In this document: positions 1-47,058 of the stretch, one piece after another
How positions within the stretch are numbered: position 1 is the stretch's first letter
How the letters are laid out: each line of letters begins with the position of its first letter
Assembly: GCA_964304625.1 (NCBI GenBank)
Contig: OZ199840.1
Span: forward strand, 9,756,057-9,803,114
Length of the DNA stretch: 47,058 nt
From: Kudoa neothunni
Lineage: Eukaryota > Animalia > Cnidaria
Direction: 5' to 3'
Notes under the pieces: model-generated
What the model was told of the DNA's origin: nothing
The model's input: only the letters and a program-made list of their open reading frames with translations
Databases searched by the model: none
Made by a program: the position numbers and the translations under genes

Positions 1-2372
1 TGTTTTATAGTCACGTATTATACTAACAAACAATTTTTTTGTTAGATCAGTTGGGTCTTCAATTATTGGTTCTAAATTTTATGTTTTAGTAATCGTTAAT
101 GATATATAATTTTTAATATATATTGTAAAATAATAACTCGGGGCTAGAATGATGGGAGTTTCTTCAGAACGATCAACAGCTGTAACCAAAATTTTATATT
201 CTTTCGAAGCGTCGTAACCTTCACTGAATATAATATTGTTACAATATGGTACTTCGGAGCATGATTTGGTATCGTTTGATGTAGTTTCTGACGACTGTTC
301 TACTGTACCAGCTCTTGCAATGGAAACTTTTTCGACATTAATTAATGATCCAGCCAATGGTGGTTGAATTGGTTCTGCAGGACATGAATATATTGTATCC
401 CACGATTCTCCATTTTTAACAGTGATTTTATAATGGCATTTTATGTCACTAATCGGTGTAGACAATTTTCCTATCATTTTATATCCTTTGTCCAATGTTT
501 CCTTCGTAAGAGTAAGAGTCGAATAAGCTATCGTATTTATAAAAATAATAGTTCATTCAATTATACTACTCGTTTTAATACTTGTGAATGTAATAGAACC
601 ATATTCTTCATATGCAACCACTTTAATATCGTAGGTAGTATTGAGTTCGAGGTCAATTAATTTCTTGGACTCCCTACATAAACCTCTACAAGGATTACTA
701 TCTACACATGTTGCTTCGAAAAATTTGTTCATTCCTGCTATACTGACAAAGTAATCACATGTGGGTTCCGTTTTGACTGTTCCAGGATCACCGATAATTG
801 CTTTAACTATGCTAGTTGAATCACCCGCAATAGGTTTTGCAGTATTAAAATTTGTGTCAGTTTTTTTATCTGAAATTATTAATTAATTCGAATATTATGA
901 TAACTTTAATACTTGTTTGGACAAAAATGTATTCCTTAAAATCTGCATAGTTTTTTATAGTATTAGTAGTTGTAGTAGTAATAGGTACAACTACTATCAT
1001 TAGAGGTCGTCCTTCAGGTAATCCTTGAATAATGAGAGTATCATTACAATTATTTACACAACCACCCGGATTTGAACATGTTGGAGCTATAAATTCATTA
1101 TTTTTGGTAGTATCTGCGACATAATATTTGATTGCACACCGATCAAATCTCGTAGTTACGCCACTTGGCTTAAATAATTCCACATTTAACTTTACTCCAG
1201 AATTGGTGACTGATACTAATGCATTATCATTTCCAGTTGGTTCGATGATGGCTAAAATATAATTAGACAGTTTATCTAATTATTTATACCAAATTTTTTG
1301 TATGTAAATCCTTCGAACGATCCACCCTGTTTTTCCGATAAACTATGGTGTCTTCTTCGTACCAATATTTCTACAATTGGCTTTGTTGGAGTAATAGTGA
1401 GTTCTACGTCGTTACAGGGGGCGTAGCATTGTTTTTCAGAACTGCCGCAATTTGATGAAAAACCGGTTTTAGACTTTGCTGCATCCAATGCATCTCTGAT
1501 ACTAAAGTGGCATATTTCATTAGGAATTGGATTCGTAAATTTTAGTTGATATTTGGTTTTATCCTGAGCAGATTTGTATTTAACATAGAATTGTGGCTTG
1601 TAAACGTCTATATTTTCTTTCATATAATAATTTGGCATGTGGTAATAGAAAATAGGATAATCGGAGCATCTCACTTCAAAATACGGGATTTTTATTCCAT
1701 ATTCAACAGTATTAATATTAATAGTGTCATTAGCTTTACCACAGTCTGCTGCTTTAGGCACATCTTTGTATTTTATTCCTTTGTAATAAATGGGACAAGC
1801 GACAGGTTTGCATGTGATGGCTTCCAACTTTAAATATTTCCGATTTGTGGATGGTTTTATGTTCGGATCAATTAATAATGCTAAATATTTATTAATTATT
1901 TAACTAAGCTTTAAACTTACGAATTCTAAATCCAAAAACTTTTCCTCCCTTTGGGAGACACGATCCTTCAACATCACCACCGGACGAACCATCTTTAATA
2001 TAAATGTATTTTGATCTAGGTGATAGTTGTGTATATGTAAGCTTATTGTCGGTGCCAGCGCAATTCCGTACACATTTATCCTGAACATCACTAACTTTAC
2101 TTGGACATGTTTCAATTTCGACAAAGTTATTTCCTTCAGCATTTTCTTTCATTATGCGGCACTTATTTTGGCCTATGTATTGTGTTCCTTTCAGTTCGAT
2201 ATGAATCTTATTGGTGTTAGTATCGGAATGATCTAGCTGATAAAAAACTTCTCTTTCAACAGTAGCGTCATCGGAGTAACAAGTAATTAAAACTAAATGA
2301 AATTCACCAGAATCAAACAGATATTTGTATACGTGAAAATATGATGACCAACGAAAAAGGTTCCATTTTCAT
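1..2372 (-). CDS. Paralog A of the multi-exon Cys-rich cell-surface protein family (3' end runs off the window)
   Basis: Manual splicing: ATG at 2372; GT-AG introns at 2293-2332, 1881-1920, 1252-1289, 870-912, 528-569, 72-137. Internal exons are 372/591/339/300/390 nt, all multiples of 3, phase 1-1. N-terminus MKMEPFSLVIIFSLLITCYS-DD is signal-peptide-like. Colinear with the four other copies. Confidence 0.88.
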
Positions 2373-3362
2373 TATAATCATCAATTAACCTAAAAATATA
2401 AATCTGTTATTCTAAATATATTCAGTTATTAAGCTTCTTATTTTAATACGAACTAAAAAATGAATGCATATAATTATAAATAAATTGTTTTATAAATATA
2501 GTCGGAGCTAAATCATCAAGATAGAGTTTTTAATAAAATATAATAAAAATAATTAGAGTTAATATGTCGTTGGGGTTTATTTTATTATTTTATATCTATT
2601 TCCGATAAAGATCAATGTATTCTTTGATTATTGTTAGGCATATTTATTTGTAGAGTACGAAAGTTACTTTTATTTCATTTTCACCGAACTTATCTTTTAT
2701 AAGGAAATATAAAAGCTTTATATTAAAAAATAAGACATCTTATTAAATTAGTAAAAAGATCAATTTCTTGATGAAATTCTAGTTTTATGAAAGCTTCTAA
2801 TCCTTTGTCATTTATAATAAAAACTGTCGTACATTTTTTATTATTGGAAGTATTTACATCTGCAAGAAATTTCTATTCGTCACATATCGTTCAATATGTA
2901 AATGATATTTTTATTATTTAAATAAATCTTTCAAATTATTTATTTATAACTCATCTTTATGTTAATTAAGGAAATAATGTCTAGTCTTTATGTAAATCGA
3001 TCTGCAAGCTGAATTTTGTAACTTACAGAGAATAGTATTATCACTCATTAATTTTGTTTTGTACTATTATTGATATTATTCGTTTATCTATCAATAGTTT
3101 TCACTTCTATTATTATTAATGCTTCATATTTAAAGATAATGAAGCAACCTTATCACATTTGTCTTAATTAATTATAACTGTTGTATAGACAAGAATAATT
3201 TCTGTTGTAACTTTTATAGTCATAATGTTATATAATAAGAATAATCCAATTAATATATCTTTCATTATCTAAAATAAAAATTATCTACAACCCCCCAAAC
3301 ACACAAAATATACTTCTTGAGTCTATTTAAATAATCGATTTAATTCAAACAAATGAGGAATT
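2373..3362 (-). promoter_or_regulatory. Duplicated 5' flank of paralog A (homologous to 9461-10332 and 23285-24300)
   Basis: Alignable non-coding blocks upstream of A, B and C, e.g. TTATCTTTTATAA(C/G)GAAATA.AAAAGC.TTATAT.AAAAAATAA. B/C homology extends ~1.7-2 kb (to ~11180 and ~25260). Regulatory role is inferred only from position. Confidence 0.5.
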
Positions 3363-3933
3363 TTGGTAATGGGGGAGTGTGCAGCTCCCATTTTTCACCC
3401 CCTTGCGCATGTCTGACAATCCCGATTTTATTTTAAATCAATTATTCACTATTTTAAACTTTTGGCCGAACAACAATTCGCTTCATAATTCACTTCTAAA
3501 AATTTTGCCAAAATTCACGTTCGGCTTCAATCGGTGCGTGTGCATGTGAATGCGCAAGGTAGTTTTGTTCTATTTTCAATATGAATTTATCATATTACTC
3601 ATGATTAAGCGTGTTTTGTCTTGCTTAAATTTAATATGAATAGTCGGAACGTCGCGGAATGTAAAAATAGCTGTTTATAGCTGCACGAAATAACTAAAAT
3701 GTATTAATTTCGTCTGCCAAATTGTTCTAGCTCTCTGCTTGTGCAAAATCGTTTATCATGAAATTTATTAGTTTATATATTATTTTTAATATTCCAAACC
3801 AATTTTAAAATAAGCTAATCCACAAATATATCACATGTATTATTAATATTCTTTCAAAAGCATAATAACTAAGAATTAATTCACATAAACTTTTAATATT
3901 ATATATGAAATCCATAAATTTGCAGTTTTATAC

Positions 3934-4098
3934 TGTTAGGGAAAGGAATCATCGTTCAAATATAACAATAATAATATAGAGGCTAATATAAGGGTATTTA
4001 TATAGTTAGCGCCAACTGTATATTAATACACAGGTACCGACCAAGATAACGTGTGTCATTGTAACTTTGACGCCGAAGACTAACTGTTAGCCCCAACA
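3934..4098. mobile_element. Solo LTR (165 bp) nested in the Merlin element
   Basis: Termini TGTTAGGG...CCCCAACA (TG..CA with short inverted repeat); perfect 5-bp TSD TATAC (3929-3933 and 4099-4103); second copy at 17916. Confidence 0.85.
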
Positions 4099-4559
4099 TA
4101 TACATTTTTATAAATTTTGGATAGAGTCGTTGTGAATTTATAAAATGATTTCATTGGAACTCTCTACAAGTTTTTATTCGATATAGTTTTTCACCAAGAT
4201 ATTTTTCGTAAATAAGTCGTATAAGTTAAAAAAGCATGTTTTTATTTTTATCATTTTAATTCTATATAAAAATAAAATTTTGTGATTTCATTTATAGTTT
4301 TTAGTTTCCTACATTAGAAACATAACTCACGATAAATTAAAAATTGTAATTCATGTATTATTACGTTCTTGTGAGGTTAAAAAGCTAACACTACAATAAT
4401 CAATGATTCTGTTTAAAAATAATTCAAGAATATAGAGGAGATTATAAAACTCTATTTAAATATTATATTTATTTTCTATTTAGCATTGCGCATAGAATAA
4501 GAAGCAAATTTAAAAGAACCAAAAAATGGAATTATTATTCAATTAATTCTAAGAGATAG

Positions 4560-5700
4560 GGTAGAGTGTATTTATCGAATTTAAAATAAAATCGAAAAAT
4601 TCCCATTTATTGCTAAACTTCGATCACATCCATTCTTCGTGAAGATATGAATCAAGGTACGCTCTGGGGACACCACTCACCCGTCGTAATAATTTGGTCT
4701 TAAGATGGTGCCACACAACTTCCACTGTATATTTGTGGTAACCTTCTCTTGTAACATATTCCTTGGAATGGTTAATATTTTATGGGTAAATCCATACATT
4801 CCAAGGGTTTGATATGCTTCGCATTCATCAGTAAATATCGTGGAACCAGGCTCAACTTCTTGATGTATTAATGATATCAATGCACTCTCATCCCTTCTTT
4901 GAACAACAAAAAATCTGGATTCTAATAGATTTCTTTTGCTTTCATTGTCGACGGAGCATTCGCATATCCCGACCACCCAAGGCCCTTCGATACAATTACC
5001 ATAACGCTCAACAGTGTAGGAATTTTCACAGCTTTCGATTTCGTCATTTTTCGATTCAGATAGAATATAGGTTTCATTAGGGGCGTTTCTCAACCAACCT
5101 TATGCCAAATATCGTCTACGATTATTTTTTCGCTTCCCCCTTAGGAGACATTTGTCAATATCGATAACTTTTTTAGGGCCACCAAATTTTGAACGCAAAT
5201 AAAACGATTCAGTTGAAATCATCCCAAATTTGAAAAACCAACATGTAACCGTTTTTCCAGATAATTGTGCCAAGCTAACTGTTCTGCTCGCTGTTCTTCG
5301 AAACTCCATACATATATTATCTCAAATATTTCCTGAATTGTTAAATTTTAACAATTATTCCCAAATGCGTTAGTCATTGAAAAGAACGTTGATGTCTGAG
5401 GAGAACAATGAGTTCTGCATTTTGTACTGTAGGAAAATAAAATATTTTTTACTAACAACATTACTTGGAACATACATATGAAAATCTTTCAGCTAACTTA
5501 TTGTATCGTTCACTCAAAGCATTAATACTTAATTTTCGTTTAATAACTTTCAGTTTAAAACTATTGCATCTTCCGCAATTCCTGCATCTTGTAGGAATTC
5601 AGATAAGATTTTTGTCAATTAACAAATTTGTTAGTTTCTCGATGCTGAGTAAAATGTTGTAACATCGGCGTTGGCTACTGATAAACACCATAACGAAGAT
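4560..5700 (-). pseudogene. Merlin/ISXO2-type DDE transposase pseudogene
   Basis: GGPKKVIDIDKCLLRGKRKNNRRR (cf. GGPG.IVEIDES.FGKRKYNRGR), WVVGICE, EVEPGSTIFTDECEAY, frameshifted HKYTVEVVWHHLK (cf. HTNTIEG.W), N-terminal CRNC. Stops and frameshifts present; ends approximate. Confidence 0.85.
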
Positions 5701-6274
5701 TTGGTAAATGTCGTGTTAACTACAATGAAAACTACTCTGAAAATGTAAAAATGTGTTATTTATGTTTGGTACAAATAAAAAATACATTAATTATTAGGGG
5801 TCCATAAAATAAATTATATATACATTCGAATGAATTTTAGGCAAAACCGAAAATTTAAGAGAGAAATCTATAAAAAGTTTCTTCTTAGCGTGTTCTCAAG
5901 AAATTGGCATAATCGATCTGATGCGGTTAACGCGGTAATGTTTTCCATTAAGGTCGACAGAAAGATTAAAATTTGTTGAAATAATAGTGGTAAAACATAT
6001 TGGAAATTTAAAGCAAGGCAAAAACATGCTTAATCATGAGTAATATGTTAAATTCATATTGAAAATAGAACCAAACTACCTTGCGAATTCACATGCACAC
6101 GCACCGATTGAAGCCGAACGTGAATTTTAGCAAAATTTTTAGAAGTGAATTATGAAGCGAATTGTTGTTCGGCCAAAAGTTTAAAATAGTGAATAATTGA
6201 TTTAAAATAAAATCGGGATTGCCAGACATGCGCAAGGGGGTGAAAAATGGGAGCTGCGCATTCCTCCATTATCC

Positions 6275-6396
6275 ATTATAATTTTTGTATCGTTTAATAA
6301 TATTTTTTTGATTATGTTTATGCAAAAAAAACTTGGGGTCCAAAAGACCCCAAGTTTGTTGGAGGGTAGTCATTTTTACATAACTTAGAGGGTTAA
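6275..6396. mobile_element. Orphan piggyBac-like terminus
   Basis: Subterminal inverted repeat AACTTGGGGTC-caaaa-GACCCCAAGTT, then ...AGAGGG followed by TTAA (6393-6396), as in piggyBac ends. Confidence 0.55.
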
Positions 6397-6578
6397 AGAC
6401 GGGTTATAACTTATAACCCAAACTTTCAACTGAAATTAAATAATTATACTTCAAATTAATTTTAATAGAAATATTGGATGAAATAAATAATTATAAAATA
6501 TTCATTTAAATTAGTTATGAATCATGATAAATAATATTATTCATTATCTACTACAAAAAAGAATATTTGTATCATTCT

Positions 6579-9460
6579 TTATTTCTTTCTGTAGGCCATA
6601 AAACCTCCTATTCCTCCGATAAGTATAATTGCAGCAACAACCGACACTATAATACTAAACGAAAAAATTAAAAAAACGACTACTCACATCACATACATTG
6701 TTATATTGCCTGACCTATAAAATAATAATTACATACAAAAATAATTATAAATAAATTTACGTTGATTTGCTAGCAGTTGCACCTAAAATTAGAGTTATAC
6801 AATATTTCTAAGTATTTAAGAATTGGATCACCTTTGTCAATTTCAGCTGTACCAAATATTGTTCCATCCATGCTGTAGAATACGGTCAGATGATAGTCGT
6901 TTAGATCCTCCACATTTTCAATCGTAAAATTCTTACAGCTTGGAAGGGTCGTACAATCATCTCCTCCGTTACTCATACATTTTTTGACGGTTGGTCTAGC
7001 CACGTCGTTTGAATTAATTAACATCCACATACATTTGGACTCTCCATCTATTCCAACTGGAAGTATGGTCGTTATCTGTAATGTTTTATCGTCACGTACT
7101 ATACTAACAAACATTTTTTTTGTTAGATCAGTTGGATCTTCAACTAATGGTTCTAAATTTTATGTTTTAATAATCGTTAATGATGTATAATTTTTAATAT
7201 ATATTGTAAAATAATAACTCGGGGCTAGAATGAAATGAGTTTCTTCAGAACGATCAACAGCTGTAACAAAAATTTTATATTCTTTCGAAGCGTCGTAACC
7301 TTCACTGAATATAATATTGTTACAATATGGTACTTCGGAGCATGATTTGGTATCGTTTGATGTAGTTTCTGACGACTGTTCTACTGTACCAGCTCTTGCA
7401 ATGGAAACTTTTTCGACATTAATTAATGATCCAGCCAATGGTGGTTGAATTGGTTCTGCAGGACATGAATATATTGTATCCCACGATTCTCCATTTTTAA
7501 CAGTGATTTTATAATGGCATTTTGCGTCATTAAACGGTGTGGACAATTTTCCTATCACTTTAAATCCTCTGTCCAATGCTTCCTTCGTAAAAGTAAGAGT
7601 CGAATATGCTATCATACTTTTAGTAATAATAGTACATTTAAGTATAATACTCGTTTTAATGTTTGTGAATGTGGTAGAACCATATTCTTTATAAGCAACT
7701 ACTTTAATATCGTAGGCAGTATTGAGTTCGAGGTCAATTAATTTCTTGGACTCCCTACATAAACCTCTACAAGGATTACTATCTACACATGTTGCTTCGA
7801 AAAATTTGTTCATTCCTGCTATACTGACAAAGTAATCACATGTGGGTTCCGTTTTGACTGTTCCAGGATCACCGACAATTGCTTTAACTATGCTAGTTGA
7901 ATCACCCGCAATAGGTTTTGCAGCATTAAAATTTGTGTCAGTTTTTTTATCTGAAATTATTAATTAATTAATTCGAATGTTATGATAACTTTAATACTTG
8001 TTTGGACAAAAATGTATTCCTTAAAATCTGCATAGTTTTTTATAGTAGTAGTATTAGATGTAACTACTATCATTATTGGTCGTCCTTCAGGTAATCCTTG
8101 AATAGTGCGAGCATCATTACAATTATATTTGCACTCATCCTTTTTTAAACATGGGTCTATAAATTCATTATTTTTGGTAGTATCTGCAACATAATATTTG
8201 ATTGCACACCGATCAAATCTCGTAGTTTCGCCAGATGGCGCCAATAATTTCACATTTAAAATGACTCCAGTATCTGTGACTGATACTAGAGCATTTTCGT
8301 TTTCAGCTGGTTCAATGATGGCTAAAATATAATTAGATAGTTTATCTAATTATTTATACCAAATTTTTTGTATGTAAATCCTTCGAACGACCCATTCTCT
8401 TTTGCCGATAAACTATGGTGTCTTCTTCGTACCAATATTTCTACAATTGGCTTTGTTGGAGTAATAGTGAGTTCTACGTCGTTACAGGGGGCGTAGCATT
8501 GTTTTTCAGAACTGCCGCAATTTGATGAATAACCAGGGGGGTTTGAGGAGCTTACTACATTCGATGCATCTTTGATACTAAAGAGGCATATTTCATTAGG
8601 AATTGGATTCGTAAATTTAAGTTGTAATTTAGTATTCGAATCGACAGATTTGTAGCTAACGTAGAATTGTGGCTTGTAAACGTCTATATTTTCTTTCATA
8701 TAATAGTTTGGCATATGGTAATAGAAAATAGGATAGTCGGAGCATCTCACTTCAAAATACGGGATTTTAATTCCATATTCAACAGTATTAATATTAATAG
8801 TGTCATTAGCTTTACCACAGTCTGCTGCTTTAGGCACATCTTTGTATTTTATTCCTTTGTAATAAATGGGACAAGCGACAGGTTTGCATGTGATGGCTTC
8901 CAATTTTAAATATTTCCGTTGTGTGGATGGTTTTATGTTTGGATCCACCAACAAAGCTAAATACTCCTTAATTTTGATAAATAATGTTTAACATACGAAT
9001 TGCAAGCCCAAAAACTTTTCCTCCCTTTGGGAGACTCGACACTTTAACATTTCCAGCAGATGAATCATCTTTTATATAAATGTATTTTGATCTTGGGGAT
9101 AGTTTACTGTATTCCAGCTTATTGTTGGCACCAGCACAAGTCCTCACGCACATATTTGTAATGCTAGCCTCATTGCCTTCGCATGTAATGATTTCGCTAA
9201 AATCATTTCCTGTAGCGTTTTCTTGCATCATGCGACATTTTTTCGTTGTCGAATATTGTGTTCCTTTCAGTTCAATATGAACTTTACTAGTGTTACTTTC
9301 GGAATTATCTATTTGATAGAAAACTTCTCTTTCAGCAGAAATGGAACTGGTATCATCGGAATAACTAGTATATATAACTAAATGAAATTTACTCAAATCG
9401 AACGATGAATTGTTTACGCGATAAAATTATGACCAATATTAAGGGGCCTATTTTCATCAT
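6579..9460 (-). CDS. Paralog B, complete 10-exon type I membrane protein (~823 aa)
   Basis: Introns 9378-9417, 8957-8996, 8322-8359, 7951-7997, 7609-7650, 7153-7218, 6783-6831, 6715-6760, 6655-6696 join into one open frame. Signal peptide MMKIGPLILVIILSLIYTSYS; C-terminal TM IIIVSVVAAIILIGGIGGFMAY, then RKK-stop (TAA 6579-6581). Confidence 0.9.
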
Positions 9461-12400
9461 AATTGCAAATTGGCCTGAAAATATTAATCTGTTATTCTGT
9501 ATATATTCAATTATTAAGCTTCTTACTTAAATATAAATTAAAAAATGAATGCATTCGGATATTATTAACTATTTGTCTATAGTATATATTGTCGGAAAAA
9601 ATAATAATCAATGTAAAGATTGTCAGTAAAGTAATATAATAGCAGTTCCTAACGAAAATTATGAAACTAATTGGATTAAATATGGCATTGGGATTTATTA
9701 TTAATGTTATATTTATTTAAGATAAAGGTTAAAATATTCTATTATTATTTCTTGAGAAGTTTATTTTTATAATGTATAATTATTATATATTCAATTAAAT
9801 ATTACTTATATTATTGTTTTTCCCAATTTATCTTTTATAACGAAATAGAAAAGCTTTATATTAAAAAATAAAGCATCTTATCAAATTAGTAAAAAACATC
9901 AATTTCTATTCGTCAAACATCGTTCAATATGTAAACGATATCTTTATTATTTAAATAAAACTTTCAAATTATTTATGTTTAACTCATCTTTATGTTAATT
10001 AAGGAAATAATGCCTAGTCTTTATGTAAGTCGATCTGCAAGCTGAATTTTGTAACGTATAGAGAATAGTATTATCACTCATTAGTTTTGTTTTATACTAT
10101 TGTTGATATTATTCGTTTACTTATAAATATTTTTCACATCTATCATTAATAAAGCTTCATATTTAAAGAAAATGAAGCAACCTTGTGGCATTTGTCTTAA
10201 TTAATTATAACTGTTGTATAGAGAAGAATAATTTCTATTGTAACATAAAAATTATCTACTACCCCCCCAAACACACAAAATATACTTCTTGGGTCTATTT
10301 AAATAATCGATTTAATTCAAACAAATGAGGAATTATAGCTTAAATGATATCTATGGATTTTTACAAGTTGATATAATATATTGATTTTCCGTAAGGAAAG
10401 CTCTGTTCTAATCTTATTCTGGAAAAATCAGGTCATTTACGACTATAACATCGGCTTTATCTAAAAAATACATATTAAATTTTTTTCTTTATTTAATTTA
10501 ATATTAATTTGTTTTTCTTGAAATTAATCTCAAATTAAAATAACAATAAAATTATATTTTTCGTTTTATGTTAAAAAAACACTTAATAATTTTGAAACAG
10601 AATTTCTGAAAATTTGAAATACAAAAATTACAAATTAAATATAATTAATTTATATTTAATGATTTTCAAATCGGCATCTATTAAAATATTTCCAAATTAT
10701 ACGTATGCAATACAAACATCTCAAACCCACAAGAACAATTCAAATGACTGTTTCCACATAAACCTCACATTAATACTTTTTCGGAATGTTATGTTAGTCA
10801 GCTTTAGATTATCTTAGACAGAAATAGAATTATTCGAATATTTGAAATATATTAATGTTGATTTAAAACAAATATTCTTTATAAATTCCCATTTTTCCCC
10901 AAAAAATATTTTTTAAAGTTTTTAAAAAATTCTTTGATATTAATGAACGTTGTAACGAGAAGATTCAAAACTGAAATAAATTCTTAAAATTATAATTTAA
11001 AGGGATTCAATTAATTTTTGGGCATATATCTAAGATGTTAAATACATAATTTACGTTTTTAATTATCTATTGTAAATATACAAGTTATAGATTGTCAATT
11101 TCGTTCCAAACGTGACAATAGTATAGAAGAGCAATATCATCCAGTCAATCAACAGTTTGAATCAATTGACGTATTATAATTTAGTTTGTTTTGTTAGTTG
11201 CGATTTCTCAGGTACCGGATAATCCGATCGTGATCTGGCTATATCTCAGGTAAAGAATATCTCTAAATTATTTCATCTATTTTATTCATATTTAAATTAA
11301 AAAATAATATTTAATTACCTCAGTTTTTGTAAATTTTAGAAAAATTGGTAGAATAAATTAACAATAATTGAACCATCATTAATTAAACGATAATATATTT
11401 TAATTATCGTATATTTTTTAATATTCCGATAAATAACCAATTTATAAATTATGAAAATCTAGATAATTAAAAAAATATCCTTTTTTTACTCATATCATTT
11501 CGTATTTTAACAAGAAATATAATATATGAAGACTCAAACTAGAGAAGGAGGTATCGTAAAATATAACAGTTATCATATGCAGAAACTGAATTTCATATAT
11601 GATTCCAGTTTTTAGAGTTTATTTATATAATAAATTCTTTTTATGCCTTAATGTTTGTCAAATAACTTTCTCATTGCTTTCCAATTGACTTTAATTTCTT
11701 CAATAGAATTGTGAGGTTTAATATATTCAACAAAAATAATATGTTAATTCTAACTTTACATATATGTTATTCTATGATATTTTTAGATTTATCACTAATA
11801 TTCAATTTTTTCCTATGAGATTCAAAATCATTTTATGTGTCAATGTTTGTCATTTTTATTGGTGAAATGAATATTAAATGAATAGAAGACTTGTAATTAT
11901 CATCATCATTATTTAATGCATTCATGGTTTTAAGAAATGAAGGAAAGCAAATAGAAATCAACGTATATGTGAGGTATTACAACGGAATACAACTATACTA
12001 CAGGCATCGCATAAGGGGATATAGAATCTGAAAGTGAATTCTCACTTGAATTCTTTTATAAGCCTTTTCGGTTGAATCATACCTATAGCAATGTGGTAGA
12101 TTAAATTTTTAACGTGCGATCTGATAAACGCTTACCAAAGAAATTTTGTCACGCGCAAAGTCCTGAAAAATGCAGACGAAAAAATTCAAAATACTTCCAT
12201 AAGCGTATTCAAAGATATAGCAACACAATACAAAGTCACGTTTAAAATTAACGCGTTCTTCTAATCAGGATTTGAGGTTACTTTAAGAATTGGGGTCAAA
12301 TTGACCATGGAATTGGATCGTAATAGCAATAAGACGATAGCAAACGGACATTTTACAAAATGTATTTCTTGGAAAATTTGCATATGCAAGCTTAGCATTG

Positions 12401-12989
12401 ATCAGCAACACGATTTCAGAACAGGTACGTATTTTTCTAACATCCAAGTATGTTAAACAGGAAAAATAGCTATACCTACCATTTTATATTTGTTTTAGAA
12501 ATCCACCCAACTTCTGATCCTATTACAATGCTAGATACTGACAGCATTCTTAAGAAGAAAATAGAGGTTGATATAACACCCCAAGTCACGATTAATGGTC
12601 TCCATAAAATTGGATCAGCAGCATGAAGTATTAGATATTTTTTTGTGATATTAACACAGCACACTTCGAACAGTAAACGAAGCATATAAATCGCATGACC
12701 TACTGTTACATCCAAAAATAAATGTCGGGGATGGAGTTTGTTATTAATTTCACACTCCAAAAAATGGCAAACAAAAGTGTTTCATGTAAAGTTTCTACTC
12801 TTATCGCTTAATGATAATAGAATAACTTTTGAACATACTGCAAAGAATTGGAATAATGTTCCACATAATATTGTAGATATATTCCCAAAAATAGAAACAG
12901 AGACATTGTTTCATATAAATAAATTTGAATGAAATTTATATAAATATTGAATTTAAATAGGCGAGTAAGATCCATAAAGATAAGAAAAT

Positions 12990-15900
12990 GATAGCATAAT
13001 CAATTACTGTAATACCTCCTTATAAACTGTATTTTTGGTCAGACCATTTGGAGAAAAAGAGTATAAATTATGTTTGCAACTTATCCTGGAGAGGACGACA
13101 TACAACTGCCCATGAGAAAAACACGGTTCCTCTTAATATAAACCAGCAACTTTGAAGATTTGTCACTGGGCCTTATTTATGGATATTACAAGATATGATT
13201 TGATGGGAAATTGCAGTCTTTTAAAATTAAAGGCGGTGTCTGAACGAATAATCGGAATATATACATCTTCCCCTCTGGCACAGCCTGTTACGATAACGGC
13301 CTAAATAAGATAAGACATTAACGACTTTACCACTAATCGGGTGCTGTTATACAACCTTGGTGAATCCAAATTTCTTAGCAATATAATTGGAGTGTCTACC
13401 TTTAGGAGAAGTTTGTGTGAAGGAACCCTCGATAGCTCTAAAGTCGAGACTCTAGACCGTTGAGGAATTCAACGGGAAATTAATACATTGATTTTTGTCC
13501 ACAATGGTGTCATATGATTTATACTCTGTAGAGTCGCCTGGAATAAGATGGATCAATCTATCATTGATTTTGTTTACGGATTGGTTTGTGGGGGTTAAGA
13601 TAGCTCGTTCTGACAGTCAATTAGAGTTGTAAAATTTTTGTTGTATTTCTGGAAAAACACGGTTTATCTAATCATCCATGGACGAAATCAAGTTTGTCAG
13701 GGAACATAGAGGTATACATCCGTCGAGCCCAATCGTAAGTTGATCATCACCTATCCGTGGTATTTCTGAAGCGAATTGACTGGTTCCTTCTTTCTTTTCT
13801 GAGTTGCGCTCTCATATTGGTGGTGGGATGGTGGGTTTTAACTCGCGACCATAAGAGAGAGAGCTTTAGGGAATATTTTACTTCGTCATATCTTGTATCT
13901 CTGGGTATTACATGTAAAGTTTGGCGAAAATCGCCTGACAAAACCATTGATTCCGCCATATGGAATGTTTTTGTCTGTTTTATCCCTTATCGTTCTATCT
14001 AAAGCTTTGAAAATCACTCTATTTGCCATTTTGCATTCATCCCATATGATGACCGTGCGTCTGGTCAACAATTAGGACAAACCTGTCCCCTTGCTGATTG
14101 CACATACGATGGTTCCATCATCCTTAATCGCGATTGGCAACTTAAATGTACTATGGGCGGTCCTACCCCCTGGTAATAATGTGGATGCAATGTCCTAAGA
14201 TGCAAAAGCGAGTACAATTTTATATCCCTTCTTAATTAGACAAATAAAAGAGTTGTCACAATTGTCTTATCTATACCACTAGGTGCATCAAGAAAAAAAC
14301 GTTACAATTACCTATATTGTTATAAATACGTATCAACACTGTTTCGAATGCAAATCTTTGGTCAGGCGTCAGTTTCGGCTTGTTTATTTCTATAAAATCA
14401 GATAATTCTTCAGTGTCGTAGGCTAACTCTCTCTGGACTTCGTTTGGAAGAGGGACGCCAAATGTTCCATCCAAAGGAAGAAATCTGTGTGAATTTAACA
14501 TTCCTCCGCTCATTTGAATTAAAGTTCTTTTTGTGTCAATTAGAGCATGTTAAAAATCTCAGAATTGAAAACCTAGTTTGACATTAAACTGTTTTGTTGC
14601 AGTTGATATCAGTAATCTTCCGACATATCTTCTTTAAAAAGTAACCAATGTTTGTGAGGCTGGCGCGTTTCGCAACTTTTGATCAACAGTGCGAATAATA
14701 TTCGTAATTGACGTGGACTGTTTATAAGAGCCGCTTCTCTTAATGTACATTCCCAGTGGTTGTCTCCCTCCATCTAACCATTTTTAATGCACGCTTAAAG
14801 TTATGTTGGGTATAGCTGACCGTTAACCTTCTTAAGATCGTCAAAACTTTTAGGTCCCTTTACACAATGGAGCAACATCCTCAAATAAAAACATTCTTGA
14901 TGTGCAGGGTGTACACTGTAAACTCTTCCTATTGTAGAGTCGAATCGTATGACTGGATGGTCTTCAACTAGACATCGTCTTTTTGTCCAACGCCAACTAT
15001 TATCATTCCATATGTAATAATATGGGGCTTGATGGTAGAGGAGACTTTGAGCGAATTCGTCACTCTGGCATAACTTGAAAAAAGCGGTTAATGGCGTATC
15101 CCTTTGTTTTAGTAACCGATTCAACAAAGTTTCGTCGATGAAATATATACGGTGACCGTTCTCCAAATGGACGCTTAAATGCTCTATGGTTGAAAGATGA
15201 CTATGAATATTGAAGCAGAATAACCTCCAAAATCCTTCGCTACTGCTTATGTAGCGACCAGCCTGGTAATTTGAAACTTTAACCAAACGATCTCTTTGAT
15301 TAACAACAAACATGGCGGCAACAGAACATTTGTTTACATATTTCCATATGTATTTAGTGGACTTGACTGAATGACAATACATTACATAATATGGGCATTG
15401 AAAATCTTCGTCAACAAAGGACAATAAGGAACAATCCAACTATTATCTATGATGACTTCCCTATCTTCAGCTTCAGGTCGTCTTCTTTTGTAAACAGAAT
15501 ATCTATCAGTGTCTGTCTGGGAGAGTTTTTGGTGCATTTTCTCTGATCAATCATGCACGGGCTTTCTGGATTCGACGCACCACAGGGACTATGTACCATA
15601 GTTGTTCTTACAATCTGGAAAAATACTGGATGTACACCTGGGTCTAGTAATTCGCTCAATATGAATTGGTCGATATCATTGGAACACAGTTTCTGTTTCA
15701 TCCAGACCAATATATGAGCGTGTGGCAACCCCATTTCTGCCACTCAATAGTATACATAACACTAAAATTCACCAAAAATCTTCAATACATAAATTCAATT
15801 CATCAAAATTTTAATTACAAGTTGAATACTCTGGCAACTATATCTGGTCTGTCTTTAGGTGCTTGGCTATGAAATAACTCTTCATTAATTTCGCTCCAAA

Positions 15901-17330
15901 ATGGATTTCATGTGAATGTTAGAAATAGATCTGACCCTCCAAAACATCGAACGTAGATCGTGGCATTCTGCATCTTCACGGTCATATAGCGTGATGAAAC
16001 TACAAAAGTCGATGGCAAAATATACAACCGTCCCCGCCTATTTATTTCACCGTCGCTACGATTGCAATTCATTAAATTGATGTAAGATTCAACATGAAAT
16101 TCAAATTGTTTGGTTCTGATGAACCAAAGTCTCTGATTCCATCGTCGCAAGCATGTCTACAGCATATTGTTGGAATAATGTCCAAAACTGATGAAGCATG
16201 TTAAAACTATTTTCCCTTACCATAAAATGAAAAGAATAAAAATCCTTACATGAAACACTTTTGTTTGTGCCAATCTATGGAATATGAAAATAGTAACCAT
16301 CTTGACCATAAACATTAATTAGTGGATATCGCAATACATCATACGATCTGTGTGTTTCGCTTATTCTTTGAAGTCTGTTGTCCTTACTGCTCGAAACAAT
16401 ATCCCTCCTAGATTGCTGCTCATCCGATATTACGATAGCCATCTCATTGTAAGTTGGGGTGTTGTATCTTCTCTCATGTTCTCCCTGTGGACGCTCATCA
16501 GCGTTTATAATTATATTAAAATTAGAGGATGGGTACATTTCTAAAACATACTTAAAACTGTGGATGTAGTTATTGTGACTGTGTAACATATCTTGAAGCG
16601 CTAAAATAATATCATAGCTAAGCTGGGGGTACATGTTGGATCGACTTTGAGCTTACAAATCCATGTCTTGTATGAAATATATTTGCAAGAATTTCGGTTG
16701 CTTATTTTCAGAAGGCGATATCGATCCAATTCGATGACAAACTTGACTGTGAACCTTAAAAATAAGCATGAATCCGTCCCTACTATTTACGTTCACTCCA
16801 AATGATGTTATCTGGAAAGCACAGTTGTATCTTTAGATATTTTGTAGGAAGTGTCTGTAGAATATGAGGAGGAACAGGTAGTGCGTCCAAAATAACCTTA
16901 CCGCCGGCACAACACATATCCGCGAATTCGTTTATTCACTTCTTAGAACGGCATTTTGGGAAAATTTTCGACATTTTCCAAATTGTGATATTCTTTTCAT
17001 TTCCATAGTTGTAGCAGAGGTCGTAATGTAAAGCGACCATATTCCAAGTATCATCAGACATACTTCGCGATTGTTGACCGAATAGAACAGGAGTGTAGGA
17101 AAATTCAGGTACAAATTTACTGCCTGATCATGTGCTGTGCTTATTTATAGGTGACACTGCAGGACTCTGTTGAGTCGCCTCACCTACACGTCGATTTCTA
17201 TTGCTTACTCTATTTGTTTCTCGTATTCGTTCTCTTTGCTCGTCGGTTTCTCGTGAAAAGCGTAAACGTCGGCAATTCCGTCGTAATTGTTGGCGTGTAT
17301 AGTCAAAAATAAGAATAGCTCTGTAAACAA
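12990..17330 (-). pseudogene. Helitron RepHel (HUH Rep + PIF1 helicase) pseudogene
   Basis: Ordered motifs on the minus strand: N-terminal ETDEQRERIR repeat, ISETHRSYDVLRYPL, LYILPSTF, DLFLTFT, GLPHAHIL (HUH), KYIWKYVNK, RYISSSEGFWRLF, ECFYLRMLL, GGRTAHSTFKLP, IIWDECKM, SGDFRQTL, FSHGQLYVVLSR. Many stops and frameshifts; element termini not firmly located. Confidence 0.92.
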
Positions 17331-17915
17331 TTAGGGATACGATCGAATGGTATTGTTTACTTTCCTACACCTTATTCACAAACAAATGTTTTGAGGGAGA
17401 AAAGAAGAAACTTCCAATGCATAATACTAGAGTACCAGACGCAAAACGTTTATATTAATCTGATTTGATGCAGATGGTTTTATACGAAATAATAGAGTCA
17501 ATGAAATTAATCGATCGATAAAAAAATTATTGGATTATGACATTCAAACGCTTTTCAAATTTTCAATTTACTTGATTTCATTTAATAATAATTTTAATGT
17601 GTTTGTTTATTGTGTAAATTTTTTTTCAATATAACATCTATACACAGATTTATATTCCATAACCCACGCCCAGGTTGCTCTAATCCTCTAGGTCACCTGA
17701 AGGTAGATTTAGATGAAAACATAAAACACTACAAAATACAACTAAAAATTGTTCTATTCTTTTTAAATTTTAACCATCTCTATTCGATCGCGAATCTTAC
17801 AATTTCTAATAGATTAGGCTTTAAACAGTCCTATAACTTTTTTGAAATTCACCATTTCTTAGAACACACAACTTTCGGGAAATTCCGAAGTTTGTATTGT
17901 ATATATCTAGCTATC

Positions 17916-18078
17916 TGTTAAGGCAAGGAACCATCGTTCAAATATAACAATAATAATATAGAGGCTAATATAAGGGTGTTTATATAATTAGCGCCAACTG
18001 TATATTAATATACAGGTACCGACCAAGATAATGTGTCATTATATCTTTGACGCTGAAGACTAATTGTCAGCCCCAACA
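17916..18078. mobile_element. Solo LTR (163 bp), same family and orientation as 3934-4098
   Basis: TGTTAAGG...CCCCAACA, high identity to the first copy; own 5-bp TSD CTATC (17911-17915 and 18079-18083). Confidence 0.85.
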
Positions 18079-18920
18079 CTATCTATCTATATAAATAAAG
18101 TAGTAACGTCCGTGTGTATACGTATTTTTCATTCTCTATAGAGGGACATATCGCTCCATTTGAGCAAAAATATGGAAAGATAAATTTTCTTTTAACACAG
18201 AAAAATACTTAAAAAATTATAAACGGTTTGCATCCTACAAAATGACTATAAACATTTTCACGTGGTATGATTGTTTGATTTGATGGTTTATGCAAACATA
18301 GAGATCATTTTCTTATAGATATAAAAGTTAATTATAAATGTATTGTAGTGTTTATTTTACTTTAAAATTTTGAAAAGTAATTTAGTAATTGAATCAGTTC
18401 AAATAAGGAAGGTAATATTAGGTTATGTAGCTAAACTTTAATATGAAATTTATTTGTTGATGTTTAACAACATTAAACCTTTTCAAATGGTATGATTTAG
18501 AGATTACTGTGAACAGCAAGGAGAAACCCCATTTTTTAGGAGCTCTAAAGAGGAAATTTTAAACGCTCAGCAGTGTTTATTCATTTAAAAAATAATAAAT
18601 AAGGTTCATGCGTCCAATTAGTTAAATAAATCATTCGTTAATTGGTAATCTTTTTATTATTTATCTAAATACTCTTAATTTACTTTGAACTTCAAATGAC
18701 CTTGGACAATTCGTGGCGTTAGCCTAATTGGCTGGGAAAAGAAGCTCACGCGAAAGGGGGCTTTTGCGATAGTTTAACATATATATAATTATTTTGTTAT
18801 AAAAATATAATCTATTAATTTGGTAAAAGTTTCAAATATTTGATAACATTACATCACAATTAATATTGAAACAATACTAACAAGTATTAAGAAGATAATT
18901 AAATTGAACTAAAAGCGATG

Positions 18921-20262
18921 TTAACCCACCTTGTCTGAAGCGGGTTCCATTGAGGACCCCAATTTCATTACTTTTCACGTTACTCTGAAATGAACTGCTG
19001 ATTTCTTAACTGTTCCAGTAGAGCCGCTTTATCATTAAAAAGTTTGCATACAAATTATAATTTAATTTCTAATTTAAAAATACGCCTTAGAGATTATATT
19101 TATTTCATAATCCGATTATTTATTGCTACAGAATCTCAAGAAAAATGGTCCATTGTATACATATTAACTTATTTCACTTATTTATATTTATAAATTTATT
19201 TAATTGATTTTAAAGCCATATAGACGTAAGGTTTCTATATACTTCGACTTAATAGGAGATTAGAGAGGATTAATCTGTACCGCACTTCTTGGTTGGTAAG
19301 CTCTTGTTTATCTAAAGAATCTCTCTTTGCCAACAATAAACTAGTCCATGATTCATTATATGCAACATAACTATTAGAACCTTTGTGTATTAACTGAGGG
19401 TTCCGTAATATTTTTTCGGTGAAATATAAATTTATAAAGTATAAAGTAAAGTATTTGGAAAATAATTGTTCTACTGCAAATTTATTAAAATAATCAGAAA
19501 TAATGGCTATTATTATTTGTATTGAGTATATAATTGAAGTTAAAGCATTGTGTGTTTATTAATTATTGATGTCGACATGTATGTGCTACGAATCATTCGT
19601 ATACAAGCGTTAAACGTATGTTCCAGCAGTTCGCAAATATGGATACCAAAATATTTCCACAACTTAGGTTCCTTCAAAATAAATTCTAAAATGTAATCTT
19701 ACTGACTCTTAAATATGCAAATAAATTTTAAAAAAGTTCGTAAAAATGTAAATAAATTACTAAGCAATACACCTTTTGTAATTTTTTTATTATACTTTTG
19801 ATGGAATTAAAACGACATGAAATTTTCAAACGCTGCTTTTTATGAAAACTCAGAGTAAAGTGCATGCGCGGCTACATTTACTACTTTATAAACAGTCCGA
19901 TAATTTTTACAGAACGGCGCTTAGTTGGGCCTATGTTTGATCATCATCTATTAATTTTTATGGAACCTAATCGGATAAATTAGATATTTATTTCATTTAG
20001 ACATCTTCGAAGCATTTAGTGCTTAAATTTATGCGCTGATTTCACTACATTTGCCCGACTCAATAAATTCATCTTAGCTCATATCTGCATTTCAAACTAC
20101 CGGATAGAGCTAGATTTTGTTTTTTATACTTATAAATGCCCTTGAATAACATCATGTTAGTTTCGTAATAATTGATGGCGCTTAAGACCGACTTAAAAGA
20201 GGGCCCCAATGGACCCATAGGCACACGCGTAAATTTTTCGCACGCAATGCAGGTAGGGTTAC
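18921..20262. mobile_element. Decayed or deleted piggyBac-like element (~1.33 kb)
   Basis: Left TTAA-CCCACCT (18921-18931); right AGGTAGGG-TTAC (20251-20262). Imperfect GGG..GGACCC subterminal motifs at both ends. Weak internal similarity to the transposase GS.R.VT.DN.FTS..LA segment (GSNSYVAYNESWTSLLLAK, ~19320-19390, minus). Confidence 0.5.
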
Positions 20263-20425
20263 TTAATATGTTTAAACTGAAATTAAATAATTATACTTCA
20301 AATTAGTTTTTATAGAAATATTGGATAAGATAAATAATTATAAAATATTCATTTAAATGGGTTATGAATCATGATAAATAATATTATTCATTATCTACTA
20401 CAAAAAAGAATATTTGTATCATTCT

Positions 20426-23284
20426 TTATTTCTTTCTGTAGGCCATAAAACCTCCTATTCCTCCGATAAGTATAATTGCAACAACAACCGACACTATAAT
20501 ACTAAACGAAAAAATTAAAAAATAACTACTCACATCACATACATTGTTATATTGCCTGACCTATAAAATAATAATTAGATACAAAAATAATTATAAATAA
20601 ATGTACGTTGATTTGCTAGCAGTTGCACCTAAAATTAGAGTTATACAATATTTCTAAGTATTTAAGAATTGGATCACCTTTGTCAATTTCAGCTGTACCA
20701 AATATTGTCCCATCCATGCTGTAGTATACGGTCAAATGATAGTCGTTTAGATCCTCAACATTTTCAATCGTAAAATTCTTACAGGTTGGAAGCGTCGTAC
20801 AATCACCTCCTCCGTTACTCATACATTTTTTAACAGTTGGTCTAGCCACGTCGCTTGAATTAATTAACACCCACATACATTTGGACTCTTCATCTATTCC
20901 AACTGGAAGTAAGGTCGTTACCTGTAATGTTTTATAGTCACGTATTATACTAACAAACAATTTTTTTGTTAGATCAGTTGGGTCTTCAATTATTGGTTCT
21001 AAATTTTATGTTTTAGTAATCGTTAATGATATATAATTTTTAATATATATTGTAAAATAATAACTCGGGGCTAGAATGAAATGAGTTTCTTCAGAACGAT
21101 CAACAGCTGTAACAAAAATTTTATATTCTTTCGAAGCGTCGTAACCTTCACTGAATATAATATTGTTACAATATGGTACTTCGGAGCATGATTTGGTATC
21201 GTTTGATGTAGTTTCTGACGACTGTTCTACTGTACCAGCTCTTGCAATGGAAACTTTTTCGACATTAATTAATGATCCAGCCAATGGTGGTTGAATTGGT
21301 TCTGCAGGACATGAATATATTGTATCCCACGATTCTCCATTTTTAACAGTGATTTTATAATGGCATTTTATGTCACTAATCGGTGTAGACAATTTTCCTA
21401 TCATTTTATATCCTTTGTCCAATGTTTCCTTCGTAAGAGTAAGAGTCGAATAAGCTATCGTATTTATAAAAATAATAGTTCATTCAATTATACTACTCGT
21501 TTTAATACTTGTGAATGTAATAGAACCATATTCTTCATAAGCAACCACTTTAATATCGTAGGCAGTATTGAGTTCGAGGTCAATTAATGTCTTGGACTCC
21601 CTACATAAACCTCTACAAGGATTACTATCTACACATGTTGCTTCGAAAAATTTGTTTATTCCTGCTATACTGACAAAGTAATCACATGTGGGTTCAGTTG
21701 CTTCGGTTCCGGGATCACCGACAATTGCTTTAACTATGCTAGTTGAACCACCCGCAGTAGGTTTTGCAGTATCAAAATTTTTGTCAGTTTTTTTGTCTTA
21801 AATTGTTAATGAATTCGAATATTATGATAATATTGTTACTTGTTTTGACGAAAATATATTCCTTAAAATTTGCATAGTTTGTTATAGTAGTATTAGATGC
21901 AACTACTATCATTATAGGTCGTCCTTCAGGTAATCCTTCAATAGTGCGAGCAGCATTACAATTATTTACACACCCATTCTTTTTTGTACATGTTGGATTC
22001 ATAAATTCATTATTTTTGATAGTATCTGCGACATAATATTTGATTGCACACCGAACAAATCTCGTAGTTTCGCCAGATGGCGCCAATAATGACGCATTTA
22101 AAATGACTCCAGTATCTGTGACTGATACTAGAGCATTTTCATTTCCAGCTGGTTCAATGATGGCTAAAATATAATTAGGTAGTTTATCTAATTATCTATA
22201 CCAAATTTTTTGTATGTAAATCCTTCGAACGATCCACCCTGTTTTTCCGATAAACTATGGTGTCTTCTTTGTACCAATATTTCTACAATTGGCTTTGTTG
22301 AATCAAGAGTGAGTTCTACGTCGTCACAGGGGGCGTAGCATGGTTTTTGGGAACTACCGCAAATTGATGAGTAAACAGGTTTAGGATTTGCTACATCCGA
22401 TGCATCTCTGATACTAAAGTGGCATATTTCATTAGGAATTGGATTCGTAAATTTTAGTTGATATTTGGTTTTATCCTGAGCAGATTTGTATTTAACATAG
22501 AACTGTGGCTTGTAAACGTCTATATTTTCTTTCATATAATAATTTGGCATGTGGTAATAGAAAATAGGATAATCGGAGCATCTCACTTCAAAATACGGGA
22601 TTTTTATTCCATATTCAACAGTATTAATATTATTATTGGCATTAGCTTTACCACAGTCTGCTGCTTTAGGCACATCTTTGTATTTTATTCCTTTATAATA
22701 AATAGGACAAGCCACCGGTTTGCATGTGATGGCTTCCAGTTTTAAATATTTCCGATTTGTGGATGGTTTTATGTTTGGATCAATTAATAATGCTAAATAT
22801 TTATTAATTATTTAATTAAGCTTTTAACTTACGAATTCTAAACCCAAAAACTTTTCCTCCTTTTTGAAGACCCTCTCCTTTAACATTATCGCCGGACGAA
22901 TCATCTTTTATATAAATGTATTTTGATCTGGGTGATAGTTGTGTATATGTAAGCTTATTTTCGGTGCCAACGCACTTTCGTACACATTTACCCTTAACAT
23001 CACTAGCATTATTTACGCATGTTACGATTTCGCTATAATTGTTTCCTTCAGCATTTTCTTGCATTATGCGGCAATGATTCGTTTTTAAGTATTGTGTTCC
23101 TTTCAGTTCGATATGGACTTTATGGGCGTTGATATCGGAATTATCTAACTGATAATAAACTCCTCTTTCAACAGTAGCGTCATCGGAGTAACAAGTAGTT
23201 AAAACTAAATGAAATTCACCAGAATCAAACAGATATTTGTATACGTGAAAATATGATGACCAACGAAAAAGGTTCCATTTTCAT
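20426..23284 (-). CDS. Paralog C, complete 10-exon type I membrane protein (~817 aa)
   Basis: Introns 23205-23244, 22793-22832, 22164-22201, 21797-21839, 21455-21496, 20999-21064, 20629-20677, 20561-20606, 20502-20542. Exon lengths sum to 2454 nt (3n). Signal peptide and TM-RKK end as in A/B. Confidence 0.9.
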
Positions 23285-25086
23285 TATAATCACCAATTAA
23301 CTTAAAAATATTAATCTGTTATTCTAAATATATTCAGTTATTAAGCTTATTATTTTAATACGAACTAAAAATGAATGCATTTTTTTATAAATTGTTTTCT
23401 ATTATAAATATTGTCGGAGCTAAATCATCATCAAAATAGAGTTTATTAATAAAACATAATAAAAACAGTTTTAACGATAATTATAAAAATAATTGGAGTT
23501 AATATGTCGTTGGGGTTTATTTTATTATGTTATATCTATTTCCGAGAAAGATCAATGTATTTTCTGATTATTGTTAGGCATATTCATTTTTATAATGTAT
23601 AAAGTTACTTTTATTGTATTTTCACCGAAGTTATCTTTTATAACGAAATAGAAAAGCCTTATATCAAAAAATAAGACATCTTATCAAATTAGTAAAAAAG
23701 ATCAATTTCATGAGGAAATTCGAAATTTTTGCTAGTTTCTAACCTTACGTCTATTCTCAAAAAGAAATGCTGTAAATTTTTTATTATACTAAGTTTTTTA
23801 CATCTGTATGAGATCTTTATTCGTCAGTTATCGAACAACATATAATAGATATCATTTCTATTCAAATAGATCTTTTAGAGTATTTATTTTAAATCACTAT
23901 TATGATTATTCAAGAAATCATGTTTAGCCTTCCTATAAGGCGATTTGCGAGCTGAATCTAATATAGTAATGAGAACAGTATTATACGAAGTTAAATTTGT
24001 GTTGTTATTTGTTTACCTATGAATAGTTTTGATTTTGAATATGAGCAATGTTTCATACAGAAAAAGAATGACATCGCTTTATGAAATTTGTCTTAATTAG
24101 TTTTAGTTGAAGCACCGAAAATAATAAATTTAATCGTGACTTTTTATAGTCATACTATATCTAATAAGAATAATCAAATTAATTTATATTTCATTATCTA
24201 AAATACATATTACCCACTTTCTCATTCCTACTTTTAGGATATAATAAAATAATGGATGTAATTCCATAAATTATTCAAACAGCTTTCGAAAAAATGTAGA
24301 ATTTTCTTAATAAACATATTAATGGGTATTTATATGTTAATATAATATAACATTTTCAATAATATAGTGGCTAATTCACGCTTTTTCTCTGGTCACAAAG
24401 GGATTATGAATTAGCCGTCACCCACTGCAACAGACCCATTTTAGTCTTAATCTGCAACCATTAGGTCAATTCTTAATATAACATTGGCTTTACCTTCAAA
24501 AAAATACATTTAAACACTTTTATCTTTATAGTTAATTAAACATTAATTTGCTTTTCTCGAAATTGAATAACAACCAAATATACTTTTTATTGTTATTTTA
24601 AAAATGAAAAACAATTTTAATACTTTGAAATAGGCGAACCTCAAACTAAATATTATATTTAATTTATTCTTTAGTAATCAATAAATCCACGCCTATTAAA
24701 ATATTTCTACTTTATATTTTTAGTTATATGAATGCAATACAAACAGTTGGAAAACCACAAGCACAACTCAAATTTCTGTCTATCCATAAAACTCGCATAA
24801 ATATTTATCCATATTGTTATATCAGTCAGCTTTATACTATTTTTGGTAGAAACAGGTTTATTCGAAAATTAGAAGTATATTTGTTTTAGTTTACAAAAAA
24901 TTTAACTTTTATTAATCCCATTTTCTCCAAAAATGGTTTAAATTTTTACAAATCGTTTTTGATAGAACTGATACTTATTTTTATTAAACAAAATGTAAAA
25001 TCTAATATACTTAGTTCATAAAAGATTAAAAATCAAAATAAATTATTAAAATTTTAATTTTGAAATTGTCAATTAAGATTTTTAGC

Positions 25087-25108
25087 ATATATATATATAT
25101 ATATATAT
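25087..25108. repeat. (AT)11 microsatellite
   Basis: Read directly from the sequence. Confidence 0.9.
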
Positions 25109-26519
25109 GAAATGGTAGATACTGAATTTATTTTTTTTGATTATCTATTTTACATTTACAAGTTATAAATTGGCACTCTCATGTCCAATATGATAACAAT
25201 ATAGAAGAGCAATATTAGCAAATAAACCAACAGTTTGAATCACTTGACGCATTATAATTTATTTTTATTAAATCTTAAATTTTTTGTCAGTTTTGTTTTT
25301 CTACTTTAATCATATCATTTTTGCCTGATTTTAAGATTATTCTAAACTATAAGACATATCTGTATTTTTGAGGTTGGTTTTAAATATAATATCAACATCA
25401 AATATTCAGTATGAATACTTTTTTTCGGACTTAATGAGAACACTTTTTAACTACTCATTTTAAGTTAACTTTAATTTTTCTTCCATGAAATATAAAGTAA
25501 TTATTGTAAAAATAATTATTTCCTGGTTTTTTACCTAAAAAATCTATTGTACATACTCTATCATACAATAATGGATAGATTCATTGATTTTACCCCTTTA
25601 GATGTTTGAAAAAAGTCCTATAATATTTATTCATCTGGTTTTCATCACAATTCGGATAAAGACTATATTTGAGCAATAGATGATTTTTTCAAGTAACGAT
25701 TCTGGCCAAACTTCTATCTTATCCATAATTAATAGAACTTTAAATAAACAATCTACTAAGATATAATTTGGATGAAAAATTTTTGCCAATAAACTGATGA
25801 AATTTTCCCTCAAATACTGAAAGTTGGATATTTTAAAAATATCATTTTGAAATAGTCATGACAATTTTATTATCTAAACATGGAAAGATCAACGCTAGAG
25901 ACGATGAGAAGAACTATATCGAATGAAATTGAACAGGTTTCCCAAATAGCGTATGTGGTGTCTCAAAGAAATTCAATTGAAAAATGCATCTTTTTAAAAT
26001 ATTAATTTTTATACGTTAAGTATGTATATAAGTTTCAAAATGTAATATTCAATTTTTAAATAGAGTTTCCTAATAAATACAATTTTAGAAAGCCTTATTC
26101 CCTACAGAAATAATTATAAAACCTAACTAAATTAAACGCATAAAAATTGTTTTATTATAAATTAAAATATAAAAATTATTAAAAATCTGGTTAAAAATAA
26201 TTCAAACTTTGGAATTTGAGGAAAACGAAATGCGCATTGAAAATGAATGTCATATTTTTGGTCTTTACATATGTAGGACATATTAAAATAGAATAATAAG
26301 GTATTTTAAAAATATAAAGATTATTAAATAAAGAAAAATTATTATAAAATAGTAAAATAATTAAATAATAAAACCAAGATATTAATTTAAATGAAATAGT
26401 AAAATTAGATAAAATAATATAAGTTGTATTTTAAATGCAAAAGAAATAACCTTTATAGAGGTAATTTAAAACTGATGATGAGTTAGGAAATGTTTATTCA
26501 TATTCTATGTAACAATAAC

Positions 26520-29428
26520 CTAAAGATATCTAAATCCATGATGTCGCCGGGAAGAAATAAATCCTCCAATTCCTCCAATCAAAAGGATTGCAACAACCAC
26601 CAAAACTACGATACTAAACAAAAAATGTATAAATCAAGGACAAATCAATTTACAGAGTAGTATTTCCTGAGCTAAAAAACAATTAATAATCATAGAATAA
26701 ATACATTAATTAAATTTACGTCGATTTACTCACAGTAGCACCTAAAGTTTAAATCAATACATTTTATATCATAAAATTACCTTTATCTAATTCTGCCGTG
26801 CCGAATATCGTTGCATTCTCGTTATAATATACTATCAATTGATAATCATTCAGATCTTCGACATTTTCTATTGTAAAGCTTTGACAACTTGGAAACGCTT
26901 TACAATCATCATCTGCATTACTCAAACACTTTTTGACTCTTGGTCTCGCCACATCACTTAAATTAATCAACACCCACTTACATTTCGACTCTTGATTAAT
27001 TTCACTGGGTAATATGGTCGCTATTTCTAATGTCTTATTATTGCGCACAATATTAACTATCATTCTTTTCATTGGATCAGTCGGAGTTTCAATTTTTGGT
27101 TCTATAATATATATTTACATTTAATCATTAATAGTGTATTATTTTAAATAAATATATAATAAAAACATATTATGATTATGTAGATAAGAAATATAATGGA
27201 ATTACTTGGGTGTATAAGGATTGAGGATTCCTTGGATCGACCAACAGCCGTGACCAAAACTTTATATTCTTTCGAAGCGTCGTACCCTTCACTGAATATA
27301 ATATCATTACAATTTGTTATTTCAGTGCATGATTTCATATTGTTTAACGTAGATTTTAATTTATGGTTTTCTGTTCTAGCTATGGCGGGACCATTATTAT
27401 TTTTCAACATTGAAGAAATTGTTGAACGAGCCAGTTCAGCAGGACATGAATGGATTGTATCCCATGATTGTTCACTTTTCATAAGGATTTTATAATGACA
27501 TTTTGCATCGTTTTTTGGTGTAGACAATACACCAATAACTTTGAACCCTTTGTCCAGTGTCTCCTTCTTAAGAGTAAGAGTAGAATAACCTACCATTTTT
27601 ATATCTAAATATATTTATCATAAATCTAATACTTGTGTTAATATTATTGTAAATTGTAGAACCAAATCCTGCATAAGCAACCACTTTAAAATCATAGCTA
27701 GTGTTAGGTTCGAGATCAACTAATTTTCGATGTTCCCTGCATAATCCTCTGCAAGGATTACTATCTGCACATGTTGCTTCAACAAATAAATTCCTTCCTG
27801 CTCTGCTTACAAAGTAATCGCAAGTAGGCTCAGTAGGAGATGTTGTTAGTCTGCCGCCGATTGCTTTTATTATGCTAGTGGTGTCGCCCGTGATTAGTTT
27901 GACAGGATTGAAATAGTTTCTATTATTTTTGTCTAAAATAAGAATCAAAGAATTTACATTTACATTAATTCTTACTTGTCTGAACAAATATGTACTCTTT
28001 AAAATCATCGCGGGAAATAATATCATTTTGTGAAATCACTAACATTATAGGTTTCCCCGCAGGTAGTTGTTCAGCTGTGAAGGCAGTATTACAATTAGAC
28101 GGACAATGTGACCCTGTTGAACATTTTGGTGACATGAATACATTATTTTTGATTGTGTCCGCGATGTAATATTTGACCGCACATTGTTGAAATTTCACAT
28201 TACTACCAGCAGGTGCAAATAATGGTAGGTTTATTTTGATCCCTGTTGCTGTATTAGATATAAGTGCATTATCAACTCCAGGCAGTTCAATGATTGCTAA
28301 TATATGATTTAAAATAAATCATATTATTATTTTTACCATATTTCTTATAAGTATATCCATTGGCCGGTTGATCTGTTTTTTCCATTATATTATGGTGCCT
28401 TCTTTGAATAAATATTTCAACAATTGGATTTGTTTGATCAAGAATGAGTTCCACATTATCACAAGGAGCATAGCATTGTTTTTTAATTCCTCCGCAGTTT
28501 GATGAATAAATTGCTGTGTTTGGATCTGCATTATTCGTTCCAACTCTTATACTAAAGAGGCATATTTCACTAGGAATTGAATTAGTGAATTTTAGTTGAT
28601 ATTTGGTTTTATCTTGAGCAGATTTGTATCTTGCATAGAACTGAGGCTTATAAATATCTATATTTTCCTTCATATAGTAGTTTGGCATGTGGTAATAATA
28701 AATAGGGAAGTTAGTGCATCTCATCTCGAAATATGGGATTTTTATACCATAAGTGACTGTGTCTACGCTAGTTCCCTGAGCAGAAATCGAACAACTGCTA
28801 GGTGCTGGCACGTCCTTGTATTTTATTCCCTTGTGATATATTGGACATGCTACAGGCTTGCAGGTGATTGCTCGTAGCTTTAATAAAAAATCTCCATATG
28901 TAGATACAATTATGTTTGGGTCGACCAAAAGTGCTAATAATTTATATTTATTATGAATGAATTAGTTAATTATGATACGTATTGCAAATCCGAATACTAT
29001 TCCTCCTTTTTGCGCACTAGTTCCGCTAACATCTTCAGCATGTACGCTATCTTTTATGTAAATGTATTTAGATCTAGGTGAAAAATTTCTGTACTCCAGC
29101 TTATTGTTGTCTCCAGCACAAGTTCTGACGCATTTGTTGTGAACACCTACCACATTACTTTCACAACCAGTTATTTCAGCAAAATTATTGTTTAAGTCAT
29201 TTTCTCGCATTATACGGCATATTTTATTTGATGTATACTCTGTGCCCTTTAACTCCAAATGAAATTTAATGTTAGAACTATCCAACTGATAGAAAACTTC
29301 TCTAGCAGGTGAAGGTTCTTGCGCCTCATTGGAGTGATAAATTAATGTAACTAAATGAAAATCAATATAATCACGTTGACAGTTTTATTTATACATGAAA
29401 GTATAAATAAAACGATGATTGGATCCAT
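26520..29428 (-). CDS. Paralog D, most divergent copy (~820 aa), tail SSRRHHGFRYL
   Basis: Introns 29351-29394, 28934-28978, 28297-28336, 27933-27975, 27590-27632, 27102-27205, 26742-26780, 26672-26719, 26614-26653 are at the same positions and phases but with diverged sequence. N-terminus MDPIIVLFILSFTLIYHS; TM LIVVLVVVAILLIGGIGGFI. Confidence 0.88.
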
Positions 29429-29718
29429 TTTCACAAGAATCACAAACGATATTAAACAACTTTTATCTACAATTAGACCAGTTCAATTATTCAACATCGT
29501 GACCCATTCAATTTAATCAATAAATTCGTTAATTTATCTATAAAGCTTTGCTGTAATTAATATTCTCGGAAAAATTCATATTGAAGACAATAAGTATTAA
29601 TCTACAACATCAAATATATATTTAGAGATGATAATTATGGTTATAATTTTTGATTACTTTTATAACCCCATGCCGCTTAATTTCAGCTCTATATTTCAAT
29701 TAATAATATATTTACATA

Positions 29719-31985
29719 TTAGCCCTCCGAGCGCCTGAAAATCGACATTACACATTACTTCTATTGGGGTCAAATGGACCCCGCATTTTTTTAGCTTAAA
29801 TTATAGATAAAAATGAACTAAGTCATTTACTAGAGTATGAGAGAAAAATATCAATAAAATATTAGAAATATTACAATTATAACACTGCCAGTTGTTAACG
29901 ATGATCACAGAAACATTTAAAACGTTAAATTAGGCATCAAATTAAACGAGTTTAGCTTCTTTTTTTAATATAATGGGTTTTAATAAAAAATATATATCAT
30001 TCCCCGTTAAGTCGATCTTAAAAATTGTTTCCTTCATAATTAATTTCTTAATAATCACGCCCAACAATACCCGCAATAAATATTGTTCCAAAATACATAG
30101 AATGCGAGATATTTATCTTATTTTGTTTTTTTATATTGAAAAATATCACTGAAACAACTTTTGAACTGCTTTCATTGCGGATGGCTCTACAAACAAAATA
30201 AAAAAGTCTTCGCTTTTCTGTCTCGAGATCTCGAACAATAACAGCATCACACGCGACAAAGAAATTCTATTATGCAATTATAATTTTTATCAACGCGAAT
30301 TTTGTTTCTCTGAATATAACCTTTCGCTAAACCATCTACAAGTTCATCTATAAATTTAACTCTTGAACAATTGAGATCATAGAAAACAGTCATACAGATA
30401 AAATGAATGAACCAAGTTAATACCAACCATAATGAAGAATACTGATGTTGACCATCGATTCTTTTACTTTAGACACTCGTTGTAGCGATAATGTGATCCA
30501 CTGTTTCTACTCCTCCTTTTTGACGATTATATTCCAGATTAAAAACGGGTTTTTTCATAATGAACCGGAGGTTGTTAGTAGTAAAACTGCTTTACCTTTA
30601 TAGGATCATAGGAACGTTGGAGATTAGTATTAGTTTTTGATTAAACAAAAGTGTACTGAAACTTCGCGTTTTGAATCTTTATTGAGATAATTTGTAATAT
30701 CACTTTTATTATTTCGGATTGTTCCAGTCATTCCCCGTGTAAGATTTTTTGGCCAATGGAAACAGAAGTAAAGAAATTTTCACAAATTACACTTCTCCCA
30801 CTTTCCATCAATGATGACAGAAGATCTTGAACAATATCTCCTCAATATTCTCTGACATTTCATTATTATTTTTGTCCAAATATACAAGAAAGTTATGAGT
30901 GTACTTGATCTCGGGATTGGTACGGAGAAAATACTTAATTCCGCATATTGCCGGCTTGGACAGTATACGTAGCGCGGAGGTAAATTTTCCCTAAAAGCAA
31001 ATAGCTACTGGTCAATGGTCATATTCTCCTGGGAGTAATAAGTAATAAAGTTCGGAACAACAATCTTTCCAACCCTTAAAATATCACAAATGGGGGGAGA
31101 ACTCATCCATGATTCCTCAAGCTTCTCTGGTTTTGAATTCTTCATAATGAATGACCCTCAAAATTTGATTAAACCTATTTATGGCATAATCTTTCGAAAA
31201 ATATCCCTTCGTTTCCTAACACTCCGAAACAATTTGAATCATTCTAGTTAAGATTTAAAAATGGGAATACAATTTTGGATTCCCAAATTAACTATCAAAT
31301 CTTGTTTTGAAAAGTCCTCAAATAATTCAGATAATTAAAATTGGTAAACGTTAATGTTCGAAATAACAGTTGAGAAAATAGATTTACCATAAAATATGAG
31401 GAATGATCATCTAAGAAGGTGAATCTGTTTGATTCATATGAAATCGAACCTGGATACTATGAAAAATATTTCGTTTAAAGCTTTTAATTATTGGAAGTTT
31501 TTCGGAAAACCAATAAATATCATATTTATCTTCGTAAAAGTTTCGACAGCGTTCATTATCTTCAGAAACAGAATGACATAAATATCTAAATTATCAAAAG
31601 ATATCTTAAAATTCATCCAATATATTACAGTCAGAATTACTTATGGCAGCGTTTTACTCGTCGGCAATGGTCTGTATTTAACGTATGTAAGGTTTTTTCA
31701 ATTTTTCTCTGTTTTTTCACGATAAAATTTTATTTAATTCACAAAAACTGTTGTAAAAGATTTTTTTTTATTGTTTGGTAGAAACAAACGTGGGGTCGAT
31801 TGGATTTTAAAAGAAGGAATGTGTAAGTATTTTGATTATTTCGTTACCTGAAGGCAAAAATTAAAATTTTCTGTTATATTTTAGTAGAATTTATATTTTT
31901 AGGAGAACGGATGTGATCTTAAATCATATAATGAAATATAAGGTCCTCTAAAACTGATTCAAACATCCATTGGGATCCAATTGAC
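29719..31985 (-). mobile_element. piggyBac element with transposase pseudogene
   Basis: Terminus TTAG-CCCT at 29719-29726 plus GGGGTCAAATGGACCCC. Minus-strand motifs MTIDQ*LFAFR (cf. TVDEQL.PFRG), KPAICGIK (cf. KP.KYGIK), CENFFTSV (cf. DN.FTS), GTIRNNK, YNRQKGGVETVD (cf. YN.TKGGVD..D). Right boundary approximate. Confidence 0.85.
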
Positions 31986-32072
31986 CGTAAATCCTCACGT
32001 ACAAGCCGCACCCAAACTTTGAAGATTGTATTCTGGTTTACAGGTATACAGCATGTATAAGCCGCGCCCATC
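31985..32072 (+). repeat. Possible pogo/Tc1-type TIR end with internal direct repeat
   Basis: CCGTAAAT...GTACAAGCCGCACCCA...GTATAAGCCGCGCCCA; no partner end found. Confidence 0.3.
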
Positions 32073-34399
32073 ACGCCAAACTAATTTTATTCGTCATCCC
32101 AATACATTCTTTCATTAATTTAACATAGTTAATTTTACCTAGTCACATAAGTCATTCGTGAAGTCTGTCGTCACACGCATGAGTTGGCTGACTAAGTTGT
32201 AATTAGTCCTTTAAAAAATCGAAGGTGATTATGTGTTGAAGTAGGTTTATAAAATATGACGTAATATTTCACTTTATATTCAAAAACTAGAGAATAAATG
32301 TTTATTTTTAGGTTTTACACAATTTTTATATTGTTGAGATAAAAAAATACTTTTGACTTATTGTCTTCCATGATTGATTTACCCATAAAATGCTTAAAAA
32401 TCGTATATTTTGATTTGCGACGATTACTCTACTTTTAAGTTAATTTTAATTTAACAAAATTTATTGAATATTTTTGGTTTTAGTCACTTAATATACCAAT
32501 ATTAAAAGAGAACTTAATAAAATAAATTAAAAATTTTCATGTTGGAATTTTTGAACAAATATTGTTATAACTTTTTTTTACTCATGGATAAACTATGTAA
32601 AAAAAATTATGAACTAAAAACCATATTAAATTAAGCCATAGTTAAATTGAAATATCCTCCTTCTAATTTTGAATAGAATAAATCAGAAAGTTCTGTTTTT
32701 AAAATAAGAAGTCAAGATTGAACATTTACAAGCTTATTACTAACAGATACGAATAAAAAAAATTAAGTGAAAAATTAACGACGTCGAATTTGTTAAAATT
32801 ATACAGATATAAAAATTGTTTGAGTTGAGTTGAATTTAATTAAATAATGTAATTTTTTGTAAGAAGATCAAAAATGGAAAAATTTTTGGAAAAGAAGTGA
32901 ATTAACAGGACGAATTGTGGGAAACGACTTCATTTCCGATTTTGTATGCGACACCACCCCAAATCCGTAAACGTATTATGTAGTACTGCAGTTTATTCGA
33001 TATTTTCAATTTCACTCAATATCAATTCAGCACAATTTTTAAAAATTGAGTGGTGAGAAAACAACATAAAAATTATTAAATCAAATTTACTGTTTTTGAT
33101 TTAAATGATATTAAACTACATATTTTAATAGTGTTCATGGATTTACTGTAAAAATGAACGAGTTCTTATAATCAATTGTTCACTCGTTAATTTTACGCGT
33201 ACGTTTTGCAATAATTTCTTTAAATTAAGTTTACGTGTGCCTATGTAATTCTTTTAGTTTACGTATTTTTCAAATAAAATTTGATCATGTTTAAAACACG
33301 TTGTTTGAAAAATCCATCTATATTCACCAGATATTCCGTCAATATTGATCCACCTTTTAAAGTTTTACATATAAACATCGCAAAATATCTTCTAACAGTT
33401 AAGGCATTTATTCTTAGTTTCTAATAAAGTGCGAAAAATAAAAAAATTTTTGAAACATATATTATTTGTTTACTACCAAATCAAAAGTTTAATGTAGTTT
33501 GTACAATTTAAAATAAATATATGACGGTTGGTGAATATTAGAGTTTTAATTGTATTTTGTTAAATAATTATTGCATAAAAACATGGATGGTTTATGGTAT
33601 TGAAAAAATATCACTTTAAAATTAAACCTTTTTCCATTATCCAACTAATTCCAAAACTTATTAACTTGTCAATATAATTAAGAAGTTCATAAAACCTTTG
33701 GGTAAAAATTTCTTCCATCACAACATTAGCATTATAATTTGGCGCGAATTATAAGGATCTGTTTATAATAGAGACCGGCAATCATCGACTCGCGAAGGTG
33801 TCGAAAATGATATTAAAAATTTATTAGTTAACGATTACAACGTTAACAATATGTCCTATTTTTTAATCACAATTTCAATTCGTAACACATTACACAAAAT
33901 AACAAGGTTTTACTTAAACATTCCTTTCGATTTAAATAGGAATGTATATACTAACATTATTATATAAACATTCACCTATAAATAAATAACTTTAAATTGA
34001 TTCTTACTGATAATATTTCAAAAAACTTAAACAATGTCCCGCGTTAACGGAAGATGATTCCGCGATACTGTTTATTATACATGTTTCCATTATGCGAGAA
34101 TTGAAAAAAGAATTTCTTCTATTTTATATGAAGTTATGGTAATAATAATAGATAATTTGTTATATAATAAAAATAAACAGACATTATCTTAGCAAGTTCA
34201 GTAGATCCTGCTAGAGTTGTATGTTTTTGTGTTAACCGACCCGCGCCTTATCTACCGTTTGGCATTTTGACCCCACATCCCGAATCGGTTACCGAGGACT
34301 GTTTTTATCGGAGAAATAACGTTCAAAAACAAAGAAATTCTGGTCATTAATCTTAAATTATAAATAAATATGCCTGTACGAAATATCCCAATCAAATCA

Positions 34400-35330
34400 A
34401 ACTTTTTAAACTCAAAACCGAAAAAAATTCGTTCATGTACATTGCATAAGAAATCGAACTAATTTTCAACGAATAAAGAGCGAACAAACCCAGGTAAAAC
34501 TATATTTAAGACGATAACGAGGATCCGCAACACATTTGAAATGCCACGACTAGTAAAAAAATGATAATTTTATTTAATAATTTTTGATGTTGTTTTCTCA
34601 TCATTCAATATTTAAAAATTGTGCTAAGTTGATATTGAGTGAAATAGAGATAGTGGTGCATGCGGAACACTGTTAAATTCTGGCGCCACACACTCCGTGA
34701 TTACCCAGATGTGACTTTAGCGACCTACCTCGCTTTGATCTGATAACGACTGCAAAATCAGCTTCATCTAAAAAGATTATGTTCTCATGTCGTACCGATA
34801 TTTTCAAATTGCGAAACATGTCGATGTATTCTTTCCAGGGTTGATTCACAATTTCTCCTTTCAGGCACGATCACTAGAGTTTTGAGAGTATAGTGAAATT
34901 CATCAATCACTCGATCTATAGTGCTAATAGACACATTTAAATCGAGTTCATCCAAAACCTTTTGCTTGAGCTCCTTTAACGTTATCTTGGAGTTTTCGTC
35001 CATCCATGAAATAATTTTTTCTTTCTGCTTTAATAACGAAATAGAGCGTTTGTCGCCTCGTCTAGGTTTCAGTTCGATGACTCCTGTCTTTTGAAATTTC
35101 GAAATTATTGTGGCCACAGTAGGATAGACCTTGATAACTTGATTTGGGAGGCAATCGCAGTAGTGCTCGTTCCCAAAAGAATAAGCTCATGTCTTTGCTC
35201 CCTTTTACCCATGGAAATCGTCGTCTTTTGCTTCCGTTCCTGCTTGGATATTTGAACAGGAGAAGTTTCATGTTCACAGGGATCTGAATCAGGCGAGCCC
35301 TCGATATTACCATGATGACGATCAATAATT
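34400..35330 (-). pseudogene. Tc1/IS630-like transposase pseudogene 1
   Basis: PRRGDKRS, ITLKELK, VSISTIDRVIDEFHYTLK, PERRN, then frameshifted IIFLDEADF (first catalytic D); C-terminal part decayed. Confidence 0.8.
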
Positions 35331-35589
35331 AATATTACTTAATGTAGCAACTTCTATATTGATACAATATTATAATCAGAAGCTCGGATTTTTTTGGAAA
35401 AATAAATGATAATTTTTTAAAGCAAAAAAAAACTAATCCGCTCCTTAACGTTTAAGAAATACCCAATGATGTCCCATCCTTTTTATGTTTATGTTATGTT
35501 TTTTCATTAAATTAATGCAGTTTATCAAAATTCTAAAGATTATGCTCTACATAATAATGTAAGTAACATTCTGAGTTTTACTAATTGAT

Positions 35590-36596
35590 TGCTTCATCGA
35601 TGTTTTTTTGAGAAGTAGCAAATATCATATCAAAGATGCAATTTCTTATCCATAACATTTTTTATATAATTATAGGGTTTTCTGATCAATATGAGATTTT
35701 CTGCTTCTGCCCTTATAACCAAATTTTTCCACTAGGAAAAAGTATTCTCTGTAGGATTTAGGAACGGATAATACGGTGGCAGGAAAAACAATTTAAATTG
35801 GAATGAGTCAACTGTGTCATTGAGTCCGCTGTAATGATGGATACGTGCGTTATCAAGAATGAAAATCGGATTGTTTATATCCTTGAATAAACAGGCATTC
35901 TTTATTTCAATCAGACATTTTCTAAAATCTTATCATTCATTGCCTTATCGTAAATTTTGTAATATATCATGCCATATTTATTCATAACAGACACAACCGA
36001 AATACTTCTACTCCAGGTAGAGGAAACAGAAAGATAAGGCAAAACCCTTCTTGCCGAACTGCCTCTTTTCGGTCATGTCACCACCGAAAACCCTACCTCG
36101 TCCATAAATATGAAGGTTTTATCCTCTTTCTCCAGCTTATATCCTCTAAATTTTTTAGCATATTTGAATCTCGTTTCAACCGTGGATTCACAATTTCTTC
36201 TTTGGGAATCGGAACGGCAGATTTTATTGTGTATTGGAAATATCGGATAATTCTGTCAACTGTACTTATGCTGACGGAGAGTCCAAACTTTTCACTGATT
36301 ATTCTGATGATATCGCTCAGTCTCAGCAAACAATCGTGGTTAATTCAAATTTCTAATTTTTGATCGTAAGATAACTTAGACTTCCCTTCACCTCCACGTT
36401 TCTGAATGTTTACAACATCATTTCTGTTGTAGTTGTCGATTATTCTCCAAACGGACTTGTAGTTAAGTGAAAGATTTTCAGAGATCTGTTTCGCCGATAT
36501 TCCTTCCAACGATTTGTTTATGATTTTTACCCTATCATCATCGTTAATGCTTACCTTGTTTTTATTAGGTTGACTATTACCAGAATTAAATTCCAT
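35590..36596 (-). pseudogene. Tc1/IS630-like DD34E transposase pseudogene 2
   Basis: HTH region with KRGG, VSISTVDRII, FMDEVGF, FILDNARIHH...FLPPYYPFLNPTE (34 residues between D and E); internal stops and frameshifts. TIRs not identified. Confidence 0.88.
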
Positions 36597-36954
36597 CTTA
36601 AAAATATGAATATATGCAATATTTACAAGAGCATTTTAATAATATATAATTTATATAAACTAATTAATTAATAGGAAATACTTAGTGACTTCGCCGCTCG
36701 ACAGAATGTTCCTCGTAGTCTTACGTGATTGTAACAAATCTAGCTATTAGGCAACTAAACTTACATCTCTTTTGCGGTGTTCACCTTAATGGGAAAAAGC
36801 CTTATTTTAAAAAGATGAGTCTCAGATTTCCGCGAAAAATCTCATATTGATCGTGAGACCTATAATACTAAAAAATAATGTGTTAATTCGATTATATCCA
36901 TATATTGTTGTAACATGTGGATTATAAGGGTTGCACTCCATCAATCACAGATAC

Positions 36955-37035
36955 GCGATCGAGAGCAGTGCGGTATGGCACCGTCGTCTTTTAATTCAAA
37001 GAACCTAGGTTCTAATCCCGGTTCGGACCTTGTGT
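36955..37035 (+). repeat. Possible tRNA-derived SINE head (degenerate)
   Basis: B-box-like GGTTCTAATCCC followed by GGTTCGGACC, with a weak GC-rich A-box-like segment ~40 nt upstream; no convincing cloverleaf. Confidence 0.35.
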
Positions 37036-38212
37036 TGCAACTTTTATAAAATACACGAGGTTATAATAAACCAAATAATAAAATTCGTTAAATTTATCCA
37101 CAGGCGACCTTCACAACCTCTTTTATAGCGTCTCCATATTTGGTGGTCCCTACATTTTTTATCCCCGGTATAAAAATAATGGTTGAACAAAATTTTATCG
37201 CATCCGCGTTTTGTTTGGAGCTTGACGAATGAGTTTTCATTTTTTTCCATGTTGAAGATTATACACCCACAGCCATATGTGAACTAAACGCGCATGAAAT
37301 AATATCACCGGCGAGTGCGGAGGAATCGCCAAAAATTCGCCGTATGTTTCCCTCTAATAACAATAAGATTCGTGTACTTAAAGTTTATTCCTGCCATCAA
37401 ATCACATTATTTTAACTAATATAAATTATTTCGAATAAATAATAATTTAAGGTATTCTTACATAATAAAACACACTTCATTATTTTTTTATCTCGCTTTA
37501 ACTATTGATTACTAAATATGTTGTGTATTTAATACCACTTAAAATATCTTTAGTATTAAATATATTTACTTTTACAATATGTTGGCATTGGAATTGAAAA
37601 ACTATAATAATTTTACTAATAATTATTGAAAACAATTATATTAATAATTTAAGCGACGAAGAAAATATTAAATAAAACTTTCTTAAGTCGATACTTGTAA
37701 AGTCGGCCTTATAATAAGTCTAGTTGACATAATAAATTACACAACAAAAATTGTAACCAATTCATTATTTTATTATATTAAATATAATAAGGTTAATCTT
37801 CAAATTTTCAAAATATTTCCATCTGGCTGCACAAATAAACCTTATGAATGTTTATTAAAAAGATTTAAACTGTTAATCATTAATAAAAGATGGCTAAGTA
37901 CATATTTATTGGCAATAAACTTGTAATTTTTTACTTATTTTTATAATATTTCATCACGATTAATATTATAATAATAATAGAAAGTATTAATTAGGCTAGT
38001 ATAAAATATTAAATGAAATATTAATTAAAATGTTTAACGATGAGCGATAAACTAAATTTTTAAGTAAACATAAATAGGAAGACTTGGAATTAGTTTTTAT
38101 AGAAATATTGGATAAGATAAATAATTATGAAATATTCATTTAAATTATTTATGAATCATGATAAATAATATTATTCTTTATCTACTAATAAAATGAATAT
38201 TTGTATCATTTT

Positions 38213-41099
38213 TTATTTATTTCTGTAGGCCATAAAACCTCCTATTCCTCCGATAACTATAATTGCAACAACAACCGACACTATAATGCTAAACGAAAAA
38301 ATTAAAAAACAACTACTCACATCACATACATTGTTTTATTGCCTGACCTATAAAATAATAATCACATAAAAAAATAATTATAAAATAAATTTACGTTGAT
38401 TTGCTACCAGATGCACCTAAAATTAGAGTTATACAATATTTCTAAGTATTTAAGAATAGGATTACCTTTATCAATTTCAGCTGTACCAAATACTGACCTA
38501 TCCCTGCTGTAGTATACGGTCAAATGATAGTCGTTTAGATCCTCAACATTTTCAATCGTAAAAGTCTTACAATTCGGAAGGGTCGTACAATCACCCCCTC
38601 TGCTACTCAGACATTTTTTAACGGTTGGTCTAGCCACGTCGTTTGAATTAATTAACACCCATTTACATTTTGACTCCCCATCTATTCCAACTGGAAGTAT
38701 GGTCGTTATCTGTAATGTTGTATCGTCACGTACTATACTAACAAACAATTTTTTTGTTAGATCAGTTGGGTCTTCAACTATTGGCTCTAAATTATATTTT
38801 TTAGCAATCGTTAATGATGTATAATTTTTAATATATATTGTAAAATAATAACTTGGGGCTAGAATGATGGAAGTTTCTTCAGAACGATCAACAGCTGTAA
38901 CCAAAATTTTATATTCTTTCGAAGCATCGTAACCTTCACTGAATATAATATTGTTACAATATGGTACTTCGGAGCATGATTTAGTATCGTTCGATGTAGT
39001 TTCTGACGATTGTTCTACTGTACCAACTCTTGCAATGGAAACATTTTCTACATTAATTAATGATTCAGCCAATGGTGGTTGAATTGATTCTGCAGGACAT
39101 GAATATATTGTATCCCACGATTCTCCATTTTTAACAGTGATTTTATAATGGCATTTCGCGTCACTAATCGGTGTAGACAATTTTCCTATCACTTTATATC
39201 CTTTGTCCAATGTTCCCTTCGTAAGAGTAAGAGTCGAATAAGCTATCGTATTTATATAAATAATAGTTCATTCAATTATTGTACTCGTTTTAATATTGGT
39301 GAATGTGGTAGAACCATATTCTTCATATGCAACCACTTTAATATCGTAGGTAGTATTCGGTTCGAGATTAATCAAGGTCTTGGGCTCCTTACATAAACCT
39401 CTACAAGGATTACTATCTGAACAAGTTGCCTCCACAAATTTATTTTTTTCTGCTATACTGACAAAGTAATCACATGTGGGTTCAGTTGTTTCGGTTCCGG
39501 GATCACCGACAATTGCTTTAACTATGCTAGTTGAATCACCTGCAGAAGGTTTTTCAGTATTAAAATTTTTGTCAGTTTTTTTATCTTAAATTAAAGATGA
39601 ATTCGAATATTATGATAATATTGTTACTTGTTTGGACGAAAATATATTCCTTAAAATCCGAACTCTCATTTATATTACTTTTGGATATCACTAACGTGAC
39701 CGCTCTTCCGTCCGGTAAACCTGTAACCGTGTAGGCAGCGGTACAAACGGTAGGGCAATCGGTACCGCTACCTGATGTGCAAGTTGGAGCTTTGGTATAA
39801 GTATTTCTGGTAGTATCGGCATGGTAGTATTTAATTGCACATTGAGTAAATCTTTCGGTATTACCTGATGATGCGAATAATGGCAAATTTATTTTCACCC
39901 CTGCGTCCCCCACTGTTATTAATGCATTTTCGTTTTCATTTGGTTCGAGAATGGCTATTAAAGTATTAAAAAAACTATTATTTATTATTTTTACCAAATT
40001 TTTTGTATTTATATCCTTCAAATTCTTCGTTTGCATTTGTTGCTAATTTGTGGTGTCTTTTCTGGACCAATATTTCAACAACTGGCTTTGTTGGATCAAG
40101 TGTGAGTTCTACGTCGTTACAGGGAGCGTAGCATGCTTTGTCATTCTGCTCGCATTTTGAGGTAAAAGCAGATGGTTGTGCAGGTGTAGCACTCGACCCA
40201 TCCCTGATACTAAACAAGCATATTTCACTAGGAATTGGATTCGTAAATTTAAGTTGGTATTTAGTTTTTTCGGTTTCAGATTTATATCTAACGTAGAATT
40301 GTGGCTTGTAAATGTCTATATTTTCTTTCATATAATAGTTTGGCATGTGGTAGTAGAAAATCGGGTAATCAGTACATCTTACTTCAAAATATGGTATTTT
40401 TACGCCGTATTCCACTGCGTCATCATCATTTCCACTTGCAGAAGTCAAACAGTTTTCTCCTTGAGGCACTTCTTTATATTTTATTCCTTTATAATAAATT
40501 GGACAAGCCGCTGGTTTACAAGTTGTGGCTTGTAACCTCAGTAAATAATCGTTATGCGTAGATGCCCCTATGTTTGGATCCACCAATAATGCTAATAATT
40601 CATTAATAATGGAAAATAGACAACTATCATACGTATTGGTAGACCAAACACTTTGGCTCCACTTTTAACACCACCGTTTTTTAGGCCGTCTGCGGATGCT
40701 TCATCTTTTATATAAATATATTTTGATCTGGGTGAAAGCTTGTCGTAATCATGCTTATTATCAACCCCAGCACAAGTTCGGATACACTTATTATTAACAT
40801 CACTCTCCTTACCTTCACATGTGTCTATTTCTTCGTAGTTGGTACCCAATGAATTTTCTCGCATTATGTGGCACTTTTTACTGTTTTCATAATCCGTTCC
40901 TTTCAACTCGATATGAAATTTAAAATTGGCGACAGTGGCCTCATGTATCTGATAATACACTTCTCTAGTAGGAGCAGATGCTGAAGCGTCAGCTGAGTAA
41001 CATTCATTCGAAACTGAACAATAATTACTAAGTAAAAGATATAATTAATTTACGTGAAAATATAATGAGAAAAATGTGAAGAATTATATTCGGAGCCAT
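38213..41099 (-). CDS. Paralog E (~825 aa): divergent N-half, A/B/C-like C-half
   Basis: Introns 41014-41053, 40592-40632, 39955-39994, 39585-39627, 39243-39284, 38787-38852, 38417-38465, 38348-38394, 38289-38329; exons sum to 2478 nt. N-terminus MAPNIILHIFLIIFSLSNECYS; ends TM-RNK-stop. Confidence 0.9.
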
Positions 41100-41648
41100 T
41101 AAAAATTAAACCAAAAAAGTTTATCCGTTATAATATCGATTCCTTTATTATACTTCGTAATTCAATTCAAAGTAGTCTATGAATACTTCCGCAAATCATT
41201 CATATCTTCTCTATTGTTAATAATCTCAGATATGGCTTTAGATATGATTTGTGATAAACTATATGAAAATTCATTAATTTATTTTGTAAATATTGATTGT
41301 TCTTTAAATTTTTGATCTATTTTTAATATTTATGACATAATTTTACTGCAAAGGATTATACAATTTTATCAACCATTAATTTTTTATTTTCTGCCTAGTT
41401 AAACTTTATATAAAATTTTTTATTGAATACGTGCATAAATATAATATAATTAAACAAATTTGTGTATGATTTCCTATTTATTTTTTTGTTAGATACGATT
41501 TATCCTAAAAATAATATATCTTGTTTAATTAATTAGAAGCTAAAGATATTGTTAGGTACGATTGTCTCGTTTATTTTAATTACGTATCGTTTTGTTAACT
41601 AATCCACATTTTTGCCTATTTTTTGTTGTTACATGCATGACCTTTTCA

Positions 41649-41668
41649 TAACTAACTAACTAACTAAC
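41649..41668. repeat. (TAAC)5 microsatellite
   Basis: Read directly from the sequence. Confidence 0.85.
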
Positions 41669-43895
41669 GAAAGAGCAATAGCGCATCAATCATTAGAATT
41701 GTCATTTTATTATTTAATCACAAATGAATCAAGATATATATCCACAATAATAATTCGAATTGTCAATTATATCTCGAAAATATATTTTGATAAAATTCTT
41801 ATTAGTATTTAAAGAATAAATATTATTATAAATAGCTATATTTTACATTATGTAAACAAATTTGGCAATAACTTTAAAATTCAACGAATAATGTATTTAA
41901 ATAGTGTTAATAATTTTAACTTCGAATTTATCAAAAATGTTGCAATCGTTTTTGCATATATATTAACATCATAAAGACAAACAATTTAATCAAACAAAAT
42001 TAAATGTTTTTTAAATAAATTTCTTTTAAATTATAAATCTGTTTAAAAAGCTAATTAAGGTTTCGAATAATGTATTTATACGTGTTTTTATAATTAGTTA
42101 ACTTATTATTTTAATTATTTTTAATAATTTTTAACACAGACGTTAACAATAAAAGTAAATGTAAAAACGTGAATTTTCTTAATTGCTCAAAGTAGCATTA
42201 TAATTTCTTTTTCAATAGATCCCATTACGCTAAGTTAAAAATTCTACCTTCAGCCTCTGTACAGAAAATATATAATAAAAATTTGTATCATTATGAATAT
42301 TGTCATCAATTTAAGAAAAAATATAAAAAAATAATCCAATTATTTAAAATTGAAAAATGACTTACTATATTTTTATTTTCATAAATTAAGTCATTTCTAC
42401 GAGATTTCCTGTGTAATGAAGCTAAGGGATGTTCAACATTATACAAAAATTATTTTCAGTGAATAAAATTCAGCGCAAATGTATTTATAACTAATTTTTC
42501 GTATAATAATTTATAACGAAAAATTTGAAAAAATTTCCTTAGGTCTGGTCTAGTCTAATTTAAAGATTCAAAATATTTTTGCATATAAATAATTGATATA
42601 TATTTACTGTAATACTCGAAAAGTTTAATTATAATAAGTTTCAGTTTAATATTAACTTATTAATAGGGGTGAATTTGAATAATGATAAAAAATAATTTTT
42701 AAATTAAAAAACATCGAAAATATGTGAGCAATTATAATTATTTTGCCTCATTAAAAATTATAAATGTATACGGCTATGCCCAATGAGGAATTAATAATAT
42801 TTTTAAAGTAGTTTTTTCTGCTGTATCTTTGGTTCCTTTATTTCTTTATTTGGCCGAAGAAGATTCGAAACAAGAAAATTAGTACGTAGTGATGATTTTT
42901 GTATATCAGACTATTTCATTATCCACATATTTTTATTAAAAATAATGATATACCCGTAATGTTAATGCTACATTTGAACGTGGTAATAAGTTTTGCGACA
43001 ATAACAATGCGAATAAATGCGTTTACCTTAAGATTTTTTAGTTTATATTATGACCTAATGAATCATATTATGATCTTAAAAATATCATGCCGCTCGCGAG
43101 CTACGAGTTGTCTGTTTCTATCCGAAATAAACTGTGCAAATACTTAATATAACTTAATTATAAAAATTAACTGATTAAATTAGTATTATATTATTATTAT
43201 CTCTATATAAGAAATTACAAATAAAAATTTATGTTAAATAAATAATAAATCTAACGACTTTTAATACATATACCTAAATTAAATTTTTATATCAAGTGAA
43301 ATACATAAACTAAGACTGTCGGTCACTAATAAATTAATATTAAAATAGAAAAGATTAAACAATATTAATAAAACGAGTATATACTGCGATATTAATTTTA
43401 CAGAAAAAATATATCAAAATTAAAATAATATTATAGTGAGATAATAAATACTATTCTAAATATAAATTTATGCTCTAAATCCTAAATAATATCATTAGTA
43501 GTGATAATTGAGTCTGCAGTGTCTGATCAGATGATTTGATAGGGGTTATTTCAACTTCCAAAAAGCGAAAATGTATACCAACCTAAATATGTGTAATTAG
43601 AAAGTATTAGTCATTACTTATCTAATGATTTACAGCGCTATTATTGCGACCCCAAAAACTGAGAATATAGTAATTATCAAGTATCCTAAGCAGAGCAATT
43701 TAGATAATTGTTATTATTCGACGATTACTTTTAGCAGTTAATCCCATGAGTGTTTCCGTAATAAAAACATTTCTAAAAAATATCATTATATTTTTAGAAA
43801 AATTATCAAATTTTTATTTATACAATATTAAATTAATTTTTATATAATACAATAAATGAAATTACGAGTTAATAAATATAGAAGGAACGAATTTT

Positions 43896-46251
43896 TCATT
43901 TTTGATGACCATAAAATCTTCTGGGCTAATAAAAATTTTAGAAAAAAACTAATTATTGTCACTACATAACAAAATATGCACAACGTCCTTCTTTGTTGCA
44001 ATACTGTTATATTGTTTAGTAAAGTTTTCGCAAATTAAAAGATTACTTGATTTTTCCCACACACAACGTTGTTGCAAGAAGTAAAATTTTTGTATTCGGG
44101 CTCGCATACTCCCATTACACAAAACTAAATATAGCCGAATTCACATTGATTAAATTAACATCATTACTATTCCTTTAGGACATTTTATATTTCTACAATT
44201 ATTTCTATTTAAGTCCGCATCAGTGCATTTGTTATTGAGACACATCTAATAGATAAAAATTTTATTTAGAATAAATCGACAAAAAATGTTACTTTATTTT
44301 CACCACACTTATGGCCGTTTGGAATTAATCCAAAAATAGATGCAGAAACATTTTTTACATCAACTCTAATATTGGATTAAATTTTTATTAATTTTTTATT
44401 ATTACACGCACGATTCATCCTCTTTCGTAGTTCTGTAACCAAATCCGCTCCATTTAGTTTCATTGTTCGCTAAGCAGGAAAGGACGCCACAATATGATCG
44501 TCTAATAAAGTTAATTAATTATTAAATAAGAATCTTATTCTACTCAGTTCTTTCATTATATGGAGTTAGATCGTAACTGCCTCTCCTGTCCGTTAGTTCG
44601 TTACACTTTGTTTCGTGAGTAATTTTCACTATGAGTCCGGTTAATGTTCCAAAAAAAACATCGTAACAAATGCACATACTAGAATTATGTTGGATTTTAC
44701 ATTGTTGGTTCGCATTTGGACATATTCCATTAGCACAATATGCCTGAAAATAATATATAAAAAAACTCTGAATTATAGTTGTCTACTAACATTGTTAGAG
44801 CGACAAGGTGTTCCATCTGGCTTGGCAACTGTCATCGGGCACTAAATAAATTTTCTTTTATATTACGTATCGCATATACATATATGCACATATGGACTAT
44901 TTCCCAAACATTGTATTTCAAAATTTGCATTCATCAGCTCTACGACACACATGATTTCTTTTAAACTAGATAATAATTATCACAGTTTATCGACAACAAA
45001 ATCCATCATAACATAAATATGGTTACTTTGCAGGAAGAACAACACTCACCTGCGGAGCACTCTGCTCCAGGTTTAAGTTTGCATGTTGTCATGTCGCAGC
45101 ATTTGAATTCACCATTGTTGACACAATTAGCCTCAAACCCACAGTCGCACTCCTCGCCTGGGTCTATCATGCCGTTTCCACACACTTGTAATACAGGATG
45201 GTTGACGTTGTTCTAGGAAATATTTGATGGAATTATTTATTAAATTACCAATCCATAACATATATTTAATCACAAGTAGAAAGTCATTTTCATGATATTT
45301 CTCAAGGTGTTTATTTATCATTTCGAAGCTCTTTTCACTAAATGCTGTTGGATATGGCAAGTTTATTGGCCTAAAACCTCAATAAATGACACAACTCATT
45401 TCATTAATATATACCATGGGCCATACACAGAACGCATAATACATCCGTATCGTTCATCGAGACATTTGCTCTCTAAATATATTATTATTTTATGTTTATT
45501 ACATCCATATTTCCTTCACTAATTTTAAAGCTTTAACTTACCTAATTTTTCAACATGTGAGCAACCCATTAGGTGGCCTAATTCATGAGAGAATGTTCTA
45601 TGATCCATTTGCCGGTCATATTGTTCACCTCGTAATATCTGTTTGCAGGGTGAGTCCATTATACAACAATTGACATTAAACCTTAACAAGGGATACACCG
45701 AATGCTGGAAGTGTATTGGGATAATATCTTGATAAGCCAACATTTGTCGTGCTTTCCCAATAATCTCGATAACTAGGTTCAAAATTTTCTACTGACTTAC
45801 ACCGAAACAAATTACACGAACATTAAATGATATCCACTATTGATTGAGGATTTTTCAATGAAATTTAGAAAGTCACGGGCCATCATTACCAAGTTACGGC
45901 CCTTTTCCTCGAAAGGGGTCCAATCGAATGACTTTGCTATTATTTTTATGTTGTGCCATGCAAAAGACTATATTTTCGTTTAAAATAATTGATTATCATA
46001 AAAAGCGATAAATACCTGCATTGATCTTACTACCGTGTCTCTCATATAGGTGGGTCTTTTATCATTAATTATAAGCTAGAGCATTTGATAAAAGAAAATA
46101 GACCATGTTGGTACCGTGCTCAAACCTTTATATATGTTTATATGAACGTATCGAGGTTTATCCATTCTTTTAATGTATCTAATATTTGAAGGCAACTAAA
46201 ATACGTAATAATTTATATGTTCAGCCAACTATTCACTTGATATTTGTTGGT
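43896..46251 (-). CDS. ADAM/reprolysin (M12B) metalloprotease with disintegrin and Cys-rich domains, many mini-introns; 5' end unresolved
   Basis: [11 protein letters not shown] zinc motif (~45554-45586), Met-turn GCIMR, disintegrin [16 protein letters not shown]...[25 protein letters not shown], Cys-rich [37 protein letters not shown]. Stop at 43962, or 43896 if one more 45-nt intron is used. One apparent frameshift near 44920. Confidence 0.85.
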
Positions 46252-47058
46252 AGCATCTACAGTAAAAATTAAGTTCAAATTCAGAATTTATTAGGGAAGT
46301 AAAAAATTAAGAAACCTTTTTTAGTTATTGAAATAAGAAAAATAAAATTTATAATGTTAGATAACATTATAATACAAACGTTTTCTTATTCGTTAAAGTC
46401 TTTCTCAGTAGTTAATCCGAAAATCATGGGTTTACCTTAACTGTCCTACAATCAGATCAATATATTTTTGTGGTTTTACCGATAAAAAATATAGTGAAAT
46501 GAAATTGATAATAATTCCAACATAAGCATTGTATATTATATTTATTGCTAAAATAACTATATGAAAATATTTAATAATTTTGTTAACATTATAAAGAGTC
46601 TTTTATGGGAAACTGACAAAATAATCTTATTTATGAAATTTTTAGGAAAAGATCAAGGTATTTCTTCTGAGTATTCTTGGATATTTCAGAATTACTTAGA
46701 CAAACAATAATTAGTTAGTCCTAAATTACGACTAAAATCCCCTAATTTTGTATTATTTTGCTGATATAACTTATTCTATAATAATTGTTAATGGATGTTG
46801 TGTTTATTAGTCTTATATTTTTCGTTAGAAATGCAACTTCACACATTCATCACAAATTTGGTCGTGGTAATAGGATAGAGGCTATTTTAACGATAGATAT
46901 TATTCGGGCGACACCTGTTTTGATTGTATTAATTTGTCACATATAAAAGCGAAGAGATGAGCTAGAATCAATGGTTAAAATGTAGAATAATGGTTGTAAT
47001 CCAAAGGAAGTGGCTATTGACAAGGATCACAATGTCCAAGTAGGTATAGTTTTGACTG

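Follow-up and report, generated by a model that had tools for sequence, protein, structure and literature searches.

A large family of predicted FN3-like, membrane-anchored surface proteins in the fish parasite Kudoa neothunni

Our work has identified five neighbouring genes of the myxozoan Kudoa neothunni as members of a previously undescribed family of roughly 250-300 predicted single-pass surface proteins, which are built from seven divergent fibronectin-like (FN3-like) domains and whose outer ends are reshuffled by gene conversion. On sequence evidence alone, the family is a good candidate for the way in which these parasites vary their surface. The genes lie in a stretch of 47,058 nucleotides (the window), and the original prediction had described them as a tandem array of five surface-protein genes hidden by mini-introns. 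This observation is confirmed by our analysis, with two corrections: the cysteine content is moderate rather than high (3.4-3.7%, four cysteines per domain, no CXXC), and the five genes are not the whole system but about 2% of a genome-wide family. The interpretation that had been attached to them, a lineage-specific diversifying surface system acting as variant antigens or in recognition, possibly in a myxozoan, is only partly supported. The myxozoan origin, the type I topology and the diversifying multigene family with recombination were correct, whereas the predicted fold and the scale, hundreds of copies on all chromosomes rather than one locus, had been missed. Moreover, "lineage-specific" is too narrow, since related multi-copy genes with the same introns occur in other AT-rich genomes, and both a variant-antigen and an allorecognition function remain hypotheses; the proteins are not members of the VSP or Alr families.

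The five co-oriented genes share nine GT-AG introns of 38-104 nt (71-91% AT) at the same aligned positions, introns 1-7 in phase 1 and introns 8-9 in phase 2. No stop or frameshift was found in any window copy, and the copies share 59-87% amino acid identity. As judged from hydropathy alone, the four complete proteins have a signal peptide (11-aa Kyte-Doolittle values of 2.5-3.2 at the N-terminus), an ectodomain of about 770 aa and a single C-terminal hydrophobic helix of 22 aa, followed by the tails RKK/RKK/RNK and a tail of 9-11 aa in gene D. A GPI anchor instead of a transmembrane (TM) helix is not excluded, but the basic tail argues against it. These models are not due to chance: a spliced profile aligner scored 3000-3700 on the genes but 48-57 on intergenic controls, and 30 of 30 retrieved family loci had introns at the same columns. 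The flanking transposons (ISXO2-like, Helitron and Tc1-like) are broken.

Features of the five-gene array; coordinates are those of the window, and exons and domains are shown for gene D
Feature	Position	Strand	Description
Gene A	1..2372	-	Exons 1-6 and start of exon 7; 3' end lost in the 200-N scaffold gap before the window; introns 2332-2293, 1920-1881, 1289-1252, 912-870, 569-528, 137-72
Gene B	6579..9457	-	10 exons, 822 aa; introns 9417-9378, 8996-8957, 8359-8322, 7997-7951, 7650-7609, 7218-7153, 6831-6783, 6760-6715, 6696-6655
Gene C	20426..23284	-	10 exons, 817 aa; mosaic with A, B and Z-type sequence
Gene D	26520..29428	-	10 exons, 820 aa; divergent subfamily (59-60% to the others), longer tail, almost no difference from its putative allele D2
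Gene E	38213..41099	-	10 exons, 825 aa; divergent 5' half on a 3' half homogenised with A/B/C, introns included
Exon 1	29395..29428	-	Signal-peptide core (predicted)
Exon 2	28979..29350	-	Domain D1, membrane-distal; confident beta-sandwich model, best structural matches FN3 domains (Z up to 6.2); among the most variable domains
Exon 3	28337..28933	-	Domains D2+D3, family-diagnostic core with C-Y/F-A-P-C motif; model matches tandem FN3 pairs
Exon 4	27976..28296	-	Domain D4, highly variable
Exon 5	27633..27932	-	Domain D5, most canonical FN3
Exon 6	27206..27589	-	Domain D6 with a length-variable Ser/Thr/Pro-rich loop (124-162 aa across loci)
Exon 7	26781..27101	-	Domain D7, membrane-proximal
Micro-exons 8 and 9	26654..26741	-	22 nt and 18 nt; Ser/Thr-rich juxtamembrane stalk; same layout in the distant homologue L050
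Exon 10	26520..26613	-	Transmembrane helix (predicted) with GGIGG and short basic tail
Repeated stretch	2759..47058		Repeated in the next contig (C3 9803315-9847948) with B2, C2, D2, E2; probable second haplotype

Several lines of evidence suggest that the ectodomain consists of seven FN3-like domains with four cysteines each, encoded by phase-1 exons. All database searches and structure models were made exon by exon. Among the domains tested (D1, D2-D3 and D5), the models of domain D1 (pLDDT 86.6) and of domains D2-D3 (pLDDT 61) gave lists of structural matches that were dominated by FN3 domains, although the Z-scores were middling (5-7, below 8) and the Foldseek E-values were above 0.001. 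In domain D5, 14 of 18 members matched Pfam fn3 (PF00041) with a best E-value of 9.8e-5, but below the gathering score: the window member reached 17.3 bits against a cut-off of 25. The EF-loop leucine and the tyrosine-corner motif (L-x-P-x-T-x-Y) are present, with invariant L, T and Y in domain D5, which aligns to the FN3 domains of contactin, titin and Dscam, and a related motif was found in domains D1 and D4. In contrast, the conserved tryptophan of strand B is absent from the alignments of domains D1-D5, indicating a divergent variant. Pfam searches with the exons for D1, D2-D3, D4, D6, D7 and the TM helix, a PDB sequence search with exon 3 and an Atlas feature search with P0003 gave no hit. 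Profile-profile comparison between the domains is weak (best D4-D5, E 0.0016; D3-D7, E 0.006), and the common origin of all seven thus rests on the cysteine pattern, the exon phase and the folds.

The array is a small sample of the family in the 40.26-Mb genome, which comprises three chromosomes plus an 18,219-bp mitochondrial contig (PMC12239612). An exact motif had 249 hits as compared to 14 in the control, and allowing one mismatch gave 528 versus 239, i. e. 235 copies above background or about 290 with one mismatch, on all three chromosomes. Protein searches returned 306-493 candidates; the 150th exon-3 hit still had an E-value of 5e-48, and 147-149 of 150 scored hits were stop-free. Dense clusters lie near the ends of the assembly sequences C1 and C3 as well as internally. 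Gene models were built for 30 loci plus 167 kb around the window, and 5 of the 30 loci carry frameshifts. The next contig repeats 44 kb of the window with identical ends; this is probably an unpurged haplotype of genes B-E, and the counts are therefore somewhat inflated. In contrast, the five window copies are not haplotypes of each other. Homologues with the same introns occur in five fish-parasite-like datasets, and one of them, L047, lacks intron 2 exactly at the modelled junction. No named homologue was found in NCBI or UniRef, in searches restricted by query length and to a single-exon profile, and no paper describing the family was found in the literature, subscription journals not being covered.

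All domains are under purifying selection, with dN/dS values of 0.27-0.53 per domain over 10 independent pairs. Cross-validated variable columns have pN close to pS, and no dN/dS above 1 was found even in these columns; positive selection was not demonstrated. The membrane-proximal halves, introns included, are homogenised by gene conversion, whereas the distal halves stay diverse: between gene E and B/C/Z, introns 1-3 are 48-63% identical but introns 6-9 are 89-98% identical, and the max-chi permutation p was about 0.0005-0.0015 for most triplets. Across subfamilies, pS is 0.26-0.28 in domains D1 and D4 as compared to 0.08 in domain D6. The putative alleles differ by 9-12% in the 5' halves of genes C and E, but by 1.8% in the flanks and by 0.9% in the paralog-poor gene D, and about half of the differing sites show both bases in paralogs. 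There is no shared upstream motif across subfamilies, and we saw no sign of a dedicated expression site or of a pseudogene cassette archive.

In our view, these genes form a large, functional family of single-pass surface proteins of Kudoa, and probably of other marine myxozoans: a rod of seven disulfide-stabilised FN3-like domains on a membrane anchor with a tail that is too short to signal. Our analysis demonstrates the gene structure, a copy number in the hundreds, purifying selection on the framework, birth-and-death duplication, and gene conversion that homogenises the membrane-proximal half and reshuffles the distal domains, whereas the FN3 fold, the surface display and the disulfides are inferred from sequence and models. 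It is a further inference, and a tentative one, that the repertoire faces the fish host and serves as a variant coat or adhesin set, expressed in stage- or clone-specific subsets so that antibodies against one distal end would miss the others; expression, localisation, exposure to host antibodies and switching are all inferred here. It is tempting to speculate that an animal parasite has turned a metazoan FN3 receptor module into a protist-style antigenic-variation system, with hundreds of genes expressed one or a few at a time per plasmodium or stage and conversion generating new distal ends; this is not excluded, but it is unlikely on present evidence. Antigen turnover in myxozoans is reported without a known molecular basis (PMC8481699; bioRxiv 10.64898/2026.02.11.705288), and myxozoans are reported to change their surface antigens and to persist despite fish antibodies, with no molecular basis known in Kudoa. 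The family makes this question testable and provides candidate diagnostic or vaccine antigens, in particular the conserved proximal domains. A genome that has shed most of its genes keeps about 250-300 copies of one surface protein, about 5% of its roughly 5,300 annotated genes and probably among its largest gene families, yet the genome paper does not mention it; since the genome was repeat-masked and annotated without RNA, the family may have been missed.

The pattern of variable distal and homogenised proximal halves also fits recognition receptors or neutral conversion, and other explanations have to be considered. The members might be a co-expressed adhesin or decoy-receptor repertoire that binds different host ligands (matrix, cell receptors, possibly cytokines), with the diversity reflecting binding range rather than escape from antibodies. 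Tandem FN3 rods are scaffolds for adhesion and cytokine binding, the best fold matches include FN3 domains of cytokine receptors, NCAM and integrin, the subfamilies are old, with a foreign sequence nested among K. neothunni copies, and the short tail suits a non-signalling binder. However, the fold matches are ties and show no function, there is no WSXWS motif, and rapid patchwork conversion of the distal domains would erode fixed specificities; we regard this idea as possible but unlikely. Somewhat less likely still is a code for self/non-self or cell-in-cell recognition that would work like Hydractinia Alr or Dscam through isoform-specific homophilic binding. The cnidarian origin, the clustering, the arrangement of one domain per exon, the hyperpolymorphic putative alleles and the disulfide-bearing FN3-like domain of Alr proteins (PMC9546547) speak for this, whereas the lack of any indicated V-set or I-set Ig domain and of an ITAM/ITIM tail, and the presence of hundreds of copies on three chromosomes rather than one linked complex of about 40 genes, speak against it.

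Equally doubtful is the view that a structural coat or matrix-like protein was amplified for dosage or by transposon-driven duplication, and that its diversity is a neutral by-product of duplication and conversion. The genome is rich in repeats (45.6%), the genes are embedded in transposon debris, the variable columns evolve at about the neutral rate, not above it, and some loci carry frameshifts; yet the polarity of conversion, the 5-10-fold excess divergence of the distal halves between putative alleles, the intactness of most copies and the maintenance of deep subfamilies argue against this view. Finally, mis-spliced models or uncollapsed haplotypes are very unlikely and already largely refuted. 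The read coverage is only about 7x, the next contig does repeat part of the window, and the junctions are modelled from sequence alone; however, the window copies differ by 13-41% in protein and have different flanks, the introns are the same in all 30 loci and in other species, the intron 2 junction is supported by L047, and the modelled exons are under purifying selection.

The family resembles the diplomonad VSPs and the 18 VSP-like genes of Sphaerospora molnari (bioRxiv 10.64898/2026.02.11.705288) in being a multigene parasite family with a predicted signal peptide, a large cysteine-containing ectodomain, a conserved glycine-containing TM helix and a very short basic tail. However, the VSP criteria of at least 5% cysteine and at least six CXC/CXXC motifs are not fulfilled, with 3.4-3.7% cysteine and no CXXC or CXC, the tails (RKK, RNK, KKK) lack the motif [KR]X[KR]XK[KR], the TM exons gave no Pfam VSP match, and the family has predicted FN3 beta-sandwiches and nine introns; the resemblance of the anchor is best read as convergence. 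With the Hydractinia Alr family (PMC9546547), it shares clustered single-pass proteins of a cnidarian, domains on separate exons, highly divergent Ig-fold ectodomains with an FN3-like module and extra disulfides, pseudogenes and polymorphism. Yet domain D1 matches FN3-type rather than V-set domains, evidence of moderate strength against an N-terminal V-set followed by I-set domains, and the tails of 3-11 aa in the nine intact-tailed copies of the local cluster have no ITAM or ITIM. Protist variant-antigen families that are diversified by conversion (VSG, var, ves1) also have hundreds of paralogs, clusters partly near chromosome ends, a conserved anchor end, a variable distal end and mosaic genes, and a large, mostly intact paralog repertoire diversified by recombination is indeed present in K. 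neothunni. There is no sequence relation to these families, exclusive expression is at most inferred, and here the repertoire is found in an animal and built from a metazoan module. As compared to FN3-repeat receptors (class I/II cytokine receptors, NCAM/DCC, R3 receptor phosphatases), the family is distinguished by the four-cysteine pattern in every domain, the lack of Ig domains and of a cytoplasmic signalling domain, the absence of WSXWS and of a Box1 tail from all window models, and its massive expansion, but it shares with them the tandem FN3 domains on phase-1 exons and the single TM helix, and these receptors gave the top structural matches.

The 47-kb stretch analyzed here belongs to a 40,260,978-bp assembly that consists of three chromosomes (17.2, 12.0 and 11.0 Mb) and an 18,219-bp contig encoding divergent cox1, cob and nad1 under the coelenterate mitochondrial code. 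The mitochondrial contig (C4) has a GC content of 44% as compared to 30% for the nuclear genome, its genes are very divergent, and it gave no Rfam hit at gathering score. For the Kudoa neothunni assembly, Weber et al. (PMC12239612) reported 40.2 Mb in three chromosomes, the 18,219-bp mitochondrial contig, a GC content of 30.4%, a median intron length of 49 nt, and 5,316 predicted proteins that were annotated after repeat masking and without RNA, at about 7x coverage. The original prediction had suggested a myxozoan as the source, and this is right.

Self-comparison of the sequence revealed five homologous 3-kb units. Manual gene models for these units, A (cut at the window start), B, C, D and E, contain nine GT-AG introns at identical aligned positions and no stops, and they encode proteins of 817-825 aa that share 59-87% identity and possess a hydrophobic N-terminus, one 22-aa hydrophobic helix and a short basic tail. 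The observation of a tandem array of intron-split genes for predicted surface proteins made in the original prediction is confirmed. An independent spliced profile aligner recovered the same introns in the window, and introns at the same columns were found in all 30 loci fetched from the three chromosomes; intergenic controls scored about 50 as compared to about 3500 for the genes. Cysteines account for 3.4-3.7% of the residues, with four per domain, and they never form a CXXC motif. Just upstream of the start codons of A, B and C there are GT-AG intron candidates, suggesting a 5' UTR intron, and about 900 nt of upstream sequence are shared by A, B, C and Z, another member of the family at this locus.

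The exon junctions are inferred from comparative evidence: Contig L045 from an ENA metagenome assembly has introns 1-3 at the same places, and contig L050 (from Logan, 17% GC) is a full-length homologue with the same large-exon boundaries, the same micro-exon before the TM exon and a KKK tail. Moreover, the homologue L047 lacks intron 2 and joins domain D1 to D2 exactly as in our model, and the homologous sequence P0019 reads through several junctions in one frame. All searches and structure predictions were performed exon by exon rather than with the joined protein.

The five genes are part of a much larger family. A search with exon 3 identified 493 candidates in the genome, and the 150th scored hit still had an E-value of 4.8e-48. 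Exon 5, exon 7 and a foreign query yielded 422, 306 and 445 candidates, respectively, and nearly all scored hits were stop-free. A direct count of the codons for the motif C-Y/F-A-P-C gave 249 hits against 14 for the control, and 528 against 239 if one mismatch was allowed. This corresponds to at least 235 and probably about 290 copies in the assembly, although this count is somewhat inflated by haplotigs. The copies are arranged in many tandem clusters of both orientations, some of them dense near chromosome ends and many internal. Five of the 30 modelled loci carry frameshifts; several of the 13 frameshifts in B2, the counterpart of B in the next contig, lie in A-runs and, as we infer, may be read errors.

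Each large exon encodes one unit of 100-130 aa between phase-1 introns, with the exception of exon 3 which encodes two units, resulting in seven units in all. Most of them share the pattern of one cysteine in strand C and one in strand C', followed by C-x3-C (x5 in D6 and D7, shifted in D2). D5 matched Pfam fn3 only weakly, in 14 of 18 members, and it can be aligned to the FN3 domains of contactin, titin and Dscam at the tyrosine-corner motif; its language-model neighbours are FN3 clusters. The structural model of D1 is confident (pLDDT 86.6), whereas the model of D2-D3 is moderate (pLDDT 61). Searches with both models returned mostly FN3 domains of cytokine receptors, NCAM, integrin beta-4 and fibronectin, with middling scores that fix the fold class but not a specific relative. 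For D4, D6 and D7, the assignment is based on motifs only. D6 carries a length-variable Ser/Thr/Pro loop.

Our analysis of ten independent close pairs revealed dN/dS values of 0.27-0.53 for every domain, indicating that the genes are functional. Columns that were called variable in one half of the pairs had a pN about equal to pS in the other half, that is, relaxed or mixed selection rather than proven positive selection. D1 and D4 are the most variable domains (44% mean identity as compared to 53-61%). Gene conversion is clear: E is 56-78% identical to A, B and C in its 5' half but mostly 90-96% identical in its 3' half, and this holds for synonymous sites and for the introns as well (48-63% for introns 1-3, 89-98% for introns 6-9). 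A, B, C, Z and C2, the counterpart of C in the next contig, are patchworks with identical runs of 200-425 nt and significant breakpoints. The same polarity was observed across the subfamilies, with a pS of 0.26-0.28 in D1 and D4 but of 0.08 in D6.

The window is one whole contig between two 200-N gaps, and the next contig repeats most of it with 0% divergence at both ends and 1.8% between the genes. This is the signature of an unpurged haplotype; however, a recent tandem duplication is not excluded, since low diversity has been reported (PMC12239612). Other contig ends nearby also duplicate neighbouring sequence at 97-99%, so residual haplotype overlap seems to be common in this assembly. In either case, the counterparts differ by 9.2% (C) and 12% (E) in the 5' half but by 0.9% in D, which has no close paralog nearby, and about half of the differing sites show both bases in paralogs. 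This points to ectopic conversion as the generator of distal diversity. The five genes of the window themselves are true paralogs, and the haploid locus probably holds six or seven genes (Z, A-E, and F).

A profile search of 1.84 billion representatives resulted in 18 hits, all of them singletons from ENA or Logan, and no hit came from NCBI or UniRef entries. The 12 hits that were traced come from five datasets, three of which hold at least three divergent members each. The contigs are AT-rich with introns of 28-42 nt, and one of them carries SNF5 at 44% identity to the K. neothunni gene. We infer that they probably originate from other myxozoans. In a tree of exon 3, from which frameshifted loci and copy B were left out, one foreign sequence nests among the K. 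neothunni subfamilies on starred branches, so some subfamilies predate that split, although long branches and conversion limit the tree. A member of the family lies within 3-6 kb of SNF5 both in K. neothunni and in another species (contig L051), but on opposite sides; this is a weak hint of an old locus, and the probability of a chance finding is not small. In another organism (contig L053), two tandem genes of a more distant type have the same four-cysteine modules and TM ends. Thus, tandem arrays are not confined to K. neothunni.

Taken together, our analysis shows a conserved, anchored and non-signalling rod with a conserved base and a reshuffled tip that has been kept intact in hundreds of copies. 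In contrast, display on the parasite surface facing the fish, as well as a role of the repertoire in providing antigenic or binding diversity, are inferences, and nothing in our data shows exclusive expression or programmed switching. We tentatively favour a variant coat, even though this reading falls short of being more likely than not. A co-expressed set of adhesins or decoys seems unlikely but possible, self-recognition and neutral amplification are both slightly less likely still, and an artefact is very improbable. The interpretation of the original prediction, a diversifying surface system that might correspond to antigen families or to Alr-type allorecognition, is only partly supported.

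In its way of working, the family is similar to the conversion-diversified surface families of protists, and it resembles Alr in lineage and exon logic. However, it fails the defining tests for VSP, Alr and class I cytokine receptors. The S. molnari genome preprint (bioRxiv 10.64898/2026.02.11.705288) describes VSP-, RIFIN/STEVOR- and ETRAMP-like genes but never mentions fibronectin, and the Kudoa paper (PMC12239612) mentions neither fibronectin nor transmembrane families. While multigene surface families diversified by conversion are established in protists, what we observe here is an undescribed family of this sort in an animal parasite that is based on predicted FN3 domains.

The genes are surrounded by an ADAM-type metalloprotease gene, by remnants of several transposons and by dispersed repeats (see the table). 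ADAMs shed type I proteins, but the adjacency of the metalloprotease gene to copy E may be due to chance. The DNA transposon with long terminal inverted repeats is almost identical in the next contig.

Coordinates of the features at and around the locus and in related contigs (C3, the chromosome carrying the window; L051 and L053, contigs of other organisms)
Sequence	Position	Strand	Feature
C3	9756057-9803114		The window
Window	2759-47058		Stretch repeated in the next contig
Window	2390-2449, 9475-9526, 23301-23361		GT-AG intron candidates just upstream of the start codons of A, B and C
Window	3367-6271		DNA transposon with 251-nt terminal inverted repeats (96%) and a broken ISXO2-like (Merlin-type) transposase at 4680-5321
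Window	3933-4115 and 17915-18096		183-nt dispersed repeat, 90% identical
Window	12400-17400		Decayed Helitron-like element with a PIF1 helicase piece at 13750-13986 and an older inverted copy of one part at 12445-12914 / 16119-16595
Window	30200-31700		Remnant that looks piggyBac-like by eye, no Pfam hit
Window	33006-36600		92-nt inverted-repeat element (33006-34648) and Tc1/mariner-like HTH fragments (34785-36596)
Window	43950-45970	minus	Intron-split ADAM-type metalloprotease gene just upstream of copy E, with reprolysin zinc motif at 45528-45788 and disintegrin domain at 45009-45212 (Pfam E 4e-10)
C3	9716100-9720239 vs 9733909-9738067		Duplicated sequence at contig ends
C3	9752540-9754548 vs 9765957-9767964		Duplicated sequence at contig ends
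C3	1355653-1362258		Family member near SNF5 in K. neothunni
L051	350-5609		Family member near SNF5 in another species
L053	1-3104		Two tandem genes of a more distant type

Follow-up and report, generated by a model that had tools for sequence, protein, structure and literature searches.

Tandemly arranged paralogous genes of the myxozoan Kudoa neothunni recombine with one another on a short-tract scale, the exchange extends to synonymous and non-coding sites, and it is also present in a second array. We analysed 47,058 nucleotides of this genome (assembly GCA_964304625.1, contig OZ199840.1, positions 9,756,057 to 9,803,114 of the forward strand), hereafter the window, and we consider it highly likely that the pattern is best explained by recurrent short-tract interlocus gene conversion among tandem paralogues of a large, lineage-specific membrane family.

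The window is a 47-kb contig with a 200-N gap on each side and carries five paralogue units, A to E, all on the minus strand. The tandem array of which they form part has at least 11 paralogues; Z, B′, C′, E′ and F are found immediately outside the window, Z being located 3–7 kb before it. The units are 3.3 kb long and are separated by non-homologous spacers of 6–14 kb. Gene A (1–2372; paralogue unit 1–3362) lies at the extreme end of the contig and is partial: its start codon was mapped by alignment to ~2372 and its exons were taken from the open reading frames, and its 3′ end, with the remainder of exon 7 and the whole transmembrane exon, is missing at the 200-N gap directly before window position 1. 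The large exon of A, exon 3 (1276–1827), is a 183-aa open frame with 8 cysteines and contains four switches between B-like and C-like partners, and the non-coding 5′ flank (2373–3400) is also mosaic. Gene B is complete (6579–9460; unit 6300–10400), with a signal-peptide-like first exon (9389–9460), exon open frames at 8968–9396, 8346–8954, 7960–8253, 7160–7813 and 6770–7114, and a last exon (6579–6647) that encodes a transmembrane helix followed by a short basic tail. Gene C (20426–23284; unit 20271–24212) is a mosaic of C′-, A-, B-, Z- and E′-like tracts, and gene E (38213–41096; unit 38047–41068) is a mosaic of E′ and F. Gene D (26538–29428; unit 26557–29446) serves as an internal control. 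The copy B′ was considered as a pseudogene, a reading that was rejected since its apparent frameshifts look like insertion sequencing errors. The Helitron-like look of open reading frames at 14801–16634 found no support in Pfam.

Most of the window, from 2759 to 47058, forms one copy of a duplicated block of ~44.8 kb, the partner of which lies at window-relative positions 47259–91892, past a 200-N gap. The pair represents a genuine tandem duplication or, alternatively, a haplotig that was retained in the assembly. Gene order and spacers are collinear between the two copies, the intergenic identity is ~99% and rises to 100% at both ends, and divergence peaks within B, C and E.

Each gene of the family has ~8 short exons, and the product is predicted from the sequence to be a type I membrane protein that has a signal-peptide-like start and a single transmembrane helix and ends in a short basic tail. 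The ectodomain consists of several cysteine-rich all-beta modules (4 to 8 Cys), in which a conserved frame is combined with hypervariable loops; such proteins would be surface-exposed and favoured by diversification. The family comprises at least 150 confirmed copies (scored matches) among 543 candidates and may account for several percent of the 40-Mb genome. Protein searches were run exon by exon with single-exon queries. No Pfam family was found for three exon frames of A (E ≤ 1) or for three further frames of B and E (E ≤ 0.01), a PDB sequence search returned no relative, and the ESM Atlas gave scores of ≤ 0.81 with only weak CUB-like leads; in these same searches (Pfam with exon frames, PDB, ESM Atlas), there was no sequence homology to Giardia-type VSPs or other named variant-antigen families. 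A search for homologous proteins yielded one fragment, 61% identical and of metagenome origin, and an exhaustive profile search of 1.84 billion representative proteins yielded only 17 fragments, all unnamed. AlphaFold models of the exon-3 and exon-6 modules were all-beta but weak (pLDDT 54 and 58), and a fold search with these weak models, for which a fibronectin type III or Ig-like fold was considered, retrieved as best matches beta-sandwiches of a generic kind (C2, macroglobulin, FN3, cytokine receptor), with Z scores of 5–7, which is background level. The paper describing the matching assembly states that transcriptome reads mapping to the parasite were very scarce, and the word "surface" does not occur in it (PMC12239612). 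A search for cuticle collagens gave no match, on which ground a source in the Strongyloides clade of nematodes was rejected; SL1 RNA gave no match either, in searches whose controls were silent in every genome and which thus do not establish absence.

The partner switches of A were traced by sliding identity and by a copying model limited to B, C, D and E as donors, and the peptide strings listed in the preliminary description of this DNA were matched by eye to the translated open reading frames. Each of the partner switches listed there for A was reproduced by both approaches, although the coordinates given for the mosaic (1290–22792) bracket only the stretch bounded by the large exons of A and C. 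By sliding identity and the copying model, A resembles C over 2872–1964. It then matches B at 1842–1721 (99.2%), C at 1720–1469 (98%), B at 1468–1358 (97%) and C at 1357–1230 (96%). Near 1273–1175, B and C are 93–96% identical to each other, whereas A is only 82–85% identical to either. A matches B again over 1053–643, a stretch over which C resembles E, and matches C at 99.3% from 612 to 1, with B and C identical over the 82 bp of 234–153 and B resembling E at the start of exon 7. The non-coding flank behaves in the same way: from 3366 to 2873 it is 91–97% identical to Z, B and B′ and ~70% to C, downstream of ~2870 it resembles Z, C and C′, and it includes a 100-bp stretch (2769–2867) absent from B.

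The exchange had been described as taking place among A, B and C. These three do exchange, but they are not a closed trio, because the nearest partners of A are often Z and C′, outside the window. The segment at 613–1012, scored as B-like in the preliminary description, is 99.5% identical to copy Z (2 mismatches in 400), and the segment 1721–2588 is closest to C′ of the neighbouring duplicate (97%, and 100% in several 100-column windows), above C. Overall, A is a mosaic of Z-, B-, B′-, C- and C′-like tracts. In C, 21369–21080 is identical to B, 21079–20936 is identical to A and 21920–21696 resembles E′, and E shares an identical run of 748 columns with F. Against A, B and C, E is 50–75% identical in the 5′ half and 90–98% in the 3′ half. 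The tracts range from ~20 to 870 bp at 97–100% identity, with most breakpoints within exons, and zero-mismatch tracts of 290–750 bp occur in genes that are elsewhere 85–90% alike.

The recombination tests agreed with this map. The 607 variable sites of A, B and C fall into 196 runs, versus 359 ± 11 expected from 10,000 shuffles, and the four-gamete PHI-type z was −9.5 for A, B, C and E, −6.7 for A–E and −16 for nine copies, with a Hudson–Kaplan Rmin of 36 to 104. The longest shared runs of A–C and A–B gave p ≤ 0.002 in a GENECONV-type global permutation. A mosaic path reduced mismatches 2- to 3-fold relative to the best single donor (A, from 146 to 49; B, from 134 to 50), and the same ratio was 1.05–1.25-fold in simulations (maximum 1.48) and 1.00 for D; the number of segments in the copying model did not differ between real and simulated data. 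Alignment, PHI-type and GENECONV-type tests and window trees had been proposed beforehand in the preliminary description, and all of them signalled recombination. Mosaicism had also been set there against a single tree for all windows: the AU test rejected the whole-alignment tree in five of the eight 330-column windows, reaching p ≤ 2e-4 in three, and the window trees rejected one another with delta lnL of 30–230. In the second array, on contig 2, ten units gave a z of −44, and the nearest neighbour changed every 200 bp.

We weighed whether such a pattern could arise with no exchange at all, through rate shifts specific to region and lineage or because the protein was under convergent selection. 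Variable loops are present, and dN/dS exceeds 1 in exon 4 of close pairs (A–C, 2.8; C–C′, 2.1), as convergent selection might produce. However, synonymous sites share the tract pattern of their neighbouring sites, the same tracts run through the non-coding flank, and the dS of a single gene pair differs 5- to 17-fold between exons (A–B: 0.70, 0.115, 0.095 and 0.042; A–E: 2.4 versus 0.14). Four-gamete incompatibilities cluster by distance, and 40 single-tree simulations with rate heterogeneity gave a PHI z of 0.02 ± 0.85 with a minimum of −1.8, never near the −15.6 of the real data. The synonymous sites, the heterogeneous dS and the mosaic 5′ flank together mean that protein-level selection cannot account for the pattern, as had been argued from the switching introns, and a history without exchange is barely credible.

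The comparison between the two block copies provided a view of the exchange against a background of ~99% identity. D and D′ are 99.14% identical, with 27 scattered differences in 3151 bp and no patches, and D copies D′ as a single segment. In contrast to D/D′ and the intergenic DNA at ~99%, the pairs B/B′, C/C′ and E/E′ are 95.9, 94.1 and 92.7% identical, and their differences are gathered in 10–12 clustered patches each. Many of these patches agree with another paralogue at every differing site, including patches that are 10–18% off the duplicate yet match another paralogue exactly; for several divergent patches, none of the 11 copies is a perfect donor. D is 60–85% identical to the remaining copies and takes no part in the exchange, presumably because it is too diverged. 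From the zero-mismatch tracts, together with the clustered patches in B, C and E, but not in D, of an otherwise ~99% identical duplicate, we infer that the exchange is recent or ongoing. Of the earlier proposal of ongoing short-tract exchange, the short-tract exchange is therefore borne out by independent tests, and the word "ongoing" is a deduction from these two features.

If the mosaic arose instead by unequal crossing-over, or as genes were duplicated and fused into chimeras over time, the junctions would be old crossovers between misaligned tandem copies that later diverged. The array has been restructured, as seen in the duplicate 44.8-kb block, the E/F duplicate and the 99% identical neighbours in the second array, and the long tracts shared by A and C′ (868 bp) and by E and F (1.7 kb) could be products of such events. 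Every crossover, however, would alter the copy number and swap the flanks, whereas at least 12 alternating tracts from at least five partners lie within a gene body of 2.4 kb while order and spacers stay collinear, and there is no paralogue at the block boundary where a non-allelic crossover would need one. We regard crossing-over as an improbable source of the mosaic.

There is also a small chance that the mosaic was made by the assembly, either because a low-coverage meta-assembly mixed reads of different paralogues or haplotypes or because contigs were mis-joined at the gap-flanked repeat. The 200-N gaps that bound the window, with both ends 100% identical to the adjoining block, would fit such an origin. 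So would the published assembly that matches this genome, a HiFi meta-assembly with a k-mer coverage of ~7, in which the authors noted residual haplotypic duplication (PMC12239612), and the abundant insertion errors at the end of the neighbouring contig, where the first ~7 kb, including B′, hold 53 one-sided insertions of 1–2 nt that point to poor local consensus quality. At low depth, read correction could moreover render near-identical tracts perfectly identical and thus overstate their recency. On the other hand, the matching assembly was built from HiFi reads with an overlap-based assembler and without short-read polishing (PMC12239612), which makes consensus chimeras of 100–400 bp between differently flanked paralogues unlikely, and with 3.3-kb units set in non-homologous spacers, reads of at least 10 kb from different copies should not overlap end to end. 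An artefact is further opposed by the exon frames of A, B, C and E, all of which remain open, by the patch-free D/D′ pair, by a signal of the same kind, and stronger, in the second array on another chromosome, and by the patches that are 10–18% away from the duplicate but exact to another paralogue, which is beyond sequencing error.

Gene conversion among the paralogues, the explanation we favour, would work through repeated, homology-dependent and putatively non-reciprocal short-tract exchange, probably as interlocus gene conversion proper or as template switching during double-strand-break repair. Tracts of ~20–870 bp would be copied between paralogues while the flanking DNA stays in place, and copy D would be left out through its divergence. 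The variable ectodomain is encoded by the diverged 5′ half, where the exchange would yield new combinations of variable segments, in line with the new variants proposed in the preliminary description; the same process would also homogenise the copies in the conserved 3′ half, an effect that the proposal had left aside.

Gene-conversion mosaics are a standard route of surface-protein diversification in many protozoan, fungal and bacterial parasites. The finding belongs to the generic class of concerted evolution and interlocus gene conversion in tandem arrays, from which it does not differ in principle: MHC, KIR and plant resistance-gene clusters show patchwork identity, heterogeneous dS and dependence on similarity, as do the Kudoa genes with the excluded copy D. 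In Trypanosoma brucei VSG, Anaplasma msp2 and Borrelia vlsE, short tracts are likewise copied non-reciprocally and by homology from an archive of paralogues, and a conserved 3′ region stands beside a variable N-terminal region, but these systems are programmed and somatic, and they rely on a single active site and on donors that are silent or pseudogenes. In Babesia, conversion into the expressed locus has reportedly been demonstrated during infection, whereas in Kudoa the mosaicism is known at the germline or assembly level alone. The ves1 (VESA1) genes of Babesia resemble the Kudoa family: both families are large, occur in clusters, are specific to their lineage and encode variable proteins related to the surface, and short tracts pass between their paralogues to form mosaics. 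The two share no sequence homology, and Babesia is an apicomplexan protist whereas Kudoa is a cnidarian animal. Segmental gene conversion in these variant antigen genes has been reported (PMC4066756). Mosaic msg (major surface glycoprotein) genes have been reported for Pneumocystis (PMC5676039). They form a multicopy surface family in which recombination between paralogues produces mosaics and conserved segments supply the homology. The msg genes are subtelomeric and served by a single expression site; unlike these, the Kudoa arrays are chromosome-internal at the two positions analysed (contig 3 at 9.76 of 11.05 Mb; contig 2 at 9.8 of 12.04 Mb).

Among myxozoans, the closest comparison is with the VSP-like and other variant-surface families of Sphaerospora molnari, which also include cysteine-rich type I membrane proteins with a short basic tail and have been proposed to underlie antigenic variation (bioRxiv 10.64898/2026.02.11.705288). 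In that species, CXXC motifs define 18 VSP-like genes, whereas the Kudoa family, with its at least 150 confirmed copies, consists of 4- to 8-Cys beta modules and lacks a Pfam match. The text of the same 2026 preprint does not mention gene conversion, and it reports that myxozoan antigenic variation has been observed and calls its mechanism unknown. In the literature searched, we found no description of gene-conversion mosaic surface genes in Myxozoa, which as cnidarians are animals. The process is thus of a known kind, here in a new lineage and in an undescribed orphan family.

The family is nearly invisible to current resources, including Pfam, representative protein sets and the paper on the matching assembly, and its annotation calls for caution, as both the family and its arrays tend to suffer from gaps, retained haplotigs and overlooked gene models. 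A bolder and rather doubtful reading is that these genes form an undescribed system of antigenic or receptor diversity, in which segmental conversion would continually reshuffle the variable ectodomain exons of a type I membrane protein family with more than 500 members, maybe also somatically in the course of an infection, and the homogenised 3′ half would act as a homology anchor. If true, such a system would give the missing molecular mechanism of myxozoan antigenic variation. Should the mosaicism stand in the reads, diversity in how Kudoa interacts with its host would have a concrete candidate in this family, which would also make a useful metazoan test case of conversion-driven diversification.

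The window, which is AT-rich (G+C about 30%) and lies at 9756057-9803114 of contig 3 in a 40.26-Mb genome, carries a unit of roughly 3.3 kb five times, all on the minus strand: A (1-3362), B (6300-10400), C (20271-24212), D (26557-29446) and E (38047-41068). The peptides cited in the preliminary description sit in minus-strand open frames, indicating that the genes run right to left. Copy B is complete and was used for the gene model. It has a signal-peptide-like first exon (9389-9460, minus), open exon frames at 8968-9396, 8346-8954, 7960-8253, 7160-7813 and 6770-7114 (all minus), and a last exon (6579-6647, minus) that encodes a hydrophobic helix and a short basic tail before ending in a stop. 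The gene model thus predicts a type I membrane protein whose ectodomain is cysteine-rich and built of several modules. The introns are only tens of bases long, too short to be scored separately. Gene A starts at about 2372, and its 3' end runs past the window start into a 200-N gap.

The preliminary description held that the nearest partner of A switches repeatedly along the gene, as a patchwork among A, B and C. Sliding identity and a copying model with donors limited to B, C, D and E recovered every switch that it had listed. A is C-like in the 5' exons (2872-1964), and then matches B (1842-1721), C (1720-1469), B (1468-1358) and C (1357-1230). At the start of exon 4, B and C are the closest pair; A matches B at 1053-643, where C resembles E, and matches C at 612-1, a segment with a short stretch in which B is identical to C. 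At the start of exon 7, B resembles E. Sites with like patterns are clustered: the 607 sites that vary among A, B and C fall into 196 runs, versus 359 ± 11 after shuffling.

The switches thus stand, but the trio is not closed. We added 90 kb of flanking sequence to the comparison. In it, copy Z precedes the window by 3-7 kb, a second set (B', C', D' and E') follows the window, and copy F lies farther on. When all donors were allowed, the best description of A combined Z, B, B', C and C' tracts, and several of these were free of mismatches over 82-378 bp; the long 5' tract was nearer C' than C, and the middle tract was Z-like, not B-like. The breakpoints lie mostly within exons, indicating that the pattern is not exon shuffling at introns. 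Copy Z (window-relative -7036 to -3017) may be a pseudogene, given a 1-nt insertion in exon 3 that is unique to it and the odd length of its exon 2; it is nonetheless the best partner for several A and B tracts.

With a four-gamete PHI-type statistic, the set A, B, C and E had z = -9.5 (Hudson-Kaplan Rmin 36) and a set of nine copies had z = -16 (Rmin 104), and the longest shared runs of A-C and A-B had global permutation p ≤ 0.002. For calibration, we simulated 40 recombination-free alignments on the maximum-likelihood tree under the fitted HKY+G model. The PHI z in the simulations was 0.02 ± 0.85 (minimum -1.8), versus -15.6 for the real data. Compared with the best single donor, allowing a mosaic path lowered the mismatches from 146 to 49 in A and from 134 to 50 in B, a 2- to 3-fold reduction, versus 1.05-1.25-fold in the simulations and 1.00 for D; the raw count of copying segments did not separate the real from the simulated data. 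Eight 330-column windows yielded discordant trees with high bootstrap support, which rejected each other by 30-230 log-likelihood units, and in five of these windows the tree of the whole alignment was rejected by AU tests (three at p ≤ 2e-4). Therefore, a single tree for all windows, the outcome that would have spoken against partner switching, fails.

Protein-level selection is also excluded as the explanation, as the preliminary description had argued from the introns, since the mosaic extends to synonymous and non-coding sites. Synonymous sites follow the same tract pattern as their neighbors, and the synonymous divergence of one gene pair varies several-fold between exons: dS across exons is 0.70, 0.115, 0.095 and 0.042 for A-B, and 2.4 versus 0.14 for A-E. 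The non-coding 5' flank of A is also mosaic, being like Z, B and B' over 3366-2873 and like Z, C and C' farther downstream. A 100-bp stretch in this flank (2769-2867) is shared with Z, B', C and C' and missing in B. In exon 4 (A 866-1183 and homologues), dN/dS exceeded 1 for close pairs, albeit with small counts (A-C 2.8, C-C' 2.1, A-B 1.3), which may point to this module being under diversifying selection.

The second set of copies belongs to a duplicated block of roughly 44.8 kb, with window 2759-47058 matched by window-relative 47259-91892. The window is a 94-100% copy of the following 44.6 kb. Identity between the block copies is about 99% in intergenic DNA and 100% at both block ends, and divergence peaks (87-95% identity) in two stretches of spacer and in the bodies of B, C and E. 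Between D and D', there are only 27 scattered differences in 3151 sites (99.14% identity), and the copying model describes D as one piece of D'. D is therefore an internal control: it has diverged too far for pairing with the other copies, and shows only the background 1% divergence. The identities of B/B', C/C' and E/E' are 95.9, 94.1 and 92.7%, with 10-12 clustered patches per pair, in many of which one member agrees with another paralogue at every differing site. The expected A' body falls in the second of the 200-N gaps flanking the 47-kb window contig (-199 to 0 and 47059 to 47258) and is missing. The partner block might be a true tandem duplicate, but a retained haplotig of the other haplotype fits at least as well, since the homology continues right up to the contig end on each side. 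In either case, the patches would be exchanges younger than about 1% divergence.

The spacers contain other elements. Between A and B lies a transposon-like element (3367-6271), which the duplicate block shares. Its 251-bp terminal inverted repeats (96% complementary) enclose an ORF (4677-5093, minus) that encodes an ISXO2-like DDE transposase domain (PF12762, E = 2.7e-9). Three consecutive ORFs at 14801-16634 (minus) appear Helitron Rep-like by eye, have no Pfam match at E ≤ 0.01, and are flanked by a 69% inverted repeat (12445-12914/16119-16595). The block copies are locally 93-94% identical at 13.9-15.4 kb and 89-95% at 17.8-19.8 kb. An ORF at 34785-35117 (minus) weakly matches Tc3/mariner-type transposase HTH domains (PF13565 and PF01498), both below the curated cut-offs.

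The assembly, with four contigs of 17.15, 12.04 and 11.05 Mb and 18,219 bp, is very probably the published K. neothunni assembly (40.2 Mb, scaffold N50 12.0 Mb, 30.41% G+C, three chromosomes and a circular mitochondrial genome), built from HiFi reads of infected tuna by hifiasm-meta, with purge_dups purging, YaHS scaffolding and manual curation, with a k-mer coverage of about 7 for the parasite (PMC12239612). Its authors reported residual haplotypic variation, and predicted 5,316 proteins without parasite RNA (PMC12239612). The 18,219-bp contig is presumably mitochondrial; an ARAGORN scan of its first 10 kb returned no tRNA. A search of the genome for nematode cuticle collagens gave no match, although its control likewise matched no genome. 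A real mosaic is favored by an assembly method without short-read polishing, by the open exon frames throughout A, B, C and E, and by the placement of the units in different spacers, where reads of other copies would not be expected to overlap end to end. Counting against it are the very low coverage, the location of the window on a short contig between two gaps with gene A at its extreme end, and the low-quality end of the neighboring contig. The first roughly 7 kb of that contig (window-relative 47259-54500), including B', has 53 one-sided 1-2-nt insertions against the window copy, 28 of them private to B', and none in the opposite direction. Pseudogene decay of B' was accordingly rejected, and its frameshifts are probably errors.

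The family extends far beyond the window. Among 543 first-look candidates, distributed over all three large contigs, the exon-3 module had at least 150 scored matches, all with E below 1e-44. A second array on contig 2 (9793001-9873000, plus strand) contains ten or more units that are 83-99% identical, and includes a 400-N gap with a partial copy. Ten of its units gave a PHI z of -44, a stronger mosaic signal than in the window's array, and the nearest neighbors change every 200 columns, with an almost uniform 3' end, indicating that the exchange is a property of the family and not a peculiarity of the window's contig end. The exon-3 module has eight conserved cysteines in a strongly conserved frame with three variable stretches; the exon-6 module has four, and carries a Ser/Thr/Pro-rich insert in the second array. 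Protein searches were run on individual exon frames rather than a spliced coding sequence. Pfam gave no match for eight family exon frames, a PDB sequence search gave no relative, and an Atlas search gave weak leads only. Among 1.84 billion representative proteins, the only matches were 17 short unnamed fragments, all from metagenome or run assemblies. AlphaFold models were all-beta and weak (pLDDT 54 and 58), and, with these as queries, the structural matches were generic beta-sandwiches at background Z scores, which makes an FN3-like fold a plausible candidate. A distant relative on a Logan contig (SRR33849685) has an uninterrupted 333-aa frame across the equivalent of B's exons 2 and 3, indicating that this relative either lacks the roughly 30-nt intron 2 or has it spliced out.

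Within one 2.4-kb gene body, a dozen or more tracts from at least five partners alternate, alongside unchanged spacers and gene order. Unequal crossing-over could also produce patchwork genes, but it fits less well with such alternation in an unchanged layout. Instead, short tracts may have been copied non-reciprocally between paralogues during repair. On the assembly sequence, partner switching is confirmed and this gene-conversion reading is supported. The identity of E to A, B and C rises from 50-75% in the 5' half to 90-98% in the 3' half, a gradient like that of variant-antigen families whose conserved end supplies homology. The closest known systems are Babesia ves1, with segmental conversion, Pneumocystis msg mosaics and the VSG mosaics of Trypanosoma brucei, none homologous to the present family. 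In the literature searched, neither the family nor gene conversion in Kudoa was described, and a preprint states that the mechanism of myxozoan antigenic variation is unknown (bioRxiv 10.64898/2026.02.11.705288). The process is of a known kind, in a family and a lineage that are new.

Follow-up and report, generated by a model that had tools for sequence, protein, structure and literature searches.

In the class I and class II B genes of the vertebrate MHC, interlocus conversion homogenises the membrane-proximal exons, the introns and the 3′ ends of tandem paralogs, and the distal ligand-binding exons persist as old, divergent lineages between which only short patches are exchanged. The primate KIR and LILR families contain hybrid receptor genes that arose in tandem arrays by unequal crossover or domain shuffling, and in the case of KIR co-transferred flanks and copy-number haplotypes are the evidence for crossover. 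A variable outer part joined to a conserved inner part is characteristic of the VSPs of Giardia, the var products of Plasmodium and the VSGs of trypanosomes, in the last of which segmental conversion operates. Antigenic variation has been reported in some myxozoans, its molecular basis being unknown, and VSP-like genes and antigenic variation in this group have been discussed (bioRxiv 10.64898/2026.02.11.705288). The locus analysed here, from the myxozoan Kudoa neothunni, presents two deeply diverged head types on one young stalk, together with a mapped junction, a paralog (D) which serves as non-participating control, and a later two-sided tract. We put at roughly 80% the probability that gene E and its relatives E2 and E3 are recombinant mosaics, in which an old distal head lineage is carried on a stalk of much younger ancestry that is common to these genes and the A/B/C-type copies.

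The tandem array and the model of gene E

The window, by which we mean the whole 47,058-nucleotide stretch of DNA that was analysed, holds a tandem array of five paralogs, A to E, all of which lie on the minus strand. The features are as follows, in positions of the window:

1-2650, minus strand: paralog A, truncated by a scaffold gap
about 6413-9700, minus strand: paralog B
20271-23500, minus strand: paralog C, with C2 the A/B/C-type copy closest to the E stalk
26557-29446, minus strand: paralog D, internal control, not homogenised
38090-41099, minus strand: paralog E, which contains gene E
38213..41099, minus strand: gene E, intact, 825 codons in 10 exons, modelled from the sequence and from conservation among paralogs
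41099-41054, 41013-40633, 40591-39995 and 39954-39628, minus strand: exons 1-4 of gene E
39584-39285, 39242-38853 and 38786-38466, minus strand: exons 5-7 of gene E
38416-38395, 38347-38330 and 38288-38213 (including the stop), minus strand: exons 8-10 of gene E
39658..41099, minus strand: E-type head, comprising the signal peptide and modules 1-4 and ending 30 nt before the end of exon 4
39651..39658, minus strand: junction, the interval within which maximum likelihood supports the E versus C breakpoint
38095..39657, minus strand: shared stalk tract, which begins with the final 10 codons of exon 4, takes in exons 5-10 with introns 4-9, and extends about 120 nt into the 3′ flank
39285..39584, minus strand: exon 5, the first stalk module, with a predicted FN3-like fold
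38213..38288, minus strand: last exon, encoding a membrane helix predicted from its sequence, IIIVSVVVAIIVIGGIGGFMA, then the tail YRNK and the stop

The splice junctions of gene E are GT-AG throughout, phase 1 introns follow exons 1-7, and the open frame is retained in E, E3, B, C, C2, D and D2. The first-pass annotation had counted ten exons, a number that is reached only if an 18-nt micro-exon (38347-38330) is included, the splice signals of which are kept in D too. Intron 4 is 43 nt long (39627-39585) and is of the C type, as had been proposed, with 91% identity to C/C2 as against 74% to B; an intron 4 reaching 39540 was rejected, as the stretch up to this position is coding and the AG at 39540 is absent from the A/B/C and D copies. 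The translation carries an N-terminal signal peptide and a C-terminal putative membrane helix with a four-residue tail, which places the divergent half distally and the shared half next to the membrane and thereby bears out the earlier description of a variable head on a constant, membrane-proximal stalk.

Gene E belongs to a large family, for which at least 164 matches were found in the genome (40 Mb). Its members possess a signal peptide, a cysteine-bearing ectodomain built of FN3-like modules (each with four cysteines), one predicted membrane helix and a conserved tail that is very short, features of the sequence from which a surface location is predicted; with an overall dN/dS of 0.2-0.5 the family is under purifying selection. 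Profile and similarity searches were run exon by exon. In Pfam, neither the open reading frames nor the single exons gave a match above threshold; exon 5 scored 20.7 bits against fn3, below the cut-off of 25, and exons 2, 3, 4, 6 and 7 did not match fn3. An AlphaFold2 model of exon 5, based on 24 paralogs, reached a pLDDT of 87 and is a seven-strand beta-sandwich, and a Foldseek search of the PDB with this model returned nearly exclusively FN3 domains and monobodies (TM-scores 0.5-0.67, with weak E-values of 3e-3 to 3e-2), such that exon 5 is predicted to match solved FN3 domains. The model of exon 3, from the head, had a pLDDT of 59 and was too poor for fold comparison, and ESM Atlas matches to bacterial Ig-like clusters (scores of at most 0.87) were treated as non-informative. 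A HMMER search with the exon 6-7 reading frame against 1.84 billion representatives retrieved 13 proteins and no named relative, these being 12 short unnamed metagenome fragments and one bacterial FN3 repeat protein (E 4e-4). The family is without described relatives.

Head and stalk of E have discordant histories

Paralog E was compared with the A/B/C copies in 100-nt identity windows, by Nei-Gojobori estimates of dS and dN, and by a maximum-likelihood breakpoint test. From 41100 to approximately 39660 identity is 52-80%, apart from one conserved block at 85-86%, while from approximately 39650 to approximately 38100 it amounts to 81-98%, or 86-98% if the best A/B/C copy is taken in each window. 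The change near 39660 noted in the first-pass annotation was placed at 39657 for E versus C (2-unit support 39651-39658, likelihood ratio 298), with 31.8% mismatches on the head side and 7.2% on the stalk side, and in the alignment the switch falls where the conserved ...FKEYIFVQT codons begin. Read support for this position is weak and comes from short Logan contigs of the sample behind the assembly, among them one of another copy that agrees with E as far as 39657 and departs from it there. At the other end, homology ceases at about 38100 for every pair of copies, B-C and C-Z included. Neither silent-site nor intron divergence is uniform along the gene: between E and C, dS is 0.96 and dN 0.30 in exons 2-4, as compared to 0.14 and 0.065 in exons 5-7 (stalk dS of E versus A/B/C, 0.14-0.19), introns 1-3 are 64, 63 and 65% identical and introns 4-8 91, 93, 94, 96 and 93%, and the flanks are 59% identical over the 200 nt before the ATG and 92% over the 130 nt past the stop. 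The E head is as distant from the A/B/C and D types as these are from each other, at a dS of about 1. Within the stalk, exon 5 (dS 0.20-0.30) is more divergent than exon 6 (dS 0.09), a contrast that points to a mixed history or to more than a single event.

Paralog D of the same array has 68-69% identity to all other types over its full length, and relative to C it has a head dS of 1.26 and a stalk dS of 0.95. As D thus keeps a dS of approximately 1 throughout, slow evolution is not an inherent property of the stalk. Silent sites, introns and the 3′ flank of E all shift at the junction and D is unchanged there, so that selection alone is insufficient and the two halves of E differ in history.

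The head tree is a four-way polytomy of the E clade, the ABC clade, the D clade and a copy on contig C1, with stems of 0.21-0.34 (0.24 for the E clade), and topology tests on the head rejected none of E+ABC, E+D and E+G1. In the stalk tree the E and ABC clades are united at 100/100 with a stem of 0.20, and AU tests rejected every alternative (E+D, p 2e-4; E+G1, p 6e-11; ABC+D, p 2e-4). Topology by itself does not prove exchange; because the head data do not reject E+ABC, the case for exchange rests on the depth of silent-site divergence. Within their common clade the three E-type and six A/B/C-type stalks are reciprocally monophyletic (98/98 and 97/97, stems 0.021 and 0.024), with E at a path length of 0.087 from C and 0.080 from C2, and therefore none of the copies in the stalk tree is an extant donor of the main tract. 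The term "homogenised", which had been applied to the stalk, is too strong for the present situation: the E and A/B/C stalks are close (dS about 0.14), but these now form separate clades approximately 7% apart and homogenisation has consequently not been continuous.

E had been described as a chimera, and it is not the only one: its head recurs in E2 and E3, along with a junction of the same kind and approximately 45 common E-type diagnostic sites in the stalk (for example 39596-39594, 39554, 39449-39430 and 38575-38572); the mosaic, being common to three copies, is thus a trait of a subfamily. In the genome the E-type head is confined to E, E3 (92%) and E2 (88%), after which identity falls to 70-72% for the best remaining match, and as no relative above 72% was found elsewhere in the genome to act as donor, this head was not assembled from extant donors. 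The same profile, first variable and then homogeneous, recurs in two further clusters of the family. In one of them (cluster 1), located on contig C1, on another chromosome, identity jumps within the same final 30 nt of exon 4, and since this unrelated cluster switches there too, the junction represents a family-wide boundary and not a private scar.

Exchange on a smaller scale was observed at the junction and in the heads. At diagnostic sites E2 follows the E type to approximately 39713, the A/B/C type between approximately 39710 and 39541, and the E type once more between 39449 and 38061. It therefore contains across the junction an A/B/C-type tract that is bounded on both sides, is at least 160 nt long and is closest to C2 or C (94-97%). 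The heads of E, E2 and E3 differ from each other in patches of 50-150 nt, often with alleles of other copies: the odd allele was found in other copies at 138 of 235 sites (85 expected, P < 5e-5) and matched none of eight other copies at the remaining 97. These differences are over-dispersed, with a variance/mean ratio of 3.5-5.7 as compared to 0.9-1.15 for D/D2, which differ by 0.9% in a Poisson-like manner. In the two copies of a 44.7-kb stretch of the locus the background is 98.5-100% identical, and the heads of B/F, C/C2 and E/E2 just 87-93%. Selection or exon-focused change acts on the heads of the family, because cluster 1 heads are less conserved in exons (75-85% identity) than in introns (84-88%) and because dN exceeds dS in exon 4 of C-C2 (0.14 versus 0.05).

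The 44.7-kb repeat (window 2759-47058 versus the next contig) was considered as a recent segmental duplication that could act as a clock, and was discarded for timing as the layout of the contigs fits a possible unmerged haplotype overlap. E2 may accordingly be the other haplotype of E and not a duplicate, which, in conjunction with homopolymer errors in the E2 contig, weakens timing arguments drawn from E versus E2. The copies F, Z and E2 resemble pseudogenes at first sight. For F and E2 the resemblance may stem from consensus errors, since the indels of the former and the two frameshifting ones of the latter fall within homopolymer runs. Very few reads of host transcriptomes map to Kudoa neothunni (PMC12239612).

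Probable recombination between paralogs and competing explanations

The mosaic was probably produced by homologous recombination between misaligned tandem paralogs, and this presumably took place before the E-type copies multiplied. The junction lies where the hypervariable part of module 4 meets a conserved block, and exchange may begin in the well-matched 3′ half and halt at the first strongly mismatched stretch, which is the likely reason for its position. Such a mismatch block would explain both the same switch point in other clusters and the non-participation of D, which is too divergent everywhere. Exchange would then have continued on a smaller scale, giving rise to the E2 tract and the patchy E, E2 and E3 heads. 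Unequal crossover or long-tract conversion had been suggested as the origin: recombination between paralogs is upheld, but the two modes are inseparable for the main event, as the 3′ end of the 1.56-kb tract coincides with the end of all homology between paralogs. In our view long-tract ectopic gene conversion is the likelier of the two. It is a rather speculative proposition that the stalk is no passive by-product and acts as a recombination handle by which head cassettes are moved between the loci of a variant surface-protein repertoire; if true, a cnidarian parasite would diversify its antigens or ligands by way of conversion, with the E-type genes as a fixed product and the patchy differences between E and E2 as a sign that the process is still active.

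A transfer in the reverse direction, in which an ancestor of the A/B/C type took its stalk from the E-type lineage and A/B/C are the chimera, is possible, if on the unlikely side. It is compatible with the polytomy of the head tree and with reciprocally monophyletic stalk clades of equal stem length for which there is no polarising outgroup. The greater number of A/B/C-type copies, six as compared to three, and a diversity among A/B/C stalks that is about as large as the distance between E and ABC slightly favour A/B/C as the older holder of the shared stalk.

It is doubtful that one unequal crossover between an E-type and an A/B/C-type gene gave rise to a hybrid that was later duplicated, with the family-wide boundary reflecting coincidence or selection for domain integrity. 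The junction, common to E and E3, is sharp, with a support interval of 8 nt, the shared tract is unbroken to the end of the repeat unit, and separate E-type and ABC-type stalk clades are to be expected after one event. A crossover should, however, have brought the flank of the donor, and the flank of E below approximately 38090 matches no A/B/C copy, which is a weak objection as the flanks of A/B/C do not match one another either. Furthermore, conversion is directly seen in E2 at the same junction, a recurrent process accounts better for the boundary that cluster 1 has in common with E, and divergence is uneven along the stalk.

That the contig jumps between paralogs within the shared 1.5 kb, and that the head and stalk of E are not truly joined, is very unlikely. 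The assembly derives from sequencing data of the host, in which coverage was limited (PMC12239612), the window corresponds to a 47-kb contig flanked by two scaffold gaps, the adjoining contig has homopolymer errors, and among the short Logan contigs of the source sample none spans the junction with 31 nt on both sides. Against such an artefact, three copies on two contigs have the same architecture, and the approximately 45 diagnostic sites spread across the stalk link it to E-type heads. An exact 162-nt Logan contig of the source sample (39629-39790) begins in the E head and passes into the shared block, with just 28 nt beyond the junction in the stalk. Its end at 39629 is, in our reading, about the stop expected if such contigs are assembled from 31-nt words, as every word from there on would fall entirely in sequence that other copies share. 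In addition, the gene, at 3 kb, is expected to be far shorter than HiFi reads. Least probable of all, and hardly credible, is that E and A/B/C are plain sisters with a fast head under diversifying selection and a constrained stalk, for although the head tree does not reject E+ABC and the exon-biased change in cluster 1 heads and in exon 4 of C-C2 would fit, this reading is contradicted by the seven-fold synonymous gap between the halves, by the accompanying contrast in introns and flanks, by a dN/dS of 0.32 for the E-C head, which indicates purifying selection, and by the stalk dS of D, which implies that silent sites in the stalk are free to change.

Relation to known receptor and antigen families

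With E, E2 and E3 taken as recombinant mosaics, the process is ordinary recombination between paralogs, which is well known in evolutionary genetics; what is notable is that the junction lies at a boundary used by a whole gene family of a fish parasite. The E locus provides a clean, dated example of evolution in a very large, undescribed family of predicted Kudoa surface proteins, in which outer halves persist as deep lineages with exchange of short patches and inner halves are repeatedly shared up to a fixed boundary. Type-specific head probes, a mapped junction and a non-participating paralog are thereby available for questions of expression exclusivity and of host-driven selection on heads. 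The first-pass annotation had likened the arrangement to antigen and receptor families, and the comparison is one of analogy; the proteins may act as variable surface receptors or antigens.

The E family has neither a sequence nor a fold relationship to VSP, var or VSG, and is arranged in internal tandem arrays under overall purifying selection. It does resemble them as a large family of a parasite with a predicted surface-anchored architecture and with genes made mosaic by exchange between paralogs. The resemblance to KIR and LILR lies in head-to-tail arrays of putative type I membrane proteins, in which the outer domains of one lineage are combined with the stem, membrane and tail portions of another. 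Unlike KIR, the E locus has a two-sided conversion tract at the very same junction, and the flank of E matches no A/B/C flank, just as the A/B/C flanks do not match one another. As compared to the MHC, the boundary in E is positioned inside a module exon, 30 nt before its end, and not at an exon border, and the family is an unrelated myxozoan one of FN3-like four-cysteine modules, described here from sequence. The E array nevertheless recalls the MHC pattern, as here, too, a homogenised membrane-proximal half is combined with an old, divergent distal half and with exchange in short patches.

The array and the junction in copy E

The window (C3:9756057-9803114) is exactly one 47-kb contig, bounded on both sides by 200-N scaffold gaps (-199 to 0 and 47059 to 47258), in a genome that was searched as 40.26 Mb in four contigs (17.15, 12.04 and 11.05 Mb, and 18.2 kb). 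The assembly published for K. neothunni, which was obtained from sequence data of yellowfin tuna, comprises 40.2 Mb with an N50 of 12.0 Mb and 30.4% GC, representing three chromosomes and a circular mitochondrial genome, and its median intron is 49 nt (PMC12239612). Every copy of the tandem array of predicted surface-protein genes lies on the minus strand.

Array copies, in window coordinates
-7036 to -3730, minus: copy Z
1-2650, minus: copy A, 3′ end missing as it falls in the gap
6413-9700, minus: copy B
20271-23500, minus: copy C
26557-29446, minus: copy D
38090-41099, minus: copy E
51090-54488, minus: copy F
64776-68324, minus: copy C2
71070-74220, minus: copy D2
82681-86132, minus: copy E2
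99199-102644, minus: copy E3

The spaces between copies hold Helitron-like and Tc1/mariner-like open reading frames, recognised by eye as a run encoding a Helitron/PIF1-like helicase between B and C (12476-16634, minus), and as helix-turn-helix parts of a Tc1/mariner-like transposase between D and E (34785-36596, minus). The stalk reading frame used as a query returned at least 164 matches genome-wide.

The first-pass annotation had described E as a divergent head (exons 1-4) joined to a stalk (exons 5-10) resembling those of A, B and C, with the switch near 39660, and the window, breakpoint, silent-site, intron and flank comparisons all agree with this. Scored in 100-nt windows, the identity of E with A/B/C amounts to 52-80% between the start codon and approximately 39660, save for one conserved block that reaches 85-86%, and to 81-98% from there down to approximately 38100, where homology ends in all pairs of copies. 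Along E and C the divergence is non-uniform, and a two-rate breakpoint model placed the change at 39657 (support 39651-39658, likelihood ratio 298), with mismatch rates of 31.8% on the head side versus 7.2% on the stalk side; in the alignment the switch falls on the initial base of a conserved block, whose product ...FKEYIFVQT forms the final strand of module 4. The E-C dS is 0.96 over exons 2-4 and 0.14 over exons 5-7, intron identity is 63-65% for introns 1-3 and 91-96% for introns 4-8, and the 5′ flank is 59% identical as against 92% for the 3′ flank. The mosaic structure of E is therefore real, well delimited and statistically overwhelming. Introns 4-5 of B (7600-7990, with exon 5) represent a variant of their own, 74-79% identical to C and E, while its introns 6-8 are 94-100% identical to both, indicating that the most homogeneous zone begins at different points in different copies.

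An assembly artefact is an unlikely source of this mosaic, as the same architecture is present in three copies on two contigs and diagnostic sites link the stalk to the head. Moreover, one raw-data contig of 162 nt, an exact match, passes from the E head into the shared block; it ends at 39629, which is about the expected end if such contigs use 31-nt words, since from there every word lies inside sequence common to the copies.

Exchange between paralogs

The mosaic was made by recombination between tandem paralogs. Copy D, situated mid-array, serves as the control: it is 68-69% identical to every other type over its full length, dS between C and D reaches 1.26 for the head and 0.95 for the stalk, and intron identity stays at 51-76% over the entire gene, so that silent sites in the stalk are free to diverge. 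The dN/dS of 0.27-0.32 for the head of E versus A/B/C marks the head difference as an old divergence under purifying selection and not as an adaptive burst. In maximum-likelihood trees of the array copies and four outgroup copies from other loci, the heads form a four-way polytomy (E clade, ABC clade, D clade and one copy from contig C1; stems 0.21-0.34) with an E-C path of 0.58, while in the stalk tree the E and ABC clades are united at 100/100 by a stem of 0.20, the E-C path being 0.087. AU tests on the stalk rejected E+D, E+G1 and ABC+D (p 2e-4 to 6e-11), whereas on the head no topology was rejected, E+ABC among them; the conflict between head and stalk therefore concerns depth, not branching order.

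Four elements of the chimera reading had to be revised. E is not a singular chimera, as E3, which matches E at 95% over 3.45 kb, and E2 (93%) carry the same head, to which nothing else in the genome is more than 72% identical, and some 45 diagnostic stalk sites are common to all three, so that the mosaic event is older than the multiplication of the E type. Neither is the stalk being kept identical, as the term homogenised had implied: the stalks of the E type and those of the A/B/C type form two reciprocally monophyletic groups that differ by about 7%, with a higher dS in exon 5 (0.20-0.30) than in exon 6 (0.09). The outgroup copies polarise the stalk donor towards neither the E nor the A/B/C type, and because the main tract extends as far as the repeat unit does, the main event is compatible with crossover and with conversion alike.

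Conversion at this locus is evident from E2, which is E-like to approximately 39713, has A/B/C alleles between about 39710 and 39541, the nearest being those of C2 and C, and is of the E type again at 39449-38061; this A/B/C tract is two-sided and spans the older junction. Differences confined to one of E, E2 and E3 are grouped in blocks of 50-150 nt and over-dispersed (variance/mean 3.5-5.7), and the odd head allele is present in another copy at 138 of 235 sites, as compared to the 85 that random change would give (P < 5e-5). Between D and D2, differences are rare (0.9%) and Poisson-like; D takes no part in any homogenisation despite its position within the array.

Window positions 2759-47058 match the initial 44.6 kb of the following contig at 98.5-100% identity outside genes, and D and D2 are 99.1% identical, yet for the heads of the pairs B/F, C/C2 and E/E2 identity falls to 87-93%. 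As this homology runs exactly from the start of one contig to the end of the other, a dovetail over a scaffold gap, and haplotypic duplication is mentioned for the source assembly (PMC12239612), E2 may be the E of the other haplotype, the repeat then being an overlap of unmerged haplotypes and not a genuine tandem duplication of 44.7 kb. A recent segmental duplication, the first reading of this repeat, is weakened by the dovetail, and the pair was not used as a clock. Under both readings the heads have changed approximately 10 times more than their surroundings, and in patches. Compared with B, copy F contains some 30 insertions of one base, almost all of them within homopolymer runs, and the two frameshifting one-base indels of E2 are similarly placed; these look like consensus errors, which renders the pseudogene state of F and E2 doubtful and pseudogene calls in that contig unsafe.

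The predicted product of E

The gene model of E, predicted from sequence, comprises ten exons separated by GT-AG introns of 40-66 nt, those following exons 1-7 being in phase 1, and specifies 825 residues with a signal peptide, a cysteine-bearing ectodomain, a membrane helix and the tail YRNK. Intron 4 of the first-pass annotation was retained but shortened to 43 nt (39627-39585), as the following 45 nt are coding and the AG originally chosen is absent in other types. That account is further refined by a predicted 18-nt micro-exon (38347-38330, minus) in the 106-nt gap between the stalk and the last exon, which encodes the membrane helix; introns of 47 and 41 nt enclose the micro-exon, and its splice signals are kept by the divergent D copy.

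Database searches were run one exon at a time, the spliced model being used in local scripts only. Exon 5 alone comes near Pfam fn3 (20.7 bits versus a cut-off of 25); its AlphaFold2 model, based on 24 paralogs, is confident (pLDDT 87) and its PDB matches are almost exclusively FN3 domains, with modest scores (TM 0.5-0.67). The model of head exon 3 was too poor for use. When 1.84 billion representative proteins were searched exhaustively and without a profile, the matches were just short, unnamed fragments from metagenomes and a single bacterial FN3 protein (E 4e-4), and two myxozoan genome papers (PMC12239612; bioRxiv 10.64898/2026.02.11.705288) make no mention of fibronectin-like families; the family thus seems to be undescribed.

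A boundary common to the family

The same profile was observed in two further clusters, cluster 1 with nine copies (L018-L026) at C1:16.44-16.53 Mb and cluster 2 with seven at C3:8.69-8.76 Mb. In their 5′ halves the copies show a mean pairwise identity of 73-85% and 58-79%, respectively, with its minimum in exon 4, as against 86-97% and 74-87% for the 3′ halves. The jump in cluster 1 falls within the final 30 nt of exon 4, where the junction of E also lies. Exon 4, the most variable exon in both clusters, is accordingly a candidate hypervariable module. Between exon 4 of C (21841-22161) and that of C2 (L004:9618-9941) dN (0.14) exceeds dS (0.05). Head introns of cluster 1 (G000:C1:16440001-16530000) are more alike (84-88%) than head exons (75-85%), opposite to the neutral expectation, which suggests exon-directed diversification, so that selection or exon-focused change adds to the contrast between head and stalk there.

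Recombination may start in the well-matched 3′ half and come to a halt at the mismatches that hypervariable module 4 presents; the stalk would then stay open to recombination and the heads refractory to it. D, with 68% identity along its entire length, would be shut out of exchange entirely. A role as variable receptor or antigen can be proposed for the family by analogy. Recombination between tandem paralogs is a textbook process, to which this locus adds a mapped junction at a family-wide boundary, a control within the array in the form of D, and a later conversion tract over the junction.
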